A stretch of DNA of 43,886 nucleotides from an uncultured Opitutaceae bacterium (lineage in GTDB: Bacteria; Verrucomicrobiota; Verrucomicrobiia; Opitutales; Opitutaceae). The position numbers were made by a program, and so were the translations under genes. The stretch covers positions 1-43,886 of the forward strand of contig CAZKDK010000002.1 of the NCBI GenBank assembly GCA_964551145.1, in the 5' to 3' direction. Below the pieces are notes generated by a model. That model was not told the origin of the DNA, made no database searches, and worked only from the letters and a program-made list of their open reading frames with translations. Positions 1 to 43,886 of this stretch are shown here, piece after piece. Position 1 is the first letter of the stretch. The number at the start of each line of letters is the position of its first letter.

Positions 1-670
1 TATTGATCCAATAGGCAAAGATTCCCTGGTCGGGCCGGCCGAACTGGCCCGCGCCGGCGAGCACGCCGCAGCGGTTGATGAAGACCGGCAGGCCGAACGC
101 CTCGCCGTATTCGAGCGCGAGCGCCTCGGAGGCGAGCTTGGTCGCGCCATAGAGAGAGACGGGCGGCAGCGTCGAGAACGACTCGTCGAGGCCGGCCGGG
201 CCCACTCCCGGCGGGAGCTGGGCCGAAGGAGCGAGGACAAAGCCCGCGTTCTCAACCACGACGGGGAGCGCGGCGATGGGGGCGATCGAGTAGACGCGGC
301 TCGTGCTCAGCAGGACGAACCCGGCATGGCGCGCCTTGCAGTACTCGAGCATGTTCACCGTGCCGCCGAGGTTGTGCTCCACCAGCTGCCGGCTGCTGGT
401 GCGGCCGTCGACGCCCGCGAGGACGCTGGCATTGGCGGCCGCGTCGATCACCCAGTCGGCGTCGGGCAGCGCGTCGAGGTCGCTCGCGGCCCGCAGATCG
501 CCGTGAAACAGCTTCACTCCGGCCTTCCGCAGGCCCTCGCGGTTGGCCTCGCTGCCGGGGCGGATGAAGTTGTCGAAACCGAGAACCTGGCGACCCTGGC
601 CCGATTCAACCAAGGCGCGGGCGATGGTGCTGCCGACGAAGCCGCACACGCCGGAGATCAGGATCCTCAT
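1..670 (-). CDS. NAD-dependent epimerase/dehydratase (extended SDR, CDP-paratose/tyvelose 2-epimerase-like); the C-terminal part lies outside the window
   Basis: Own translation of the minus strand from the ATG at 670-668 gives MRILISGVCGFVGSTIARALVESGQ... It has a Rossmann GxxGxxG (GVCGFVGS), LLSTSRVY and a canonical YGATK (YxxxK). It is absent from the ORF track because it runs off the window edge. Confidence 0.85.
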   Translation of the reverse strand, partial: MRILISGVCGFVGSTIARALVESGQGRQVLGFDNFIRPGSEANREGLRKAGVKLFHGDLRAASDLDALPDADWVIDAAANASVLAGVDGRTSSRQLVEHNLGGTVNMLEYCKARHAGFVLLSTSRVYSIAPIAALPVVVENAGFVLAPSAQLPPGVGPAGLDESFSTLPPVSLYGATKLASEALALEYGEAFGLPVFINRCGVLAGAGQFGRPDQGIFAYWIN

Positions 671-799
671 GGGTGGCCAGCAAAGCAGGAAGGGTGCTTT
701 AGGAAAAGCGGGAAGTTTCCCGCGCCGCGCGGGAAGACACGCCGTTTGTGGCACTTTCGCGCGGTGATCCGCCCGGGCCAACGGCCGTCGCCGCGGGCG

Positions 800-833
800 A
801 ATCCGGGATGTCATCCATTAGATGACAATCGGG
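800..833. repeat. AT-rich palindromic repeat, copy 1 (core TGTCATC-catta-GATGACA at 809-827)
   Basis: Read directly: aatccgggaTGTCATCcattaGATGACAatcggg, with 7-bp perfect inverted arms. A near-identical ~33-nt copy sits at 968-1000 and a lone half-site TGTCATCC at 867-874. Copy 1 lies ~130-160 nt upstream of the epimerase ATG (670). Confidence 0.6.
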
Positions 834-967
834 TGGGGGGCGGGAAACGGGGGTTCGCGACGGAGATGTCATCCAACCCTGCACCGCGACGCTCGCCGTC
901 TCGGGCGGGGGCGGGCGGGGGTGTCGTCGGTCGGACGACCAGGCGCCCGGGCGGGCCACCGTGGATC

Positions 968-1000
968 AATCCGGGTTGTCATCTATTAAATGACAACGGG
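968..1000. repeat. AT-rich palindromic repeat, copy 2 (core TTGTCAT-ctattaa-ATGACAA at 976-996); overlaps the stop codon of the NHL/RCC1 gene
   Basis: Read directly: aatccgggTTGTCATctattaaATGACAAcggg. The flanks (aatccggg ... cggg) are shared with copy 1. The minus-strand TGA stop is at 981-979, inside the left arm. Confidence 0.6.
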
Positions 1001-4000
1001 GCCGGGGCGGCTGCGGTTGGCCCGGAGGCGGAGCAACGGCGTGCCTCCCGCGCGCGTGCCAGGGCCAGCATGAGCATTGCGGCGAGGAACCAGAGGCTCG
1101 GTGCTCCGCCGCCTCCGGAGCCGCCGCTGCCGGCCGACGGAGGTGGCGTCGCGGCGGTGTTTACCGTGAGCGTGGCGGCGTTGCTCGTCACGCTTCCGGT
1201 GGCGTTTGTCACGGTGATGGTGTAGCTGCCGGCGTTCGCGGACTGGACGTTGGTCATGCTTAGCGTGCTGCTGGTGGCTCCGCTGACGGCCGAGCCGTTG
1301 AAGTTCCATTGAAAAGTGGGCGCGGGCTGGCCTGTGACCGAGACCGAGAAGGTCACGTTAGCCCCGGCCGTGACCGCCTGGCTTTGGGGCTGCGCGGTGA
1401 TAGTCGGGGCGGCAGCGAGATCGGCCGCGCGGATCGTGTTGTCGTCCGTGTCGGCTATGAAGAGACGGCCGCCGGCGCCGATTGACACCGCCGTGGGATG
1501 GTTGAACGTCGCGGTCGAACCGACGCCGTCGAGGCCGGAGCCAAGCTTCCCGGCGCGGCCGGCGGCGGTGCTGACCGCGCCCGCGGGAGTTATTTCGCGA
1601 AGCGCGTTGTTGTCGGTGTCGGCGACGAAGAGGTTTGCGCTCCGATCGACCGCGACGCCGGATGGATAGCGGAACCGCGCGCGGGCGGCGGGGCCGTCAC
1701 CATAGCCCGGTTGACCGGCCTGGCCGGCGATGGTGGTCACGGTCCCCGTCGCGAGGACGATGCGACGGATGGTGCTGTTGTTGGTGTCGGCCACGTAGAG
1801 GCCGCCCAAAGCGTCGATGGCCAGAGCTTGGGGCCCGAAGAAACGGGCGGCGGAGCCCGTGCCGTCATCGGATCCCCAACTTCCGGCCCGACCGGCCAGG
1901 GTCGTGACGAGGCCAGCGGGCGAAATCCGTCGGATCACATGGTTCAGGGTGTCCGCAACGTAGACATCGCCATCTCCACCGACGACGACGCCCGAGGGCC
2001 CGTTGAAGCGGGCGGCGCCGGTCGCGCCGTCAGCCGAGCCGGCGAGTCCGGGTTGTCCCGCCAGGGTGGTCACGGCTCCGGCGGGCGTGATCCTGCGGAG
2101 GGTGTCGTTCTCCGTGTCGGCGACATATACGTTGCCGCTGCCGTCCACGGCCACTCCCGCCGGGTGATTGAAGCGGGCGGCGGCGCCGGCGCCGTCCGCG
2201 CTGCCGTTGGCGCCGGCCAGGCCGGCGAGGGTGGTCACGGCGCCGGCGGAAGTGATCTTCCGGATGACATGGTTGCTGGTATCGGCGACGTAGACGTTCC
2301 CCGCGGCGTCCGCGGCGACGTCGGCCGGAGCGTTGAAACGCGCAGCGCTGCCCGTGCCGTCAGTGCTGCCGCGGAGCAAATCCTGTCCCGCCAGAGTGAC
2401 GACGGCGAGCTGTCCGCCGTTCACGACCGAAAGTATGGCCGGCTCGGAGGTCACGAGGCCGTTCACATTCGTGATGACGCAGCGGAACGAATCGCCGTCC
2501 GCTGCGGAGGCGGTGTTGATCGTGATGCTCGGGCCGGCCGAGCCATCGATCGTGCCGTTGGCGATCGCGTCGTCGCGAAGGTCGACCCAGGCCGCGGAGT
2601 CTCGTGTCCGACGCTGCCAGTGGCAGACGGCCGGCGAAGTCGAATCGAAAGCCACGTAGAAGGTCGCGCTCTGGCCGGTCGTCACGGTCTGATCCGCCGG
2701 CTGCGCGGTGATTGACGGCAGGGTTCCGTCGATCGAATCGTCCACGACGAAGAGACTGTGCTGGAAGCCGGCCGCGACGGTCCGCACGTGATCGGCGATT
2801 TGGATGGGGACGAGCTGCGCGGCGGTGGTGCCGTCGCCCAGTTGCCCGTAGTGATTGTCGCCCATGGCCCAAAGGGTGCCGTCGGTCTTGATGAACAGCG
2901 TGTGGTGCTGCCCGGTGGATACGGATCGGACGCCGGTGGCGATCCGGATCGGCGTGGTCACGTCGCCGTACATGCCGCCGAGTTCACCCGAAGCGCTTTC
3001 CCCCATGCCCCAGAGCGTGCCGTCCGTCTTGACGAACAGGCTGACGTGGTAGCCGGCGGCCACCTGCCACACGTCCGCGGCGATCGGCACCGGCGTCGCG
3101 CGATCAGCCCCCGTGCCATCGCCCAGTTGTCCCAGGCGGTTGTAACCCATGCCCCAGAGCGTGCCGTCCGTCTTGATGAACAGGCTGTGCTCGCCGCCCG
3201 CCGCCATGGCGCGGACGCCGCTGGCGATCTGCACAGGCGCGGTGACGATGGAGCCAGCAGCAGCCCCAAGCTGGCCGTAGCCGTTGTAGCCCATACCCCA
3301 GAGCGTGCCATCACTGGCCAGGAACAGGGTGTGGTCCGCGCCCGCGGCCACTGCCTGGATGCTGGAAAAGGGGTCGGAGGTCCGGTTGATCAACACCGGC
3401 GAGGCGCGGTCGGTCGTGGTGCCATCGCCCAACTGACCGTAGTTGTTGCGCCCCGAGGTCCGGAGCGACCCGCCTTGCCAGAGGAAGAGGCTGTGGCTGG
3501 CGCCCCCGGCGGCGGCAACGCCGTAGTCCGAAACGCGCGTAAACGTGTTTCGCGCAACCGTGGTGCCGTCGCCCAGTTGCCCGTAGGCGTTGGCGCCCGC
3601 AGTCGAGAAGGTGCCGTCATCCGTCACCAGCAGGCTGTGGCTCTGGCCTGCGGCCACGCCCCTGACTCCCGCGCGGATCGCGACCGGCGTGGCGCGATCG
3701 GTCATGCTGCCATCACCCAGCTCGCCGTCGGCATTGTTCCCGGCGGCCCAAAGCACATTCGCGGAAGCGTCCGGAGGCACCCCTTTGCGGATCGTGTTGT
3801 TCAGCGTGTCGGCCACGTAGATGGTGCCGGCCGCATCCACCGCGATGCCGCTCGGAAAGCGAAAAGAGGCGGCGTATCCCAGGCCGTCGGAATTGCCCTG
3901 ACCGCCGGCGGCGAGACTGCCGGCCAGCCGCGCCTGGGATCCCCCGCGCGCGATTCTATCGATTGTGCTGTAGACGCTGACGGCCATATAGACACCGCCG

Positions 4001-4848
4001 GCGGCGTCGACCGCGAGACCGGCAGGATACGCCCCGACCTCGGCGAGGGTCGTCACCTCGCCGCCGGGAGTGACCTTCCGGATTGCGCCGACGGAACCGC
4101 TGTGCGACTGGCCGATGTAGATATTGCCCGCGGCGTCAACGGCCAGGCCGGCGGGGCGGGTGAACCGGGCGGCGCTGCCCACGCCGTCGGTATCCCCGAA
4201 GGACCCCGGCAATCCGGCGACGGTGGTCACCGCGCCGCCGGGCGTGATCCTCCGGATCGTGTCGTTGTCCGTATCGGCGACATAGACGCTGCCGGTGGAG
4301 TCGACCGCCACGCCCTGGGGACCGTTGAACCGCGCGTCGGCGCCCGTGCCATCGGCGCTGCCGGAGTTTCCCGCCGACCCGGCCACGGTGGAAACCGTGC
4401 CGTCGGGGGCAATCTTCCGGATCGTGTGGTTCGCCGTGTCGGCCACGTAGATTGTACCAGAACCGTCGATGGCCACCGCTCCGGGCTGGTTGAATCGGGC
4501 GGCGCTGCCGACTCCGTCGGCGCTGCCCTCGGCGCCGGCGATCCCGGCGATGGTCGTCACCGCGCCGTCCGGCGCGATCTTTCGGATCGTCGCGTTGCCA
4601 GTGTCGGCGACGTAGAGATTGCCGGCGGCGTCGATGGCCAGCCCGCCGGGAGCGGAGAACCGCGCGCGACTGCGAATCCCGTCGGCGCTGCCGGGACTCG
4701 CCGCACCGGCAAAGGTGGTGATGGTGTAGGGGAGGTAGTTTCCCTGGCCGAACGCCAGCGCGGGCAACAGGGCCAGTCCGAAAAAGAGTGGGACCGACCC
4801 GCGAAGCGTGACCACGTGCGAAGTCGCGGACAACAGGGCGCTTTTCAT
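979..4848 (-). CDS. Giant secreted repeat protein (1289 aa): signal peptide, NHL block, RCC1 block, Ig-like, second NHL block, Ig-like, Gly/Ser linker, PEP-CTERM-like hydrophobic + Arg tail
   Basis: Start is the ATG at 4848-4846 (MKSALLSATSHVVTLRGSVPLFFGLALLPALAFGQ, a signal peptide). The 208 codons upstream in ORF 979..5472 are Arg/Pro junk. NHL-type units (YVADTxNxTIRKIxPxGxVTTxAG..GSADGxGxxARFNxPxGVAVD) span aa ~45-355 and ~815-1143. RCC1-type units (YGQLGDGT..VAAGxxHSLF..DGTLWxMG) span aa ~365-705. Ig-like segments span aa ~711-808 and ~1147-1229 (QPAPTFQWNFNG..AGSYTITVTN). The tail is GGGGAPSLWFLAAMLMLALARAREARR. Confidence 0.9.
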   Translation of the reverse strand: MKSALLSATSHVVTLRGSVPLFFGLALLPALAFGQGNYLPYTITTFAGAASPGSADGIRSRARFSAPGGLAIDAAGNLYVADTGNATIRKIAPDGAVTTIAGIAGAEGSADGVGSAARFNQPGAVAIDGSGTIYVADTANHTIRKIAPDGTVSTVAGSAGNSGSADGTGADARFNGPQGVAVDSTGSVYVADTDNDTIRRITPGGAVTTVAGLPGSFGDTDGVGSAARFTRPAGLAVDAAGNIYIGQSHSGSVGAIRKVTPGGEVTTLAEVGAYPAGLAVDAAGGVYMAVSVYSTIDRIARGGSQARLAGSLAAGGQGNSDGLGYAASFRFPSGIAVDAAGTIYVADTLNNTIRKGVPPDASANVLWAAGNNADGELGDGSMTDRATPVAIRAGVRGVAAGQSHSLLVTDDGTFSTAGANAYGQLGDGTTVARNTFTRVSDYGVAAAGGASHSLFLWQGGSLRTSGRNNYGQLGDGTTTDRASPVLINRTSDPFSSIQAVAAGADHTLFLASDGTLWGMGYNGYGQLGAAAGSIVTAPVQIASGVRAMAAGGEHSLFIKTDGTLWGMGYNRLGQLGDGTGADRATPVPIAADVWQVAAGYHVSLFVKTDGTLWGMGESASGELGGMYGDVTTPIRIATGVRSVSTGQHHTLFIKTDGTLWAMGDNHYGQLGDGTTAAQLVPIQIADHVRTVAAGFQHSLFVVDDSIDGTLPSITAQPADQTVTTGQSATFYVAFDSTSPAVCHWQRRTRDSAAWVDLRDDAIANGTIDGSAGPSITINTASAADGDSFRCVITNVNGLVTSEPAILSVVNGGQLAVVTLAGQDLLRGSTDGTGSAARFNAPADVAADAAGNVYVADTSNHVIRKITSAGAVTTLAGLAGANGSADGAGAAARFNHPAGVAVDGSGNVYVADTENDTLRRITPAGAVTTLAGQPGLAGSADGATGAARFNGPSGVVVGGDGDVYVADTLNHVIRRISPAGLVTTLAGRAGSWGSDDGTGSAARFFGPQALAIDALGGLYVADTNNSTIRRIVLATGTVTTIAGQAGQPGYGDGPAARARFRYPSGVAVDRSANLFVADTDNNALREITPAGAVSTAAGRAGKLGSGLDGVGSTATFNHPTAVSIGAGGRLFIADTDDNTIRAADLAAAPTITAQPQSQAVTAGANVTFSVSVTGQPAPTFQWNFNGSAVSGATSSTLSMTNVQSANAGSYTITVTNATGSVTSNAATLTVNTAATPPPSAGSGGSGGGGAPSLWFLAAMLMLALARAREARRCSASGPTAAAPAPLSFNR

Positions 4849-4898
4849 GGGAGGCAAGCCTGCCGTTGCCGGGCCGGATGAGTTCCGGCCGGGGCGGC

Positions 4899-5345
4899 CT
4901 AGGCTGGGGTATCTGGATGGGGAGTGGCCGAACGCGGACCGGAGTGGAGCCGGGGCTCGAGGAAGCGGGTGACGTCGGCGATCGTGCGGAGCCGGGCGAG
5001 GTCCTCCGAGTCGATCGACACGCGGAAAATCTCCTCGGCCAGGCTCACGATTTCGAGCATGGTGAGTGAGTCGACGCCGAGGTCCTCGATGAGGCGCAGG
5101 TCGTCGCCCGGCAGGCGGAGCCTGGCGCGCAGCGACGGCGCGACGAATCGTTCGACGATGCCGCGGACGACGACCGGGAGGTAGCCGGGGTCGCCGGTCG
5201 CGCGCAGGCGGCAGGCGGCCTCGTAGGTGGCCGGCGAGCAGCGCTTGAGCAGTTCGCGCAGCGCGGGATCGCCGCCGAACGCGGCGGGCTTCGCGGGATG
5301 CGGGAAGTGCTGGCGGGCGGGTGCGCCCAGGTCGGCGACGGACAT
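4899..5345 (-). CDS. Acyl/peptidyl carrier protein-like (phosphopantetheine attachment motif) with a ~60-aa N-terminal extension
   Basis: Start is the ATG at 5345-5343 (MSVADLG...); the track start at 5372 is a TTG. The carrier core is IVERFVAPSLRARLRLPGDDLRLIEDLGVDSLTMLEIVSLAEEIFRVSIDSEDLARLRTIADVTRFLE, containing the D-S-L phosphopantetheinylation motif (GVDSLTMLE). Confidence 0.7.
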   Translation of the reverse strand: MSVADLGAPARQHFPHPAKPAAFGGDPALRELLKRCSPATYEAACRLRATGDPGYLPVVVRGIVERFVAPSLRARLRLPGDDLRLIEDLGVDSLTMLEIVSLAEEIFRVSIDSEDLARLRTIADVTRFLEPRLHSGPRSATPHPDTPA

Positions 5346-5449
5346 GGCGGGGTGGTTCCATGGATACGACAACCCGGCGGGTGATACCCGCTATCAGGAT
5401 CGGGGCGATGGATCGGGTTTTGACCCGGCGGTCGGCGGATCGCCGATTC

Positions 5450-5524
5450 GGCGGGCGTAAAGCCCGCCCCACCGTTCAATCCGACGGCGAATGTTCGGAT
5501 GGTTGGGCGGGCTTCATACCCGCC
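5450..5524 (-). other. Cluster of four GC-rich complementary segments able to form alternative stem-loops, between the TonB-receptor stop and the carrier-protein gene
   Basis: Plus-strand segments are GGCGGGC (5450-5456), GCCCGCC (5462-5468), GGGCGGGC (5505-5512) and CCCGCC (5519-5524). Segments 1:2 and 3:4 form short hairpins, or 2:3 pair at long range. No clean U-tract follows either hairpin. Confidence 0.35.
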
Positions 5525-5542
5525 ACTTCGGGAATCCGACAA

Positions 5543-8500
5543 TCAGAACGTCGCGGTCAGCGACACCGCGTACGTCCGCCCGCGCCAGTCGCCGTAGGGC
5601 TGGACCCCGGCGCCGGACGGATCGTTGGCGTACTTCGGGAAATCGGGACCGAAGAGGTTGTTGACGCGCAGCTGCGCCAGCAGGCCGACGCGGGAGCTTT
5701 TCCATGGCAGCCACCGGCCGAGTTCGGCCTGGAGGTACGCGTCGAACTGCCAGGAGGAATCGATGCGGTGGCCGCCCTGGCCGGCCCATTCGATCGCCGG
5801 CAGGATGCGTGAGTCGAAGTAACGGCCGTCGATGCCGAAGCCAAGGTGGCGGTTGTTCCAGCCCGCGCCGAAGTTTGCCCGCGCCCGCAGCAGGCCGCCC
5901 ACGGCGCCGTCGGGATGGAGCAGTTCGTCGACCTCCGGCGAATCCTCGTACACCTGGCGGCGGAACTGCTGGAACCACACGAGCCGCCCGTAGAGCTCGA
6001 GCGTGCCCCCGGCGCATTGCGTCCAGGCATAGTCGAACGACGCGTTCCAGTTCTGGGAGCGGCGCCAGGCCATGTTGACGGTGCCGGTGAGGACGGAGGT
6101 CACGTAGCCCGCGCGGTGCGGGTCTCCCGGGGCAAGGGGCGCGCGCACGACGCGGCCGGGCAGGACCGTCTCGAGGTCCATGACCGCTCCGGGATCCAGG
6201 TAGACGAGTTCATTGACCTTGCGCGTGTCGACGAAATCAACGGCGGCGCGCACGCGGTGGATCTCGCCGCGCTGGAATAGCAGGCCCGCGGTCTGGGTGA
6301 GGGCCGATTCCGGCTCCAGGGTGGGAGCGATGTCGGTCGGCGCCAGCACGTCGTAGCTCTGGCCGCGGATCGGATCGTTGATGAAGGCATGATCGACGCC
6401 GGTGCCGGTGCCCGGCTGGCCGAGCTTGCGGCTCAGGTACGGGTTGGGGTAGCGGCTGGAGGTCGTAACGCTGCCGCGGAAAGAGAAGCCGTCCGGGAAC
6501 GCGATCTTCAGTCCCCAGGTGGGTGCGAAGTACGCCTCCCGCGCGGTGTCCGCCGCCACGTAGCGAAGCGCGAGGTCAGTATCCACGCCGCGGATCCAAG
6601 ACGGCAGCCAATGGACGGGCAGAAGCGGCGCCTGGAGTTCACCGAAGACGCTGTAGCGCTGGAGGGTGCGGCCGGTCCACTCGTCGGGAGGCGCGGCCAG
6701 CGACCCGTCGCCGAAGCGCCGTACGTCCGTGAAACCGGCCATGTGGCCGCGCCGGTAGTCGCCGCCGAGGTTCACCGTGCCGAGGCCGGTGGGCAGACGC
6801 AGCGATCCGTTGGTGACGCGCAGCGCGGCATCCTCGGTGTCGTAGTCGCTGAGCGTGACGAAACGCCCGCGCCCGCCGTAGTAAACGAGCACGCGGTCGT
6901 AGAACGCCGGCGGCGGGCCGAAGGCCTGCGTGTCGCGCAGCGGGTTGTAGAGGCCGTCATCGACGAGCTGCTGCCACCGGCCGGCATCGGGCTGCGCGAG
7001 GCCGCGGTACCGGGCGATGTTGCGGGCGTACTGGGTGTCGAGCGACACCCGCCAGTCGCCGGGGAGACGGACGAGGAAGCCGAGCATGCTGGAATAGGAG
7101 TCCAGGCGCGCCTCGCTGAAATCCTCGCCGAGGAGCGGGGCGGTCTCGTTGAGCGAGACCCTGACGTCCTGTCCGAAGGGATTGAGCGGCGAGCCGGCCC
7201 GCAGGGTCAGGTCGGCGGTCATCACGTCGTAGCCGCGGTTGACCACCGTCCGGGCGAAGATGGTGTCGAAGCCGACCTGCAGCCAAGGAAGGGGGTCGTA
7301 GACCGCCGAGAGGTAATACGCGCTGCGCCGCTGCTCCCGGCCATAGGGAAACTCGCGGCTGGCGGTCGAGGCCGCCATCCCGCCCGGCGCATCGAACAGG
7401 TCCAGGTTGCGCACGCCCGCGCGGCCGGCAAAGGCGGTGAGGCCGCCGGTGCCGTCCGCGCCCGGCGCCACGGAGGTCGCCGTGGGCGAACCGGCGCCGA
7501 AGAGCGGCGCGCCGTCGGCGCTGCGGACGTTCGGGGTGGCCGCGTAGATCGGGTCCCCGTTCCCGGCTGAGGTCGACACCCGGCCGTGATGATAGTCCAG
7601 TTCTGCCTCGGTGGGCGGCAGCGTCCGGCTGAAATTCGCGTTCAGGCGCAGGTGGAGCTTGCCGCCGAGCAGGGAGCGGCCGTGCAGGAGCGACAGGGAC
7701 ATCTGGGGCGCGTCGTAGCCGGCGAGCGCGTTCGTGTAGGCGGTCGTCACCTCGGTGGCATCGGCGTCCGGGCGCAGCACGATGTTGATGACGCCGCCGA
7801 CGGCGTTGCCGCTGTAGAGGGCGGAGGCGGACACCGGCAGCACCTCGACCTGCTGCACCAGGCTGAGGGGGATGAGGTTGACGTCCGGACCGAGGATGCG
7901 CGCGTCCCCGAGCGGGTTCGTAAGGACCTCCGGCAGGCGCCGGCCGTTGACCAGCACCACGGTCTCGTCCAAGCCGTAGCCCCGCATGCTGAGGTTCAGG
8001 CTGCCGGCCACGAAACTGGGCATGGTGGCGTCCTGGTCGGGCGGCCGCGCGGCCGCGTCGGCGTCGAGCAGTTCGCGCTGGAGGAATTCGTTGAGGTTGA
8101 TCACGCCGCTGCGGGTGATCTGGTTGCGGTCGTAGATCGTGAAGGGCAGGGCGTCGTCCTCGGTGCGCGGCAGGTCGAGATTGCCGGCGGCCGTGGGCGG
8201 CGCGAGGAAGGCCTGGCTGTGGCCGTAGGTCCGCAGCGGCTCGCCCTGCACGATGTAGGGGGCGAGGCGGACAAGTCCGGTGGCGGCCTGCAGCGTTTGG
8301 GGCGGGAGGTCCAGCGTCCGCCCCGTCTCGACCCGTACGCTGGGCAGTTGCAGTGGCTGGAACCCCGGACCCGCGGCGATCAGCCGGTAGGTCCCGGGAG
8401 GGACGGCGGTAAAGGCGAAGTCACCGCGGGCGTCGGTGGTCGTCGCGTAGCGCTCGCCGGCAATGATGACGCGCACGCCCCGGGCGGCGGTGCCGTCCTC

Positions 8501-8851
8501 GCCGACGAGCTTCCCGGCGATGGTGCCGGTGGCCTGCCGGAGTCGGGTGACCACGAACGTGGCGCCGCTGTTGCGGCGCGCGACGAAGCCGGTATCCCGC
8601 AGGAGCCGGTTGAGCGCGTCCGCCGGCTCGTAGCGGCCGACGACCGGCGCGGACTGGATGTCGCGCAGGTCGTCATAGGAAAACAACACCTCGATCCTCG
8701 CTTGTCTCGAGAAGGCCAGCAGCGCATCGGCGACCGGCTGGCGGGCCAGTTCGAAATCCTGCGCGGCCGCCAGCGCCGCCGGAGCGGCCAAGGCGGCAAG
8801 ACAGGCAACCACCAGCGCCCGCCGAAGGGCCACGAACAGACCCGTAGCCAT
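5543..8851 (-). CDS. TonB-dependent receptor/transducer with N-terminal STN signalling domain and CarboxypepD_reg-like domain
   Basis: Start is the ATG at 8851-8849 (MATGLFVALRRALVVACLAALAAPAALAAAQ, a signal peptide). The STN-like segment is ELARQPVADALLAFSRQARIEVLFSYDDL..GRYEPADALNRLLRDTGFVARR. The carboxypeptidase-regulatory-like segment is GTIAGKLVGEDGTAARGVRVIIAGERYATTTDARGDFAFTAVPPGTYRL. A long beta-barrel follows and ends in a terminal aromatic residue (..YAVSLTATF). The gene sits directly downstream of FecR and the ECF sigma factor. Confidence 0.9.
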   Translation of the reverse strand: MATGLFVALRRALVVACLAALAAPAALAAAQDFELARQPVADALLAFSRQARIEVLFSYDDLRDIQSAPVVGRYEPADALNRLLRDTGFVARRNSGATFVVTRLRQATGTIAGKLVGEDGTAARGVRVIIAGERYATTTDARGDFAFTAVPPGTYRLIAAGPGFQPLQLPSVRVETGRTLDLPPQTLQAATGLVRLAPYIVQGEPLRTYGHSQAFLAPPTAAGNLDLPRTEDDALPFTIYDRNQITRSGVINLNEFLQRELLDADAAARPPDQDATMPSFVAGSLNLSMRGYGLDETVVLVNGRRLPEVLTNPLGDARILGPDVNLIPLSLVQQVEVLPVSASALYSGNAVGGVINIVLRPDADATEVTTAYTNALAGYDAPQMSLSLLHGRSLLGGKLHLRLNANFSRTLPPTEAELDYHHGRVSTSAGNGDPIYAATPNVRSADGAPLFGAGSPTATSVAPGADGTGGLTAFAGRAGVRNLDLFDAPGGMAASTASREFPYGREQRRSAYYLSAVYDPLPWLQVGFDTIFARTVVNRGYDVMTADLTLRAGSPLNPFGQDVRVSLNETAPLLGEDFSEARLDSYSSMLGFLVRLPGDWRVSLDTQYARNIARYRGLAQPDAGRWQQLVDDGLYNPLRDTQAFGPPPAFYDRVLVYYGGRGRFVTLSDYDTEDAALRVTNGSLRLPTGLGTVNLGGDYRRGHMAGFTDVRRFGDGSLAAPPDEWTGRTLQRYSVFGELQAPLLPVHWLPSWIRGVDTDLALRYVAADTAREAYFAPTWGLKIAFPDGFSFRGSVTTSSRYPNPYLSRKLGQPGTGTGVDHAFINDPIRGQSYDVLAPTDIAPTLEPESALTQTAGLLFQRGEIHRVRAAVDFVDTRKVNELVYLDPGAVMDLETVLPGRVVRAPLAPGDPHRAGYVTSVLTGTVNMAWRRSQNWNASFDYAWTQCAGGTLELYGRLVWFQQFRRQVYEDSPEVDELLHPDGAVGGLLRARANFGAGWNNRHLGFGIDGRYFDSRILPAIEWAGQGGHRIDSSWQFDAYLQAELGRWLPWKSSRVGLLAQLRVNNLFGPDFPKYANDPSGAGVQPYGDWRGRTYAVSLTATF

Positions 8852-8919
8852 TGGAGGGCGAGCCTCCAGGCGAGCCGAGCATGCTGGATTCCCGGCTCGG
8901 CGGGCGCCTCGCCCTCCAA
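8851..8919 (-). promoter_or_regulatory. Leader stem-loop that pairs the first base of the TonB-receptor start codon and the sequence just upstream
   Basis: There is a perfect 12-bp inverted repeat: ttggagggcgag (8851-8862) and ctcgccctccaa (8908-8919). An inner 7-bp stem pairs cgagccg (8871-8877) with cggctcg (8893-8899). Base 8851 is the A of the ATG on the minus strand. Confidence 0.4.
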
Positions 8920-8948
8920 AGGCGGAATGCGGCGGAGATCCGGTGTCG

Positions 8949-8972
8949 GTCGATGAGCGGAATCCGTGGTTC
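8949..8972 (-). promoter_or_regulatory. Candidate ECF-type promoter (GAAC-N16-CGAC) upstream of the TonB-receptor gene
   Basis: The minus strand reads GAAC (8972-8969), then 16 nt, then CGAC (8952-8949), in the FecR-receptor intergenic region. This is only a loose match to the generic ECF GAAC..CGTC pattern. Confidence 0.2.
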
Positions 8973-8995
8973 ATGCCTGGGGCCCGCCGGGCACG

Positions 8996-9997
8996 CTACG
9001 GTTCGGCGCGCAGGCTGACCTGCACGGTTCCATTCAGGTTGTGCGTGACACGGACCGGCAGCACTTCCTCCAGGGCCGCGAAGAACCCGTCCAGATCATC
9101 AAGGCTGAAGCGTCCGCCGATCCGCCGTTCGGCGGCGCCTGCGCTCACCGCGATCCCGCGGCCGTGGTAACGCGCGAAGAGGGCCACGGCATCGCGGAGC
9201 GGGACCCCGTCGAAGACGGCCTGGCCCTGCCGCCAGGCCAGCGCCGCATCGAGGGCGGCTGCAGACAGGGGCTGAACCGCGATGCCGCGCGGGCCGGCCG
9301 ACAGCCGGTCGCCGGCCGTGAGGCTCACCGGAGCGGCCGCGCGGCCGCCCGCATCGCCCGGATTCGCCAGGACCGTTCCCGCGACCACGGTCACCTCGAA
9401 AGCGTCGGCGGCATCCGTGCGGACGTCGAACTGCGTTCCGGTGACCCGCACCGAGCCGGCGGGCGTTTCGACGATGAAGGGCCGGGCGGGATCCTTGCGC
9501 ACGGCGAAGAAGGCCTCGCCCGAAGCGAGCCGGACCCGGCGCTCCCTCCGGCCGATTTCGATCTGGAGATTCGTCTGCGCATTGAGGTCGACCTGGGTGC
9601 CGTCGGCGAGGGTGAACGTCTGACGCTGGGCCATCGGGGTTGCGACCTCCGCCGACTGGGTCGGCGTGCGTCCAGGCCAGAGAACGAGCGCGACGGCCGC
9701 CGCGGCGGCCAGCGTCGCGGGGACGCCCCACCGCACCCAGCGCCCGCGGCGGGAGACCGTGGATTCCGCCGGCACGGCGAGGGCGCCGGCGGCAACCAGC
9801 GCCGGCAGCTGCAGTTCGAGGTCGGCGCCGAACTGGCAGTAATGGGAGAGCAGGTCCCGCCGGGAGGGATCGCCGGCCAGCCAGGCATCGAAGGCCGCGC
9901 GGTCGGAGGCAGTCAGATCGGATCCATCGAGCCGGGCGGCCCAGAGGGCGGCCTGTTCGTCGTCGGTGGGGTTGGGGCGGGTGTGCGAGAGGGTCAC
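8996..9997 (-). CDS. FecR-family anti-sigma factor / transmembrane sensor
   Basis: The N-terminal anti-sigma segment is EQAALWAARLDGSDLTASDRAAFDAWLAGDPSRRDLL. A single TM follows (VPATLAAAAAVALVLW). The FecR core is FTLADGTQVDLNAQTNLQI..RRVRLASGEAFFAVRKDPARPFIVETPAGSVRVTGTQFDV. The GTG start at 9997-9995 overlaps the sigma-factor TGA (9996-9994), giving GTGA. Confidence 0.9.
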   Translation of the reverse strand: MTLSHTRPNPTDDEQAALWAARLDGSDLTASDRAAFDAWLAGDPSRRDLLSHYCQFGADLELQLPALVAAGALAVPAESTVSRRGRWVRWGVPATLAAAAAVALVLWPGRTPTQSAEVATPMAQRQTFTLADGTQVDLNAQTNLQIEIGRRERRVRLASGEAFFAVRKDPARPFIVETPAGSVRVTGTQFDVRTDAADAFEVTVVAGTVLANPGDAGGRAAAPVSLTAGDRLSAGPRGIAVQPLSAAALDAALAWRQGQAVFDGVPLRDAVALFARYHGRGIAVSAGAAERRIGGRFSLDDLDGFFAALEEVLPVRVTHNLNGTVQVSLRAEP

Positions 9998-10560
9998 GTT
10001 GAAACCTCCTGGTCCGGGTGCTTTGCCGGGGCCGCCGGCGCCCGTTCGTCGTCGGCGGGCAGCGCCGCGCGCAGCAGCCGGAGGGCGCGGGCGTGTTGTT
10101 TCTCGACCGTGCTGATGGCGATGCCGAGGCGATCGGAGATTTCCCGGTGGGAAAGCAGTTCGACCTTGCGGAGCAGCAGGACCGCGCGGCAGCCCGGGGG
10201 CAGCCGGTCGATGGCCTCCCTGAGCTGCTGGAGTTCCTGGCGGGCCATCACGGTCTGGACGACGCCGGGGGTGGCAGCCGGGGAGAAGTCGGCGCGGTCG
10301 GTCGCCCCCACGATCGGCGCGATCCGGCGCCGCTTGAGGCGGTTGAGGGCCAGCCGCCGGGCCGTGGTGAAGAGGAGGGCCTCGGGTTTCTCGGCCGGCC
10401 GCTTGCCCTCGGCCGGATAGACGCGCAGGTAGGCGTCGTGGGCCACGTCCTGCGCCTCGGCGGAATCGCCCAGGAAACGCGCGAGGTAGCGCCGCAGCGG
10501 CGCGAGGGTCGCGCGATACAGCGTCGCAAAATCGCGGGGTTCAGGACGGTCGTCAGGCAT
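9994..10560 (-). CDS. ECF (sigma-70 family, group 4) RNA polymerase sigma factor
   Basis: Start is the ATG at 10560-10558 (MPDDRPEPRDFATLYRATLAPLRRYLARFLGDSAEAQDVAHDAYLRVY, region 2). Region 4 is LPPGCRAVLLLRKVELLSHREISDRLGIAISTVEKQHARALRLLR. The gene has a 4-nt overlap with the downstream FecR gene. Confidence 0.9.
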   Translation of the reverse strand: MPDDRPEPRDFATLYRATLAPLRRYLARFLGDSAEAQDVAHDAYLRVYPAEGKRPAEKPEALLFTTARRLALNRLKRRRIAPIVGATDRADFSPAATPGVVQTVMARQELQQLREAIDRLPPGCRAVLLLRKVELLSHREISDRLGIAISTVEKQHARALRLLRAALPADDERAPAAPAKHPDQEVST

Positions 10561-10777
10561 GCAGGGGGGCCTATCCGCGGGGTCCGCACCGAGGGGTGTG
10601 GCCGACGGATCGCTCGGAAGCATGAGGCAGGCGGGGCATGGATTCACGCCAATTACCAAGGACAGCCCGCGACGACAGACCCGCTACTCGGTCCGACAAG
10701 AATTCCACCGGGTCCGGCGGGCATCGGCGCGCCGACGCCCCGCCACCGGCCCGGAGGGCAAATTGCACGGTTCCGGC

Positions 10778-11839
10778 CTACTTGCGCTGCTGCCAGGCGG
10801 CGGCGATCTGCCGGACGATCTCCTCCAGGCTGACGGAGATGTCCCAGCCCGGATAGTGCGCGCGCATCTTGCGGAGGTCCGAGTAGTAGCAGATGTGGTC
10901 GCCGATCCGGTTCTGGTCGACGTAGGTGTACACCTGGGCGCGGCCCGTGCACCGCTCGGCCAGCTTGAAGGCCTCGAGGACCGAGCAGGCATTGGCCTTG
11001 CCGCCGCCGAGGTTGTAGACCTCGCCCGCGCGCGGGGCCGCGACGAAGGCGGCCATGAACCGGGCCACGTCCTGCGCGTGGATGTTGTCGCGCACCTGCT
11101 TGCCCTTGTAGCCGAAGAGGCGGTACTCCCGGGCCTCGAGGTTGCACTTCACTAGGTAGCTGAGGAAACCGTGCAGTTCGACGCCGCTGTGGTTGGGCCC
11201 GGTCAGGCAGCCGCCGCGGAGGCAGCAGGTGGGCATGCCGAAGTAGCGGCCGTATTCCTGCACCATGACGTCGGCGGCCACCTTGGAGGCGCCGAAGAGG
11301 GAGTGCTTGGACTGGTCGATGGTGAAGGTTTCGGGAATGCCGTGGGCGAAGGCGGGGTCGGCGTAGTCCCAGCGCGTCTCGAGTTCGCGGAGGGGAATCG
11401 CATTGGGGGCGTCGCCGTAGACCTTGTTGGTCGACATGTGGACGAACGGCGACTCCGGGCAGGCCTGCCGGACGGCTTCGAGCAGGTTGAGCGTGCCGCC
11501 GGCGTTCGTGTCGAAATCGTCGAACGGGATGGCCGCCGCGCGGTCATGGCTCGGCTGGGCGGCGGTGTGGACGATGGCCGCGGGCTTGAGTTCGCGGACG
11601 AGGGCCAGGACGCCGGCGCGGTCGCGCATGTCGAGCTCGTGGTGGACGAAACCGGGCAGCTCCTGCTGGAGCCGCCGCTGGTTCCAGCGCGTGTCGCCCT
11701 GCGGGCCGAAGAAGACGGCGCGCTGGTTGTTGTCGATGCCGTGGACCTGCCAGCCGAGTTCGCGCGTGAAGAACGTGCCCACCTCCGAGCCGATCAGGCC
11801 GGAGGATCCGGTGACGAGGAGGGTCTTGGGCATGGGCAT
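10778..11839 (-). CDS. Tyvelose/CDP-paratose 2-epimerase-like extended SDR with Phe in place of the catalytic Tyr (FGASK)
   Basis: Start is the ATG at 11839-11837 ([21 protein letters not shown], GxxGxxG). Other motifs are [44 protein letters not shown] and [13 protein letters not shown]. The upstream part of ORF 10778..12100 is Arg/Pro junk. Confidence 0.85.
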
Positions 11840-12003
11840 GGCGGAGGGGCCATGTCTTGCAGCCGCGCGGATCGGTGGCCAGACGATTCTGCGCCGCGGA
11901 ATCCACAGCGCACGGCGTCCCGGTCCGGAGACTTCCCGCACGGGCCGCGGGCGGTCGCTGGATTCGGATTGGCAGCCGGGGGGATTCGCGCCCATGTGGG
12001 GGT

Positions 12004-12504
12004 ATGCTCCAATACATCCGGTCCGCTCGCTCCGCCTCCGCCTGCGATCCCGGTCGGCCCGCGGCGCGGCGCCACTACACGGCTCTGGTCGCGGCGGCAT
12101 TCCTGGCGGCCGCGTCCGCCCGGGGGGTCGAGCGGGTGCTCGAAGTCAGCGCCCCGGCCACGGCCGCGCCCGGCGCGCGCATCGAGGTCACCGTGCGGGC
12201 GAGGACCGATGCCGGCGCCGGGGAGCACATCGGTTTTCTGCACGTGCAGTATTCCGCGGACGGTGGCGGCACGTGGACCGGCTTGTGCTTCGAGCAGAAG
12301 ATCGGAACCGAGGCGACGCGGAAATTCAGCATCACCACTGGCGCGGAGGGCTCGCAGACGCTCGTGCGCGCCCGGGTCGCATTCCGCGGCGGCGTGGCGG
12401 GCGACGTGGACTTTCGCGGCGCGGCGATCAGCTGGCAGGACGACTGGCAGGAGTGGCGGCAGCCGCCGGCGCGGTGGGCCACGACGCATGTGGGCGCGCC
12501 GTAG
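12004..12504 (+). CDS. Small hypothetical secreted protein (166 aa), probably beta-rich
   Basis: Start is the ATG at 12004. A hydrophobic signal-like segment ([20 protein letters not shown]) is followed by [61 protein letters not shown]. Third codon positions are strongly G/C. It is the only plausible frame in this interval. Confidence 0.55.
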
Positions 12505-12509
12505 GCCGG

Positions 12510-13871
12510 TCAGTGCAGGTTGAACGCGCGCTGCAGCGCTTTGGCGCGCTCGATGTGCATGAACTCCAGCGCGGGCGCGGTGGCAGCGGGGGCGGTGGTG
12601 TACGGAGCTCGCATCAGCCGGCGCATTTCGGTGCCGCGCCAGGCAACGAACGGATCCAGGGAGGCGGGCCACCCGCGCAGGCAAAGCCCGGCCAGGCCGG
12701 CCAGCAGCACGCCGGCCGCCAGCCGGCGCAGCCTTGCCCGTGGCAATGCCTTTTCTATCGCCCACGCCAGCAGCAGTCCGGCGAAGGGCAGGGAGGCGAG
12801 CAGTGAGCTGTAGCAATAGCGCGAGCCGATCGCCGCGAGCAGGCCGGTATGGTAGCGGCCGACCCCGAGCAGCGCGGCGTTGCCGAGGTCGTAGACCAGC
12901 AGCAGAACCAGCAGCGTCCGGATCCGTCCGCGACCCACCCACCAGCCGAGCGCAATCACGACGAGCTTGGTGGCGCCCAGCATCAGCGAAAACGCGGAAC
13001 CCAGGGGCGGTTCGCCGAGCAGGAGATGGCCGGGGTTGAGCAGGAAGTAGGCAAGCGAGAATTGCAGGGCCTCACCCCAATGCCCCGCCATGCTCCGCTG
13101 GTTGCCGCCGGCGAACAGGAGGATGGCCGCCGCCACGGCCGCGGCCGGGAGCAGGCAAAGCAGGGCGGCGGACAGGCGGCGGGATCGGGCCGTCCCGTCG
13201 TGGGCGGACGCGGCGGGCGCCAGGATCGCGAGTGCGAGCACGGCTCCCGTCAGCACGCCGCGGGAGAAGCAGCAGGCGCTGGCGGCGGCAAACAGGAACA
13301 GCGGGAAATGCGCCCGCCAGCTCCAGGCGGCCCTGCGGACCGGGGGCCGCTCCAGCCAGAGCAACCCGAGCAGGAGGAACGTCATGGCGAGCACCGCCGA
13401 CCACTGCACCGACCAGCCCAGCGTTTCCAGGTTGGCGGGCGCGAGGGCGAAAACGAGCTGCGTGAAGACCGCGGCAATCCATGGGAAACCGGCTCGCAAG
13501 AGCAGCCGGCCGACCAGGGCGGTGTTGAGCGCGTGCGTCAGCCACAGCAGCCACAGCATCGCGGCGTAGCTGCCGTGGAAGCCGAAAAGGGCGCCGCCCC
13601 AGAGCAGCTTGAACAAGGGCGCGAAGTTCTCGGCGAAGAACTGCCCCGTCCATTTCCAGAAACCCATCTGCGCGATCTGATCGGTCAGGAACAGATCGTC
13701 CGCGAACCAGTAGAGTTCGGCAAACCGCCGGTGCCAGATCAGGAACGGTGCGAGCGCCGCCAGCCCGAGGAGCCAGGGCAGACCCCGCGGCCACGGCACG
13801 CCCGCCGCCAAAGGGCCGGGTTCCGCAGCGGGCCGGCGGCTGGCGTCGGAACGGGGGATCGGTGCGTTCAT
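12510..13871 (-). CDS. Polytopic inner-membrane protein, putative GT-C-type glycosyltransferase or polymerase-like (function uncertain)
   Basis: Start is the ATG at 13871-13869. There are many hydrophobic helices (LPWLLGLAALAPFLIW, AAMLWLLWLTHALNTALVG, WSAVLAMTFLLLGLLWL ...). An acidic motif follows the first helix (ELYWFADDLFLTD). It is the last gene of the long minus-strand array. Confidence 0.6.
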   Translation of the reverse strand: MNAPIPRSDASRRPAAEPGPLAAGVPWPRGLPWLLGLAALAPFLIWHRRFAELYWFADDLFLTDQIAQMGFWKWTGQFFAENFAPLFKLLWGGALFGFHGSYAAMLWLLWLTHALNTALVGRLLLRAGFPWIAAVFTQLVFALAPANLETLGWSVQWSAVLAMTFLLLGLLWLERPPVRRAAWSWRAHFPLFLFAAASACCFSRGVLTGAVLALAILAPAASAHDGTARSRRLSAALLCLLPAAAVAAAILLFAGGNQRSMAGHWGEALQFSLAYFLLNPGHLLLGEPPLGSAFSLMLGATKLVVIALGWWVGRGRIRTLLVLLLVYDLGNAALLGVGRYHTGLLAAIGSRYCYSSLLASLPFAGLLLAWAIEKALPRARLRRLAAGVLLAGLAGLCLRGWPASLDPFVAWRGTEMRRLMRAPYTTAPAATAPALEFMHIERAKALQRAFNLH

Positions 13872-13943
13872 GGGGGGGAGGGCGCGGGGAGTGGCGGGCG
13901 GCGCCGGGTGATCACCCCGGTTTCGGCCGTCCGAACGGCCGGT

Positions 13944-15653
13944 TCACCCCGCGGGTGCCGCTGCCGGCGGCGTGGTCGGCGGGCGGGCGGCCCGGGAAAA
14001 AGACCGCCAGTCGGTCCCGACATCCCAGAAGACGGCGATGACAAACAGCAGCAACATCGGGTAGGCGGAATCCAAATACGTGACCGACAGGCTGGGGAAT
14101 GAGGTGATGTGGACCAGCGCCCCCAGCAGCACGATCGCCGCGCAGGCGCCCCAGGCCGCGGCGGCGAGCACAATCGGGAATGTGAGCCGGCGCTGCCAGA
14201 CCAGGTGCCCGGCTCGCAGGAATGCGACAAGCTGCGCAGCGATCGCGAGCCAGAGCAGGATGTGGCGGAGTACCTTGCCGATCATCTGGAGGACGGACAG
14301 CTTCCAGCTGTCAAGAGCCCCTTGACGGGGCAGCGGCGGATCCAGCGCCGGCGACGGGGCGAGGTTGTCGCGCGACAGGTCGAGGAAGATCTGGAGGGCG
14401 TCGTGATCCCCGATGCTCGCCGGCGGGTAGGCGCTGAAACCGCGGAATGACACCAGGAAATCCGTGAACTCAACCGTCGCCGCGAGCCATTCCCGGGTGA
14501 GTCCGGCGCGCCAGGGCGGCAGGAATCCGCTGCGCCGCGGACCCGCCAGAATCCGGCCGTCGTCGCACGCCTGGTTCACTTCCATGGCGAGCCGGTGGTA
14601 GAACGCCATCGCCTGATCGGCATCATGGCAATATCCCGCCGCCTTCACGGAATCGCGCAGCGCCCACATGAACCAGCCGCCGCCGATCTGGCGCTCCTCC
14701 GAGGGGATGTGGGTGACGAAGCTCGAGGCCCCGGCCCAGCCTTCGCCGATGGGGCCATCGAGGTGGGGACGCAGCAGGGCGAACGTCGGGCTCACCGGAT
14801 AGGCCGCCTCGCGCATCTGCCGCGTGACGGGCACAAAGGGGAGATCGGGACCGGCCCGGACGCGGAGGAGCGCGCCGTAGGCGTCCTTGAATTCGCTGCT
14901 GCGGAACTCCACCGTTCCGAACCAGCCGTAGTGGCGGGCGTTCTCCGCGCACACGATGAACATCGGCACCGCGGCGCACACCAGCGCCAGGCCGCCCGCC
15001 CAGGCCATCGGCCGCCTGGGCACGGGCCGCGCCCGCACGAGGGCCACGACAACGGCCCCGGCCAGCAGCACGACGCTCGGGACGATCCAGACGACGTCCT
15101 CGCGGGTCATCCAGAGCGCCGCGAAGGCGGCACCGAAGAGGGCGGCCCACGGCGCGAGCCGCCGGAAGGGCCCGGCCCGGCGCGCGTACAGGGCGATCAA
15201 GCCGGCGAAGATGAGCAGGGCCAGCGGCGTGGAGATGTGCTGGCGCAGGACCCGGCCGAGCGACGAGGCCTCGAACGACATCGGATTCCAGAGCAGCACC
15301 GCATAGACCGCGAGGCGCGCCCCGCCGCCGCGCACCAGCGGGGCGAGGGCCCGGACGACCGCGGCGCAGGCGCCGGCGTAGGCGAGCTGCTGGGCGAAGC
15401 CGAGCGGCAGCCCGAGGAGAAAGACGAACGCGATCCACAGCGAATAGAACGGGCCCTTGGCCAGCGTGAGCTGGTTGTAGGGGCCGAGCCAGTCGCCGCT
15501 GACGAGCGCATTCGCCAGGTTCATGAACAGGCGGTCGTCGTGTTCGGCGGTGCCGATGGCGAAGATGGCCTGGCCGCGCGTCAGCCAGAGTTTGGCGAGA
15601 GTCAGGGCGATCGCCGCCCAGATCCACCAGCGGTTTTTCCACGAGGCGCTCAT
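13944..15653 (-). CDS. Polytopic membrane protein with a large extracytoplasmic domain, putative GtrC/GT-C-like transferase
   Basis: Start is the ATG at 15653-15651 (MSASWKNRWWIWAAIALTLAKLWL). It overlaps the TGA of the upstream GT2 gene (15652-15650), giving ATGA. An acidic first-loop motif is present (IGTAEHDDRLFMNLANAL). It has ~6 N-terminal TMs, a soluble middle domain and C-terminal TMs. The 259 upstream codons of ORF 13944..16430 are out-of-frame shadow of the GT2 gene. Confidence 0.65.
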   Translation of the reverse strand: MSASWKNRWWIWAAIALTLAKLWLTRGQAIFAIGTAEHDDRLFMNLANALVSGDWLGPYNQLTLAKGPFYSLWIAFVFLLGLPLGFAQQLAYAGACAAVVRALAPLVRGGGARLAVYAVLLWNPMSFEASSLGRVLRQHISTPLALLIFAGLIALYARRAGPFRRLAPWAALFGAAFAALWMTREDVVWIVPSVVLLAGAVVVALVRARPVPRRPMAWAGGLALVCAAVPMFIVCAENARHYGWFGTVEFRSSEFKDAYGALLRVRAGPDLPFVPVTRQMREAAYPVSPTFALLRPHLDGPIGEGWAGASSFVTHIPSEERQIGGGWFMWALRDSVKAAGYCHDADQAMAFYHRLAMEVNQACDDGRILAGPRRSGFLPPWRAGLTREWLAATVEFTDFLVSFRGFSAYPPASIGDHDALQIFLDLSRDNLAPSPALDPPLPRQGALDSWKLSVLQMIGKVLRHILLWLAIAAQLVAFLRAGHLVWQRRLTFPIVLAAAAWGACAAIVLLGALVHITSFPSLSVTYLDSAYPMLLLFVIAVFWDVGTDWRSFSRAARPPTTPPAAAPAG

Positions 15654-16840
15654 TGCGGGTCCTTGCGGGTGTCGAGCCGGAGCATGTTGAGGAAGAAATT
15701 GGTCATGATCACCTGGCAGCCGAGCGTGAGGCTGAGCGCGCCGGGAATCACCCAGCGCAGCATCTGGCCGGGAACCAGGGGTCCGAATCCGCGCTGGCGC
15801 CAGAGCCAGACGGAAAACACGGACAACCCCAGCCCGGCCGCGACGAGGATCAGTCCGGCAATCGTGCCCGTCTCGAGGGTGACGATCCGGAGCCACCGGG
15901 CGAAGCGCGCATCGGGGGAGCGCAAACCGGCCTGGATCGCGAAGAATTTGGCCAGCACGGAGAACGCGACCGCCTGGAAGCCGACGAGCACGGCGATCGC
16001 CGCGAAGAGCAGCGTGTTGATGTCGAACTCGACGCGGCCGACCCGGAAGGGGCCGGGGAGCAGGGCCGCCCCTGCCAGCAGGCCGGCGGCCATCAGGACG
16101 AGGCCGGGATAGAGGAACAGCCAGCGCGGGCTGAACAGGAGCATGAATCGCAGGTGGCGCCAGCCATCGCGCCACGGCCGGAGATGGGGGGGGCGGCCGC
16201 GGCCGTCCGGCCGCAGCACCGAGGGCACCTCGGCGATGCGCAGGCCGAGCAGCGAGGCCTTGATGATCATCTCCGTGGCGAACTCCATCCCGGTCGTCCG
16301 GAGATCCATCCGCCGGTAGGCCTCGGCCGAGAATCCCCGCAGGCCGCAGTGAAAATCGCCGACCGGCGTGCGGAACAGGCGCCGGCCGATCCAGGACAGG
16401 AACGGATTGCCCAGATAGCGGTTCTTCCACGGCATGGCGCCGTCCGCGATGCCGCCGCGGAACCGGTTGCCCATGACGAGGTCGCTGCCGCCGCGCAGCT
16501 TCTCGACGATCAGCGGAATCTGCCCGAAATCGTAGCTGGCGTCCGCGTCACCCATGACGACGAACCGCCCGCGCGCGGCCGCAATACCGGCCCGCAGGGC
16601 GTTGCCGTAGCCGCGTGGCGCGACAGCGACGACGGTCGCCCCTTCCCGGGCGGCGATCGCCGGTGAATCGTCCGTGCTGCCGTTGTCGGCGACCACGATC
16701 TCGGCGGCGATCCCGCCGTGGCGGACCGCCGTCGTCGCCTCCCGGATGCACGCCGCCAGCGTGCGGGCCTCGTTGAGGCAGGGCAGCACCACCGTGAGTT
16801 CCGGACGCGGGCCGGCGGCGGCATCTAGAGGGGCGGACAT
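15650..16840 (-). CDS. Family-2 glycosyltransferase with C-terminal 4-TM domain (polyprenyl-phosphate sugar synthase type, GtrB/ArnC/DPM1-like)
   Basis: Start is the ATG at 16840-16838 (MSAPLD..); the track start at 16873 is a GTG. Motifs are LTVVLPCLNEARTL, IVVADNGSTDDS, GYGNALRAG and VVMGDADASYD (DxD). Four hydrophobic helices follow (WLFLYPGLVLMAAGLLAGAALL ...). Confidence 0.85.
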   Translation of the reverse strand: MSAPLDAAAGPRPELTVVLPCLNEARTLAACIREATTAVRHGGIAAEIVVADNGSTDDSPAIAAREGATVVAVAPRGYGNALRAGIAAARGRFVVMGDADASYDFGQIPLIVEKLRGGSDLVMGNRFRGGIADGAMPWKNRYLGNPFLSWIGRRLFRTPVGDFHCGLRGFSAEAYRRMDLRTTGMEFATEMIIKASLLGLRIAEVPSVLRPDGRGRPPHLRPWRDGWRHLRFMLLFSPRWLFLYPGLVLMAAGLLAGAALLPGPFRVGRVEFDINTLLFAAIAVLVGFQAVAFSVLAKFFAIQAGLRSPDARFARWLRIVTLETGTIAGLILVAAGLGLSVFSVWLWRQRGFGPLVPGQMLRWVIPGALSLTLGCQVIMTNFFLNMLRLDTRKDPQ

Positions 16841-16898
16841 GCGGACGCCACCCAAGGGGCAATTCGGGGTCACGACAAGCCTCGTGTGTTTCGCGGCC

Positions 16899-19181
16899 TC
16901 ATCCGGGCCGGGATGCCGGGTCGCCCGGGATTCGCCGCCGGCGGCGCGCCAGCACCGCCGGCAGCGCGCATCCCGCCAGGCCGAGCGTCGCGGCCAACGC
17001 CAGCACGCGGTGTGTCGGTTCCGCCCGCTCGGCGCGCAGCTGGGCGAGCCAGCGGCGGCCGAAATCCGCGTCGTCGGTGGCCGCCGGCCGCGCGACGCCG
17101 AGCCAGCCGTGTTGTTCCGCGTTGCCGTCGAAGAGGAACAGCGTCGCCTGCCAGTCCCGGAACGCGGCGGCGTCCACCATCCACATGATGACCGCCTCGC
17201 GGGGCTCGGTGGGCGGGACCTCGGCCGCCCGCCACTGCTCCGCGCCAGTCGCCGGGTTCACGAAGCGCCACCGGATCGCGTTGCCCGGCCAGTTGGGCCA
17301 TCCGCTGATCGGCGTCGACAGATACCGGTGCCGCACCGTCGCCGGGTCGCTGCGCAGGATGCCGGTGAATGCGGTGCGTCCCGCCAGGAGCGTGCCGTAC
17401 CAGTACAGGCGCGCGGCGGCGGGCTCCGTCTCCACCGCGCCGACCACGTCCTCCGGCTGGATCCGCCGGTCGGTGTCGCTGTGGAATACGGGGTCGACGA
17501 ACTCGACCTCGTCCGACGCCGGGGAGTAGGCCGCCTGCCAGCGCTGCCGGATGTCGAACAGGAAGGGCTGCGGCCACGCGAGCCAGGCGGCGGCGGCGAG
17601 CGCGGTGCCTCCGCACCAGGCCAGGAACAGCCGCGGCCGGGTCCAGCCGGAGGGGGACGGCGCCGCGGCCGCCTCCGCCGGTGCCGCGCGGGATCCGCCG
17701 GCCAGGACCAGCGCCAGGCCGAGCAGCGCACCGGCGGCCGCCAGCCAGCGGCCGGCCGGCGGCAGCCAGCGGGCGAGCGCGCCCAGGCGCCCGTAATCCG
17801 CGCGCGCCTCGGCGGCCCCGGTTTCCGGCGGAAGGAGGGCGCGGAAGCGGGGTTTGCCCAGCAGCTCGATCACGGTCGGCGGGTAGGTGTAGAGCGTGTC
17901 GCCGATCTTCTCCTGCGAGAGGGTGGCCGGGTCGCCGGTGGCGAGAAACGCGCGGACCGCGGCCAGGTTCTGCGCGTTGACCGCGGGCCGGCGCTCGAGG
18001 TTGTAGAGCGTGTGGCTGGCGGTCGATTCGTGCCAGAGGCCCGTGGCCGAGATGCCGATCCAGACCGCCGCCAGCACGGCGACCGCGGCCCGCCGGGCTC
18101 GGGCGGGTGCGGCCAGCCAGAGCACGCCCAGGCTCGCGGCGTTCACGAGGTAGCCGAGCGCGAGGAAATCGCAGTAGCGAGAGACAAAGCCGGCCGTGTC
18201 GCCTCCGCGTCCGTAGCCGATCGCGGCGGCCTGCGACGCCACCCACAGGCCCACGGCGAGGAGAAAGGCCTCGTGCCCGGTCCCGCGCTGGCGGCCGAGG
18301 CACCGGCCGGCGAAGACCAGGAACGGGAGGTACATCAGGAAGGCCCAGCCGGGGTGGGGCAGCGGCCAGCCGAGCTGCCGCAGGCAGACGTCGAGCGCCA
18401 CCCGCCAGGTGTCGGCGCTGTGCCCGGCGGTGACCGTCAGCGGCGGGGACAGCGCGAAGAACAGGACGGCCCCGAGCGCGGCCAGCGCGAGGCCGGCCGC
18501 GGCCCCGCGGCGGTCCCCCTCCCCGCGCCGCAGGCGCAGCAGGAGGAGCGGCGCGGCGGCGGCGTACGCGAGCACGCCCGAGTGCTGCGTGAACAGCACG
18601 AGAACGCCGGCCAGCTGTCCGATCCACCAGCCGGGCGAGAAGCCCGGCCGGGCGGCGATGCCCCAGAGGTAGACGAGGGACAGGCCGACCTGGAGGAAGA
18701 CGAGCGACTGAATGCCCCACAGGGTGTTCTCCCACGTGAACGGCAGCGCGAGGACGAATCCGGCGAACAGCGCGAAGACCGCGCCGAGCCGGCGGCCGAG
18801 GGCCGGGGCGGCCGTGCCGAGGAACAGCCAGATCGCGGCGCCGTACAGCAGGGCGTTGACGGAGGTCTCGAGCAGGTTGTTCCACTGGCCGTTCAGCCGC
18901 GCCAGGGCGAACGACAGGAGGCGCGTCAGGACGGGCCAATGGTCGTTGAGCGGGGCGAGGAACGCGTTCCATCCCAGGCGGCCGTCCGCCCACGGGCCGA
19001 GCAGGTCGGCGGCCGTGCTCTTCCACTCGTCGCGGAAGGGGAGGATGGTGCCGTACTCATGGATCAGCTCGAGCCGCCCGCCCGCGGCCAGCAGCGCGCC
19101 GGCAAGGGCGGCCAGCAGCCACCAGCCGCGCCCGCGCCCGGCGGCGTCCGGGGGCGTCACTTGATCTCGATGTCCGTCCAT
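16899..19181 (-). CDS. Large polytopic membrane protein (760 aa) with soluble C-terminal domain and terminal TM + Arg5 tail; putative GT-C-like
   Basis: Start is the ATG at 19181-19179 (MDGHRDQVTPP..GWWLLAALAGALLAAGG). An in-frame GTG at 19160 would instead give a GTGA overlap with the upstream stop. An acidic first-loop motif is present (ILPFRDEWKSTAADLL), followed by many TMs. The protein ends ..AEPTHRVLALAATLGLAGCALPAVLARRRRRIPG. The rest of ORF 16899..21827 is shadow of the next gene. Confidence 0.65.
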   Translation of the reverse strand: MDGHRDQVTPPDAAGRGRGWWLLAALAGALLAAGGRLELIHEYGTILPFRDEWKSTAADLLGPWADGRLGWNAFLAPLNDHWPVLTRLLSFALARLNGQWNNLLETSVNALLYGAAIWLFLGTAAPALGRRLGAVFALFAGFVLALPFTWENTLWGIQSLVFLQVGLSLVYLWGIAARPGFSPGWWIGQLAGVLVLFTQHSGVLAYAAAAPLLLLRLRRGEGDRRGAAAGLALAALGAVLFFALSPPLTVTAGHSADTWRVALDVCLRQLGWPLPHPGWAFLMYLPFLVFAGRCLGRQRGTGHEAFLLAVGLWVASQAAAIGYGRGGDTAGFVSRYCDFLALGYLVNAASLGVLWLAAPARARRAAVAVLAAVWIGISATGLWHESTASHTLYNLERRPAVNAQNLAAVRAFLATGDPATLSQEKIGDTLYTYPPTVIELLGKPRFRALLPPETGAAEARADYGRLGALARWLPPAGRWLAAAGALLGLALVLAGGSRAAPAEAAAAPSPSGWTRPRLFLAWCGGTALAAAAWLAWPQPFLFDIRQRWQAAYSPASDEVEFVDPVFHSDTDRRIQPEDVVGAVETEPAAARLYWYGTLLAGRTAFTGILRSDPATVRHRYLSTPISGWPNWPGNAIRWRFVNPATGAEQWRAAEVPPTEPREAVIMWMVDAAAFRDWQATLFLFDGNAEQHGWLGVARPAATDDADFGRRWLAQLRAERAEPTHRVLALAATLGLAGCALPAVLARRRRRIPGDPASRPG

Positions 19182-21520
19182 GCCGTCCAATCCCATCCGT
19201 TGTCGTGGTGGGGCCCGGGATCGATCTCCAGGCGGAGCTGGCCGCCCGCGACGCCGCCCAGGTCGGCGCGGAACGGGTGGAGGCCGCGGTCGGCGGGATT
19301 CTCCCGCGGCTTCAGCTCCTGCGAGAAGAGCACGGCCTGCTCGCTGCCGCGGTCCCACACGACGCGGAACACGGCGCCGTCGGTCCGGCCCTCCAGGTAG
19401 GCGCCCGCGACGTAGCCGAAGGCGCCGGAGATCTCGCGCGCCCCGCGCGGCACCACGAACACCATCTCGCTCGGCGCATGCAGCACCTCGGCCTTGCGGC
19501 CGTCGATCTCCGCCTCGTTCGGCGCGGCGAAGGCCTGGAAGCTGACGGGGCAGGTCTTGAACATCCAGAACTGCTCCTGGAGCGTGTGCTGGTAAAAGGC
19601 CGCGCCCGCGGTCGAGGGGGTCACGGCGAAGAAGCTGATCCGCGCGCGCGCGGCGAAATACTTCCGGTCCCCCCGCGCCACCGCGACCGTGATGCGGCGG
19701 ACCCACCGGTCGGGCCTGCCGCCGGCGAAGTTCACCAGGTCGGTGACGTCGTTGACGACCGGGTTGAGCATGAAACCGGTCCGGCCCTGGCCGGGCGGCA
19801 GGCGGAACTCGGTGCGGGCGCCGTCCTGCTGTTCGATCACCAGCTGCACGAGCGGCGCCTTGTAGACCAGGTCGCGCAGGCGGCCGAGCCAGGAGTACTC
19901 GAGATCGATCGTCGCCCACACGTGGCGGTCCGCCAGGTCGCCGAGCTCGCAGGGCGCGTTCAGGGCGGTCGCCACGGTGCGGATACGCCGCGGCTCGAGC
20001 GCGGCCCGGTCGGGCGGGGCGGCCCGGCGGCGCCAGAGCTGGAAGCCCTTTTCCGCGAACTGGTACTCGTAGTCGTGGACCAGGAGGTTGAGCAGCCGGG
20101 AATCGTCGAACGCGGCGAGGCGCCCGTCGATGGTCTCGACCTTGAGCAGGACGAATTGCGGGGCCTGCGCCGAGGCGTAGAAGTCCTCGTTGAGCCGGGC
20201 GAGGCCGGGCGTGTAGGCGGAGTAGCTCTGGAAGACCGGCCGCGGGTGGTAGTTGAGTCCGTTGAACAGCGCGAACGCCTGCTCGTAGCCGATCACGTCG
20301 ACCGTGGCCTGCCCCACGGTCTTGCGCACCCGGGGCAGGTCCGCCACCTGCCGCTGTTCGCGCAGCCGCTCGTCGAAGCTCCGGCGGAAGCTGCCCCAGT
20401 GGAGCGCGTGGCTGACATTGTCCCAGAGCTTGTCCTGCATCTGGCTGCCGGCGTACCGGACCACGCCGGGCAGGGCGTCGTAGGTTCCCGCCACGCAGAG
20501 GATCCCGGCCGGCACGAGCAGCGCCCGCTGCAGGCGGCGCCACCGGAGGCCGTCGGCCAGCAGCGCGGGGAACCCGACGACCGGCAGGAGCGCGCAGAAG
20601 AAGAAGCCGATCATGTGGCCGTCGGCCCGGACGAATCCGTGCTTCCAGTTGAGGTAGATCAGGGCGGCGAGGATGCCGCCGTTGGCCAGCGCGCGCGGCC
20701 GGTCCGGATGGCCCCACACGTACAGGACCGCGTAGACGACGAGCAGGACCAGGACGGTCACGCCCTTCCAGAACGCTTCGGGCGGCGTCGACAGTCCCAT
20801 GGCCTCCTGGTAGCCGCTGCTGACCTCCAGCGAGGTCAGGAGGTACCGGGGGAGGTTCAGCGGATTCTGCCCGCAGAGAATCCACACCGCCAGGTAGCCG
20901 CCGGCGAACCAGAGGGCGAGCTGGAGGGCCGCCCGGCGCCGCCCCAGCGCCAGCGCGTGCAGGCCCGCGGCCGCCACGCAGACCGCCGCCAGCATGAGGT
21001 TGGTGAACTTGACGATGGCGAGCAGCGCCAGCAGCAGCGCGAGACACGCGCTGTCGGCGTGGACCGCCTTGTCGGTGCGGCGCACCAGCTCCCAGCCCGC
21101 CAGGGCGATGGCGATCATGTGCAGGGCGTCCTCGTAGGTGACGCCGAGCAGCACGAAGAAGATGAAATAGACGGCCCGTCCCGTCCCGCGCAGGTCGCGG
21201 GCCCCGGCCATGATGAGGCCGGCGAACACCATGGCCGAGAGGACCTGCCAGAGCACCAGGCTGCCGAACTGCAGGCCCGAATAGGTGCGCCCCATCAGGA
21301 ACCCGAGGGGACCGTAGGTGAACACGATGTCGCGCCCCATCTGCAGGCCCTGGTGGAAGAACCAGCCCAGCGCCATGCGCCACGAGGCGTCGAGGTCCGG
21401 CAGCGGATAGCGCGGCAGCGTGACGATGGCCGTCGCGAGGAGAAGCCAGAGCAGGAAGCTGCCCAGCCGGCCTCCGGAGGCGGGGACAGGGCCGGCCGGC
21501 GACGTCGAGTCGGAGGGCAT
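19157..21520 (-). CDS. Polytopic membrane protein (787 aa) with soluble domain and one C-terminal NPCBM-like module
   Basis: Start is the ATG at 21520-21518 (MPSDSTSPAGP..LGSFLLWLLLATAIVTL). The first loop is LPDLDASWRMALGWFFHQGLQMGRDIVFTYGPLGFL, followed by ~12 TMs. The C-terminus is ..VLHAPSEMVFVVPRGAREISGAFGYV..GRTDGAVFRVVWD..LFSQELKPRENPADRGLHPFRADL..GGQLRLEIDPGPHHDNGWDWTAWTDIEIK. Confidence 0.75.
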   Translation of the reverse strand: MPSDSTSPAGPVPASGGRLGSFLLWLLLATAIVTLPRYPLPDLDASWRMALGWFFHQGLQMGRDIVFTYGPLGFLMGRTYSGLQFGSLVLWQVLSAMVFAGLIMAGARDLRGTGRAVYFIFFVLLGVTYEDALHMIAIALAGWELVRRTDKAVHADSACLALLLALLAIVKFTNLMLAAVCVAAAGLHALALGRRRAALQLALWFAGGYLAVWILCGQNPLNLPRYLLTSLEVSSGYQEAMGLSTPPEAFWKGVTVLVLLVVYAVLYVWGHPDRPRALANGGILAALIYLNWKHGFVRADGHMIGFFFCALLPVVGFPALLADGLRWRRLQRALLVPAGILCVAGTYDALPGVVRYAGSQMQDKLWDNVSHALHWGSFRRSFDERLREQRQVADLPRVRKTVGQATVDVIGYEQAFALFNGLNYHPRPVFQSYSAYTPGLARLNEDFYASAQAPQFVLLKVETIDGRLAAFDDSRLLNLLVHDYEYQFAEKGFQLWRRRAAPPDRAALEPRRIRTVATALNAPCELGDLADRHVWATIDLEYSWLGRLRDLVYKAPLVQLVIEQQDGARTEFRLPPGQGRTGFMLNPVVNDVTDLVNFAGGRPDRWVRRITVAVARGDRKYFAARARISFFAVTPSTAGAAFYQHTLQEQFWMFKTCPVSFQAFAAPNEAEIDGRKAEVLHAPSEMVFVVPRGAREISGAFGYVAGAYLEGRTDGAVFRVVWDRGSEQAVLFSQELKPRENPADRGLHPFRADLGGVAGGQLRLEIDPGPHHDNGWDWTAWTDIEIK

Positions 21521-21552
21521 GGGGTGAAGTCTGGAGTCGGGCGGACGGGGGT

Positions 21553-24000
21553 CTAGCGGGAAGTGTCGGCCTGGAGATCGGTCCAGAAGGTCCAGTCGGA
21601 GGCGCCGTTGCCGGCGGGGCCGGTGGTGATGACGAACTCCAGCGTGCTGCCGGCCGGATGCGGCGGCAGGTCCACCGAGAAGGTGTGCACGGGCCGGTCC
21701 TCCGGGTGATCCCGCGGCCGCAGCAGGTGATGGTAGAGGACGACCCGCTCGCCCCGCCGGGGCACCCAGGCCACGAGAAACTCGGCGCCGTCCGTCGGGG
21801 CCGGATTGTCCTGCGCGTACGCGCCATCGCGGAATCCGAAGCCGCCCTGGACCCGCAGGACCTGGTCGGGCAGGCGATAGCTCAGGAGGGAGGGCGCATG
21901 CAGGAAGATCAGCCGGTGGCCCTTGCCCTCCTCGACCAGCGGCTTGAAGGGGGTCTGGATGGTGAGCGGCTGCAGTCCGCTCGTCACGCACGGCAGGCGG
22001 TAGGCGGCCATTTGCTCCGGGGGCACGGCGGCCGCCGCGCAGGTGACGTCCAGCACCGGGCTGTCGCGAAACCTGCCGCTGGCGGTGACGGCCCGGGCGG
22101 ACACCCGGTAGCGGCCGGGGCCGAGTTGGCCAAAGGGGGCGACGAACTGGATCGTGATCTTGCCGGTCGGCTGGAAGCTGGCGGAGTCAACCACGGCGTC
22201 GTTCACCCTCAGTTCCAGGCGCTGCAGGCGGGCGGCCGGGTCGTTTCCGACGATGACAAAGGGCGTCGGCTCGGGCCCGGCCTGGGGCGCCCCGATGAGT
22301 TCGGCGGGCGCCGGGTCGCCCGCCGGTCCGCCCGCGAGGGCCACCGGCGTCCGCCGCGCGGCGTCGCGGATCAGGTGGAGGCGGAACCCCTGGGGGACGA
22401 ACTGGCCCGACTCGGCCTCGACGTAGTTGCGGGCGACGAACGATTCCAGCCGCGGGAACAGGTTCAGCGGATATTTGTGGAAATTGCGGTGAGGGCCGGG
22501 GCTGCAGTCGACGAAGAACGCCGGGCGCCGGGCGTCGAGCTCGGCCAGCAGGGTCTGCATCGTCCCGGGGACGATCGCGTAGCTGGTGTCCCGGCCGGGC
22601 TCCATGTTGGTCCAGGGGATGAGGCCGGTTTGGAACGAGCAGTAGGTGAAGCGCGAGGCCGGGCGGCGGTTGGCGTAGAGATAGATGTCCGGATTGTAGC
22701 CCCAGACGAAGATCCGTTCGCGGGGGGTCGTGAGCGCGTCGATGAACGCGCACGCGCGCATTGCCGGATCGTGCGGGTACTCGTCGTGCCCCCGGTTGGC
22801 GAGCGGGCTGATGATCAGGCTGAGCGCGGTCGCGCCGAGTCCGAGGAAGATCAGGACCGCGGCCGCGCCCGCCGATCGCGAGCGGTCCGGACGCAGGACC
22901 AGCCGGCGCGCGAGCGAGCCCGCGGCGGCCAGCAGTTCGCCGGCGCAGAGGGCAAACGCGGGCAGGCACTGGATGTAGTAGTGTTCAAAGCCCCGGCCGC
23001 TGGCCGCGGCGCCCGCCAGCGACGTCGCGTTCCAGGCGAGGAGATAAAAGACCCAGGGCTGGGTCGCGCGTTCCTCGGGGGTCGGCCGCAGCTGCGCCAC
23101 GCGGAGCAACAGGGCGCCGGCGCCGCCGGCCAGCGCGGCCAGCACGAGCGGGTAGCGCTCCCACAGCCGCCAGAACGGGATGTAGTTCATCACCAGATGC
23201 TGCATGCCCGCGACGTCGGCCCCGTAGTAGAGCAGGTTGTAGGTGCAGGTATAGAAGACCATGTCGCCGAAGGCGCCGTGGAGGGCGAACCAGGCGCACG
23301 AAACGGCGTTGACCACGAGGAAGCCCAGCAGGATGCCGGCGACACCGTGGAACGCGGCGCGCCAGGGCTTCCGGCCCGTGACGGCGAGGAAACCGAGCGT
23401 GAGCAGGGGCGCGGCCAGGTCCACCAGACCCGGCTGCTTCGAGAGCGCGGCGAGGGCGAACAGGCCGCCGGTGATCGCGGGGGCGACGAAGCCGGCCCGA
23501 TCCAGCGTCCGCCAGAACCACCAGGTCCCCGAGGTCGTGAACAGGATCACAAACCACTCGGTATTGGCCGAGTTGCCGTCGGCCGAATAGAGCAGGTTGG
23601 TGGTCAGGGCGCAGAAGACGAGCGTGGCCCAGCCGCCCGCCACGCGGTTCCGGGTGCGGCTTCCGATCAGGAACACGCCGAGCGCGGTGCCGGCGATCAT
23701 CGCCGCCACGACGGCGCGCACGGCCCACAGGTTGTTCTCGCCGCAGAGGCCGAAGATCCCGGCGACGGCATAGTAGGTGAGCGGCGTTCGCTGGTCGACG
23801 GCGTCGCGGTAGAGCACGCCGCCGTGGAGGAGGGTTCGGGCGGCGGCTGCGTGGATCGCCTCATCGACGTTCCACAAAGGCACGCCCAGGGTCGGCCAGC
23901 GGAGGAAGAGGATCCATCCGAGCAGCACGGCGAAAAGCGCGAGGATGATCGCGGACGGCCGGCGGAAGCGGCGGGTGGCAGGCGACGGCGGGGATTCCAT
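21553..24000 (-). CDS. ArnT/PMT-like GT-C glycosyltransferase (815 aa) + Ig-like domain + one C-terminal NPCBM-like module
   Basis: Start is the ATG at 24000-23998 (MESPPSPATRRFRRPSAIILALFAVLLGWILFL). The GT-C-style first loop is LGVPLWNVDEAIHAAAARTLLHGGVLYRDAVDQRTPL, followed by many TMs. The soluble part includes RIFVWGYNPDIYLYANRRPASRFTY. The C-terminus is ..FLHAPSLLSYRLP..GGFGFRDGAY..TDGAEFLVAW..LYHHLLRPRDHPEDRPVHTFSVDLP..GSTLEFVITTGPAGNGASDWTFWTDL. Confidence 0.8.
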   Translation of the reverse strand: MESPPSPATRRFRRPSAIILALFAVLLGWILFLRWPTLGVPLWNVDEAIHAAAARTLLHGGVLYRDAVDQRTPLTYYAVAGIFGLCGENNLWAVRAVVAAMIAGTALGVFLIGSRTRNRVAGGWATLVFCALTTNLLYSADGNSANTEWFVILFTTSGTWWFWRTLDRAGFVAPAITGGLFALAALSKQPGLVDLAAPLLTLGFLAVTGRKPWRAAFHGVAGILLGFLVVNAVSCAWFALHGAFGDMVFYTCTYNLLYYGADVAGMQHLVMNYIPFWRLWERYPLVLAALAGGAGALLLRVAQLRPTPEERATQPWVFYLLAWNATSLAGAAASGRGFEHYYIQCLPAFALCAGELLAAAGSLARRLVLRPDRSRSAGAAAVLIFLGLGATALSLIISPLANRGHDEYPHDPAMRACAFIDALTTPRERIFVWGYNPDIYLYANRRPASRFTYCSFQTGLIPWTNMEPGRDTSYAIVPGTMQTLLAELDARRPAFFVDCSPGPHRNFHKYPLNLFPRLESFVARNYVEAESGQFVPQGFRLHLIRDAARRTPVALAGGPAGDPAPAELIGAPQAGPEPTPFVIVGNDPAARLQRLELRVNDAVVDSASFQPTGKITIQFVAPFGQLGPGRYRVSARAVTASGRFRDSPVLDVTCAAAAVPPEQMAAYRLPCVTSGLQPLTIQTPFKPLVEEGKGHRLIFLHAPSLLSYRLPDQVLRVQGGFGFRDGAYAQDNPAPTDGAEFLVAWVPRRGERVVLYHHLLRPRDHPEDRPVHTFSVDLPPHPAGSTLEFVITTGPAGNGASDWTFWTDLQADTSR

Positions 24001-24017
24001 GGCGGAGCGGTGGGCGA

Positions 24018-27000
24018 TCAGGGCGCGCCGATGAAGTTCGCCCAATAGGCCCAGTCGAATGCGTTGCTGTTGCGGGGGCCGGGCCCGATGATGAACAGGA
24101 GACGGCCGGGAAGGTCCGGCGGCAGCTCAACCCGGGCGCTCTGGCGGCCCCGGTCGTTCGGATTGGTGCCCGGAGTCAGCTGGCGATGGAAGAGGGTCGT
24201 CACCGCGCCGCTGCGATCCTGGAACTTCACGAACACGTCGACGCCGTCGGTGCGCCGGCCCGGTTCGGGATTGGCATAGCTGCCAGGTTCGAGGCCGTAG
24301 CTGAAGGAAACGGCCTCGAGGGCCGGCGGCCGGTCATAGATCAGCCGCGAGGGTGCGTGGGCGCCCCAGACATCCGTGTCGGTCTGCTGCATCCCGAGGC
24401 CATTGAAAGTTTCGCTTTCGACCGGCACGAGGATACGGCCGCCCCAGACGATGTCCGGTCCCGGACCCTGCGCCCGGAGATCGCCGAGGTAGGCCCAGTC
24501 GAAGGCGGTGTTGCTCTTGGGCCCGGGTCCGACCCGCACGATGATGCGGCCCGAGTTCTCCAGGGGCAGCTTGACCCGGGTGGTCTGCGGACCGCGGTCG
24601 CCCGGATTGTTGCGGGGATCCATCAACCGGTCGAAGAGGCGCTCCAGACGAAGGTCGGGATGCTCGAATTCCACGACGATCTCGATGCCGTCCGACCCGG
24701 TCCCGCGGGCGGGGTCGTAGGCATGCTCGTCGAGCCCGTACGTGAAGATGAGCGAGCTCATCCCGGAAACGTAGGGGTAGACCAGCTTGGCGGGACTCTG
24801 GGCGCTCCAGCGTCCCTGTTCGAGGGGCTCCATCGGGCGGCCGTCAAACATTTCGCCGGTGACCGCGGGGATCCGTTTTTCGCCGTAGCGCAGGTCGGGC
24901 CCCACGCCCTGGCCGCCGAGATTCGCCCAGTAGGTCCAGTCGAACGCCGGGTCGTTCATGGGGCCGGGCAGAAACTGGAGGATGAGCCGGCCGCTCTTGT
25001 GCGGGGGGATGTCGACCTGGCTCGTCTGGCGCCCCTGATCGGGGCCGATGGCCTTCGGATTCAGGCGGCGCCAGAAAAGCTGGGTGACGCCGCCGTCCGC
25101 CCGCTCAAAGCTGATGACCACATCGGCGCCCGTGGTGCCGTCGCCCTGCGGCCGGTTCTCGTACGCCTCGCGGTCGACGCCATAGCTGAAGGTCAGCTTC
25201 TTCAGGTCGGGCGGGCATTCGTACACGAACCGGGATGGCGCGTGCGCCTCCCACCGCGGGCCGTTCTTGTCCTCCTCGAAACCCACGCCGCCCTCGAGGG
25301 TGCCGCCCTCGACGGGCAGCAGGATCCGGTCTCCGAGCTTGATGCGCGGGCCGGTGAGCGGCTCCGGCGGCGGAGGCTGGCGGCAGAGCGCGAGATCTAC
25401 GGGACGGCTGACGTGCCAGCCGTCGGTCCGCCGGACCGCCGCGCGGAACCCGGTGTCGCTGCCGGCCAGGTCCGCGCGATCGACGAAGAAGCCGGCGTCG
25501 CAGGGCCGGGTCGCCGGATAGACCAGCCGGCGGTAGGGCCGGTCGCCCTGGTAGATGACGATCTCGTCCGCGCCGGCGGGGGCCTTCACCTCCAGCACGG
25601 GCAGGCGGCCGCCGTGAACGGTCAGGGTGACGGCGACCTTGATCCGGTCGTCTTCGGGAGTGGACGCCGCCAGGGGGCCGGCCGGGAGCGGGGCGAGGCG
25701 GCGGTAGAGCTTCATCCCGGAGTTCTGGGTCGCCCCATAGTCGACCAGCGCGAAATCGCGCGTGACCAGGGTCCAGAGGCTGTCCTGCCGGTAGAGCGGA
25801 TACTTGAGGTAGCCGCGCAGGTTCAGCGTGTCGGCGATGAGGGCGGGCGGATGCCGGTCGAGGTCCTCCCGCAGGCGCTCCCAGGATCCCGGAACGACGG
25901 CGTACCGGGTGTCGACGAGCAGGTCCAGGTTGGTCCAGGGAATCATGCCCGTCAGATAGTTGGTGTAGATGAACCGCGTGCTGGGCAGGCGCTGGCTGAA
26001 GAAATACAGTTCCGGCTCATAGCCCCACACGAAGATGCGGTCCGCCGGCGCCGTGTACTCGCGCACCAGCAGGCCCATCGCCTTCGTGCCGTCGTCCTGC
26101 GGGGAGAACCTCAGGCTGCGCCGCCGGCAGTCGAAGCCGGTGACGACCACCGCGACCGCGAGGAGCCCCGCTCCGGCCGCGGCCAGGCCCGGGCGGCCGC
26201 GGCGCAGGGCCGCCACCTGCTCGAGCAGCCGGGCGACGGTCCATCCGCAGGCCAGGCTCAGGCCCGGAATCACCTGGGCGCTGTAATGCGAGAACTCGCG
26301 CCCGCTGATGACGGTGGAGACCAGCCCCGCGGCGGTCGCGCCCAGGATCAGCCAGGGCAGGAGGGGCGCCGCCGCCGGCCGCTGCCGCAGGTCGCGCCAG
26401 ACGCGCCGGAGCAGGAGGATCGCCGCCGCCACGCCGGCCACCAGCGCCGCCGGCATGTTCTCCCGGAGGAGCCGGAAGGGGATCCGCACGGCCCACAGGC
26501 GCTCCCAGAGCGGGACTTCGGGCACGTAGTACTTCGTGTTGTAGGTCCAGGCATAGAACCGCAGATCGTCGATCGCCCGGTTGGCGGCGAAATACGCGAT
26601 CATGCCGGCCATGATGATGGCGAAGCCGGCGAGTTCTCCCGCCCCGAGGCTGAGGCAGGCCCGGCGCCGGTCGGAGCGCGTCCACGCGAGGAGGCCGGCG
26701 AGGACCAGGGTCACGCCCAGGTCGAGCACGCCGGGCTGCTTGCAGAGGGCCGCCAGTCCGAAGCAGGCCCCGACCGCCGCGCCCCGCCAGAAACCGGGGC
26801 GGGCCTGGGCGGCGGCGAACCCCCAGTAGCCGGCGACGGAGAAGAAGACCACGAACCAGCCCGTGTGCGCCGACAGCGTGTCCGGCACTCCCAGCATGAG
26901 GAAGGTGAGGAGCGAAAAGAAGACCGCGGCGGCGATGCCCGCCTTCTCATCGCCGAGGCGGCGGGCGGTCAGCCAGAGCAGCACGGCGCAGGCGCCGAGC

Positions 27001-27263
27001 ATCAGGGCGACGGCCCCGTGCACGGCGCGCGCGTTCCATTCGCCGCACACGGCGAACACCGCCGCCTTCAGGTAGGGCACGAGGGGACTGCGGTTGTCGG
27101 CGGCATCGCGATAGATGACGCCGCCGTGCAGCACTTCCTCGCCCATGGTGAACGTCGAGCCCTCATCCAGGTTCCAGATGGCGCGCGGCAGCCAGGGGGC
27201 GCGGAGCCCGAAGGCTCCGACGACCAGGACCAGCGCGAACAGCGGTCTCCAGATCTTGGACAT
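24018..27263 (-). CDS. ArnT/PMT-like GT-C glycosyltransferase (1081 aa), paralog of 21553..24000, + Ig-like domain + three tandem NPCBM-like modules
   Basis: Start is the ATG at 27263-27261 (MSKIWRPLFALVLVVGAFGL). The first loop is PRAIWNLDEGSTFTMGEEVLHGGVIYRDAADNRSPL, closely parallel to the previous gene. RIFVWGYEPELYFFSQRLPSTRFIY is also shared. The three C-terminal repeats are listed as a separate feature. Confidence 0.85.
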   Translation of the reverse strand: MSKIWRPLFALVLVVGAFGLRAPWLPRAIWNLDEGSTFTMGEEVLHGGVIYRDAADNRSPLVPYLKAAVFAVCGEWNARAVHGAVALMLGACAVLLWLTARRLGDEKAGIAAAVFFSLLTFLMLGVPDTLSAHTGWFVVFFSVAGYWGFAAAQARPGFWRGAAVGACFGLAALCKQPGVLDLGVTLVLAGLLAWTRSDRRRACLSLGAGELAGFAIIMAGMIAYFAANRAIDDLRFYAWTYNTKYYVPEVPLWERLWAVRIPFRLLRENMPAALVAGVAAAILLLRRVWRDLRQRPAAAPLLPWLILGATAAGLVSTVISGREFSHYSAQVIPGLSLACGWTVARLLEQVAALRRGRPGLAAAGAGLLAVAVVVTGFDCRRRSLRFSPQDDGTKAMGLLVREYTAPADRIFVWGYEPELYFFSQRLPSTRFIYTNYLTGMIPWTNLDLLVDTRYAVVPGSWERLREDLDRHPPALIADTLNLRGYLKYPLYRQDSLWTLVTRDFALVDYGATQNSGMKLYRRLAPLPAGPLAASTPEDDRIKVAVTLTVHGGRLPVLEVKAPAGADEIVIYQGDRPYRRLVYPATRPCDAGFFVDRADLAGSDTGFRAAVRRTDGWHVSRPVDLALCRQPPPPEPLTGPRIKLGDRILLPVEGGTLEGGVGFEEDKNGPRWEAHAPSRFVYECPPDLKKLTFSYGVDREAYENRPQGDGTTGADVVISFERADGGVTQLFWRRLNPKAIGPDQGRQTSQVDIPPHKSGRLILQFLPGPMNDPAFDWTYWANLGGQGVGPDLRYGEKRIPAVTGEMFDGRPMEPLEQGRWSAQSPAKLVYPYVSGMSSLIFTYGLDEHAYDPARGTGSDGIEIVVEFEHPDLRLERLFDRLMDPRNNPGDRGPQTTRVKLPLENSGRIIVRVGPGPKSNTAFDWAYLGDLRAQGPGPDIVWGGRILVPVESETFNGLGMQQTDTDVWGAHAPSRLIYDRPPALEAVSFSYGLEPGSYANPEPGRRTDGVDVFVKFQDRSGAVTTLFHRQLTPGTNPNDRGRQSARVELPPDLPGRLLFIIGPGPRNSNAFDWAYWANFIGAP
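24021..25352 (-). repeat. Three tandem ~145-aa coding repeats (NPCBM-like modules): 24915-25352, 24471-24902, 24021-24464
   Basis: R1 is GPRIKLGDRILLPVEGG..WEAHAPSRFVYECPP..LTFSYGVDREAY..GADVVISFE..LFWRRLNP..PDQGRQTSQVDIP..GRLILQFLPGPMNDPAFDWTYWANL. R2 is GPDLRYGEKRIPAV..WSAQSPAKLVYPYV..LIFTYGLDEHAY..DGIEIVVEFE..LFDRLMDP..PGDRGPQTTRVKLP..GRIIVRVGPGPKSNTAFDWAYLGDL. R3 is GPDIVWGGRILVPVE..WGAHAPSRLIYDRPP..VSFSYGLEPGSY..DGVDVFVKFQ..LFHRQLTP..PNDRGRQSARVELP..GRLLFIIGPGPRNSNAFDWAYWANF. Confidence 0.85.
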
Positions 27264-27333
27264 GAAAAAGCGGCGCGGCGGCGGGAGGCACCATGCCGTC
27301 CGAGGCAGCGGACGGCGTCAAGTCTGCCGCGCG

Positions 27334-30300
27334 TCAGGCGTCGGCGAGGAAGGCTTCACGGGCCAGGTCCGCGTGATCGGGCAGCACCTTGAGGTAATCA
27401 TAGTAGCGCAGGGCCTTGGAGTAGGCCGTGGGCGTCAGCGACTTTCCGCTGCGTTCCTTGGCGAGGCAGGTTCGCATCATGCGGGACAGGCCCTCGACGT
27501 CGCCCGGCGCCACGAGGTAGGCCTCGGCGCGCTGGCGCACCATTTCCGGGATGCCGTGCACGTCGGTCGTGACGATGGGCGTGCGAAAGGCCATGGCCTC
27601 GAGGACGACGCGCGGGAACGACTCCTCGTAGCTCGTGCAGACGAAGAGATCGCTCAGCTGGTAGAAGTCGAACGCGTCGCGCGTCTCGGGCACCAGGGTG
27701 AGATTGGCGAGGCCGAGGCGCGCGATGTCGGCCGTGAGCAGGTCGAGGTAGATGCCGGGGCGCGCCCCGACGAGGACGAACCGGGCGGGCGTCCGCCCCG
27801 GGCGGTCGTGGTGGTTGAAATGATCGATCGCGCGGATGAAGACGTGCTGGCCCTTGCGCTCGCAGACCGTGCCGATGTTGGCGATCACGACGTCGTCGTC
27901 GCGGAACCCGTGCTTCCGTCGCAGCTCCGCCCGGGTGTGGCCGGCCCGGAACGCCTCGATGTCGTCGATGCGGATCCAGCTCGAGACCAGCCGGAAGTTG
28001 TCGTTGACGTTGTAGTCCTCGTAGTAGGCGCGCGTGGCGCGGCAGAGGAAGAGCGCGCGCGTGGCCTCCCGGAACGCCTGCGCCACCAGCCCGTGGAGCG
28101 GCAGGGGGAGCATCCGCTCGAAGAACCGGAAGATGGAGGTGCTCTCGTGGATGTAGAAGAGCGAGGGCCGGCCGGCCTGGCGCGCCAGGTGGACGCCCCA
28201 GAAGTTGACCAGCGTGTTGCACACGACGAGGTCGATCCGGTCCATCGGCAGGCGCGCGCGCACCTCCGCGACGCGCTCGGCGAACTGCGCCTCCGACCCG
28301 GCGGAGCAGAGCCGGTGGCGGTCCACCAGCGTGATGGGGGCGCCCAGCGCCTCGAAGGCGCCGCGCAGGGGGCCATCCTCGCACGCGACCACCTCGATCC
28401 GCCAGCCCGCCTCGCGCACCAGCCAGGTGGCGTATTCGAGCAGGAAGAGCGGCGAGCCCTCGAGATTGAGGTTGTGCGTGATCAGCAGCAGGCGGAGCGC
28501 GCCCACGCGCGCAGTGTGGCCGCAGACCGCGCCGCGGCAGCGCACGGCGTGGTCGACCAGTTCGAGGTGGGGGCTGCAGAACGGGTCGCGGGGGCGGGGG
28601 TACTTGCGCACGAACGCGATGTGCTCCGCCTCGTCGAACGTCACCCCCCGCGTGGCGCTGCCCCAGTGCATCAGCCGGGCCTGCGGCGTGTAGATCACCC
28701 GGTGGCCGGCCGCGCGCACGCGCTGGCAATAGTCCACGTCGTTGTAGGCCACCCCGAAATCCCGCTCGTCGAACCCGCCGAGCTCCCGGAACAGCCGGGT
28801 GCGCGTCATCAGGCACGCGCCGGTCACGGCGGACACCTCCCGGGCCAGGGCGTGCCACTCCACGGCCGCCACGTCCCGCGGGTGCCGCCGCAGAAAGGCC
28901 GTGTCGGCGAGCCCCCCGTGCGGACCGAGGATGATGCCGGTGTGGTTGAGGGTCTTGTCGGGATAGAGCAGCTGGGCGCCGGCGACGCCCACGTCGGGCA
29001 GCGTGAACCAGCCGGTCAGTTCCTCGAGCCAGCCGCGGGCGAGGGCGTTGACGTCGTTGTTGAGGTGCAGCGCCAGCGGCGTGTCGACCGCCGCCATGGC
29101 CCGGTTGACCAGGTGCGAATAGTTGAAGGGCGCGCGCGGATCCTCGGGGCGGACCACCGAGCACATCAGGTCCGTGCGGCGCGCGATCGCCTCGAGGTAG
29201 CGGACGGCGTCGGGGTCCCGCGAGGTGTCGTCCACGATGAGGAGCTTGACGTACCGCCAGTCGACGGTCTCGTCGAGCAGCTCGATGCATTCCTGCAGGA
29301 GGTGCAGCCGGTCGCGCGTGGGGATGACGATGGTCACCTGGAGGCGCGAAAGGATCTTCGGGTCCCACTGGAGCTGGTGGCAGCGGAGCTTCCGCTGGTG
29401 GGCCGCCTCCGGCAGGAACGGATCGGCCGCCGCGGCCCGGCGCCGCAGGGCGTCGGCCAGGGCCAGGCGCGCCTGCTCGACCGAAGGATCGGCCGGCTCC
29501 ACGCCGCGCGGCGCCCCGGCGCGCGCGTGATGGCAGACGAACGGAACGTGCGCCACCTGGTCGGCGCCGAGCCGGTCGCCGAGGCGCAGGAGCAGGTCGT
29601 ACCAGGGCACGGCCGCGAACGCCGCGCGGAAGGAACCCAGCTCGACGAAGCGGTCGCGCCGCACGACACACAGGTCGCCGGGAAACAGGCCGGAGAGCGC
29701 CAGCGCGGGGCTCCACTCGGGCCTGAATGCGGGTTCGGACCGGGCGCCGGCGTCGTCCATGCGGTCCCCGTCGGTGTAGACCAGCTCGAGGCCGGGCGCG
29801 GACGCCAGGCGCTCCGCCACGTGCAGGAGCGCGTCGGGCGGGAGGCGCGCGCCGGCTGCGAGGAGCGCGAGCTGGGTGCCGGTGGACTGGTGGGTGGCGG
29901 CGTTGAGTGCGCGCACCCGGTCGGCGGGTCCGGCGCAGACCTCGTGGCGGACGCGGGCGTTACCCGCGCCGGCCGCCGGCGCGTCGCCGGGGCCGACGAT
30001 CCAGGCTTCCCAGAGCGGGTACAGCTGCGCGTGAAGCGAGGCCAGCAATCCGTCGAGCCCGGCCGGGCCGTCGACGGCATCGACCAGCAGGGTGAAGCGC
30101 GGCCCGGCGGCCCCCAGCGCCGCGGCCGATGCCTCCATGGCCTGGCGCAGGCGCGGCGTCAGCCGGTTCGCCTGCTGCCAGGCGTCGTAGGGCTCCGCCG
30201 ACACCCGCGCGAGGTGTCCCAGGCTGGCCGGCGCCTTGCGCTGGTATTCGCTCCAGGCGGTCCGCACTCCGCGCCAGAACTCCCGCAGCGACCCGTGGCG

Positions 30301-31230
30301 GATGCTCTGGCCGCGCCCGGCGCGGCGCAGCGCCCGCACCGCCCGCACCAGGCACATCTTGTCCAGGGCGGGCAGCGGCCGTTCCTGATCGGCGCAGGTC
30401 CGTTGATAGAAGCGATGGGCGAAGACCAGGTGGCGGCTGCCGTCCTCGATCTCGGCAAAGATCTTTAAGGCGACCGGATTGGGCACCCGCTCGTCGACGT
30501 CCGCCATGCCGAAGAACTGCGACCGGGCGGCGTAGGGGTGATTCGGGAACATCTCGCCCGCCTCCGGCCGGGGGCGGTCGCCGTAAGCCATCACGTTCTC
30601 GACGAGCGGATGGGTGGTGGCGATCAGGCGCGTGATCCGCTGCTCCAGGTGGATGATCCATCCCTCGAGCTTCAACTTGCCGAACTGGGTCCCGCCGACG
30701 CGCCGCGGGTTCTCGAGGGCCCCGTAGAACGGCGGGTTCGGCAGGGTGTCCAGGGGCACGGCAGCGGCGGCGGCCACGAGCGGGCCGGCCCGCGCCGCCA
30801 GGTCCGCGCCCGGATCGGCCCGCTGGGCCTGCAGGATCTGTTCCAGGATCGGCGCAACCAGGTCCCCGTCGAGCGCGGCCCCCGGGCGCGGGCCGTGCCG
30901 CACCTTGATGGGCGTCCGCCAGATCTCCACCCACTGGTTGCCGGCGTCGAGCAGTTCGAGGCGCAGCATCCGCGCGCCCAGCGGCGGCGTGATCTGGAGG
31001 ATGAATCCGGCATGCGGCAGGCCGGCGTATCCCCGGTGCTTGAGCTCGACGTGCTCGCGCGGCATGCCGAACAAGCCCAGGTACGGCACGTCGTCAATGA
31101 CGGCGCGGATGTCGGAAAAGACTGCGCCGACCTTGGTCAGGAACCAGCCGCTGATCCACGTCGGCTCCCCGGTGAAAATCCATTCCTTCGGCGTCTCGAC
31201 GTCGAAGAGGTAGGCGCTGTTTTCGTTCAT
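27334..31230 (-). CDS. Multidomain glycosyltransferase (1298 aa): N-terminal tandem beta-rich module + degenerate GT2 + GT2 + GT4
   Basis: The ATG at 31230-31228 (MNENSAYLFDVETPKEW..ISGWF) is chosen because it aligns with the N-termini of the three paralogs. The track start at 31290 is a TTG, and another ATG lies at 31278. GT2-2 has VTIVIPTRDR..LLIVDDTSRD..LHLNNDV..YNDVDYC. GT4 has LLLITHNLNLEGSPLFLLEY..GTVCERKGQH..SYEESFPRVVLEAMAF (ExxxxxxxE). Confidence 0.85.
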   Translation of the reverse strand: MNENSAYLFDVETPKEWIFTGEPTWISGWFLTKVGAVFSDIRAVIDDVPYLGLFGMPREHVELKHRGYAGLPHAGFILQITPPLGARMLRLELLDAGNQWVEIWRTPIKVRHGPRPGAALDGDLVAPILEQILQAQRADPGADLAARAGPLVAAAAAVPLDTLPNPPFYGALENPRRVGGTQFGKLKLEGWIIHLEQRITRLIATTHPLVENVMAYGDRPRPEAGEMFPNHPYAARSQFFGMADVDERVPNPVALKIFAEIEDGSRHLVFAHRFYQRTCADQERPLPALDKMCLVRAVRALRRAGRGQSIRHGSLREFWRGVRTAWSEYQRKAPASLGHLARVSAEPYDAWQQANRLTPRLRQAMEASAAALGAAGPRFTLLVDAVDGPAGLDGLLASLHAQLYPLWEAWIVGPGDAPAAGAGNARVRHEVCAGPADRVRALNAATHQSTGTQLALLAAGARLPPDALLHVAERLASAPGLELVYTDGDRMDDAGARSEPAFRPEWSPALALSGLFPGDLCVVRRDRFVELGSFRAAFAAVPWYDLLLRLGDRLGADQVAHVPFVCHHARAGAPRGVEPADPSVEQARLALADALRRRAAAADPFLPEAAHQRKLRCHQLQWDPKILSRLQVTIVIPTRDRLHLLQECIELLDETVDWRYVKLLIVDDTSRDPDAVRYLEAIARRTDLMCSVVRPEDPRAPFNYSHLVNRAMAAVDTPLALHLNNDVNALARGWLEELTGWFTLPDVGVAGAQLLYPDKTLNHTGIILGPHGGLADTAFLRRHPRDVAAVEWHALAREVSAVTGACLMTRTRLFRELGGFDERDFGVAYNDVDYCQRVRAAGHRVIYTPQARLMHWGSATRGVTFDEAEHIAFVRKYPRPRDPFCSPHLELVDHAVRCRGAVCGHTARVGALRLLLITHNLNLEGSPLFLLEYATWLVREAGWRIEVVACEDGPLRGAFEALGAPITLVDRHRLCSAGSEAQFAERVAEVRARLPMDRIDLVVCNTLVNFWGVHLARQAGRPSLFYIHESTSIFRFFERMLPLPLHGLVAQAFREATRALFLCRATRAYYEDYNVNDNFRLVSSWIRIDDIEAFRAGHTRAELRRKHGFRDDDVVIANIGTVCERKGQHVFIRAIDHFNHHDRPGRTPARFVLVGARPGIYLDLLTADIARLGLANLTLVPETRDAFDFYQLSDLFVCTSYEESFPRVVLEAMAFRTPIVTTDVHGIPEMVRQRAEAYLVAPGDVEGLSRMMRTCLAKERSGKSLTPTAYSKALRYYDYLKVLPDHADLAREAFLADA

Positions 31231-31410
31231 GCCGCGCGGGGAGGGAGTGGGGGTGGCGAGGCTTGTAGCCGATTCCATGCGCCCGGACAAGCGCCGCCTG
31301 CAACGCCGGTTGATTCAATCATCGCTCCGTAGATCTCCGGCGCCCGCCGGTTCACCGTCGTGGCCAGCTGGCTCTTCATGAATGCGCCGTGAGTGTCACG
31401 GAAATCGGCG

Positions 31411-32037
31411 TCAAGCGCCGGGGGCCGGCGCGGCCGGTGCGCCGGCAGCGGGTGTGACGGACCCGGGCGGCGGCTCGAGCGGCGGCAGCGGCTGTTTCTC
31501 GAAAACGAACAGGTGATTGAGCCCAAGCTGAAACCGCCGATGCCGCCGTAGTTTGAAACGCGGTGGTGAGAAGATCGCTTGCGTGTTCGCCACGTCGAAA
31601 CCGAAGTGCTCTTCCAGGGACATGCCGTCGATCAGCCGGACCGACCGCAGGACGACCAAGATATGGTCAACCCACTTGGACGGGACCGTGATGACGACGC
31701 GACCGCCGGGCCGGAGCAGGTCAAAGCAGGCATCAGCCAATGCGACGTGTTGAGCGCGTGGGATGTGCTCCAGGACCGCGAACATCGAGAGTGCGTCCCA
31801 CTCCTTCGTCTCGGGCTTTACCGCGGGAAAGTAACCGCGATGAATCGAATACCTCGTGGTTTGGCGCTCGCAATGCGGGAGCGCCTCGATGCCAAAACCG
31901 ATGCGGAGGCGCCGCCCCAAGGCTTCGAAGAGTTCGCCCTGGTGGGCGCCGACGTCGACCAGCCGGATATCGGTGCCCAGCCACGGCATTCCCGCGCGCA
32001 ACCGCCAGGCCTGCAAAAAGCGATCAGCCGTCTTCAT
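31411..32037 (-). CDS. Class I SAM-dependent methyltransferase (208 aa)
   Basis: Start is the ATG at 32037-32035. Motif I-like is IRLVDVGAHQGELFEAL. The post-motif segment is DALSMFAVLEHIPRAQHVALADACFDLLRPGGRVVITVPS. The C-terminal tail is Pro/Ala-rich. Confidence 0.75.
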   Translation of the reverse strand: MKTADRFLQAWRLRAGMPWLGTDIRLVDVGAHQGELFEALGRRLRIGFGIEALPHCERQTTRYSIHRGYFPAVKPETKEWDALSMFAVLEHIPRAQHVALADACFDLLRPGGRVVITVPSKWVDHILVVLRSVRLIDGMSLEEHFGFDVANTQAIFSPPRFKLRRHRRFQLGLNHLFVFEKQPLPPLEPPPGSVTPAAGAPAAPAPGA

Positions 32038-32116
32038 CTGCGTGCCGAACAGGGGAATAGGTCACACGGCGTCATCCATCGATTTCAATAGCGGATCGTT
32101 CACCGGCGGGTGGAAT

Positions 32117-34354
32117 TCACCGCCGGACTGCGGCTTCGGCGGCGAGCGCGGCGTGGAGTGGCAGCACGTGCTCCGCGCTGAATTGCTCCGCCACGATCCG
32201 CCCGGCGCGGCGGGCGCGGGTGTCGTCGCCGGCCAGTCGGGCATCGAGGGCGGCGCGAAGGGCGCCCGCCAGCCGCGCCGCGTCGCCGGGCGGCACGAGC
32301 CAGGCGTCGTCCGGACCGAGCAGCTCGATCACGCCGTTCACATGGGTAGAGACAATCGGGCGGCCGAAAGCCGCCGCTTCCATGAGCACCCGGGGAAACG
32401 ATTCCTCGAAGCTCGAGCAGACGCAGATGTCGCTCAGGTGATAGAAATCGTAGGCCTCCGGGGTCTCGTCGATGAGCCGCACGCCCGACAGGCCGCGCAG
32501 CGCGATTTCCTGCCGCAGGGAGTCCAGATACGCCCCCGGGCGCGCCCCGACCATCAGGTACTCGCGCGGCGGCAGGGACCCGCCCGCCGCCGCCAGATCG
32601 CGCTCGAGCAGCGCGATCGCCCGCACGAAGACATGCTGGCCCTTGCGTTCGCAGACCGAGCCGACGTTGGCAAAGACGACGGCGCCGGCCGCCACCCCGT
32701 GCCGGCGGCGCAGGTCCGCGCGGTCGTGCGCGGCCGCGAACCGGCCGATGGCGGCGGTGTCGATCCAGCTCGGCAGCAGCCGGAAGTTCCCGTGCCGCTC
32801 GAGTCGCGCGTGCACGGCGCGGGTGGCGGCGGCGATGAACACGACGCGGCCGGCCTGGCCCAGGGCCGCCTCGGCGCGCGGGATCAGCGCCGGCGGCAGC
32901 AGGGGGTCGAAGAAGCGCCGGACCGGGGCGCTTTCATGCACATAAAGCACCGATGGCGTCCCCCGGTGTCGCGCGAGGGGCACCGCCCAGAACGCCTGCA
33001 GCGTGTTGGCGACGATGAGGTCGGCTCCGGCCCACGCCGGATCCGCCGCCAACGCCGCCACGGCCCGGTCGAAATCCGCCGGCGCGGGCACTCCGACCAG
33101 CCCCCGCGCGTCCCTGATCGTGACCGGCAGGCCGGCCCGTTCATAGTCGGCCCGCAGCGGTCCGTCCTGCGGCGAGACGATCCGCACGTTCCAGCCCGGC
33201 TGGGCCGCCAGGTGGCGGGCGTATTCGAGCGCGAACAGCGGCGCGCCCTCCAGGTTCAGGTTGTGGGTGACCAGAACGACGTTCAGCGGCCCCCCGGCCG
33301 CCGGTCGCGGCACGGCGCGGACGGCTTCGCGCACCGGCTGGAGAAGGGGAGCCTCGGCGCGGTACGTGGCCCATGCGGCGCGCAGCGCGCCGATCCGCTC
33401 CAGCCATGGACCGGAAGGCAGATGGTGACGATGCGCGGCCAGGTGCAGGGCGGTGGCGGCGCGCAGGAAGGTGCGCGCGGACAATGGCGGCAGGGGCGCC
33501 GCGGCGCCGGCCACATCCCGCGGCTGGAACCGCCGGTTGAAGACCAGCTCGCGATGCCCGTCGTCCAGTTCGGCGAAGATGCGCAGGCTGGCGGGCAGCG
33601 GAAAGCCGGAGGGCACGTCCACCTGGCCCGAGAAGGCCGAGCGTTCGGGGTCGCGGAGTCCGGCGAACAGTCCGCCGACGTCCCGCCGCGGCTGGCCGTG
33701 GAGCAGCGGCACGGCCTGCCTGGGCTCGGTGAACGCCATCAGGCGGACAATCTTCCGTTCGCGGTGCGCGAGCCAGCCGGTGACGGTGAGCCGTCCGTAC
33801 TTGACCCGGCCCGTGGCGGTGGGCTCCTCGAGGGCGCCGTGGAAGGGCGGGTTGGGCAGCGTGTCGAGCGGTTCGGCGCGATGGGCGGCCAGGACGGCGT
33901 CCGCCAGCCCGGACCACGACCCGGCGGGCCGCGCCTGGCGCGCCCGCAGCAGGGCGACGAGCAGTCCGCCGATCCGGCGCCCCAGGGGCGGATCGGCCGG
34001 CGGCGGCCCCGCGTCGGGCGCCACCGCAATTTCCTGGCGGTGGACCTCCTCCCACGTCCCCGTCTCGTCGCACACCTCGATCCGCAGCCGGCGCGCGCCG
34101 CGGTGGGGCGCGAGCAGGAAGGAGAACCCGGCGTGCGGCAGGCCCTCCCCGCCGGGGAATTGCCGCTCGATCTCGGGCCGCGGCAGGCCGCACAGGCCGA
34201 GAACGGGACGGTCGTCGATCCAGGCCCGCACGTCGGCCGCGGCGCGACCCGAGCGCGCGTGCAGCCAGCCGGCGATCCACGACCGGCCGGCCGGGAACCG
34301 CCAGCCCTCCGGGTGGATGTCGATTGCGAACTGCCAGTCGCCGGGGTCGGACAT
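32117..34354 (-). CDS. Glycosyltransferase (745 aa): N-terminal tandem beta-rich module + GT4 (group 1) domain
   Basis: Start is the ATG at 34354-34352 (MSDPGDWQFAIDIHPEGW..IAGWL). The second module copy is LDTLPNPPFHGALEEP..YGRLTVTGWL..LRIFAELDDGHRELVF. GT4 has VVLVTHNLNLEGAPLFALEY..GSVCERKGQH..SFEESFPRVLMEAAAF. The upstream 409 codons of ORF 32117..35581 are antisense shadow of the sulfotransferase genes. Confidence 0.85.
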   Translation of the reverse strand: MSDPGDWQFAIDIHPEGWRFPAGRSWIAGWLHARSGRAAADVRAWIDDRPVLGLCGLPRPEIERQFPGGEGLPHAGFSFLLAPHRGARRLRIEVCDETGTWEEVHRQEIAVAPDAGPPPADPPLGRRIGGLLVALLRARQARPAGSWSGLADAVLAAHRAEPLDTLPNPPFHGALEEPTATGRVKYGRLTVTGWLAHRERKIVRLMAFTEPRQAVPLLHGQPRRDVGGLFAGLRDPERSAFSGQVDVPSGFPLPASLRIFAELDDGHRELVFNRRFQPRDVAGAAAPLPPLSARTFLRAATALHLAAHRHHLPSGPWLERIGALRAAWATYRAEAPLLQPVREAVRAVPRPAAGGPLNVVLVTHNLNLEGAPLFALEYARHLAAQPGWNVRIVSPQDGPLRADYERAGLPVTIRDARGLVGVPAPADFDRAVAALAADPAWAGADLIVANTLQAFWAVPLARHRGTPSVLYVHESAPVRRFFDPLLPPALIPRAEAALGQAGRVVFIAAATRAVHARLERHGNFRLLPSWIDTAAIGRFAAAHDRADLRRRHGVAAGAVVFANVGSVCERKGQHVFVRAIALLERDLAAAGGSLPPREYLMVGARPGAYLDSLRQEIALRGLSGVRLIDETPEAYDFYHLSDICVCSSFEESFPRVLMEAAAFGRPIVSTHVNGVIELLGPDDAWLVPPGDAARLAGALRAALDARLAGDDTRARRAGRIVAEQFSAEHVLPLHAALAAEAAVRR

Positions 34355-34531
34355 GAAGAACGCAGCTTGCAGGAAAGGACGCGCGCAGGGGAGCCGAAAC
34401 TGAGCGGGCCTGCGGCGTCGCCCCGGCCGCGCCCGGGCATGCCGGACGGGACGGGCCGTCCCCGGGGCGACGGCGGCCGCGCGCCTCCGTCCGGGGAATG
34501 GCGGTTTGGCCGTTCCCGATTGTCTGAATCC

Positions 34532-35326
34532 ATGGTGCCGATACTCATGCCAAGGGACAGCGTGGCCGTGCCGGGGCGGATCGTGGGCGATCTGCGGCGG
34601 TTCCTCGCCCGGACGGGATCGGGCCCGGGGGCGCGGCGCGAGGCCCGCGACGGGCTCCGGCGGCGGCTGGCGGACGAGCTGCGTCCGCAGGCGCGGATGT
34701 GGCTGAGCGTGCACATTCCCAAGACGGCCGGCCTGACCTTCAGCCTGGTGCTGGCGGAGGTGTTCCGGCGGGATCTCTACCGCAGCTACTGGGAGATCAC
34801 GGACTGCCAGGGAAGGGTGGTGCCGGACTTTCCCGGCAACGCCCGCTGCATCCACGGGCACATTGATCTGGGCCGGCTGGTGCCGGCGTATCCGGACGCG
34901 ACCCTCGTCACCTGGGTGCGCGATCCCGTCCAGCGGGTGGCCTCCCTCTATCATTACTGGCGGCGGGAGCCGGACTGGAGGCATTCGCTGTGCCGGAAGC
35001 TGCACCAGGAGAACCTCTCGCTGCTCGCGTTTGCCCGCCAGGAGCCGGCCCGGAACGAGATGACCCGCTTCTTCGGCGGCTTCGGGCCGCCCGACTTCCA
35101 CTTCATCGGCCTGTTCGAGCAGCTGGCGGAGTCGATGGACGTCTTCTTCCGCAGATTCGGGCTGCCCCGGATGCCGGTCGCCCACGGTCACCGGAATCCC
35201 GACCGGGGAGCCGGCGGCTACGCGCTCCCGGCCGAGGACCGGGCCGAGATCGCCGGGCTCAACGAGGAGGACGTCCGGCTTTACGAGGCGTGCGCGCGCC
35301 GGTTTGCGCGGGAACGCGCGGCGTGA
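34532..35326 (+). CDS. Sulfotransferase (Sulfotransfer_2-like) with intact PAPS-binding motifs
   Basis: The 5'-PSB loop is WLSVHIPKTAGLTFS (HIPKTAG at 34712-34732). The 3'-PB motif is TWVRDPVQRVASLYHYW. Start is the ATG at 34532 (MVPILMPRD..); the N-terminal ~55 aa resemble the equivalent region of the downstream paralog. Alternative starts are 34547 or 34697 (MWLSVH). Only the 3' end of track ORF 31856..35326 is real. Confidence 0.8.
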   Translation: MVPILMPRDSVAVPGRIVGDLRRFLARTGSGPGARREARDGLRRRLADELRPQARMWLSVHIPKTAGLTFSLVLAEVFRRDLYRSYWEITDCQGRVVPDFPGNARCIHGHIDLGRLVPAYPDATLVTWVRDPVQRVASLYHYWRREPDWRHSLCRKLHQENLSLLAFARQEPARNEMTRFFGGFGPPDFHFIGLFEQLAESMDVFFRRFGLPRMPVAHGHRNPDRGAGGYALPAEDRAEIAGLNEEDVRLYEACARRFARERAA

Positions 35327-35342
35327 TTGTATTGACGCGACC

Positions 35343-36218
35343 ATGACGGCAGGATTCCCCGACTTGCAGGCCCGGTCGGCGGCATCGCCCCGCGCCGCGC
35401 CGCCGGCGGATCGCGCCCGCTCCCCGGGCCTTTCCCGCGGCCTTGCCCGGGCGCTGCGGGATTTTCTGGAGTCCTGCGAGACCCCGGCGGGCGCGGGCGC
35501 GCCGGCCCCCGGCGCCGCGGCGCGCTGGTGCCGCGATCTGCGCGGGAGCCTGGAGACGGCGCTGCTGCAGCAGGAGACCATGATCCTGAGCCTGCACGTG
35601 CCGCTGGCGACGCCGCCCGGATTCCGGGAGCTGCTCGCCGGCGTCTTCGGCGAGGGGTTCTTCGCGAGCTATCACGAGATCACGGATTGTCGCGGCCGCG
35701 CCGTGCCGGAGTTCCCGCCGGCGGCCCGCTGCATCCACGGCCACATCCCGCTCCTGCGGCTGCGGGCGCGGTACCCCGGCGCGCTCCTGGTCACCTGGGT
35801 CATGGATCCGGTCCAGCGCGTGGCGGCGCAGTACCGATACTGGCAGCGGGAGCCGGACTGGCGGAACCCGCTCTGCGAGGCGCTGCACCGGCAGCAGTGG
35901 TCGTTGCTGGAGTTTGCCCGCCAGCCCGGGGCGCGCAACGAGATGGCGCGATTCTGCGGGGATCTCCGGCCGGCGGACTTCGCGTTCGTCGGGCTGATGG
36001 AGGAGTTTCCGCGGTCCGTCGAGCTCCTCCTGCGCCGCCTGCAGGTCACGGCGGTGCCGGTCTTTGAAGACTACCGGCGCAACGCGCGTCCCCTGGCGCC
36101 CGCGCCGCTGCCCGCGGCCGAGGCCGCCGAGATCGCGGGACTCAACCCGGATTCCTGCCGGATCTACGCGCAGTGCCGAGACTGGTTCCAGCAGGCCTGC
36201 CGCGCAGCGGGCGTGTAG
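35343..36218 (+). CDS. Sulfotransferase-like paralog lacking the PAPS-binding Lys/Thr/Gly, Arg and Ser (probable pseudo-enzyme)
   Basis: It aligns without gaps to the upstream gene from MILSLHVPLATPPGF (versus MWLSVHIPKTAGLTF). VTWVMDPVQRVAAQYRYW matches VTWVRDPVQRVASLYHYW. By eye, more than half of the first 90 core positions are identical. Start is the ATG at 35343, with an alternative at 35580. Confidence 0.75.
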   Translation: MTAGFPDLQARSAASPRAAPPADRARSPGLSRGLARALRDFLESCETPAGAGAPAPGAAARWCRDLRGSLETALLQQETMILSLHVPLATPPGFRELLAGVFGEGFFASYHEITDCRGRAVPEFPPAARCIHGHIPLLRLRARYPGALLVTWVMDPVQRVAAQYRYWQREPDWRNPLCEALHRQQWSLLEFARQPGARNEMARFCGDLRPADFAFVGLMEEFPRSVELLLRRLQVTAVPVFEDYRRNARPLAPAPLPAAEAAEIAGLNPDSCRIYAQCRDWFQQACRAAGV

Positions 36219-36366
36219 GCCGGATTCCGGGCGCGGCCCGGCCGGTGCGGCGTTGGCCGCCGGCGGCTTCGCCCCGCGTCAGGGCGCGGCGGCCCGGCGA
36301 GGATCCACCAGTACGTGGCCGGATGCGCGTCGAACCACCGGAAGACCGCGATGAGCATGGTGGCGG

Positions 36367-38613
36367 TCATTCCTGCCCGGCCGCGAGGGCGCGGGCCAGC
36401 GCGAGGTGCTGCGGGAGGATGCGTTCGATCGAGAAGGTGGTTTCCACGCGGTGGCGGGCGCGCGCGGCCATCTCCCGCGCGCCCGCCGGGTCGGCCAGCG
36501 TCCGCTGCAGCGCCGCGGCCAGCGCATGGGTGTCGCCCGGCGGCAGGAGCACGGCCTCCTGGCCGTCGCGCACGATCTCCGGGACGCCATGCACGCCGGT
36601 GGACACGATGGGCAGCTCGAAGGCCATCGCCTCGAGGACGACGCGCGGGAATGACTCCTCGTAGCTCGTGCAGACGAAGAGGTCGGCCGCGCCGTACGCG
36701 GCGTAAACGTCCGGGGATTCCGGCAGGACCCGGAGGTTGGCGTGCCCGAGATCGCGCACGAGGTCCGCGAGGTCGCGGTCGTAGGGGGTGTCGCGCCCGC
36801 CGACCATCAGGAACCGGGCGCGTGCGGCGAGCGCCGGATCGCGCCGCCAGAGCAGGTCGACGGCGCGCGCGAAGAGGGTCTGCCCCTTGCGCTCGCAGAC
36901 GGAGCCGATGTTGACCACCAGCCATTCGCCGTCCGCCGCGGCGGCCCGGGCGCGCAGCCCGGCGCGGGGGTGGGCGGCGCGGAAGGCGTCGATGCCGGCG
37001 AGGTCGATCCAGCCGGGGTTGAGGCAGAAGTTCGGCCGCACCGCGAGGTCGTCGTAATAGCGACGGGTCGCGGCGGTCAGGAACGAAACCCGGGTGGCGC
37101 GGGCGAACGCCTCGGCCACGACCGGCAGCGCGGCGGCCGCCTGCGCCTCCGGGAAAAAGCCGGCGGGCGGGGTGCTCTCGTGGATATAGAGGAGCGAGGG
37201 CCGCCCGGCGGCTTCGGCGGCCAGCACGGCCCAGGCGGAGGCCAGGGTGTTCGCGACGACCAGCTGGGCGCCGGACCAGTCCGCGTGGGCGCCGATCGCC
37301 CGGATCTCGCGGCGCAGGGCGCGGGCGGAGCCCGCGGCCGCCAGCGGCGACAGATCGAGCACGCGCACGGTGGCCCCGAGCTGCTCGAACCGGGGGCGCA
37401 GCGGGCCGTCGCGGCCGGACACGACGTCGAGCCGGGTTCCGCCGGCGGCGAGGGCCTGCGCATATTCGGCCAGGAACAGCGGCGCGCCCTCCCGGTTGAG
37501 GTTGTGCGTGACGAGCAGCACGCGGCGCGGCGGCCCCGCGTCGGCCGAGGCCGCGGTCGGCGCCGACGGCGGCGGCGCGGACGCCCGGCGTGCGGGGGCC
37601 CGGAGGCGGTAGTCCCGCCGCAGGCCCCGGGTCTCGGCGCGCCGGGCCGGGCCCGGCGCCAGGGGCACGCCGGCGGACGCATAGGCCGCGCGGAGGGCGC
37701 GGAGCGCCCGCCAGAACGTCCACGGCGAGTAGGGCGGGTAGGGGCGCTTCTCGTGCTCGCGATCCTCCGTCCAGGTGCGCTGGACCTGCGCGAGGTGCCA
37801 GCTGCCGTCCGCCAGCTCGGCGCAGATCCGCAGGCAGCGCGGCTGCGGCAGCTGGGCGGGCACGTCGATGAAGCCCTCGAGGGCGCAGTCGTCGGCGCGC
37901 GCGCTTTCGGGATGGCGCATCTTCACGCCGGCGAACGGGCCCCCGTGGCGGAGGGCCTGCCAGACCTGCAGGTCGAAGGAGGCGAGGACGCGGCGGATCG
38001 ACTCGGTCTCGTGGAAAAGCCAGCCCAGCACGTTGAGCCGGCCGAATCCGGCGCGGGCCAGCGCCGCGGGCTCGTCGAGATGCCCGTGGAAGGGCCGGTG
38101 CGGGAAGCGGGCCGCGCACGGCCAGGGCGTGGCCCCCGCGATTTCCGCGGCCAGCTCCCGCAGCGGCAGGGCCGGCTCCGCCCGGATCCGGCGCAGGAGG
38201 CGCCGGAGCGCCCGGGCGAACTCGTGGGCCAAAAGCGGCGCGGGCGGCGGCGCGGGCGCCGCCGGGGGCCCGGCCGGCGCGGCGGTCACGGTCACCGTGG
38301 CCACGGCCGTCCAGGCCCCGGCGAGGTCGGCGGCCTCGAACTCGAGGCGCGTTCCCCCCGGCGCGAGGTCGAGGGCGAGCTCGAATCCGCCGGGCAGATA
38401 CGGCGTCGGCCAGCCGAACGCCGCCGCCAGGTCCCGGCGCGGATGCCCGAGGACGGCGGCGTGCACGCCATCCGGCGCGCGCGCGCGAAGATCGACGAAA
38501 TGGTGTCCCGGCTTCGGGGCCAGCCAGCCGCGCAGCAGCTGCCGGCCGGCGGCGAGCGACTCGCCCGCCGCCGGGTGCTCGAGAAAGAAGCGGCTGATGG
38601 CGGTTTCGTGCAT
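36367..38613 (-). CDS. Glycosyltransferase (748 aa): N-terminal tandem beta-rich module + GT4 domain; paralog of 32117..34354
   Basis: Start is the ATG at 38613-38611 (MHETAISRFFLEHPAAGE..LRGWL). The second module copy is PHRPFHGHLDEP..FGRLNVLGWL..LRICAELADGSWHL. GT4 has VLLVTHNLNREGAPLFLAEY..GSVCERKGQT..SYEESFPRVVLEAMAF. Confidence 0.85.
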   Translation of the reverse strand: MHETAISRFFLEHPAAGESLAAGRQLLRGWLAPKPGHHFVDLRARAPDGVHAAVLGHPRRDLAAAFGWPTPYLPGGFELALDLAPGGTRLEFEAADLAGAWTAVATVTVTAAPAGPPAAPAPPPAPLLAHEFARALRRLLRRIRAEPALPLRELAAEIAGATPWPCAARFPHRPFHGHLDEPAALARAGFGRLNVLGWLFHETESIRRVLASFDLQVWQALRHGGPFAGVKMRHPESARADDCALEGFIDVPAQLPQPRCLRICAELADGSWHLAQVQRTWTEDREHEKRPYPPYSPWTFWRALRALRAAYASAGVPLAPGPARRAETRGLRRDYRLRAPARRASAPPPSAPTAASADAGPPRRVLLVTHNLNREGAPLFLAEYAQALAAGGTRLDVVSGRDGPLRPRFEQLGATVRVLDLSPLAAAGSARALRREIRAIGAHADWSGAQLVVANTLASAWAVLAAEAAGRPSLLYIHESTPPAGFFPEAQAAAALPVVAEAFARATRVSFLTAATRRYYDDLAVRPNFCLNPGWIDLAGIDAFRAAHPRAGLRARAAAADGEWLVVNIGSVCERKGQTLFARAVDLLWRRDPALAARARFLMVGGRDTPYDRDLADLVRDLGHANLRVLPESPDVYAAYGAADLFVCTSYEESFPRVVLEAMAFELPIVSTGVHGVPEIVRDGQEAVLLPPGDTHALAAALQRTLADPAGAREMAARARHRVETTFSIERILPQHLALARALAAGQE

Positions 38614-38622
38614 GCGGGGCGG

Positions 38623-41600
38623 CTACCCGAGGGCGGCCTCGCGGCACAGCGCGAGGTGCCGGGGAAGCAGGCGGTCGGCGTCGAAGCTGCGGAGCACGCG
38701 CGCGTAGGCCATCGACGGCATCGCGTCATCGCCGGCGAAATGCGCGGCGAGCGCCTGCTCCAGGGCGGCGCACAGCTTGAACGGGTCGCCGGCGGGCACG
38801 AACAGCGCCTCGTCGTTGCCGGTCAGCATCTCGGGAATGCCGAACACGTCGGTGCTGACGATGCGCACCCCGAAGGCCATGGCCTCGAGCAGGACGCGCG
38901 GGAACGATTCCTCGAAGCTGGTGCACACGAGGAGGTCGGCCATCCGGAAGTAGTCGTCGATGGCGCCGGTCTCGGGGACGACCTGCACCGCGTCGAGGCC
39001 GAGGAGCGCGATGTCCTGCTGCACGGTCTCCAGGTAGAGGCCCTCGCGGGCGCCGACGATGAGGAACCGCGGGGCGGGCCGGCCGGGAAAGTCCGCGGCG
39101 TAGCGTTTGCGGAGCAGATCGATCGCGCGGATGTAGATATGCTGGCCCTTGCGCTCGCAGACCGAGCCGACGTTGATCGCCAGGGGCGCGTCGGGCGGGA
39201 TCCCGTACTGGCGCCGCAGGGCGGCGCGGTCGGCCGCCTCGCGCCGGCGCCGGAGTCCGGCGACGTCGACCGAGCTCCGCACGATCCGGAAGTTGTCGTT
39301 GCCGTTGTGCTCCTCGAACACGGCCAGCGTGGCCCGGGCGCTGAAGGCGACCCGCGTGGCGGTGCGCAGCGCCTCCTCGGCCGGCCCGCGCAGCCGCGGC
39401 GGGACGGCGGCCCGGGCAAACAGCTTCTCGACCGGGCTGCTCTCGTACACGTACAGCAGCGACGGCTTGCCCGCGAGCCGGGCGAGGGGCACCGCCCAGA
39501 AGCACAGCAGGGTGTTGGCCACGACGAGGTCGGCGTCGTCGAGGCGGTGGCCGGCCGCGAAGGCGGACAGGGCGGCGGCGAACGGGGCGGGATCCTCCGC
39601 CCGGAGCAGCGGCGCGGCGTCCCAGATCTCGACGGGGATGCCGAGCGCCTCGTACCGGGCGCGCAGCGGGCCCTCCTCCAGGCTGGCCACGCGGACGGTG
39701 ACGCCCGCCTGGCGCGCGTGGTGGCGGGCCTGCTCGAACATCAGGATCGGGGCGCCCTCGAACTTCAGGTTGTGCGTGACGAACAGGAGGCGGAGCGGGC
39801 GCTCGACCCCCGCCTGGCGGTGGTGGTGCGGATTGAGTCGCGGCGCCGCCGGCGGGAACTCCATGCCCCCGCTCAGGTAGGGATCGCGCCAGCCGCCGTG
39901 CCGCGCGAGGAAGGCGACGTGTTCCTTCTCGGTGTAGCGGGCGCCGCGCGAGGCGCTGCCGGCGTGCTGGAGCGTCGCCTGCGGCGTGTAGACGACGCGC
40001 CCGCCGCGCTGCTGGACGCGCAGGCAGTAGTCGACGTCGTTGTAGGCGACCCGCAGCCCGCCCTCGTCGAATCCGCCGAGCTCCCGGTAACGGGCGGTGC
40101 GGGTGAGCAGGCAGGCGCCGGTGACCGCCGCGACGTTGCGCGCGGCATGCGGCAGGAACAGGTAGCCGAGATCGTCGGCCGGCTCGTGCTCGAACAGCAC
40201 ATGGGGCAGGCCGTCCTCGGTGCCGAGGCTGATGCCGGCGTGGTTGATCCGCCCGTCGGGATAGAGCAGGCGCGCCCCGACGACGTCGACCCCCGGCACG
40301 GAAAGCCAGCCGGCCATGTCCTCGAGCCAGCCGGGCGCGAGGGCCTCGACGTCGTTGTTCAGGTGCAGCAGCAGGGGAGTGGCGGCCCGGGCCGAGCCGA
40401 GGTTGACGAGGCGCGAATAGCTGAAGCCCCCGGGCGCGGGCGGAGCGGTCACGACCTCGCAGGCGAGATCGGAGCGCGCCGGCAGCGCCCGCAGCAGGGC
40501 GATCGTGGCGGGGTCGTCGGAGGCGTCGTCGACGACGACCACCCGGACGCTTTCGCGCGGCACGGTGCGGGCGAGCGCATCGAGGCATTTGCCGAGGAGG
40601 TCGGAGCGGTTCTTCGTGGGGATGACGACGGTGACCGGGTTCTCCCGCAGGATCGCGGGATCCCAGCGCAGCTGGTGCAGGCAGAGCGCATGGCGGCGCG
40701 CGAAGTCCGGCAGGAACGGCGCGGCGCGCAGCCCGCGGCGGGCCAGGGCCTCGGCGACGGCGCGGCGCGCCGCGTCGAAGAGGTAGCCCTTCTGGTCGCC
40801 GCGCGAGGCGGTGCTGGCGGGATGCGCGCGCCAGTGGTAGGCGATGAACGGCACGTGGACGACGCCGTCCGGGCCGAGGAGCTCGAAGCAGCGCAGGAAG
40901 AGGTCGATGTCCTGGGCGCCGGTGAAGTCGGGGCGCAGGCGGCCGGCGCGCTCCACGAGCTCGCGGCGGATGACGCTGAGGTGGTGCGTGAAATTGTGCG
41001 TGAGCGCCATCTCGGGGCTCCAGCCGCCCTTGAACTGCGGATCGAACCGGCGGCCGGATTCGTCGATCTTGTCCTCGTCCGTGTAGAAGTAGCCCGCGTC
41101 CGGCCGGCGCCGGATTGCGCGGGCGACGTGCAGCAGCGCGTCGGGCGGGAGCAGGTCGTCGTGATCGACGAGGCCGACATGGCTGCCGGTGGCGACGTCG
41201 AGCGCCGAGTTGGTGGCGCGGGCGATATGGCCGTTTTCCGCGCGGAACACGGGCTTGATGCGCGGGTCGTCGCGGGCCGCATGTTCGAGGATGCGGCGCA
41301 CGTGGGCGTGCGGCGAGGCGTCGTCGGCGATGCACAGCTCCCACCGCGGGTAGAACTGAGCGCGGACCGAGTCGAGCAGCTCGCGGAGGTGGCGCTCCGA
41401 GGTGTCATGGACGGGGACGAGCAGGCTGACCAGGGGTCCGGCGTCCGCGGCCAGTTCCCGGGCCTCGGCCTGCAGCGCCGCCGTCAGCCGGGGGGTGAGC
41501 CGGTTGTGCCAGACCCAGCGGGCGTAGGGATCCTCGTCGCGGCGGCGCACGACGGCCGGCGGCAGGCGGGCGGGGGCGTCCCGGCCGAGGGTGGAGGCGA

Positions 41601-42591
41601 GATGGCTCCGCAGCCGCCGGACCTCGCTGCGGAAGCGCCCCCGGTCCTCGAGCCGGAACCGCCGGAGCAGCACGCCGCGCAGCAGGGCCAGTTCGCACTT
41701 GAGGAAGAGGCGCGGCCGGTAGACGGGGATGGGCCCGGCGTGCTCGTCGTGCCGGTCGAGGTGGAGCCGGCGGGCGGCGACCAGCTCGCGGATGCCGCCG
41801 GCCCGTTCGGCGAAGATCCTCAGGTTGACCGGACTGGGGGCGTCGGCGCGGATGTCGACCAGCCCGTAGTAGCCCGAGCGGACAGCGTTGGCGTGCTCGC
41901 GGTGTTCGGCGGCGACGTCGGCGCGGTCCTTCGGGTAGATCAGCCGGCTTTCCGTGGCGGTGCCGGCCGTGGCGTGCAGCCGCAGGATGTCGGTGCCGAT
42001 GCCGAAGGCCCAGCCGGTGACGCGGAACTTGTCATACTGGGCCTTGAGCCAGTAGCCGGGGTTCTCGACGTTGCCGTGGAATCCCCGGCTGCAGGGAACG
42101 TCGCTGTTGAAAAGCAGGACCTCGTCCAGCACGCGATCGGTCTCGGCGCAGAGGCGGACGAAAGAGGCGCGGTGGAAATGCCGGTAGAGATACTGGAGGG
42201 TCTCGAAGACAAGCTCGGTGCGCAGCCGGCGAAGGGGGCGCGGGGTGGGGGGCAGCGCCGCGGTGGCGAGCGGGGTTCGGAAGAACTCCCGCCATCCGCC
42301 GCCGGCCTCGAGGGTGTCGAGGGCCAGCTCGCGGGCGCCCGACCAGATGCGCACCTGCTGGCGGAATCCGTTGCGCCGCGCCGCAGGATCGCCGGCGAAC
42401 AGCGGCTGGATGTCCGGCCGGTCGAGTCCGTAGAGGCCGAGGAAGACGACGCCGTCGACCCGCGCGCGGAGGTCGAGGCATTCCCGGCCGGCGCCCGGAT
42501 AGAACCAGCCGGTGATCTCCATATCCGGCGACGCGGGCCTCCAGTCGAGGGGGTGGTCGACGTGGAAGGCGAAGGGGGCCGGCGCGGTCAT
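38623..42591 (-). CDS. Multidomain glycosyltransferase (1322 aa): N-terminal tandem module + GT2 (intact DDA/DxDD) + GT2 + GT4; paralog of 27334..31230
   Basis: Start is the ATG at 42591-42589 (MTAPAPFAFHVDHPLDW..ITGWF). GT2-1 has VSLLVPVHDT..LCIADDASP..VGLVDHDDLL..YTDEDKID. GT2-2 has VTVVIPTKNR..VVVVDDASDD..LHLNNDV..YNDVDYC. GT4 has LLFVTHNLKFEGAPILMFEQ..GSVCERKGQH..SFEESFPRVLLEAMAF. The gene ends 9 nt before the start of the next gene. Confidence 0.85.
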   Translation of the reverse strand: MTAPAPFAFHVDHPLDWRPASPDMEITGWFYPGAGRECLDLRARVDGVVFLGLYGLDRPDIQPLFAGDPAARRNGFRQQVRIWSGARELALDTLEAGGGWREFFRTPLATAALPPTPRPLRRLRTELVFETLQYLYRHFHRASFVRLCAETDRVLDEVLLFNSDVPCSRGFHGNVENPGYWLKAQYDKFRVTGWAFGIGTDILRLHATAGTATESRLIYPKDRADVAAEHREHANAVRSGYYGLVDIRADAPSPVNLRIFAERAGGIRELVAARRLHLDRHDEHAGPIPVYRPRLFLKCELALLRGVLLRRFRLEDRGRFRSEVRRLRSHLASTLGRDAPARLPPAVVRRRDEDPYARWVWHNRLTPRLTAALQAEARELAADAGPLVSLLVPVHDTSERHLRELLDSVRAQFYPRWELCIADDASPHAHVRRILEHAARDDPRIKPVFRAENGHIARATNSALDVATGSHVGLVDHDDLLPPDALLHVARAIRRRPDAGYFYTDEDKIDESGRRFDPQFKGGWSPEMALTHNFTHHLSVIRRELVERAGRLRPDFTGAQDIDLFLRCFELLGPDGVVHVPFIAYHWRAHPASTASRGDQKGYLFDAARRAVAEALARRGLRAAPFLPDFARRHALCLHQLRWDPAILRENPVTVVIPTKNRSDLLGKCLDALARTVPRESVRVVVVDDASDDPATIALLRALPARSDLACEVVTAPPAPGGFSYSRLVNLGSARAATPLLLHLNNDVEALAPGWLEDMAGWLSVPGVDVVGARLLYPDGRINHAGISLGTEDGLPHVLFEHEPADDLGYLFLPHAARNVAAVTGACLLTRTARYRELGGFDEGGLRVAYNDVDYCLRVQQRGGRVVYTPQATLQHAGSASRGARYTEKEHVAFLARHGGWRDPYLSGGMEFPPAAPRLNPHHHRQAGVERPLRLLFVTHNLKFEGAPILMFEQARHHARQAGVTVRVASLEEGPLRARYEALGIPVEIWDAAPLLRAEDPAPFAAALSAFAAGHRLDDADLVVANTLLCFWAVPLARLAGKPSLLYVYESSPVEKLFARAAVPPRLRGPAEEALRTATRVAFSARATLAVFEEHNGNDNFRIVRSSVDVAGLRRRREAADRAALRRQYGIPPDAPLAINVGSVCERKGQHIYIRAIDLLRKRYAADFPGRPAPRFLIVGAREGLYLETVQQDIALLGLDAVQVVPETGAIDDYFRMADLLVCTSFEESFPRVLLEAMAFGVRIVSTDVFGIPEMLTGNDEALFVPAGDPFKLCAALEQALAAHFAGDDAMPSMAYARVLRSFDADRLLPRHLALCREAALG

Positions 42592-42766
42592 CGAGACCGA
42601 TGTGCATAACTCGCCGGATGGCGGACAGTAAAGCCTCTTCCGGAACGCCCGCTGTCGTGACATGCCCCGGACGGCCCGCGGCCGGGCGCGCACGCGAGGG
42701 TGGGCCCCGCGAACCCGGGCAAAATAGAGGTTGGCAGTCTTGGGATTGTCTATTTGGGAGAATACC

Positions 42767-43886
42767 ATGCTGGCTTCCCCTGCCGCTACCCCCGACCGGC
42801 TCGAGCGGGCGATCGCGATCGCCATCGGCGTCCTGGCGCTGGGATTCCATGCGTGGGGAGTGTCGGTGGGCTGGCACAATGCGAGCCTGCCCGGCAACGA
42901 ATTCCGCCAGACCCAGACGGCGATCACGGCGCTCTTCGTCCAGCGCGACCGCGATTTCTCACTGGCTTATCCGACGCCGGTGCTCGGCAAGCCCTGGTCG
43001 ATCCCGTTCGAGTTTCCGCTCTACCAATGGACGGTGGTGGTCGTGAGCGACGTCACGGGGCTTTCGCTGATGCACGCCGGGCGCGCGGTGAGCATCGCCT
43101 GCTTCTACCTGGCGCTGCCGGCGATCTGGCTCCTGCTCGGCCGGCTGGGCCTGGCGCCCACCCGCCGCATGCTGGTGCTGGCGGCGGTCCTGACCTGTCC
43201 GCTCTACGTCTTCTATGCGCGCGCGTTCCTCATCGAGACCATGGCGCTGATGTTCAGCCTCTGGTTCCTGCAGGCGTACGTGGCGACGGTGGAGCGGCGC
43301 AGCTGGGGCTGGCTGGTGGTGGCGAACGTGGCGGGACTCGGGGCGGGGCTGGTCAAGGTGACGACGTTCATGCTCTACCTGATACCGGCGGGCGCATGGT
43401 CGCTCGCCTGGCTCTGGCAGGCGCGCCCGCGGCCCGGCGGGCCGGGCGGCGGCTGGTCGCCGCTGCGGTGGACAGCCGGCGGCTGGTCGCCGTTGCGGCG
43501 GACCGCCGTCTGGATCTCGGCCGCCACGGCCATCCCCTTTGCCGCCACCTATGGATGGATCCGTTTCGCCGACGCGGTCAAGATGCTCAACCCGTCCAGC
43601 CGCAACCTCACCTCGGCCGCGACGAACGCCTATAATTTCGGCACGTGGGACACGCGGTTCGCTTCCGTCATCTGGCGCCAGCACGGGGAGATTGTCTTCA
43701 GCGAGGTGATCTCCGCGACGGTGCTGGCCGTGATTGTCGCGCTCGGCCTGCTGTTCGCCGGGCGCTGGCGACGGTGGATCGCCTGGTGCGTCGGCCTGTT
43801 CATGGCCGTGCAGGTCAGGTTTCCGATCCTTTACGCCTGGCATGGTTACTACTACGTCGCCAACGCGGTGCTGCTGATGACGGCGG
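42767..43886 (+). CDS. Polytopic GT-C / ArnT-PMT-like membrane glycosyltransferase, N-terminal ~373 aa (continues past the window edge)
   Basis: Own translation from the ATG at 42767, preceded by GGAG (42757-42760): MLASPAATPDRLERAIAIAIGVLALGFHAWG..LPGNEFRQTQTAITALF..KPWSIPFEFPLYQWTVVVV..FLIETMALMFSLWFLQAY.. It has many TMs. It is divergent from the 38623..42591 gene. It is not in the ORF track because it runs off the edge. Confidence 0.75.
   Translation, partial: MLASPAATPDRLERAIAIAIGVLALGFHAWGVSVGWHNASLPGNEFRQTQTAITALFVQRDRDFSLAYPTPVLGKPWSIPFEFPLYQWTVVVVSDVTGLSLMHAGRAVSIACFYLALPAIWLLLGRLGLAPTRRMLVLAAVLTCPLYVFYARAFLIETMALMFSLWFLQAYVATVERRSWGWLVVANVAGLGAGLVKVTTFMLYLIPAGAWSLAWLWQARPRPGGPGGGWSPLRWTAGGWSPLRRTAVWISAATAIPFAATYGWIRFADAVKMLNPSSRNLTSAATNAYNFGTWDTRFASVIWRQHGEIVFSEVISATVLAVIVALGLLFAGRWRRWIAWCVGLFMAVQVRFPILYAWHGYYYVANAVLLMTA
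43448..43507 (+). repeat. In-frame 30-bp tandem duplication (2 units) inside the GT-C gene
   Basis: The units are ggcggctggtcgccgctgcggtggacagcc and ggcggctggtcgccgttgcggcggaccgcc. They encode GGWSPLRWTA and GGWSPLRRTA in a predicted loop. Confidence 0.8.

Follow-up and report, generated by a model that had tools for sequence, protein, structure and literature searches.

ABC transporter-dependent O-antigens, such as those of E. coli O8/O9a (WbdA, WbdD, Wzm-Wzt) and Klebsiella, are made by multidomain glycosyltransferases (GTs) of the polymerising type and carry a terminal cap that is read by the carbohydrate-binding domain of Wzt. For mycobacterial arabinogalactan and LAM, a polymer made in the cytoplasm (GlfT1/2) is exported by an ABC-2 transporter (Wzm-Wzt, Rv3781/3783) and then handed to a battery of GT-C enzymes (Aft/Emb), some with CBM-like domains. 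In the GtrA/B/C systems of Shigella and Salmonella, a polyprenyl-phosphate-sugar synthase and one GT-C act after polymerisation and export. The GT136 enzymes of Citrobacter youngae O1/O2 add side chains to O-antigens in the same manner and include a GT-C with a C-terminal CBM (PMC11127046). In the streptococcal and lactococcal Rgp/Gac polysaccharides an ABC transporter exports a conserved backbone of cytoplasmic origin, and variable side chains are attached outside by GT-C enzymes from Und-P-sugars (PMC9574508).

Hardly anything is known about surface glycans in Verrucomicrobiota, even though soil, peat, rhizosphere and freshwater commonly harbour Opitutaceae. The window analysed here (43,886 bp) is one entire MAG contig of an Opitutaceae bacterium (Verrucomicrobiota) from soil. 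Genes were called from third-position GC and domains were scanned with Pfam and NCBIfam. Positions 10778-43886 (33 kb) are the central part of a cell-surface polysaccharide cluster of at least 70 kb that runs off both contig ends. Overlapping ENA contigs (99.4% and 99.9% identity) extend the window on either side. The one at the right end is 99.4% identical over the last 6.25 kb and adds about 25.6 kb. In this stretch wzt is accompanied by a PCP-like protein, genes for CDP-3,6-dideoxyhexose, methyltransferases, further GTs and two more GT-C genes; the extension past the left end contributes rmlC and rmlD. We propose, with a probability of roughly 0.65, that this cluster makes an O-antigen- or capsule-like heteropolysaccharide of the cell envelope in an ABC transporter-dependent manner, followed by extensive glycosylation in the periplasm. 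This agrees with the overall picture of a first-pass annotation, in which cytoplasmic GTs of the polymerase type were combined with modifiers of the capping type and with periplasmic GT-C proteins supplied by a lipid-sugar GT2. The 33 kb contain the following features:

10778-11839, minus strand: g7, SDR sugar-nucleotide epimerase/dehydratase-like protein, 353 aa (Pfam Epimerase, E 5e-38)
12004-12504, plus strand: small protein of 166 aa with a signal-peptide-like N-terminus (translation; ENA gene call on the same strand)
12510-13871, minus strand: g9, GT-C-fold membrane protein, 453 aa (AF2 model, pLDDT 92.8; Foldseek)
13944-15653, minus strand: g10, polytopic protein, 569 aa, interrupted by some 220 aa on the periplasmic side (AF2 model, pLDDT 87.4; Foldseek)
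15650-16873, minus strand: g11, predicted polyprenyl-phosphate-sugar synthase, a GT2 that ends in about four TM helices (Pfam Glycos_transf_2, E 1e-21)
16899-19196, minus strand: g12, GT-C-type membrane protein, 765 aa (hhalign profile comparison)
19157-21520, minus strand: g13, polytopic protein, 787 aa, with one C-terminal beta-rich module (TM profile; shared module)
21553-24045, minus strand: g14, GT-C of the PMT_2 type, 830 aa, with one C-terminal module (paralogy to g15)
24018-27263, minus strand: g15, GT-C (PMT_2), 1081 aa, with three tandem C-terminal modules (Pfam; internal repeats)
27334-31278, minus strand: g16, shared N-terminal region, region aligned to the first GT2 of g22, GT2 and GT4 (Pfam for GT2 and GT4; alignment)
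31411-32037, minus strand: g17, SAM-dependent methyltransferase (Pfam Methyltransf_23, E 7e-12)
32117-34354, minus strand: g18, shared N-terminal region and one GT4 (Pfam; paralogy)
34532-35326, plus strand: g19, sulfotransferase-like protein (Pfam Sulfotransfer_3, E 5e-4; motifs)
35304-36218, plus strand: g20, paralog of g19 with 49-51% identity (sequence comparison)
36367-38613, minus strand: g21, shared N-terminal region and one GT4 (Pfam; paralogy)
38623-42591, minus strand: g22, shared N-terminal region, GT2, GT2 and GT4 (Pfam)
42767-43885, plus strand: g23, truncated at the contig end, first 373 aa of a GT-C that measures 715 aa and carries a C-terminal module (weak PMT_2 match; family profile)

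Genes for export, initiation and ligation had been reported as missing from the window, and indeed none of its called genes matches Wzm/Wzt, Wzx, Wzy, Wzz, OPX, WecA/WbaP or WaaL at E ≤ 0.01. Since the window is a whole contig and the cluster continues past both of its ends, this absence says little. A Wzt ATPase with a Wzt_C domain is encoded at L004:11897-13369, 12-14 kb beyond the right end (Pfam ABC_tran E 4e-23; Wzt_C E 8e-28, 97.6 bits against a cut-off of 30.4), as seen in the 99.4%-identical conspecific contig and in relatives rather than in the window's own assembly. Its best PDB relatives (E 1e-73) are entries that we take to be the Aquifex O-antigen exporter Wzt, followed by TarH/TagH and mycobacterial RfbE. 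The first-pass annotation had left open whether the exporter lay outside the window or the assembly line used a different logic. The former was correct for the ATPase and the latter gained no support: with the exporter ATPase just past the contig end, the locus follows known pathway logic, with unusually many periplasmic sugar-adding enzymes, and the apparent absence of the exporter is a contig-boundary effect. Extending the window both ways located the ATPase but no Wzm, initiating transferase, ligase or lipid-sugar flippase. Wzm (ABC2_membrane) was found neither in the window and its extending contigs (about 72 kb) nor beside wzt in Lacunisphaera, although it does adjoin wzt in the more distant relative L052. 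The Wzx, Wzy and WaaL families (including Wzy_C and Polysacc_synt) have no match in the same 72 kb, and the locus yielded no initiating transferase and no OPX (Poly_export) gene. The lack of Wzx and Wzy is a feature shared with E. coli O8/O9a, whereas a wzt with no wzm beside it is not.

Next to wzt lie a 487-aa protein with PCP topology (TM segments at both ends and a long helical middle) and a 449-aa partner with two TM segments. Both keep this position in the present strain, in L068 and Lacunisphaera, and even in the more distant L052. The product could accordingly be a capsule or exopolysaccharide instead of an LPS O-antigen: export by Wzm/Wzt would be followed by passage across the envelope through the PCP-like protein and its partner, and no ligation to lipid A-core would take place. 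The conservation of the core, which differs from variable O-antigen loci, would fit this reading, as would the weak Wzz match of the 487-aa protein, but that match (E 0.003) stays below the cut-off and an OPX gene was not found in the locus. That WaaL was not found could also be counted in its favour, but little can be read into this, since waaL is not usually part of O-antigen clusters. Wzt_C domains, moreover, are known from O-antigen exporters. On balance we regard this route as unlikely.

In the ABC transporter-dependent pathway that we favour, an initiating transferase encoded elsewhere would provide the lipid-linked primer, SDR, Rml and CDP-dideoxyhexose genes would supply precursors, and the backbone would be polymerised in the cytoplasm by g22, g21, g18 and g16 together with a 957-aa GT2 and a 643-aa GT4 from the flank. 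The presence of four multidomain cytoplasmic GTs with up to three catalytic domains, as originally annotated, is confirmed by Pfam and paralogy: g22, g16, g18 and g21 are paralogous GT2/GT4 enzymes, with GT2, GT2 and GT4 in g22. Over its full length g16 is 40% identical to g22, and its region aligning to the first GT2 of g22 has no Pfam match. The best PDB match of the GT2 part of g22 is the bifunctional chondroitin polymerase K4CP. From their domain composition the four enzymes are predicted to be of the polymerising type, as in ABC-dependent O-antigen systems. Unlike the GTs of E. coli O8/O9a, all four have in common an N-terminal stretch (about 300 aa) with no match in Pfam and no sequence match in the PDB. 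Orthologs of g22 are about 1320 aa long across Opitutaceae and 59-87% identical across genera. The same range holds for the core GTs, a degree of conservation that is atypical compared with hypervariable, serotype-determining O-antigen loci.

Subsequently, the non-reducing end or the repeat units would be modified by g17 and a 338-aa methyltransferase, possibly also by g19, before Wzt_C reads the finished chain and Wzt exports it with a Wzm encoded elsewhere. The SAM methyltransferase of the earlier annotation is g17. In Lacunisphaera and in ten metagenome loci with Wzt proteins of 42-84% identity, the gene immediately after wzt encodes this 338-aa methyltransferase. The candidate sulfotransferase g19 keeps both PAPS-binding motifs, HIPKTAGLT (5'-PSB) and WVRDPVQRVAS (3'-PB), and weakly matches PDB 3RNL with the 3'-PB stretch aligned. 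The Sulfotransfer_3 match (20.8 bits) is below the cut-off of 27, which makes this part of the original assignment weaker than stated, and the paralog g20 lacks the PAPS-binding Lys, Arg and Ser and is probably not catalytic. Together with g17 and g19, the 338-aa protein is a candidate for a capping enzyme. Methyltransferase genes beside wzt and a short coiled-coil protein next to a GT4 are again reminiscent of E. coli O8/O9a-type loci. However, none of the candidates matches WbdD, which was not among the PDB matches of the 338-aa methyltransferase in a sequence search at E ≤ 1, so the WbdD-type capping suggested earlier holds as an analogy only. In contrast to WbdD, which combines methyltransferase/kinase and coiled-coil ruler in a single protein, the coiled coil here is a separate protein of 202 aa.

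In the periplasm, nine GT-C-type enzymes would then add side chains or further segments. Seven polytopic membrane proteins are encoded in the window (g9, g10, g12, g13, g14, g15 and g23), all of which had been annotated as GT-C-like. For five of them (g9, g12, g14, g15, g23) this assignment is correct; g10 is a probable, ArnT-like GT-C with moderate support, as its top two Foldseek matches are ArnT (5F15 and 5EZM) with a probability of 1.0 but a TM-score of 0.31; and the membrane domain of g13 had no match in the profile comparison. The best 18 Foldseek matches of the g9 model are all GT-C enzymes, including STT3, Pmt4, PglB, AglB, AftA and PimE. In some genomes g9 and g10 are fused (as in protein P0480). 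None of 113 g9 homologs and none of 265 g10 homologs carries a Pfam domain. The g12 family is widespread (1849 homologs) and likewise has no Pfam match; in hhalign it aligns to the g9 family at 95% and to the PMT_2 region of g15 at 92%. D58 of the g9 family and D39 of the g10 family, the latter within an HDD motif, are invariant Asp residues, and D56 of the g12 family is nearly so; each would be located in the first periplasmic loop. The PMT_2 match of g15 (36.9 bits) exceeds its cut-off of 26.1. To g15 are related g14 (33% identity over 815 aa, E 2e-85) and the g23 family (99.7% in profile comparison), whose full-length 715-aa form was found in contig L001 as one of the two flank GT-C genes.

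The lectin-like modules previously noted on three GT-C-like proteins are real repeats, with five copies across g13, g14 and g15 and a further occurrence on the 715-aa protein (x715); in related loci, 81 copies of this beta-rich module of about 130 aa are present in 77 proteins. Their lectin nature is less certain: only 4 of 23 modules match NPCBM (CBM51-like, PF08305), all below threshold (best E 0.0025 for g13, 18.3 bits against a cut-off of 23.9), and a PDB profile search gave no match. Binding of the acceptor glycan is a possible role for the modules.

As donors, the GT-C enzymes would use polyprenyl-phosphate sugars from g11 and from a second candidate synthase. The best NCBIfam matches of g11 (AglJ, dolichyl-P-hexose transferase, PpgS and ArnC, none of which reaches its equivalog cut-off) bear out the lipid-sugar GT2 of the first-pass annotation. 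The second candidate is a 474-aa fusion of an AglJ-like GT2 with a methyltransferase domain, and the best matches of its GT2 part are polyprenyl-phosphate hexose synthases. A synthase predicted to serve GT-C enzymes, some with a C-terminal carbohydrate-binding-type module, links the locus to the Gtr and GT136 systems. It differs from them in having nine GT-C-type genes instead of one, belonging to at least four sequence families of which three (four of the nine genes) have no Pfam match, and two candidate lipid-sugar synthases, one of them methyltransferase-fused; no flippase is recognised, as no called gene matches the GtrA, SMR, MATE or Wzx-like families.

The proposed export of a cytoplasmic polymer ahead of a GT-C battery resembles the mycobacterial scheme. 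Unlike there, the host belongs to the diderm Verrucomicrobiota, its predicted donor synthase is of the GT2 type and not a UbiA-type PRPP transferase, DprE1/E2 are missing and the GT-C proteins have no sequence-level orthology to Emb or Aft. The proposed sequence of backbone synthesis, export and GT-C decoration is also that of the Rgp/Gac rhamnose-rich polysaccharides, and rmlC and rmlD at the left flank add to this likeness. However, those polymers are Gram-positive and anchored to peptidoglycan via LCP, and no LCP gene is present here.

A synteny search revealed a recurrent order in about 20 Opitutaceae loci of several genera: a coiled-coil protein, a GT4, GT-C genes, g22, g21, g18, g16 and again GT-C genes. 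In Lacunisphaera limnophila, whose genome is complete, the genes are laid out alike, also around wzt. In these loci GT-C and GT4 genes are interleaved, and in many relatives they co-vary, which argues against the idea that the GT-C row mainly serves protein glycosylation, with PMT-/STT3-like enzymes modifying secreted or envelope proteins from polyprenyl-phosphate donors and adjacent to the polymerases merely because of a shared precursor supply. We consider this very unlikely. The PMT_2 match of g15, the STT3, Pmt4 and PglB matches of g9 and a secreted 1289-aa NHL/RCC1/Ig protein encoded nearby (979-4848) would be in line with it, but g9 has no STT3-type periplasmic domain, the C-terminal modules weakly resemble the carbohydrate-binding NPCBM, and in the loci of relatives the NHL/RCC1 gene did not turn up in the roughly 10 kb around the ortholog of g22. 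It is similarly improbable that an ABC-dependent polymer locus and a separate lipid-sugar/GT-C pathway, or even more unrelated glycan loci, simply lie side by side: transcription units do differ in orientation, with g19/g20 and g23 lying on the plus strand, and an ECF sigma/FecR/TonB-receptor block with the NHL/RCC1 protein separates g7 from the rml genes, but the conserved, interleaved order and the operon-like spacing from 34354 down to 12510 (a 40-nt overlap up to gaps of about 130 nt) speak against it.

For the ABC-exported, periplasmically glycosylated heteropolysaccharide, a bolder version is conceivable, which we put forward tentatively and consider rather unlikely. According to this version, the pathway is common to the family Opitutaceae and the conserved ABC-exported backbone is only a scaffold, on which an expandable GT-C battery in the periplasm builds most of the structural diversity and perhaps the greater part of the mass. 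A diderm phylum would thus have arrived independently at an arabinogalactan-like logic. Families without Pfam models (g9, g10, g12 and maybe g13) would belong to the battery, with g10 and g9 forming a pair that some genomes encode as one fused protein and others as two; Wzt would have accessory partners in the 487-aa and 449-aa proteins, and wzm would have moved away from the locus. Should the favoured ABC-dependent reading be right, the cluster would be a natural case of a single ABC-exported scaffold decorated by many GT-C enzymes, would add three or four GT-C families without Pfam models and the 130-aa module of 77 related-locus proteins, and would offer a conserved entry point into the Opitutaceae envelope that is genetically tractable because Lacunisphaera and Oleiharenicola can be cultivated.

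The nine GT-C-type genes, the core conserved across Opitutaceae, a wzt without adjacent wzm and the lack of a recognisable lipid-sugar flippase make this cluster unusual, and our search of a paper collection found no description of it. Of what would have refuted the first-pass view, one half is seen, since an ABC-type cluster is present, but most of its genes have no close characterised homolog. Of the SDR enzymes that had been annotated, g7 is the sole SDR gene within 10778-43886, and in its active-site YxxxK motif (FGASK) Tyr is replaced by Phe. Its start is probably at 11839, and the ENA gene call likewise gives 353 aa. A minus-strand ORF at 12075-12482 with a low-complexity product is probably spurious; the secreted 166-aa protein on the plus strand fits this interval better.

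The first-pass annotation of this stretch described a GT-C glycan factory in which export and initiation genes were absent, and left two explanations: either they lay outside the window, or the assembly line followed a different logic. The appeal to a different logic is not supported: the puzzle of the missing exporter is a contig-boundary effect, and a Wzt with ABC_tran and Wzt_C domains is encoded in the right flank. No contig with these proteins, matched by exact sequence, exceeds 43,886 bp, which makes the window one complete contig of an NCBI assembly. The flanks were taken from near-identical contigs of another assembly from the same kind of sample. On the left, such a contig overlaps window positions 3-14848 at 99.9% identity and adds ~2.8 kb with rml genes. 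The right-extending 32-kb contig (L004) overlaps positions 37639-43886 at 99.4% identity and adds ~25.6 kb.

Genes of the two flanks and of the block in the left part of the window; right-flank rows are listed outward from the window
Added ~2.8 kb left of the window: full SDR g1, 256-aa GT2, RmlC, RmlD
Window 979-10659: ECF sigma, FecR and STN/TonB-receptor set, 148-aa carrier-protein-like gene, 1289-aa NHL/RCC1/Ig protein
Right flank, 1: full 715-aa form of g23, the membrane protein cut by the right end of the window
Right flank, 2: 643-aa GT4, preceded by a 202-aa coiled-coil protein
Right flank, 3: further 714-aa GT-C
Right flank, 4, L004:18217-19641: 474-aa soluble fusion of a SAM methyltransferase and an AglJ/dolichyl-P-hexose-synthase-like GT2
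Right flank, 5: 297-aa methyltransferase, 957-aa GT2, 338-aa methyltransferase
Right flank, 6: 490-aa Wzt (ABC_tran E 4e-23, Wzt_C E 8e-28)
Right flank, 7, L004:10270-11619: 449-aa two-TM protein with two similar beta-rich halves; then a metallo-beta-lactamase-fold protein
Right flank, 8, L004:7021-8484: 487-aa protein of PCP topology, weak Wzz match
Right flank, 9, outward of the 487-aa protein: MarR
Right flank, 10, L004:2-5779: CDP-3,6-dideoxyhexose gene set with nucleotidyltransferase (RfbF-like), 4,6-dehydratase (RfbG-like), RfbH, reductase and SDR

The solved relatives nearest to the flank Wzt score E 1e-73 and are presumably Aquifex Wzt; TarH/TagH and mycobacterial RfbE come next. Together with the gene of the 338-aa methyltransferase, wzt forms a pair also seen in ten metagenome loci, with Wzt proteins 42-84% identical. 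By sequence, the Wzt-adjacent methyltransferase has no relationship to WbdD. In distant relatives, wzt is directly preceded by a 274-294-aa protein with 5-7 predicted TM segments (three in one locus), and in L052 and L054 this protein is a clear ABC2_membrane match (E 7e-24 and 2e-20). No wzm stands beside wzt in this strain, in the 80%-identical relative locus L068 or in Lacunisphaera, and none was found in ~49 kb walked around the g22 ortholog of the complete Lacunisphaera genome. We infer that wzm sits elsewhere in the genome. Two candidates for it were rejected: a 277-aa Lacunisphaera protein has zero TM helices, and the 449-aa protein upstream of wzt, considered as an aberrant Wzm, does not match ABC2_membrane and has just two TM segments. 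Both the 487-aa and the 449-aa protein neighbour wzt in this strain, L068, Lacunisphaera and the distant L052. The reported absence of an initiating transferase, a ligase and OPX extends to all of the ~72 kb covered by the window and the extending contigs, where no lipid-sugar flippase family was found either.

An ABC-transporter-dependent route to the glycan, an O-antigen or capsule-like polymer, fits this locus on four counts taken together: the Wzt carries a carbohydrate-binding domain, the methyltransferase next to it is conserved, multidomain GT2/GT4 enzymes are present, and Wzy and Wzx are absent. Periplasmic glycosylation after export is in keeping with the GT-C battery and with the genes for lipid-sugar GT2 enzymes. 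Mycobacterial arabinogalactan and streptococcal rhamnan follow the same post-export GT-C logic. For O-antigens, post-export periplasmic glycosylation is documented, among its enzymes a GT-C that carries a CBM at its C-terminus (PMC11127046). In contrast to known periplasmic-glycosylation systems, the one described here works on a larger scale, this strain having nine GT-C-type genes. It further differs in its displaced wzm, in the conserved 487-aa and 449-aa neighbours of its wzt, and in the N-terminal region without family match that its cytoplasmic glycosyltransferases share. Three of its membrane families have no Pfam assignment, g9 and g12 being shown to be GT-C and g10 probably so, and a fourth, g13, has a membrane domain that has so far fallen outside any class.

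The window itself contains seven polytopic membrane proteins (g9, g10, g12, g13, g14, g15 and g23). g15 scores above the Pfam PMT_2 cut-off and g14 is its full-length paralog; a g23 family profile built from 66 homologs of the 715-aa form in related loci matched the g15/g14 family at 99.7% over 592 columns. The g9 family comprises 113 proteins, every one annotated as hypothetical and devoid of Pfam domains, and its profile found no match among PDB sequences. The predicted model of g9 (pLDDT 92.8) has only GT-C proteins among its best 18 PDB matches, including STT3, Pmt4, PglB, AglB, AftA and PimE; AftD and Emb rank lower. For g12, with 1849 homologs, the family profile scored 95% against the g9 family and 92% against the PMT_2 region of g15, and its search of PDB sequences returned a single non-significant match, the EmbC C-terminal domain (E 0.09). 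None of the 265 homologs of g10 carries a Pfam domain, and the g10 model has pLDDT 87.4. Its best structural match is ArnT; since the TM-score is low, support for g10 as a probable GT-C is moderate. Its family profile matched the g12 family at 21% only. Compared as single sequences by profile, neither g10 nor g13 matched the g9 or the g12 family; none of g9, g10, g12 and g13 had a match in Pfam (E <= 10) or NCBIfam (E <= 1), and a shallow iterative HMM search of a small local ORF set did not link the GT-C families.

g10 and g9 are separate adjacent genes in this strain (window 12510-15653) and form one ~995-aa protein in several related genomes (e.g. P0480), a fusion which suggests that the two work together as a two-part enzyme. 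An earlier reading of the ~995-aa proteins as fusions of g10 with the GT2 g11 was rejected, the partner being g9. In structure, g10 is ArnT-like, and g9, which lacks a large periplasmic domain, has a GT-C fold. All that g13 has in common with the other GT-C-like proteins is a C-terminal module of ~130 aa, present once in g13, once in g14 and three times in g15. In our local set, 81 copies of it occur in 77 proteins. As its NPCBM matches are all sub-threshold (4 of 23 copies) and a profile search found no PDB sequence match, we go no further than calling a carbohydrate-binding role plausible.

All-against-all BLAST of the called proteins identified g16, g18, g21 and g22 as four soluble paralogous glycosyltransferases. 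g22 has the domain order GT2, GT2, GT4, and g16, in which Pfam misses the first GT2 domain, is 40% identical to it along the whole length; g18 and g21 carry a single GT4 domain each. Common to all four (window 27334-42591) is an N-terminal region of ~300 aa, found in 119 near-full-length copies among the ORFs of related loci and the window, which had no match in Pfam (E <= 10), NCBIfam (E <= 1) or a profile search of PDB sequences. Within it, two related units of ~100-130 aa each appear to stand in tandem. The plus-strand genes g19 and g20 form a paralog pair. Both PAPS-binding motifs are present in g19, and a sulfotransferase of solved structure aligns weakly to its 3'-PB stretch; g20 is without the key PAPS-binding residues and matches nothing in Pfam (E <= 10) or NCBIfam (E <= 1).

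The gene order, which had not been recognised as that of a described system, was found to recur when all proteins of the extended locus were mapped onto 39 related genome loci. It runs from the coiled-coil protein through GT4, GT-C genes, g22, g21, g18 and g16 to further GT-C genes, the GT-C and GT4 classes being interleaved and varying in number between loci. In the complete chromosome of Lacunisphaera limnophila, the upstream block is the same, with genes for a PCP-like protein, a 400-aa protein, Wzt, the 338-aa methyltransferase and a large GT2, and the GT/GT-C array is even longer. All named g22 homologs are from Opitutaceae (Oleiharenicola, Lacunisphaera, Opitutus, Cephaloticoccus, Didemnitutus), with 59-87% identity and a near-equal length of ~1320 aa. 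Unlike in known systems, the core is conserved across a whole family. The 474-aa methyltransferase-GT2 fusion, 60-65% conserved across Opitutaceae, may produce a methylated lipid-linked sugar donor. The CDP-3,6-dideoxyhexose block, whose RfbH is an NCBIfam equivalog (687 bits) and which is accompanied by an N-terminal transketolase fragment, looks strain-specific, since the 4.3 kb beyond MarR in L068 matched no protein of the extended locus. The sequence itself was present in DNA runs only, from rhizosphere and peat. Two soil metatranscriptomes contained short contigs of 90-93% identity on g15, g16, g17 and g22, which suggests that relatives of this strain transcribe these genes; DNA carry-over is possible and the contigs do not delimit operons.

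Because the G+C content of the window is 69-76%, long ORFs are open in many frames; coding frames were assigned by third-position GC, which gave 17 genes between 10778 and the window end. Pfam and NCBIfam assignments together with BLAST paralogy leave the first-pass gene inventory largely intact, including g17 as a SAM methyltransferase and g11, which has C-terminal TM helices, as a GT2 of the polyprenyl-phosphate-sugar type. The sulfotransferase match of g19 is sub-threshold, and the region contains one SDR, g7, possibly inactive or of a non-canonical type. The 979-10659 block, which separates g7 from the SDR/GT2/rmlCD genes, interrupts the glycan genes. The active-site motif of g7 reads FGASK, not YxxxK (window 11282-11296), and the neighbouring SDR g1 retains YGATK. 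Positions 12004-12504 (plus strand) and 12075-12482 (minus strand) hold an antisense ORF pair sharing third codon positions. The minus-strand product is of low complexity, and the 166-aa plus-strand product, with its signal-peptide-like start, looks real.

Follow-up and report, generated by a model that had tools for sequence, protein, structure and literature searches.

Organization of the Locus

The window, i.e., the whole stretch of DNA analyzed here, spans 43,886 nt (positions 1-43,886 of contig CAZKDK010000002.1, assembly GCA_964551145.1) and comes from an uncultured Opitutaceae bacterium of the Verrucomicrobiota. Its minus strand carries a series of large genes for membrane proteins, three of which end in copies of the same module. 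Gene C (24018-27263, minus strand) encodes a 1081-aa GT-C (PMT_2/GT39-like) glycosyltransferase with three C-terminal modules. Its GT-C paralog with one module is encoded by gene B (21553-24045, minus strand), for which the longest ORF is 830 aa and an alternative ATG at 24000 gives 815 aa. Gene A (19157-21520, minus strand) encodes a 787-aa polytopic membrane protein, weakly GT-C/DUF2029-like, also with one module and identical to the 787-aa protein P0268. Finally, gene D (16899-19160, minus strand), the GTG start of which overlaps the stop codon of gene A, encodes a polytopic membrane protein that lacks the module and is probably PMT_2-like by hhalign.

Next to gene D lies a GT2 glycosyltransferase with C-terminal TM helices (15650-16873, minus strand; Pfam Glycos_transf_2, E 1.4e-21). 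Its closest NCBIfam models, all below their cut-offs, are AglJ (127 bits for a cut-off of 325), dolichyl-phosphate hexose transferase, PpgS, and ArnC, and we regard it as a candidate for the polyprenyl-phosphate sugar synthase from which a lipid-linked donor would come. According to Pfam and NCBIfam, other genes of the window encode giant GT2/GT4 enzymes, a methyltransferase, and an epimerase/dehydratase; no flippase of the GtrA or MATE type and no export system were found among the matches of the window's large ORFs. The window also encodes a 1497-aa secreted-type protein with NHL/RCC1/Ig repeats. We read the window, with the moderate confidence that we place in the explanation developed below as a whole, as a cell-surface glycan biosynthesis cluster.

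A Family of C-Terminal Modules

Modules from other organisms, 107 in all and none from the window, went into a module HMM, which we searched against all six-frame ORFs of the window. This external-only HMM returned five significant modules and no more, each of them on the minus strand; no further window ORF scored against it. Gene A carries module A (19160-19564, i-E 9e-40) and gene B carries module B (21556-22002, i-E 1.3e-40, envelope 21565-21984); in gene C follow C1 (24909-25352, aa ~638-785, i-E 1.4e-41, match at 24909-25328), C2 (24468-24902, aa ~788-932, i-E 4.4e-40, match at 24468-24881), and the terminal copy C3 (24021-24464, aa 934-1081, i-E 8.6e-46, match at 24024-24440). The initial annotation of this DNA had already proposed five related modules, and its coordinates agree with the HMM positions to about 25 nt. 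The modules are about 135-145 aa long and share 27-46% identity pairwise (BLASTP, E 2e-10 to 3e-41), the three copies of gene C being 35-46% identical to one another. The motif of C2 is partly degenerate, with QSPA for HAPS, and DWAYL.

Outside the window, the family comprises 3382 cluster representatives at E ≤ 1e-3, of which 1918 remain at E ≤ 1e-10. A protein carries one to four copies, arranged in tandem; of 193 long proteins, 191 have their last copy ending at most 30 residues from the C-terminus. The consensus skeleton of the family (HAPS, AY, TDG, L, P, DRG, LP, G.L, PGP, and DW.YW) is the one that had been listed from the window copies. In single-copy modules, H, P, D-R-G, and D-W are kept at about 93-100%, a near-invariant polar motif that fits what is expected of a binding site; conservation is looser in tandem copies. 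Neighboring genes place the module on three or four unrelated scaffolds at the least. One member, P0254, is a YfhO-type protein with two modules, which shows that the module moves between scaffolds of the GT-C type. Proteins bearing it are currently labelled "hypothetical" or merely "GT39"; the initial annotation had allowed that the architecture might prove common and annotated, and it is common, with thousands of representatives, yet this module family of thousands of members is unannotated so far. On one homolog, P0035, a precomputed PF26974 assignment was present.

Relationship to NPCBM/CBM51

The modules had been likened to NPCBM/NEW2, that is, Pfam PF08305 or CAZy CBM51, for which the gathering cut-off is 23.9 bits; the Pfam set used here holds 24,736 models. 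Module A matched NPCBM at 18.5 bits (E 0.0022, profile positions 44-135 of 137) and module C1 at 14.1 bits (E 0.047). Modules B, C2, and C3, searched as isolated modules against Pfam, gave no NPCBM match, none of the five window modules reached the gathering cut-off, and the full-length window proteins had no NPCBM match in the Pfam or NCBIfam scans. Across the family, NPCBM is the sole Pfam family that recurs. Of 20 members searched, 6 match it at E ≤ 1, and of 112 searched, 5 do so at E ≤ 0.01; the match is colinear in every case and covers profile positions ~43-136. Among 89 family representatives, 2 reach E ≤ 5e-5 against NPCBM. The third module of P0146, a family member with 140 bits in the module HMM search, shares 45% identity with window module A over 134 aa and matches NPCBM at 37.4 bits (E 3.2e-9), above the cut-off.

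The AF2 model of module C3 is all-beta with a pLDDT of 93.6. In Foldseek, the use of which with AlphaFold the initial annotation had suggested, the module superposes best on CBM51 (TM 0.53-0.59), with the best TM scores for 7js4 (TMq 0.59, rmsd 3.9) and 2vmg (0.55/0.56), followed by 2vng and 2ygl (0.53-0.54). One has to keep in mind that all these scores are below 0.6, i.e., modest, and that the CBM51 Foldseek E-values (about 1e-4 to 1e-3) are similar to those of several unrelated beta-sandwich families. The Foldseek matches also include CBM6, CBM22, CBM32, CBM61, and the C-terminal CBMs of Emb, as well as protein-binding beta-sandwiches (MAM and the ephrin-receptor ligand-binding domain). The HAPS and D-W motifs of the family align with the H-x-x-S-E and D-H-x-x-W/F motifs of solved CBM51s, the binding site of which is described as a Tyr platform with two His (PMC9513282).

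Direct comparison with solved CBM51 sequences was less favorable. The comparison profile was very thin, consisting of three solved sequences retrieved with a consensus probe; against these, the module family gave an hhalign probability of only 3.1% (E 0.014), and with the three-sequence HMM the modules scored at most 6.2 bits versus 5.1 for reversed controls, shuffled controls being likewise not separated. We, thus, dropped the claim of sequence similarity to those three CBM51s. Profile searches of PDB sequences with module alignments of 20 and 112 sequences retrieved no CBM51, the matches being limited to chance hits on beta-trefoil designs and SseL.

Could the likeness to NPCBM/CBM51 be convergent, or a matter of fold only (the galactose-binding-like jelly roll), the family then being an independent CBM-like family? 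The sub-cut-off Pfam scores of the window modules, the non-significant profile-profile and PDB profile searches, and the TM scores of at most 0.59 with Foldseek E-values shared by CBM6, CBM22, and CBM32 all speak for it. Against it, NPCBM alone among the 24,736 Pfam models recurs, each time colinearly and across the same stretch, a member sharing 45% identity with module A clears the cut-off of 23.9 bits with 37.4, and H-A-P-S and D-W line up with motifs conserved in CBM51; we, therefore, hold convergence to be unlikely, though the least unlikely of the alternatives considered in this work. The combination of sub-threshold window copies, an above-threshold relative in P0146, and a best superposition on CBM51 indicates that the family is most likely a divergent NPCBM/CBM51-like branch, as judged from sequence and model. 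As no window module attains the gathering score, we speak of a divergent sister branch and not of annotatable NPCBM domains, and the original NPCBM assignment holds in this weaker form.

Membrane Cores and Topology of the Module-Bearing Proteins

Gene C matches Pfam PMT_2 at E 5.3e-9 (36.9 bits, cut-off 26.1); genes A and B have no PMT_2 match above the cut-off, and the only Pfam match of B is Mannosyl_trans4 (E 0.049). B and C, whose coding regions end at 21553 and 24018 and which had been called clear paralogs, are indeed paralogous over their full length, with 33% identity over 815 aa (E 1e-86), and B is, by its sequence, a GT-C glycosyltransferase because it is a paralog of C. An ortholog of B is present in Oleiharenicola lentus (48% identity), and C has at least 239 homologs, the named ones being "glycosyltransferase family 39 protein" from Opitutaceae. 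The AF2 model of C (pLDDT 94.7, pTM 0.84) matches in Foldseek EmbA/B/C (at the top), AglB, STT3, PglB, AftA, and Pmt4, with E-values of 1.7e-9 to 3e-4; the alignments to OST-type GT-C enzymes extend beyond the membrane core, and the tandem CBM51 2ygl ranks sixth. A full-length C-family profile had no match among PDB sequences, and none to Emb.

In the model, the membrane core of C (26109-27263, minus strand, aa 1-385) has 11 helices and is followed by a periplasmic alpha/beta domain and then an Ig-like beta-sandwich (25353-26108, minus strand, aa 386-637) ahead of the modules. Within the alpha/beta domain, in the sequence VWGYEPE, W413 and G414 are invariant and Y415, P417, and E418 nearly so. 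An alignment of 121 C-family sequences revealed as invariant D33, E34, D56, R58, K175-Q176-P177, Y237, Y246, G321, R322, H326, and Y327; all the polar ones fall within predicted periplasmic loops, D33-E34 in the first of these, after TM1. Gene B has VDE after TM1, aligned to this acidic motif. By sequence and model, gene C is a GT-C glycosyltransferase with 11 TM helices, its N-terminus inside and its C-terminus predicted to be periplasmic.

The initial annotation had described three consecutive glycosyltransferase-like membrane proteins, a description that stands for B and C as GT-C enzymes and has to be amended for A, which belongs to another family with weak GT-C-like signals. Gene A shares nothing but the module with B and C, has no Pfam or NCBIfam match, and has at least 974 homologs, some of them named "DUF2029 domain-containing protein". 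Its hhalign comparison with the C-family core is weak (probability 5.8%, E 0.0066), colinear over 218 columns, and in this same weak alignment its DLD faces the LDE of the C family; its membrane part, a different family from that of B and C, is probably GT-C-like. Gene D has no Pfam or NCBIfam match either, and its comparison with the C-family core (hhalign probability 47%, E 2e-4, 129 columns) suggests that it is probably another PMT_2-like GT-C.

Conservation of the Gene Array

We compared 69 Opitutales loci, keyed on the C-family alignment. Co-directional arrays of two to five module-bearing genes are present in 54 of them, often in the order x3, x1, x1, and this order recurs across Opitutales genera; in Oleiharenicola, the surrounding synteny of GT2/GT4, methyltransferase, and sugar-nucleotide genes is kept as well. 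It had been suggested that the copy number expanded from one to three between the two paralogs of the window (one copy in B, three in C). This step cannot be read as a local expansion, because the x3, x1, x1 array recurs across genera. A recent local triplication within gene C was likewise rejected, the copies being 35-46% identical and the triple array kept across genera.

Comparison with Known Systems

To our knowledge, CBMs have been catalogued almost wholly from glycan-degrading enzymes. The few cases described on extracytoplasmically acting membrane glycosyltransferases are those of Emb, AftD, and the GT136 enzyme ORF12, and C-terminal CBMs on GT-C enzymes are already established for EmbA/B/C, AftD, and ORF12 (PMC3044687, PMC11127046). 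In both EmbC and AftD the CBM is where the acceptor binds, according to PMC11127046, and mutating that of EmbC lowers the amount of arabinan and shortens its chains (there citing PMC3044687). Like these proteins, C combines a polytopic GT-C core with beta-sandwich lectin-like domains that follow it on the extracytoplasmic side; Emb proteins are the top Foldseek matches of full-length C, and their C-terminal CBMs also match the isolated module. They differ from C in having 15 TM helices, in belonging to GT53 without detectable sequence similarity to the C family, and in their CBMs, which are of another sequence family and not tandem repeats of one unit.

Similar in layout is ORF12 of Citrobacter youngae, described as having 11 TM helices, a helical periplasmic domain and the catalytic Asp after TM1, and, after TM11, a beta-rich C-terminal CBM with the unmodified O-polysaccharide acceptor as its ligand; this CBM was dispensable in the assays reported (PMC11127046). 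ORF12 is part of a three-component periplasmic post-polymerization glycosylation system (Kelly et al. 2024, PMC11127046), in which its partner is a polyprenyl-phosphate sugar synthase, and the GT2 at 15650-16873 is a candidate for that part in the window; the MATE or GtrA-type flippase of such systems was not found among the window's large ORFs. The ORF12 enzyme is, however, of another GT family, and its CBM is single, Ig-like, and non-NPCBM-like.

As for the modules themselves, NPCBM/CBM51 domains are also beta-sandwiches of about 140 aa, often in tandem (Sp3GH98 2ygl, ZmpB 7js4). Classical NPCBM domains are carried by secreted enzymes that degrade glycans or glycoproteins and bind galactose or blood-group glycans. 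Their hosts are GH98, GH95, GH110, GH27, and M60 peptidases, whereas the window modules sit on biosynthetic membrane enzymes, and the window branch is set apart by the extra conserved motifs T-D-G, D-R-G, and P-G-P. In the YfhO-type GT-C P0254 (PF09586), the modules are internal, before the last YfhO segment, in contrast to their terminal position in the window, where no YfhO protein is encoded. Our literature search found no report of NPCBM on glycosyltransferases. The initial annotation knew of no such architecture: this module type on GT-C enzymes does appear undescribed, but CBMs on GT-C enzymes as such are known from Emb, AftD, and ORF12. As these already carry acceptor-binding CBMs, the principle was known before; the novelty here lies in the module family, in its tandem arrangement, and in its occurrence on several scaffolds.

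Possible Role of the Modules

The best explanation, to which as a whole we give moderate confidence, is that B and C are periplasm-facing GT-C transferases, each with 11 TM helices and with all that comes after helix 11 in the periplasm too, whose modules would hold the glycan being built, by analogy with the systems above. The active site of B and C, with the invariant Asp-Glu after helix 1, would face the periplasm and transfer sugars from polyprenyl-phosphate-linked donors, for which the adjoining AglJ/ArnC-like GT2 may be the maker. The modules would bind the polysaccharide, or another glycan acceptor, after its export to the periplasm and so keep the membrane-embedded catalytic site near its polymeric substrate; tandem copies would give higher avidity for a repeating polymer or a wider range of epitopes. 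What we infer here is binding to glycan, together with the nature of the ligand and any effect on processivity or chain length, and control of processivity or length by the modules, as originally proposed, is a legitimate hypothesis with a precedent in EmbC.

The modules may instead be structural or protein-protein units, acting as spacers off the membrane or docking neighboring enzymes into a periplasmic complex, for which the module would be the docking element that the co-encoded proteins have in common. The sharing of one module by no fewer than three or four unrelated scaffolds from neighboring genes, a ruler-like copy number of one to four, the relaxed motif of tandem copies, and the MAM and ephrin-receptor domains in the Foldseek list would all suit such a role. 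Yet both the closest sequence family (NPCBM) and the folds that superpose best are those of carbohydrate-binding modules, the near-invariant H, D-R-G, and D-W of single-copy modules resemble a ligand site, and the CBMs known on GT-C enzymes all bind glycan, according to PMC11127046; we consider docking or spacing improbable.

Much the same standing, rather doubtful, is given to the possibility that B and C are protein O-glycosyltransferases or lipid glycosyltransferases and that the modules recognize glycoprotein or lipid-linked substrates, or glycans attached earlier. The Pfam match of C, PMT_2, comprises protein mannosyltransferases and ArnT, Foldseek lists Pmt4 for C, and the window encodes the 1497-aa repeat protein of the secreted type. 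However, the setting of giant GT2/GT4, methyltransferase, and sugar-nucleotide genes, kept in Oleiharenicola, is typical of polymer synthesis, and the top structural match, Emb, is a polysaccharide GT-C with CBMs. The C-terminal domain of PglB, STT3, AglB, and Emb is established as extracytoplasmic. A cytoplasmic C-terminal region, from which the modules would be unable to reach an exported glycan, is suggested by the Arg-rich DCRRRSLR directly after TM11, the last hydrophobic helix of C (a conserved Arg cluster on the predicted periplasmic side), and we rejected it as highly improbable on helix count and family-wide charge bias, since 11 helices with the invariant DE loop outside put the C-terminus outside, the loop charges of 121 homologs fit at every loop (each predicted cytoplasmic loop at +0.8 to +2.8 net, the segment after TM11 at -0.5), and the structurally matched GT-C enzymes all have an extracytoplasmic C-terminal domain. 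The periplasmic location of the modules that had been proposed at the outset is, thus, upheld by predicted topology.

Returning to the reading of B and C as periplasmic transferases that hold their glycan, a bolder extension, possible at best and put forward tentatively, is that a dedicated periplasmic line for glycan assembly or decoration exists in Opitutales, in which PMT_2-, DUF2029-, and YfhO-like proteins and at least one further, unassigned GT-C scaffold each captured the module, which is kept in the conserved x3-x1-x1 array. The modules would then read the growing polymer and set the order of action, processivity, or chain length, and the family would be a new, biosynthesis-specific CBM family.

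The finding of an NPCBM/CBM51-like module, in one to four copies, on several GT-C scaffolds within one bacterial order extends a known principle; the principle itself is not new. Provided that binding to the nascent polymer proves true, the modules would be a tractable system in which to study how glycosyltransferases acting outside the cytoplasm locate their polymeric acceptors and remain on them, would be a candidate for a new CAZy CBM family or sub-family, and would improve the annotation of the surface-glycan loci of Verrucomicrobiota. Should the capture of the module by PMT_2-, DUF2029-, and YfhO-like proteins also prove true, it would amount to a modular "reader" common to a team of membrane "writers".

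The Five Modules and Their Family

The window has a G+C content of about 71%, and its minus strand holds nearly all the genes, among them three consecutive membrane-protein genes: A (19157-21520, minus strand, 787 aa, identical to database protein P0268), B (21553-24045, minus strand, at most 830 aa, or 815 aa if started at the ATG at 24000), and C (24018-27263, minus strand, 1081 aa). The initial annotation had recognized five related C-terminal segments, one each on A and B and three on C, and their alignment has 12 invariant columns. In order to avoid circularity, we ran a module HMM built from 107 modules of other organisms, the window copies being left out, against all six-frame ORFs of the window. 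It returned exactly five domains, all on the minus strand: module A (19160-19564, i-Evalue 9e-40), module B (21565-21984, 1.3e-40), C1 (24909-25328, 1.4e-41), C2 (24468-24881, 4.4e-40), and C3 (24024-24440, 8.6e-46). No sixth module scored in any six-frame ORF, and the five modules are therefore confirmed where they had been placed; pairwise, they share 27-46% identity (BLASTP, E 2e-10 to 3e-41). At 19157-19160, in the sequence GTGA, the TGA stop of A overlaps a GTG able to start the next membrane-protein gene, D, which suggests translational coupling of the two genes; position 19160, initially given as the start of the first module, corresponds to the last sense codon of A.

Searched with a word index, the five modules gave only 15 matches, all of them metagenomic C-terminal fragments. 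Exhaustive HMMER searching of 1.84 billion cluster representatives gave 3382 proteins with E<=1e-3, of which 1918 reach E<=1e-10 and 263 reach E<=1e-30; each has one to four matched stretches, and we found no annotation of this family in the databases checked. In a sample of 267 proteins, 20 had one copy, 133 two, 111 three, and 3 four, and the final copy ended at most 30 residues from the C-terminus in 191 of the 193 module proteins longer than 700 aa. The consensus reads H-A-P-S ... G ... A-Y ... T-D-G ... F.V ... L ... R.L.P ... D-R-G.Q ... L-P ... G.L.L ... P-G-P ... D-W.Y. Its polar and aromatic positions are near-invariant in single-copy modules (H 98%, P 93%, D-R-G 97/95/93%, D-W 98/100%), and the motif is relaxed at each position in tandem arrays (in triple arrays, for example, H 46-86% and W 50-100%), as seen in the window in C2, which has QSPA and DWAYL.

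Relationship to NPCBM/CBM51

The modules had been likened to NPCBM (Pfam PF08305, CAZy CBM51). Searched at full length against Pfam, the proteins gave no NPCBM match; as isolated modules, A matched PF08305 with E 0.0022 and 18.5 bits, below the cut-off of 23.9 (profile positions 44-135 of 137), C1 matched with E 0.047, and B, C2, and C3 did not match. NPCBM is the only Pfam model ever to appear across the family, in 6 of 20 members at E<=1 (best 1e-4), in 5 of 112 diverse members at E<=0.01, and in 2 of 89 representatives at E<=5e-5; protein P0136, for instance, matched with E 0.0014.

It could be that the similarity is one of fold only. Solved CBM51 sequences, few in number and retrieved from the PDB by means of a consensus probe, did not align significantly with the module family (hhalign, probability 3.1%, E 0.014), although that alignment was colinear, the module HAPS standing opposite the CBM51 H-x-x-S-E and D-W opposite D-H-x-x-W/F; a three-sequence CBM51 HMM performed no better on the modules than on reversed controls, and PDB profile searches with the module family did not find CBM51. 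In structure, C3 was modelled by AF2 as an all-beta domain (pLDDT 93.6), which matched beta-sandwich CBMs in the PDB at E of about 1e-4 (Foldseek). The top TM scores belonged to CBM51 entries (7js4, 0.59 with an rmsd of 3.9 A; 2vmg, 0.55/0.56; 2vng and 2ygl, 0.53-0.54), followed by CBM6, CBM22, CBM32, CBM61, the GlfT2 N-domain, MAM and ephrin-receptor domains, and the Emb C-terminal CBMs; with the full-length C model, the Sp3GH98 tandem CBM51 pair ranked 6th. The decisive link at the sequence level comes from P0146, an 836-aa protein with three modules, the last of which reached 140 bits with the external module HMM and, at 37.4 bits (E 3.2e-9), exceeded the Pfam cut-off for NPCBM; it shares 45% identity with window module A over 134 residues. 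We read the module family as a divergent offshoot on the margin of NPCBM/CBM51. The initial comparison with NPCBM was a good lead, but the five copies of the window fall below the cut-off and, by Pfam's sequence criterion, are not NPCBM members.

Membrane Scaffolds and Topology

C matched Pfam PMT_2 (E 5.3e-9), the sole Pfam annotation among its homologs save for a precomputed PF26974 on homolog P0035. There are at least 239 of these homologs, with lengths clustering near 1075, 933, and 783 aa, and those that are named are called “glycosyltransferase family 39 protein” in Opitutaceae, Lacunisphaera, and Didemnitutus. B is paralogous to C along its full length (33% identity, E 1e-86). The full-length C model (AF2, 121-sequence alignment, pLDDT 94.7, pTM 0.84) is closest to EmbA/EmbB/EmbC, AglB, STT3, PglB, AftA, and Pmt4, all GT-C enzymes (Foldseek). 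Its membrane part has 11 helices, and two further, short ones lie in the loop that follows TM1; this part is followed by an alpha/beta domain (aa 392-525) in which W413 and G414 are invariant and Y415, P417, and E418 nearly so (stretch VWGYEPE), by an Ig-like sandwich at about 540-620, and then by the three modules.

A cytoplasmic N-terminus would put all the invariant polar residues of C (D33, E34, D56, R58, K175-Q176-P177, Y237, Y246, G321, R322, H326, and Y327) in periplasmic loops. Over 121 homologs, each predicted cytoplasmic loop has a positive net charge (+0.8 to +2.8), and the stretch that follows TM11 has one of −0.5. Since GT-C orientation is established for PglB, STT3, AglB, and Emb, these loops and charges together place the modules in the periplasm; the C-terminus could instead be cytoplasmic, an arrangement contradicted by the GT-C structural matches, the invariant polar residues, and the loop charges alike. 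Directly past the last TM helix, C has an Arg-rich stretch, DCRRRSLR (26109-26130, aa 378-385; family consensus R.R), which is conserved on the predicted periplasmic side, runs counter to the positive-inside trend, and may contact lipid-phosphate head groups.

A and C share the module alone. The A family has at least 974 matches in Opitutaceae, including Oleiharenicola lentus and Cephaloticoccus, mostly named “hypothetical” and in a few cases “DUF2029 domain-containing”. Compared as profiles, the membrane parts of the A and C families match weakly (probability 5.8%, E 0.0066) but colinearly, D-L-D of A pairing with L-D-E of C and K-F with K-Q, and we therefore treat A as probably, not demonstrably, GT-C-like. 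Among 82 long representatives, the N-terminal part was of the A type in 34, the C type in 18, the B type in 14, and a fourth type, that of a 684-aa Oleiharenicola protein, in 2, with 14 unassigned. One of the latter, P0254 (1173 aa), is a YfhO-type GT-C protein with two internal modules (aa 683-982) ahead of the final YfhO segment, showing that a periplasmic loop, and not only the C-terminus, can accommodate the module. With modules on several N-terminal types, we therefore see a mobile unit common to several membrane scaffolds.

Genomic Context and Conservation

Upstream of C, all on the minus strand, lie four giant Leloir glycosyltransferases, namely, 2xGT2+GT4 (38623-42927, 1434 aa), GT4 (36367-38613, 748 aa), GT4 (32117-35581, 1154 aa), and GT2+GT4 (27334-31290, 1318 aa), with a small methyltransferase among them (31411-32037); their long N-terminal regions had no Pfam match (about 650 aa in the 1318-aa protein, for example). 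Downstream of A, also on the minus strand, D (16899-19160) encodes a membrane protein that lacks the module and weakly resembles the core of the C family (probability 47%, E 2e-4). It is followed by a GT2 with C-terminal TM helices (15650-16873), whose nearest NCBIfam models, all below cut-offs, are AglJ, dolichyl-phosphate hexose transferase, PpgS, and ArnC, and by two polytopic proteins with neither family assignment nor module, E (13944-15653) and F (12510-13871); an epimerase/dehydratase is encoded there too. F, E, D, A, B, and C form a row of six polytopic membrane proteins (12510-27263, minus strand), with the module only on A, B, and C and, in all six, an acidic motif soon after the first TM helix (F ADD, E HDD, D RDE, A DLD, B VDE, C LDE). 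Further on, still on the minus strand, come an ECF sigma factor (9994-10659), a FecR anti-sigma factor (8996-9997), a TonB-dependent receptor carrying an STN signalling domain (5543-8974), and a large protein of 1497 aa, probably secreted or at the surface, with 9 NHL repeats, an RCC1-like propeller, and Ig domains (979-5472).

In Oleiharenicola lentus, the locus runs from GT4 through GT2+GT4 (1292 aa) to three module-bearing genes in succession, one with a novel scaffold, one orthologous to B (48%), and one orthologous to A (47%); the sigma/FecR/TonB trio directly follows these module genes (locus L001, 12451-17299). The recurrence suggests that the trio works in trans-envelope signalling, is conserved as a unit, and may regulate the glycan cluster. 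Scanning GTDB species genomes for the C family gave 71 loci, 70 of them titled Verrucomicrobiota or Opitutales (Opitutus, Lacunisphaera, Didemnitutus, Oleiharenicola, Cephaloticoccus, Synoicihabitans, Opitutaceae, and Verrucomicrobia are among the titles) and 1 “uncultured bacterium”. The module HMM found a gene in 69, and 54 of these have 2-5 adjacent module-bearing genes, nearly always on the same strand. The x3, x1, x1 pattern of the window recurs in many genera; the copy-number difference between B and C is therefore old, and not the local expansion from one to three copies that had been supposed.

Proposed Role of the Modules

Our analysis shows predicted periplasm-facing GT-C active sites joined to periplasmic C-terminal CBM51-like arrays in a conserved glycan-biosynthesis locus. 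In the cytoplasm, the Leloir enzymes would assemble a polymer attached to a lipid carrier; once exported, this polymer would be extended or decorated by the GT-C enzymes from polyprenyl-phosphate sugars, for which the adjacent GT2 (15650-16873) is a candidate donor synthase. The modules would bind the polymer and keep it at the active site, while tandem copies may add avidity or recognize different epitopes; the relaxed motifs of tandem copies fit either idea. Direct precedents for polymer binding are the CBMs of EmbC, AftD, and GT136 ORF12. The EmbC and AftD CBMs bind acceptor, and mutating the EmbC CBM lowers both the amount and the length of the arabinan made (PMC11127046; PMC3044687); the C-terminal CBM of ORF12 binds unmodified O-polysaccharide, yet is dispensable in the assays used (PMC11127046). 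Control of processivity or length by the modules, as initially proposed, is possible. The modules could alternatively be spacers or docking units of a multi-enzyme complex, or the GT-C enzymes could act on proteins or lipids, like classical PMT and ArnT.

GT-C enzymes that bind their acceptor through a periplasmic CBM are already known in principle, and our literature search found no description of NPCBM-type modules on glycosyltransferases. If modules of this family do hold a polymer at the active site, the mechanism itself would be no surprise; the family merits description as a candidate CBM family.
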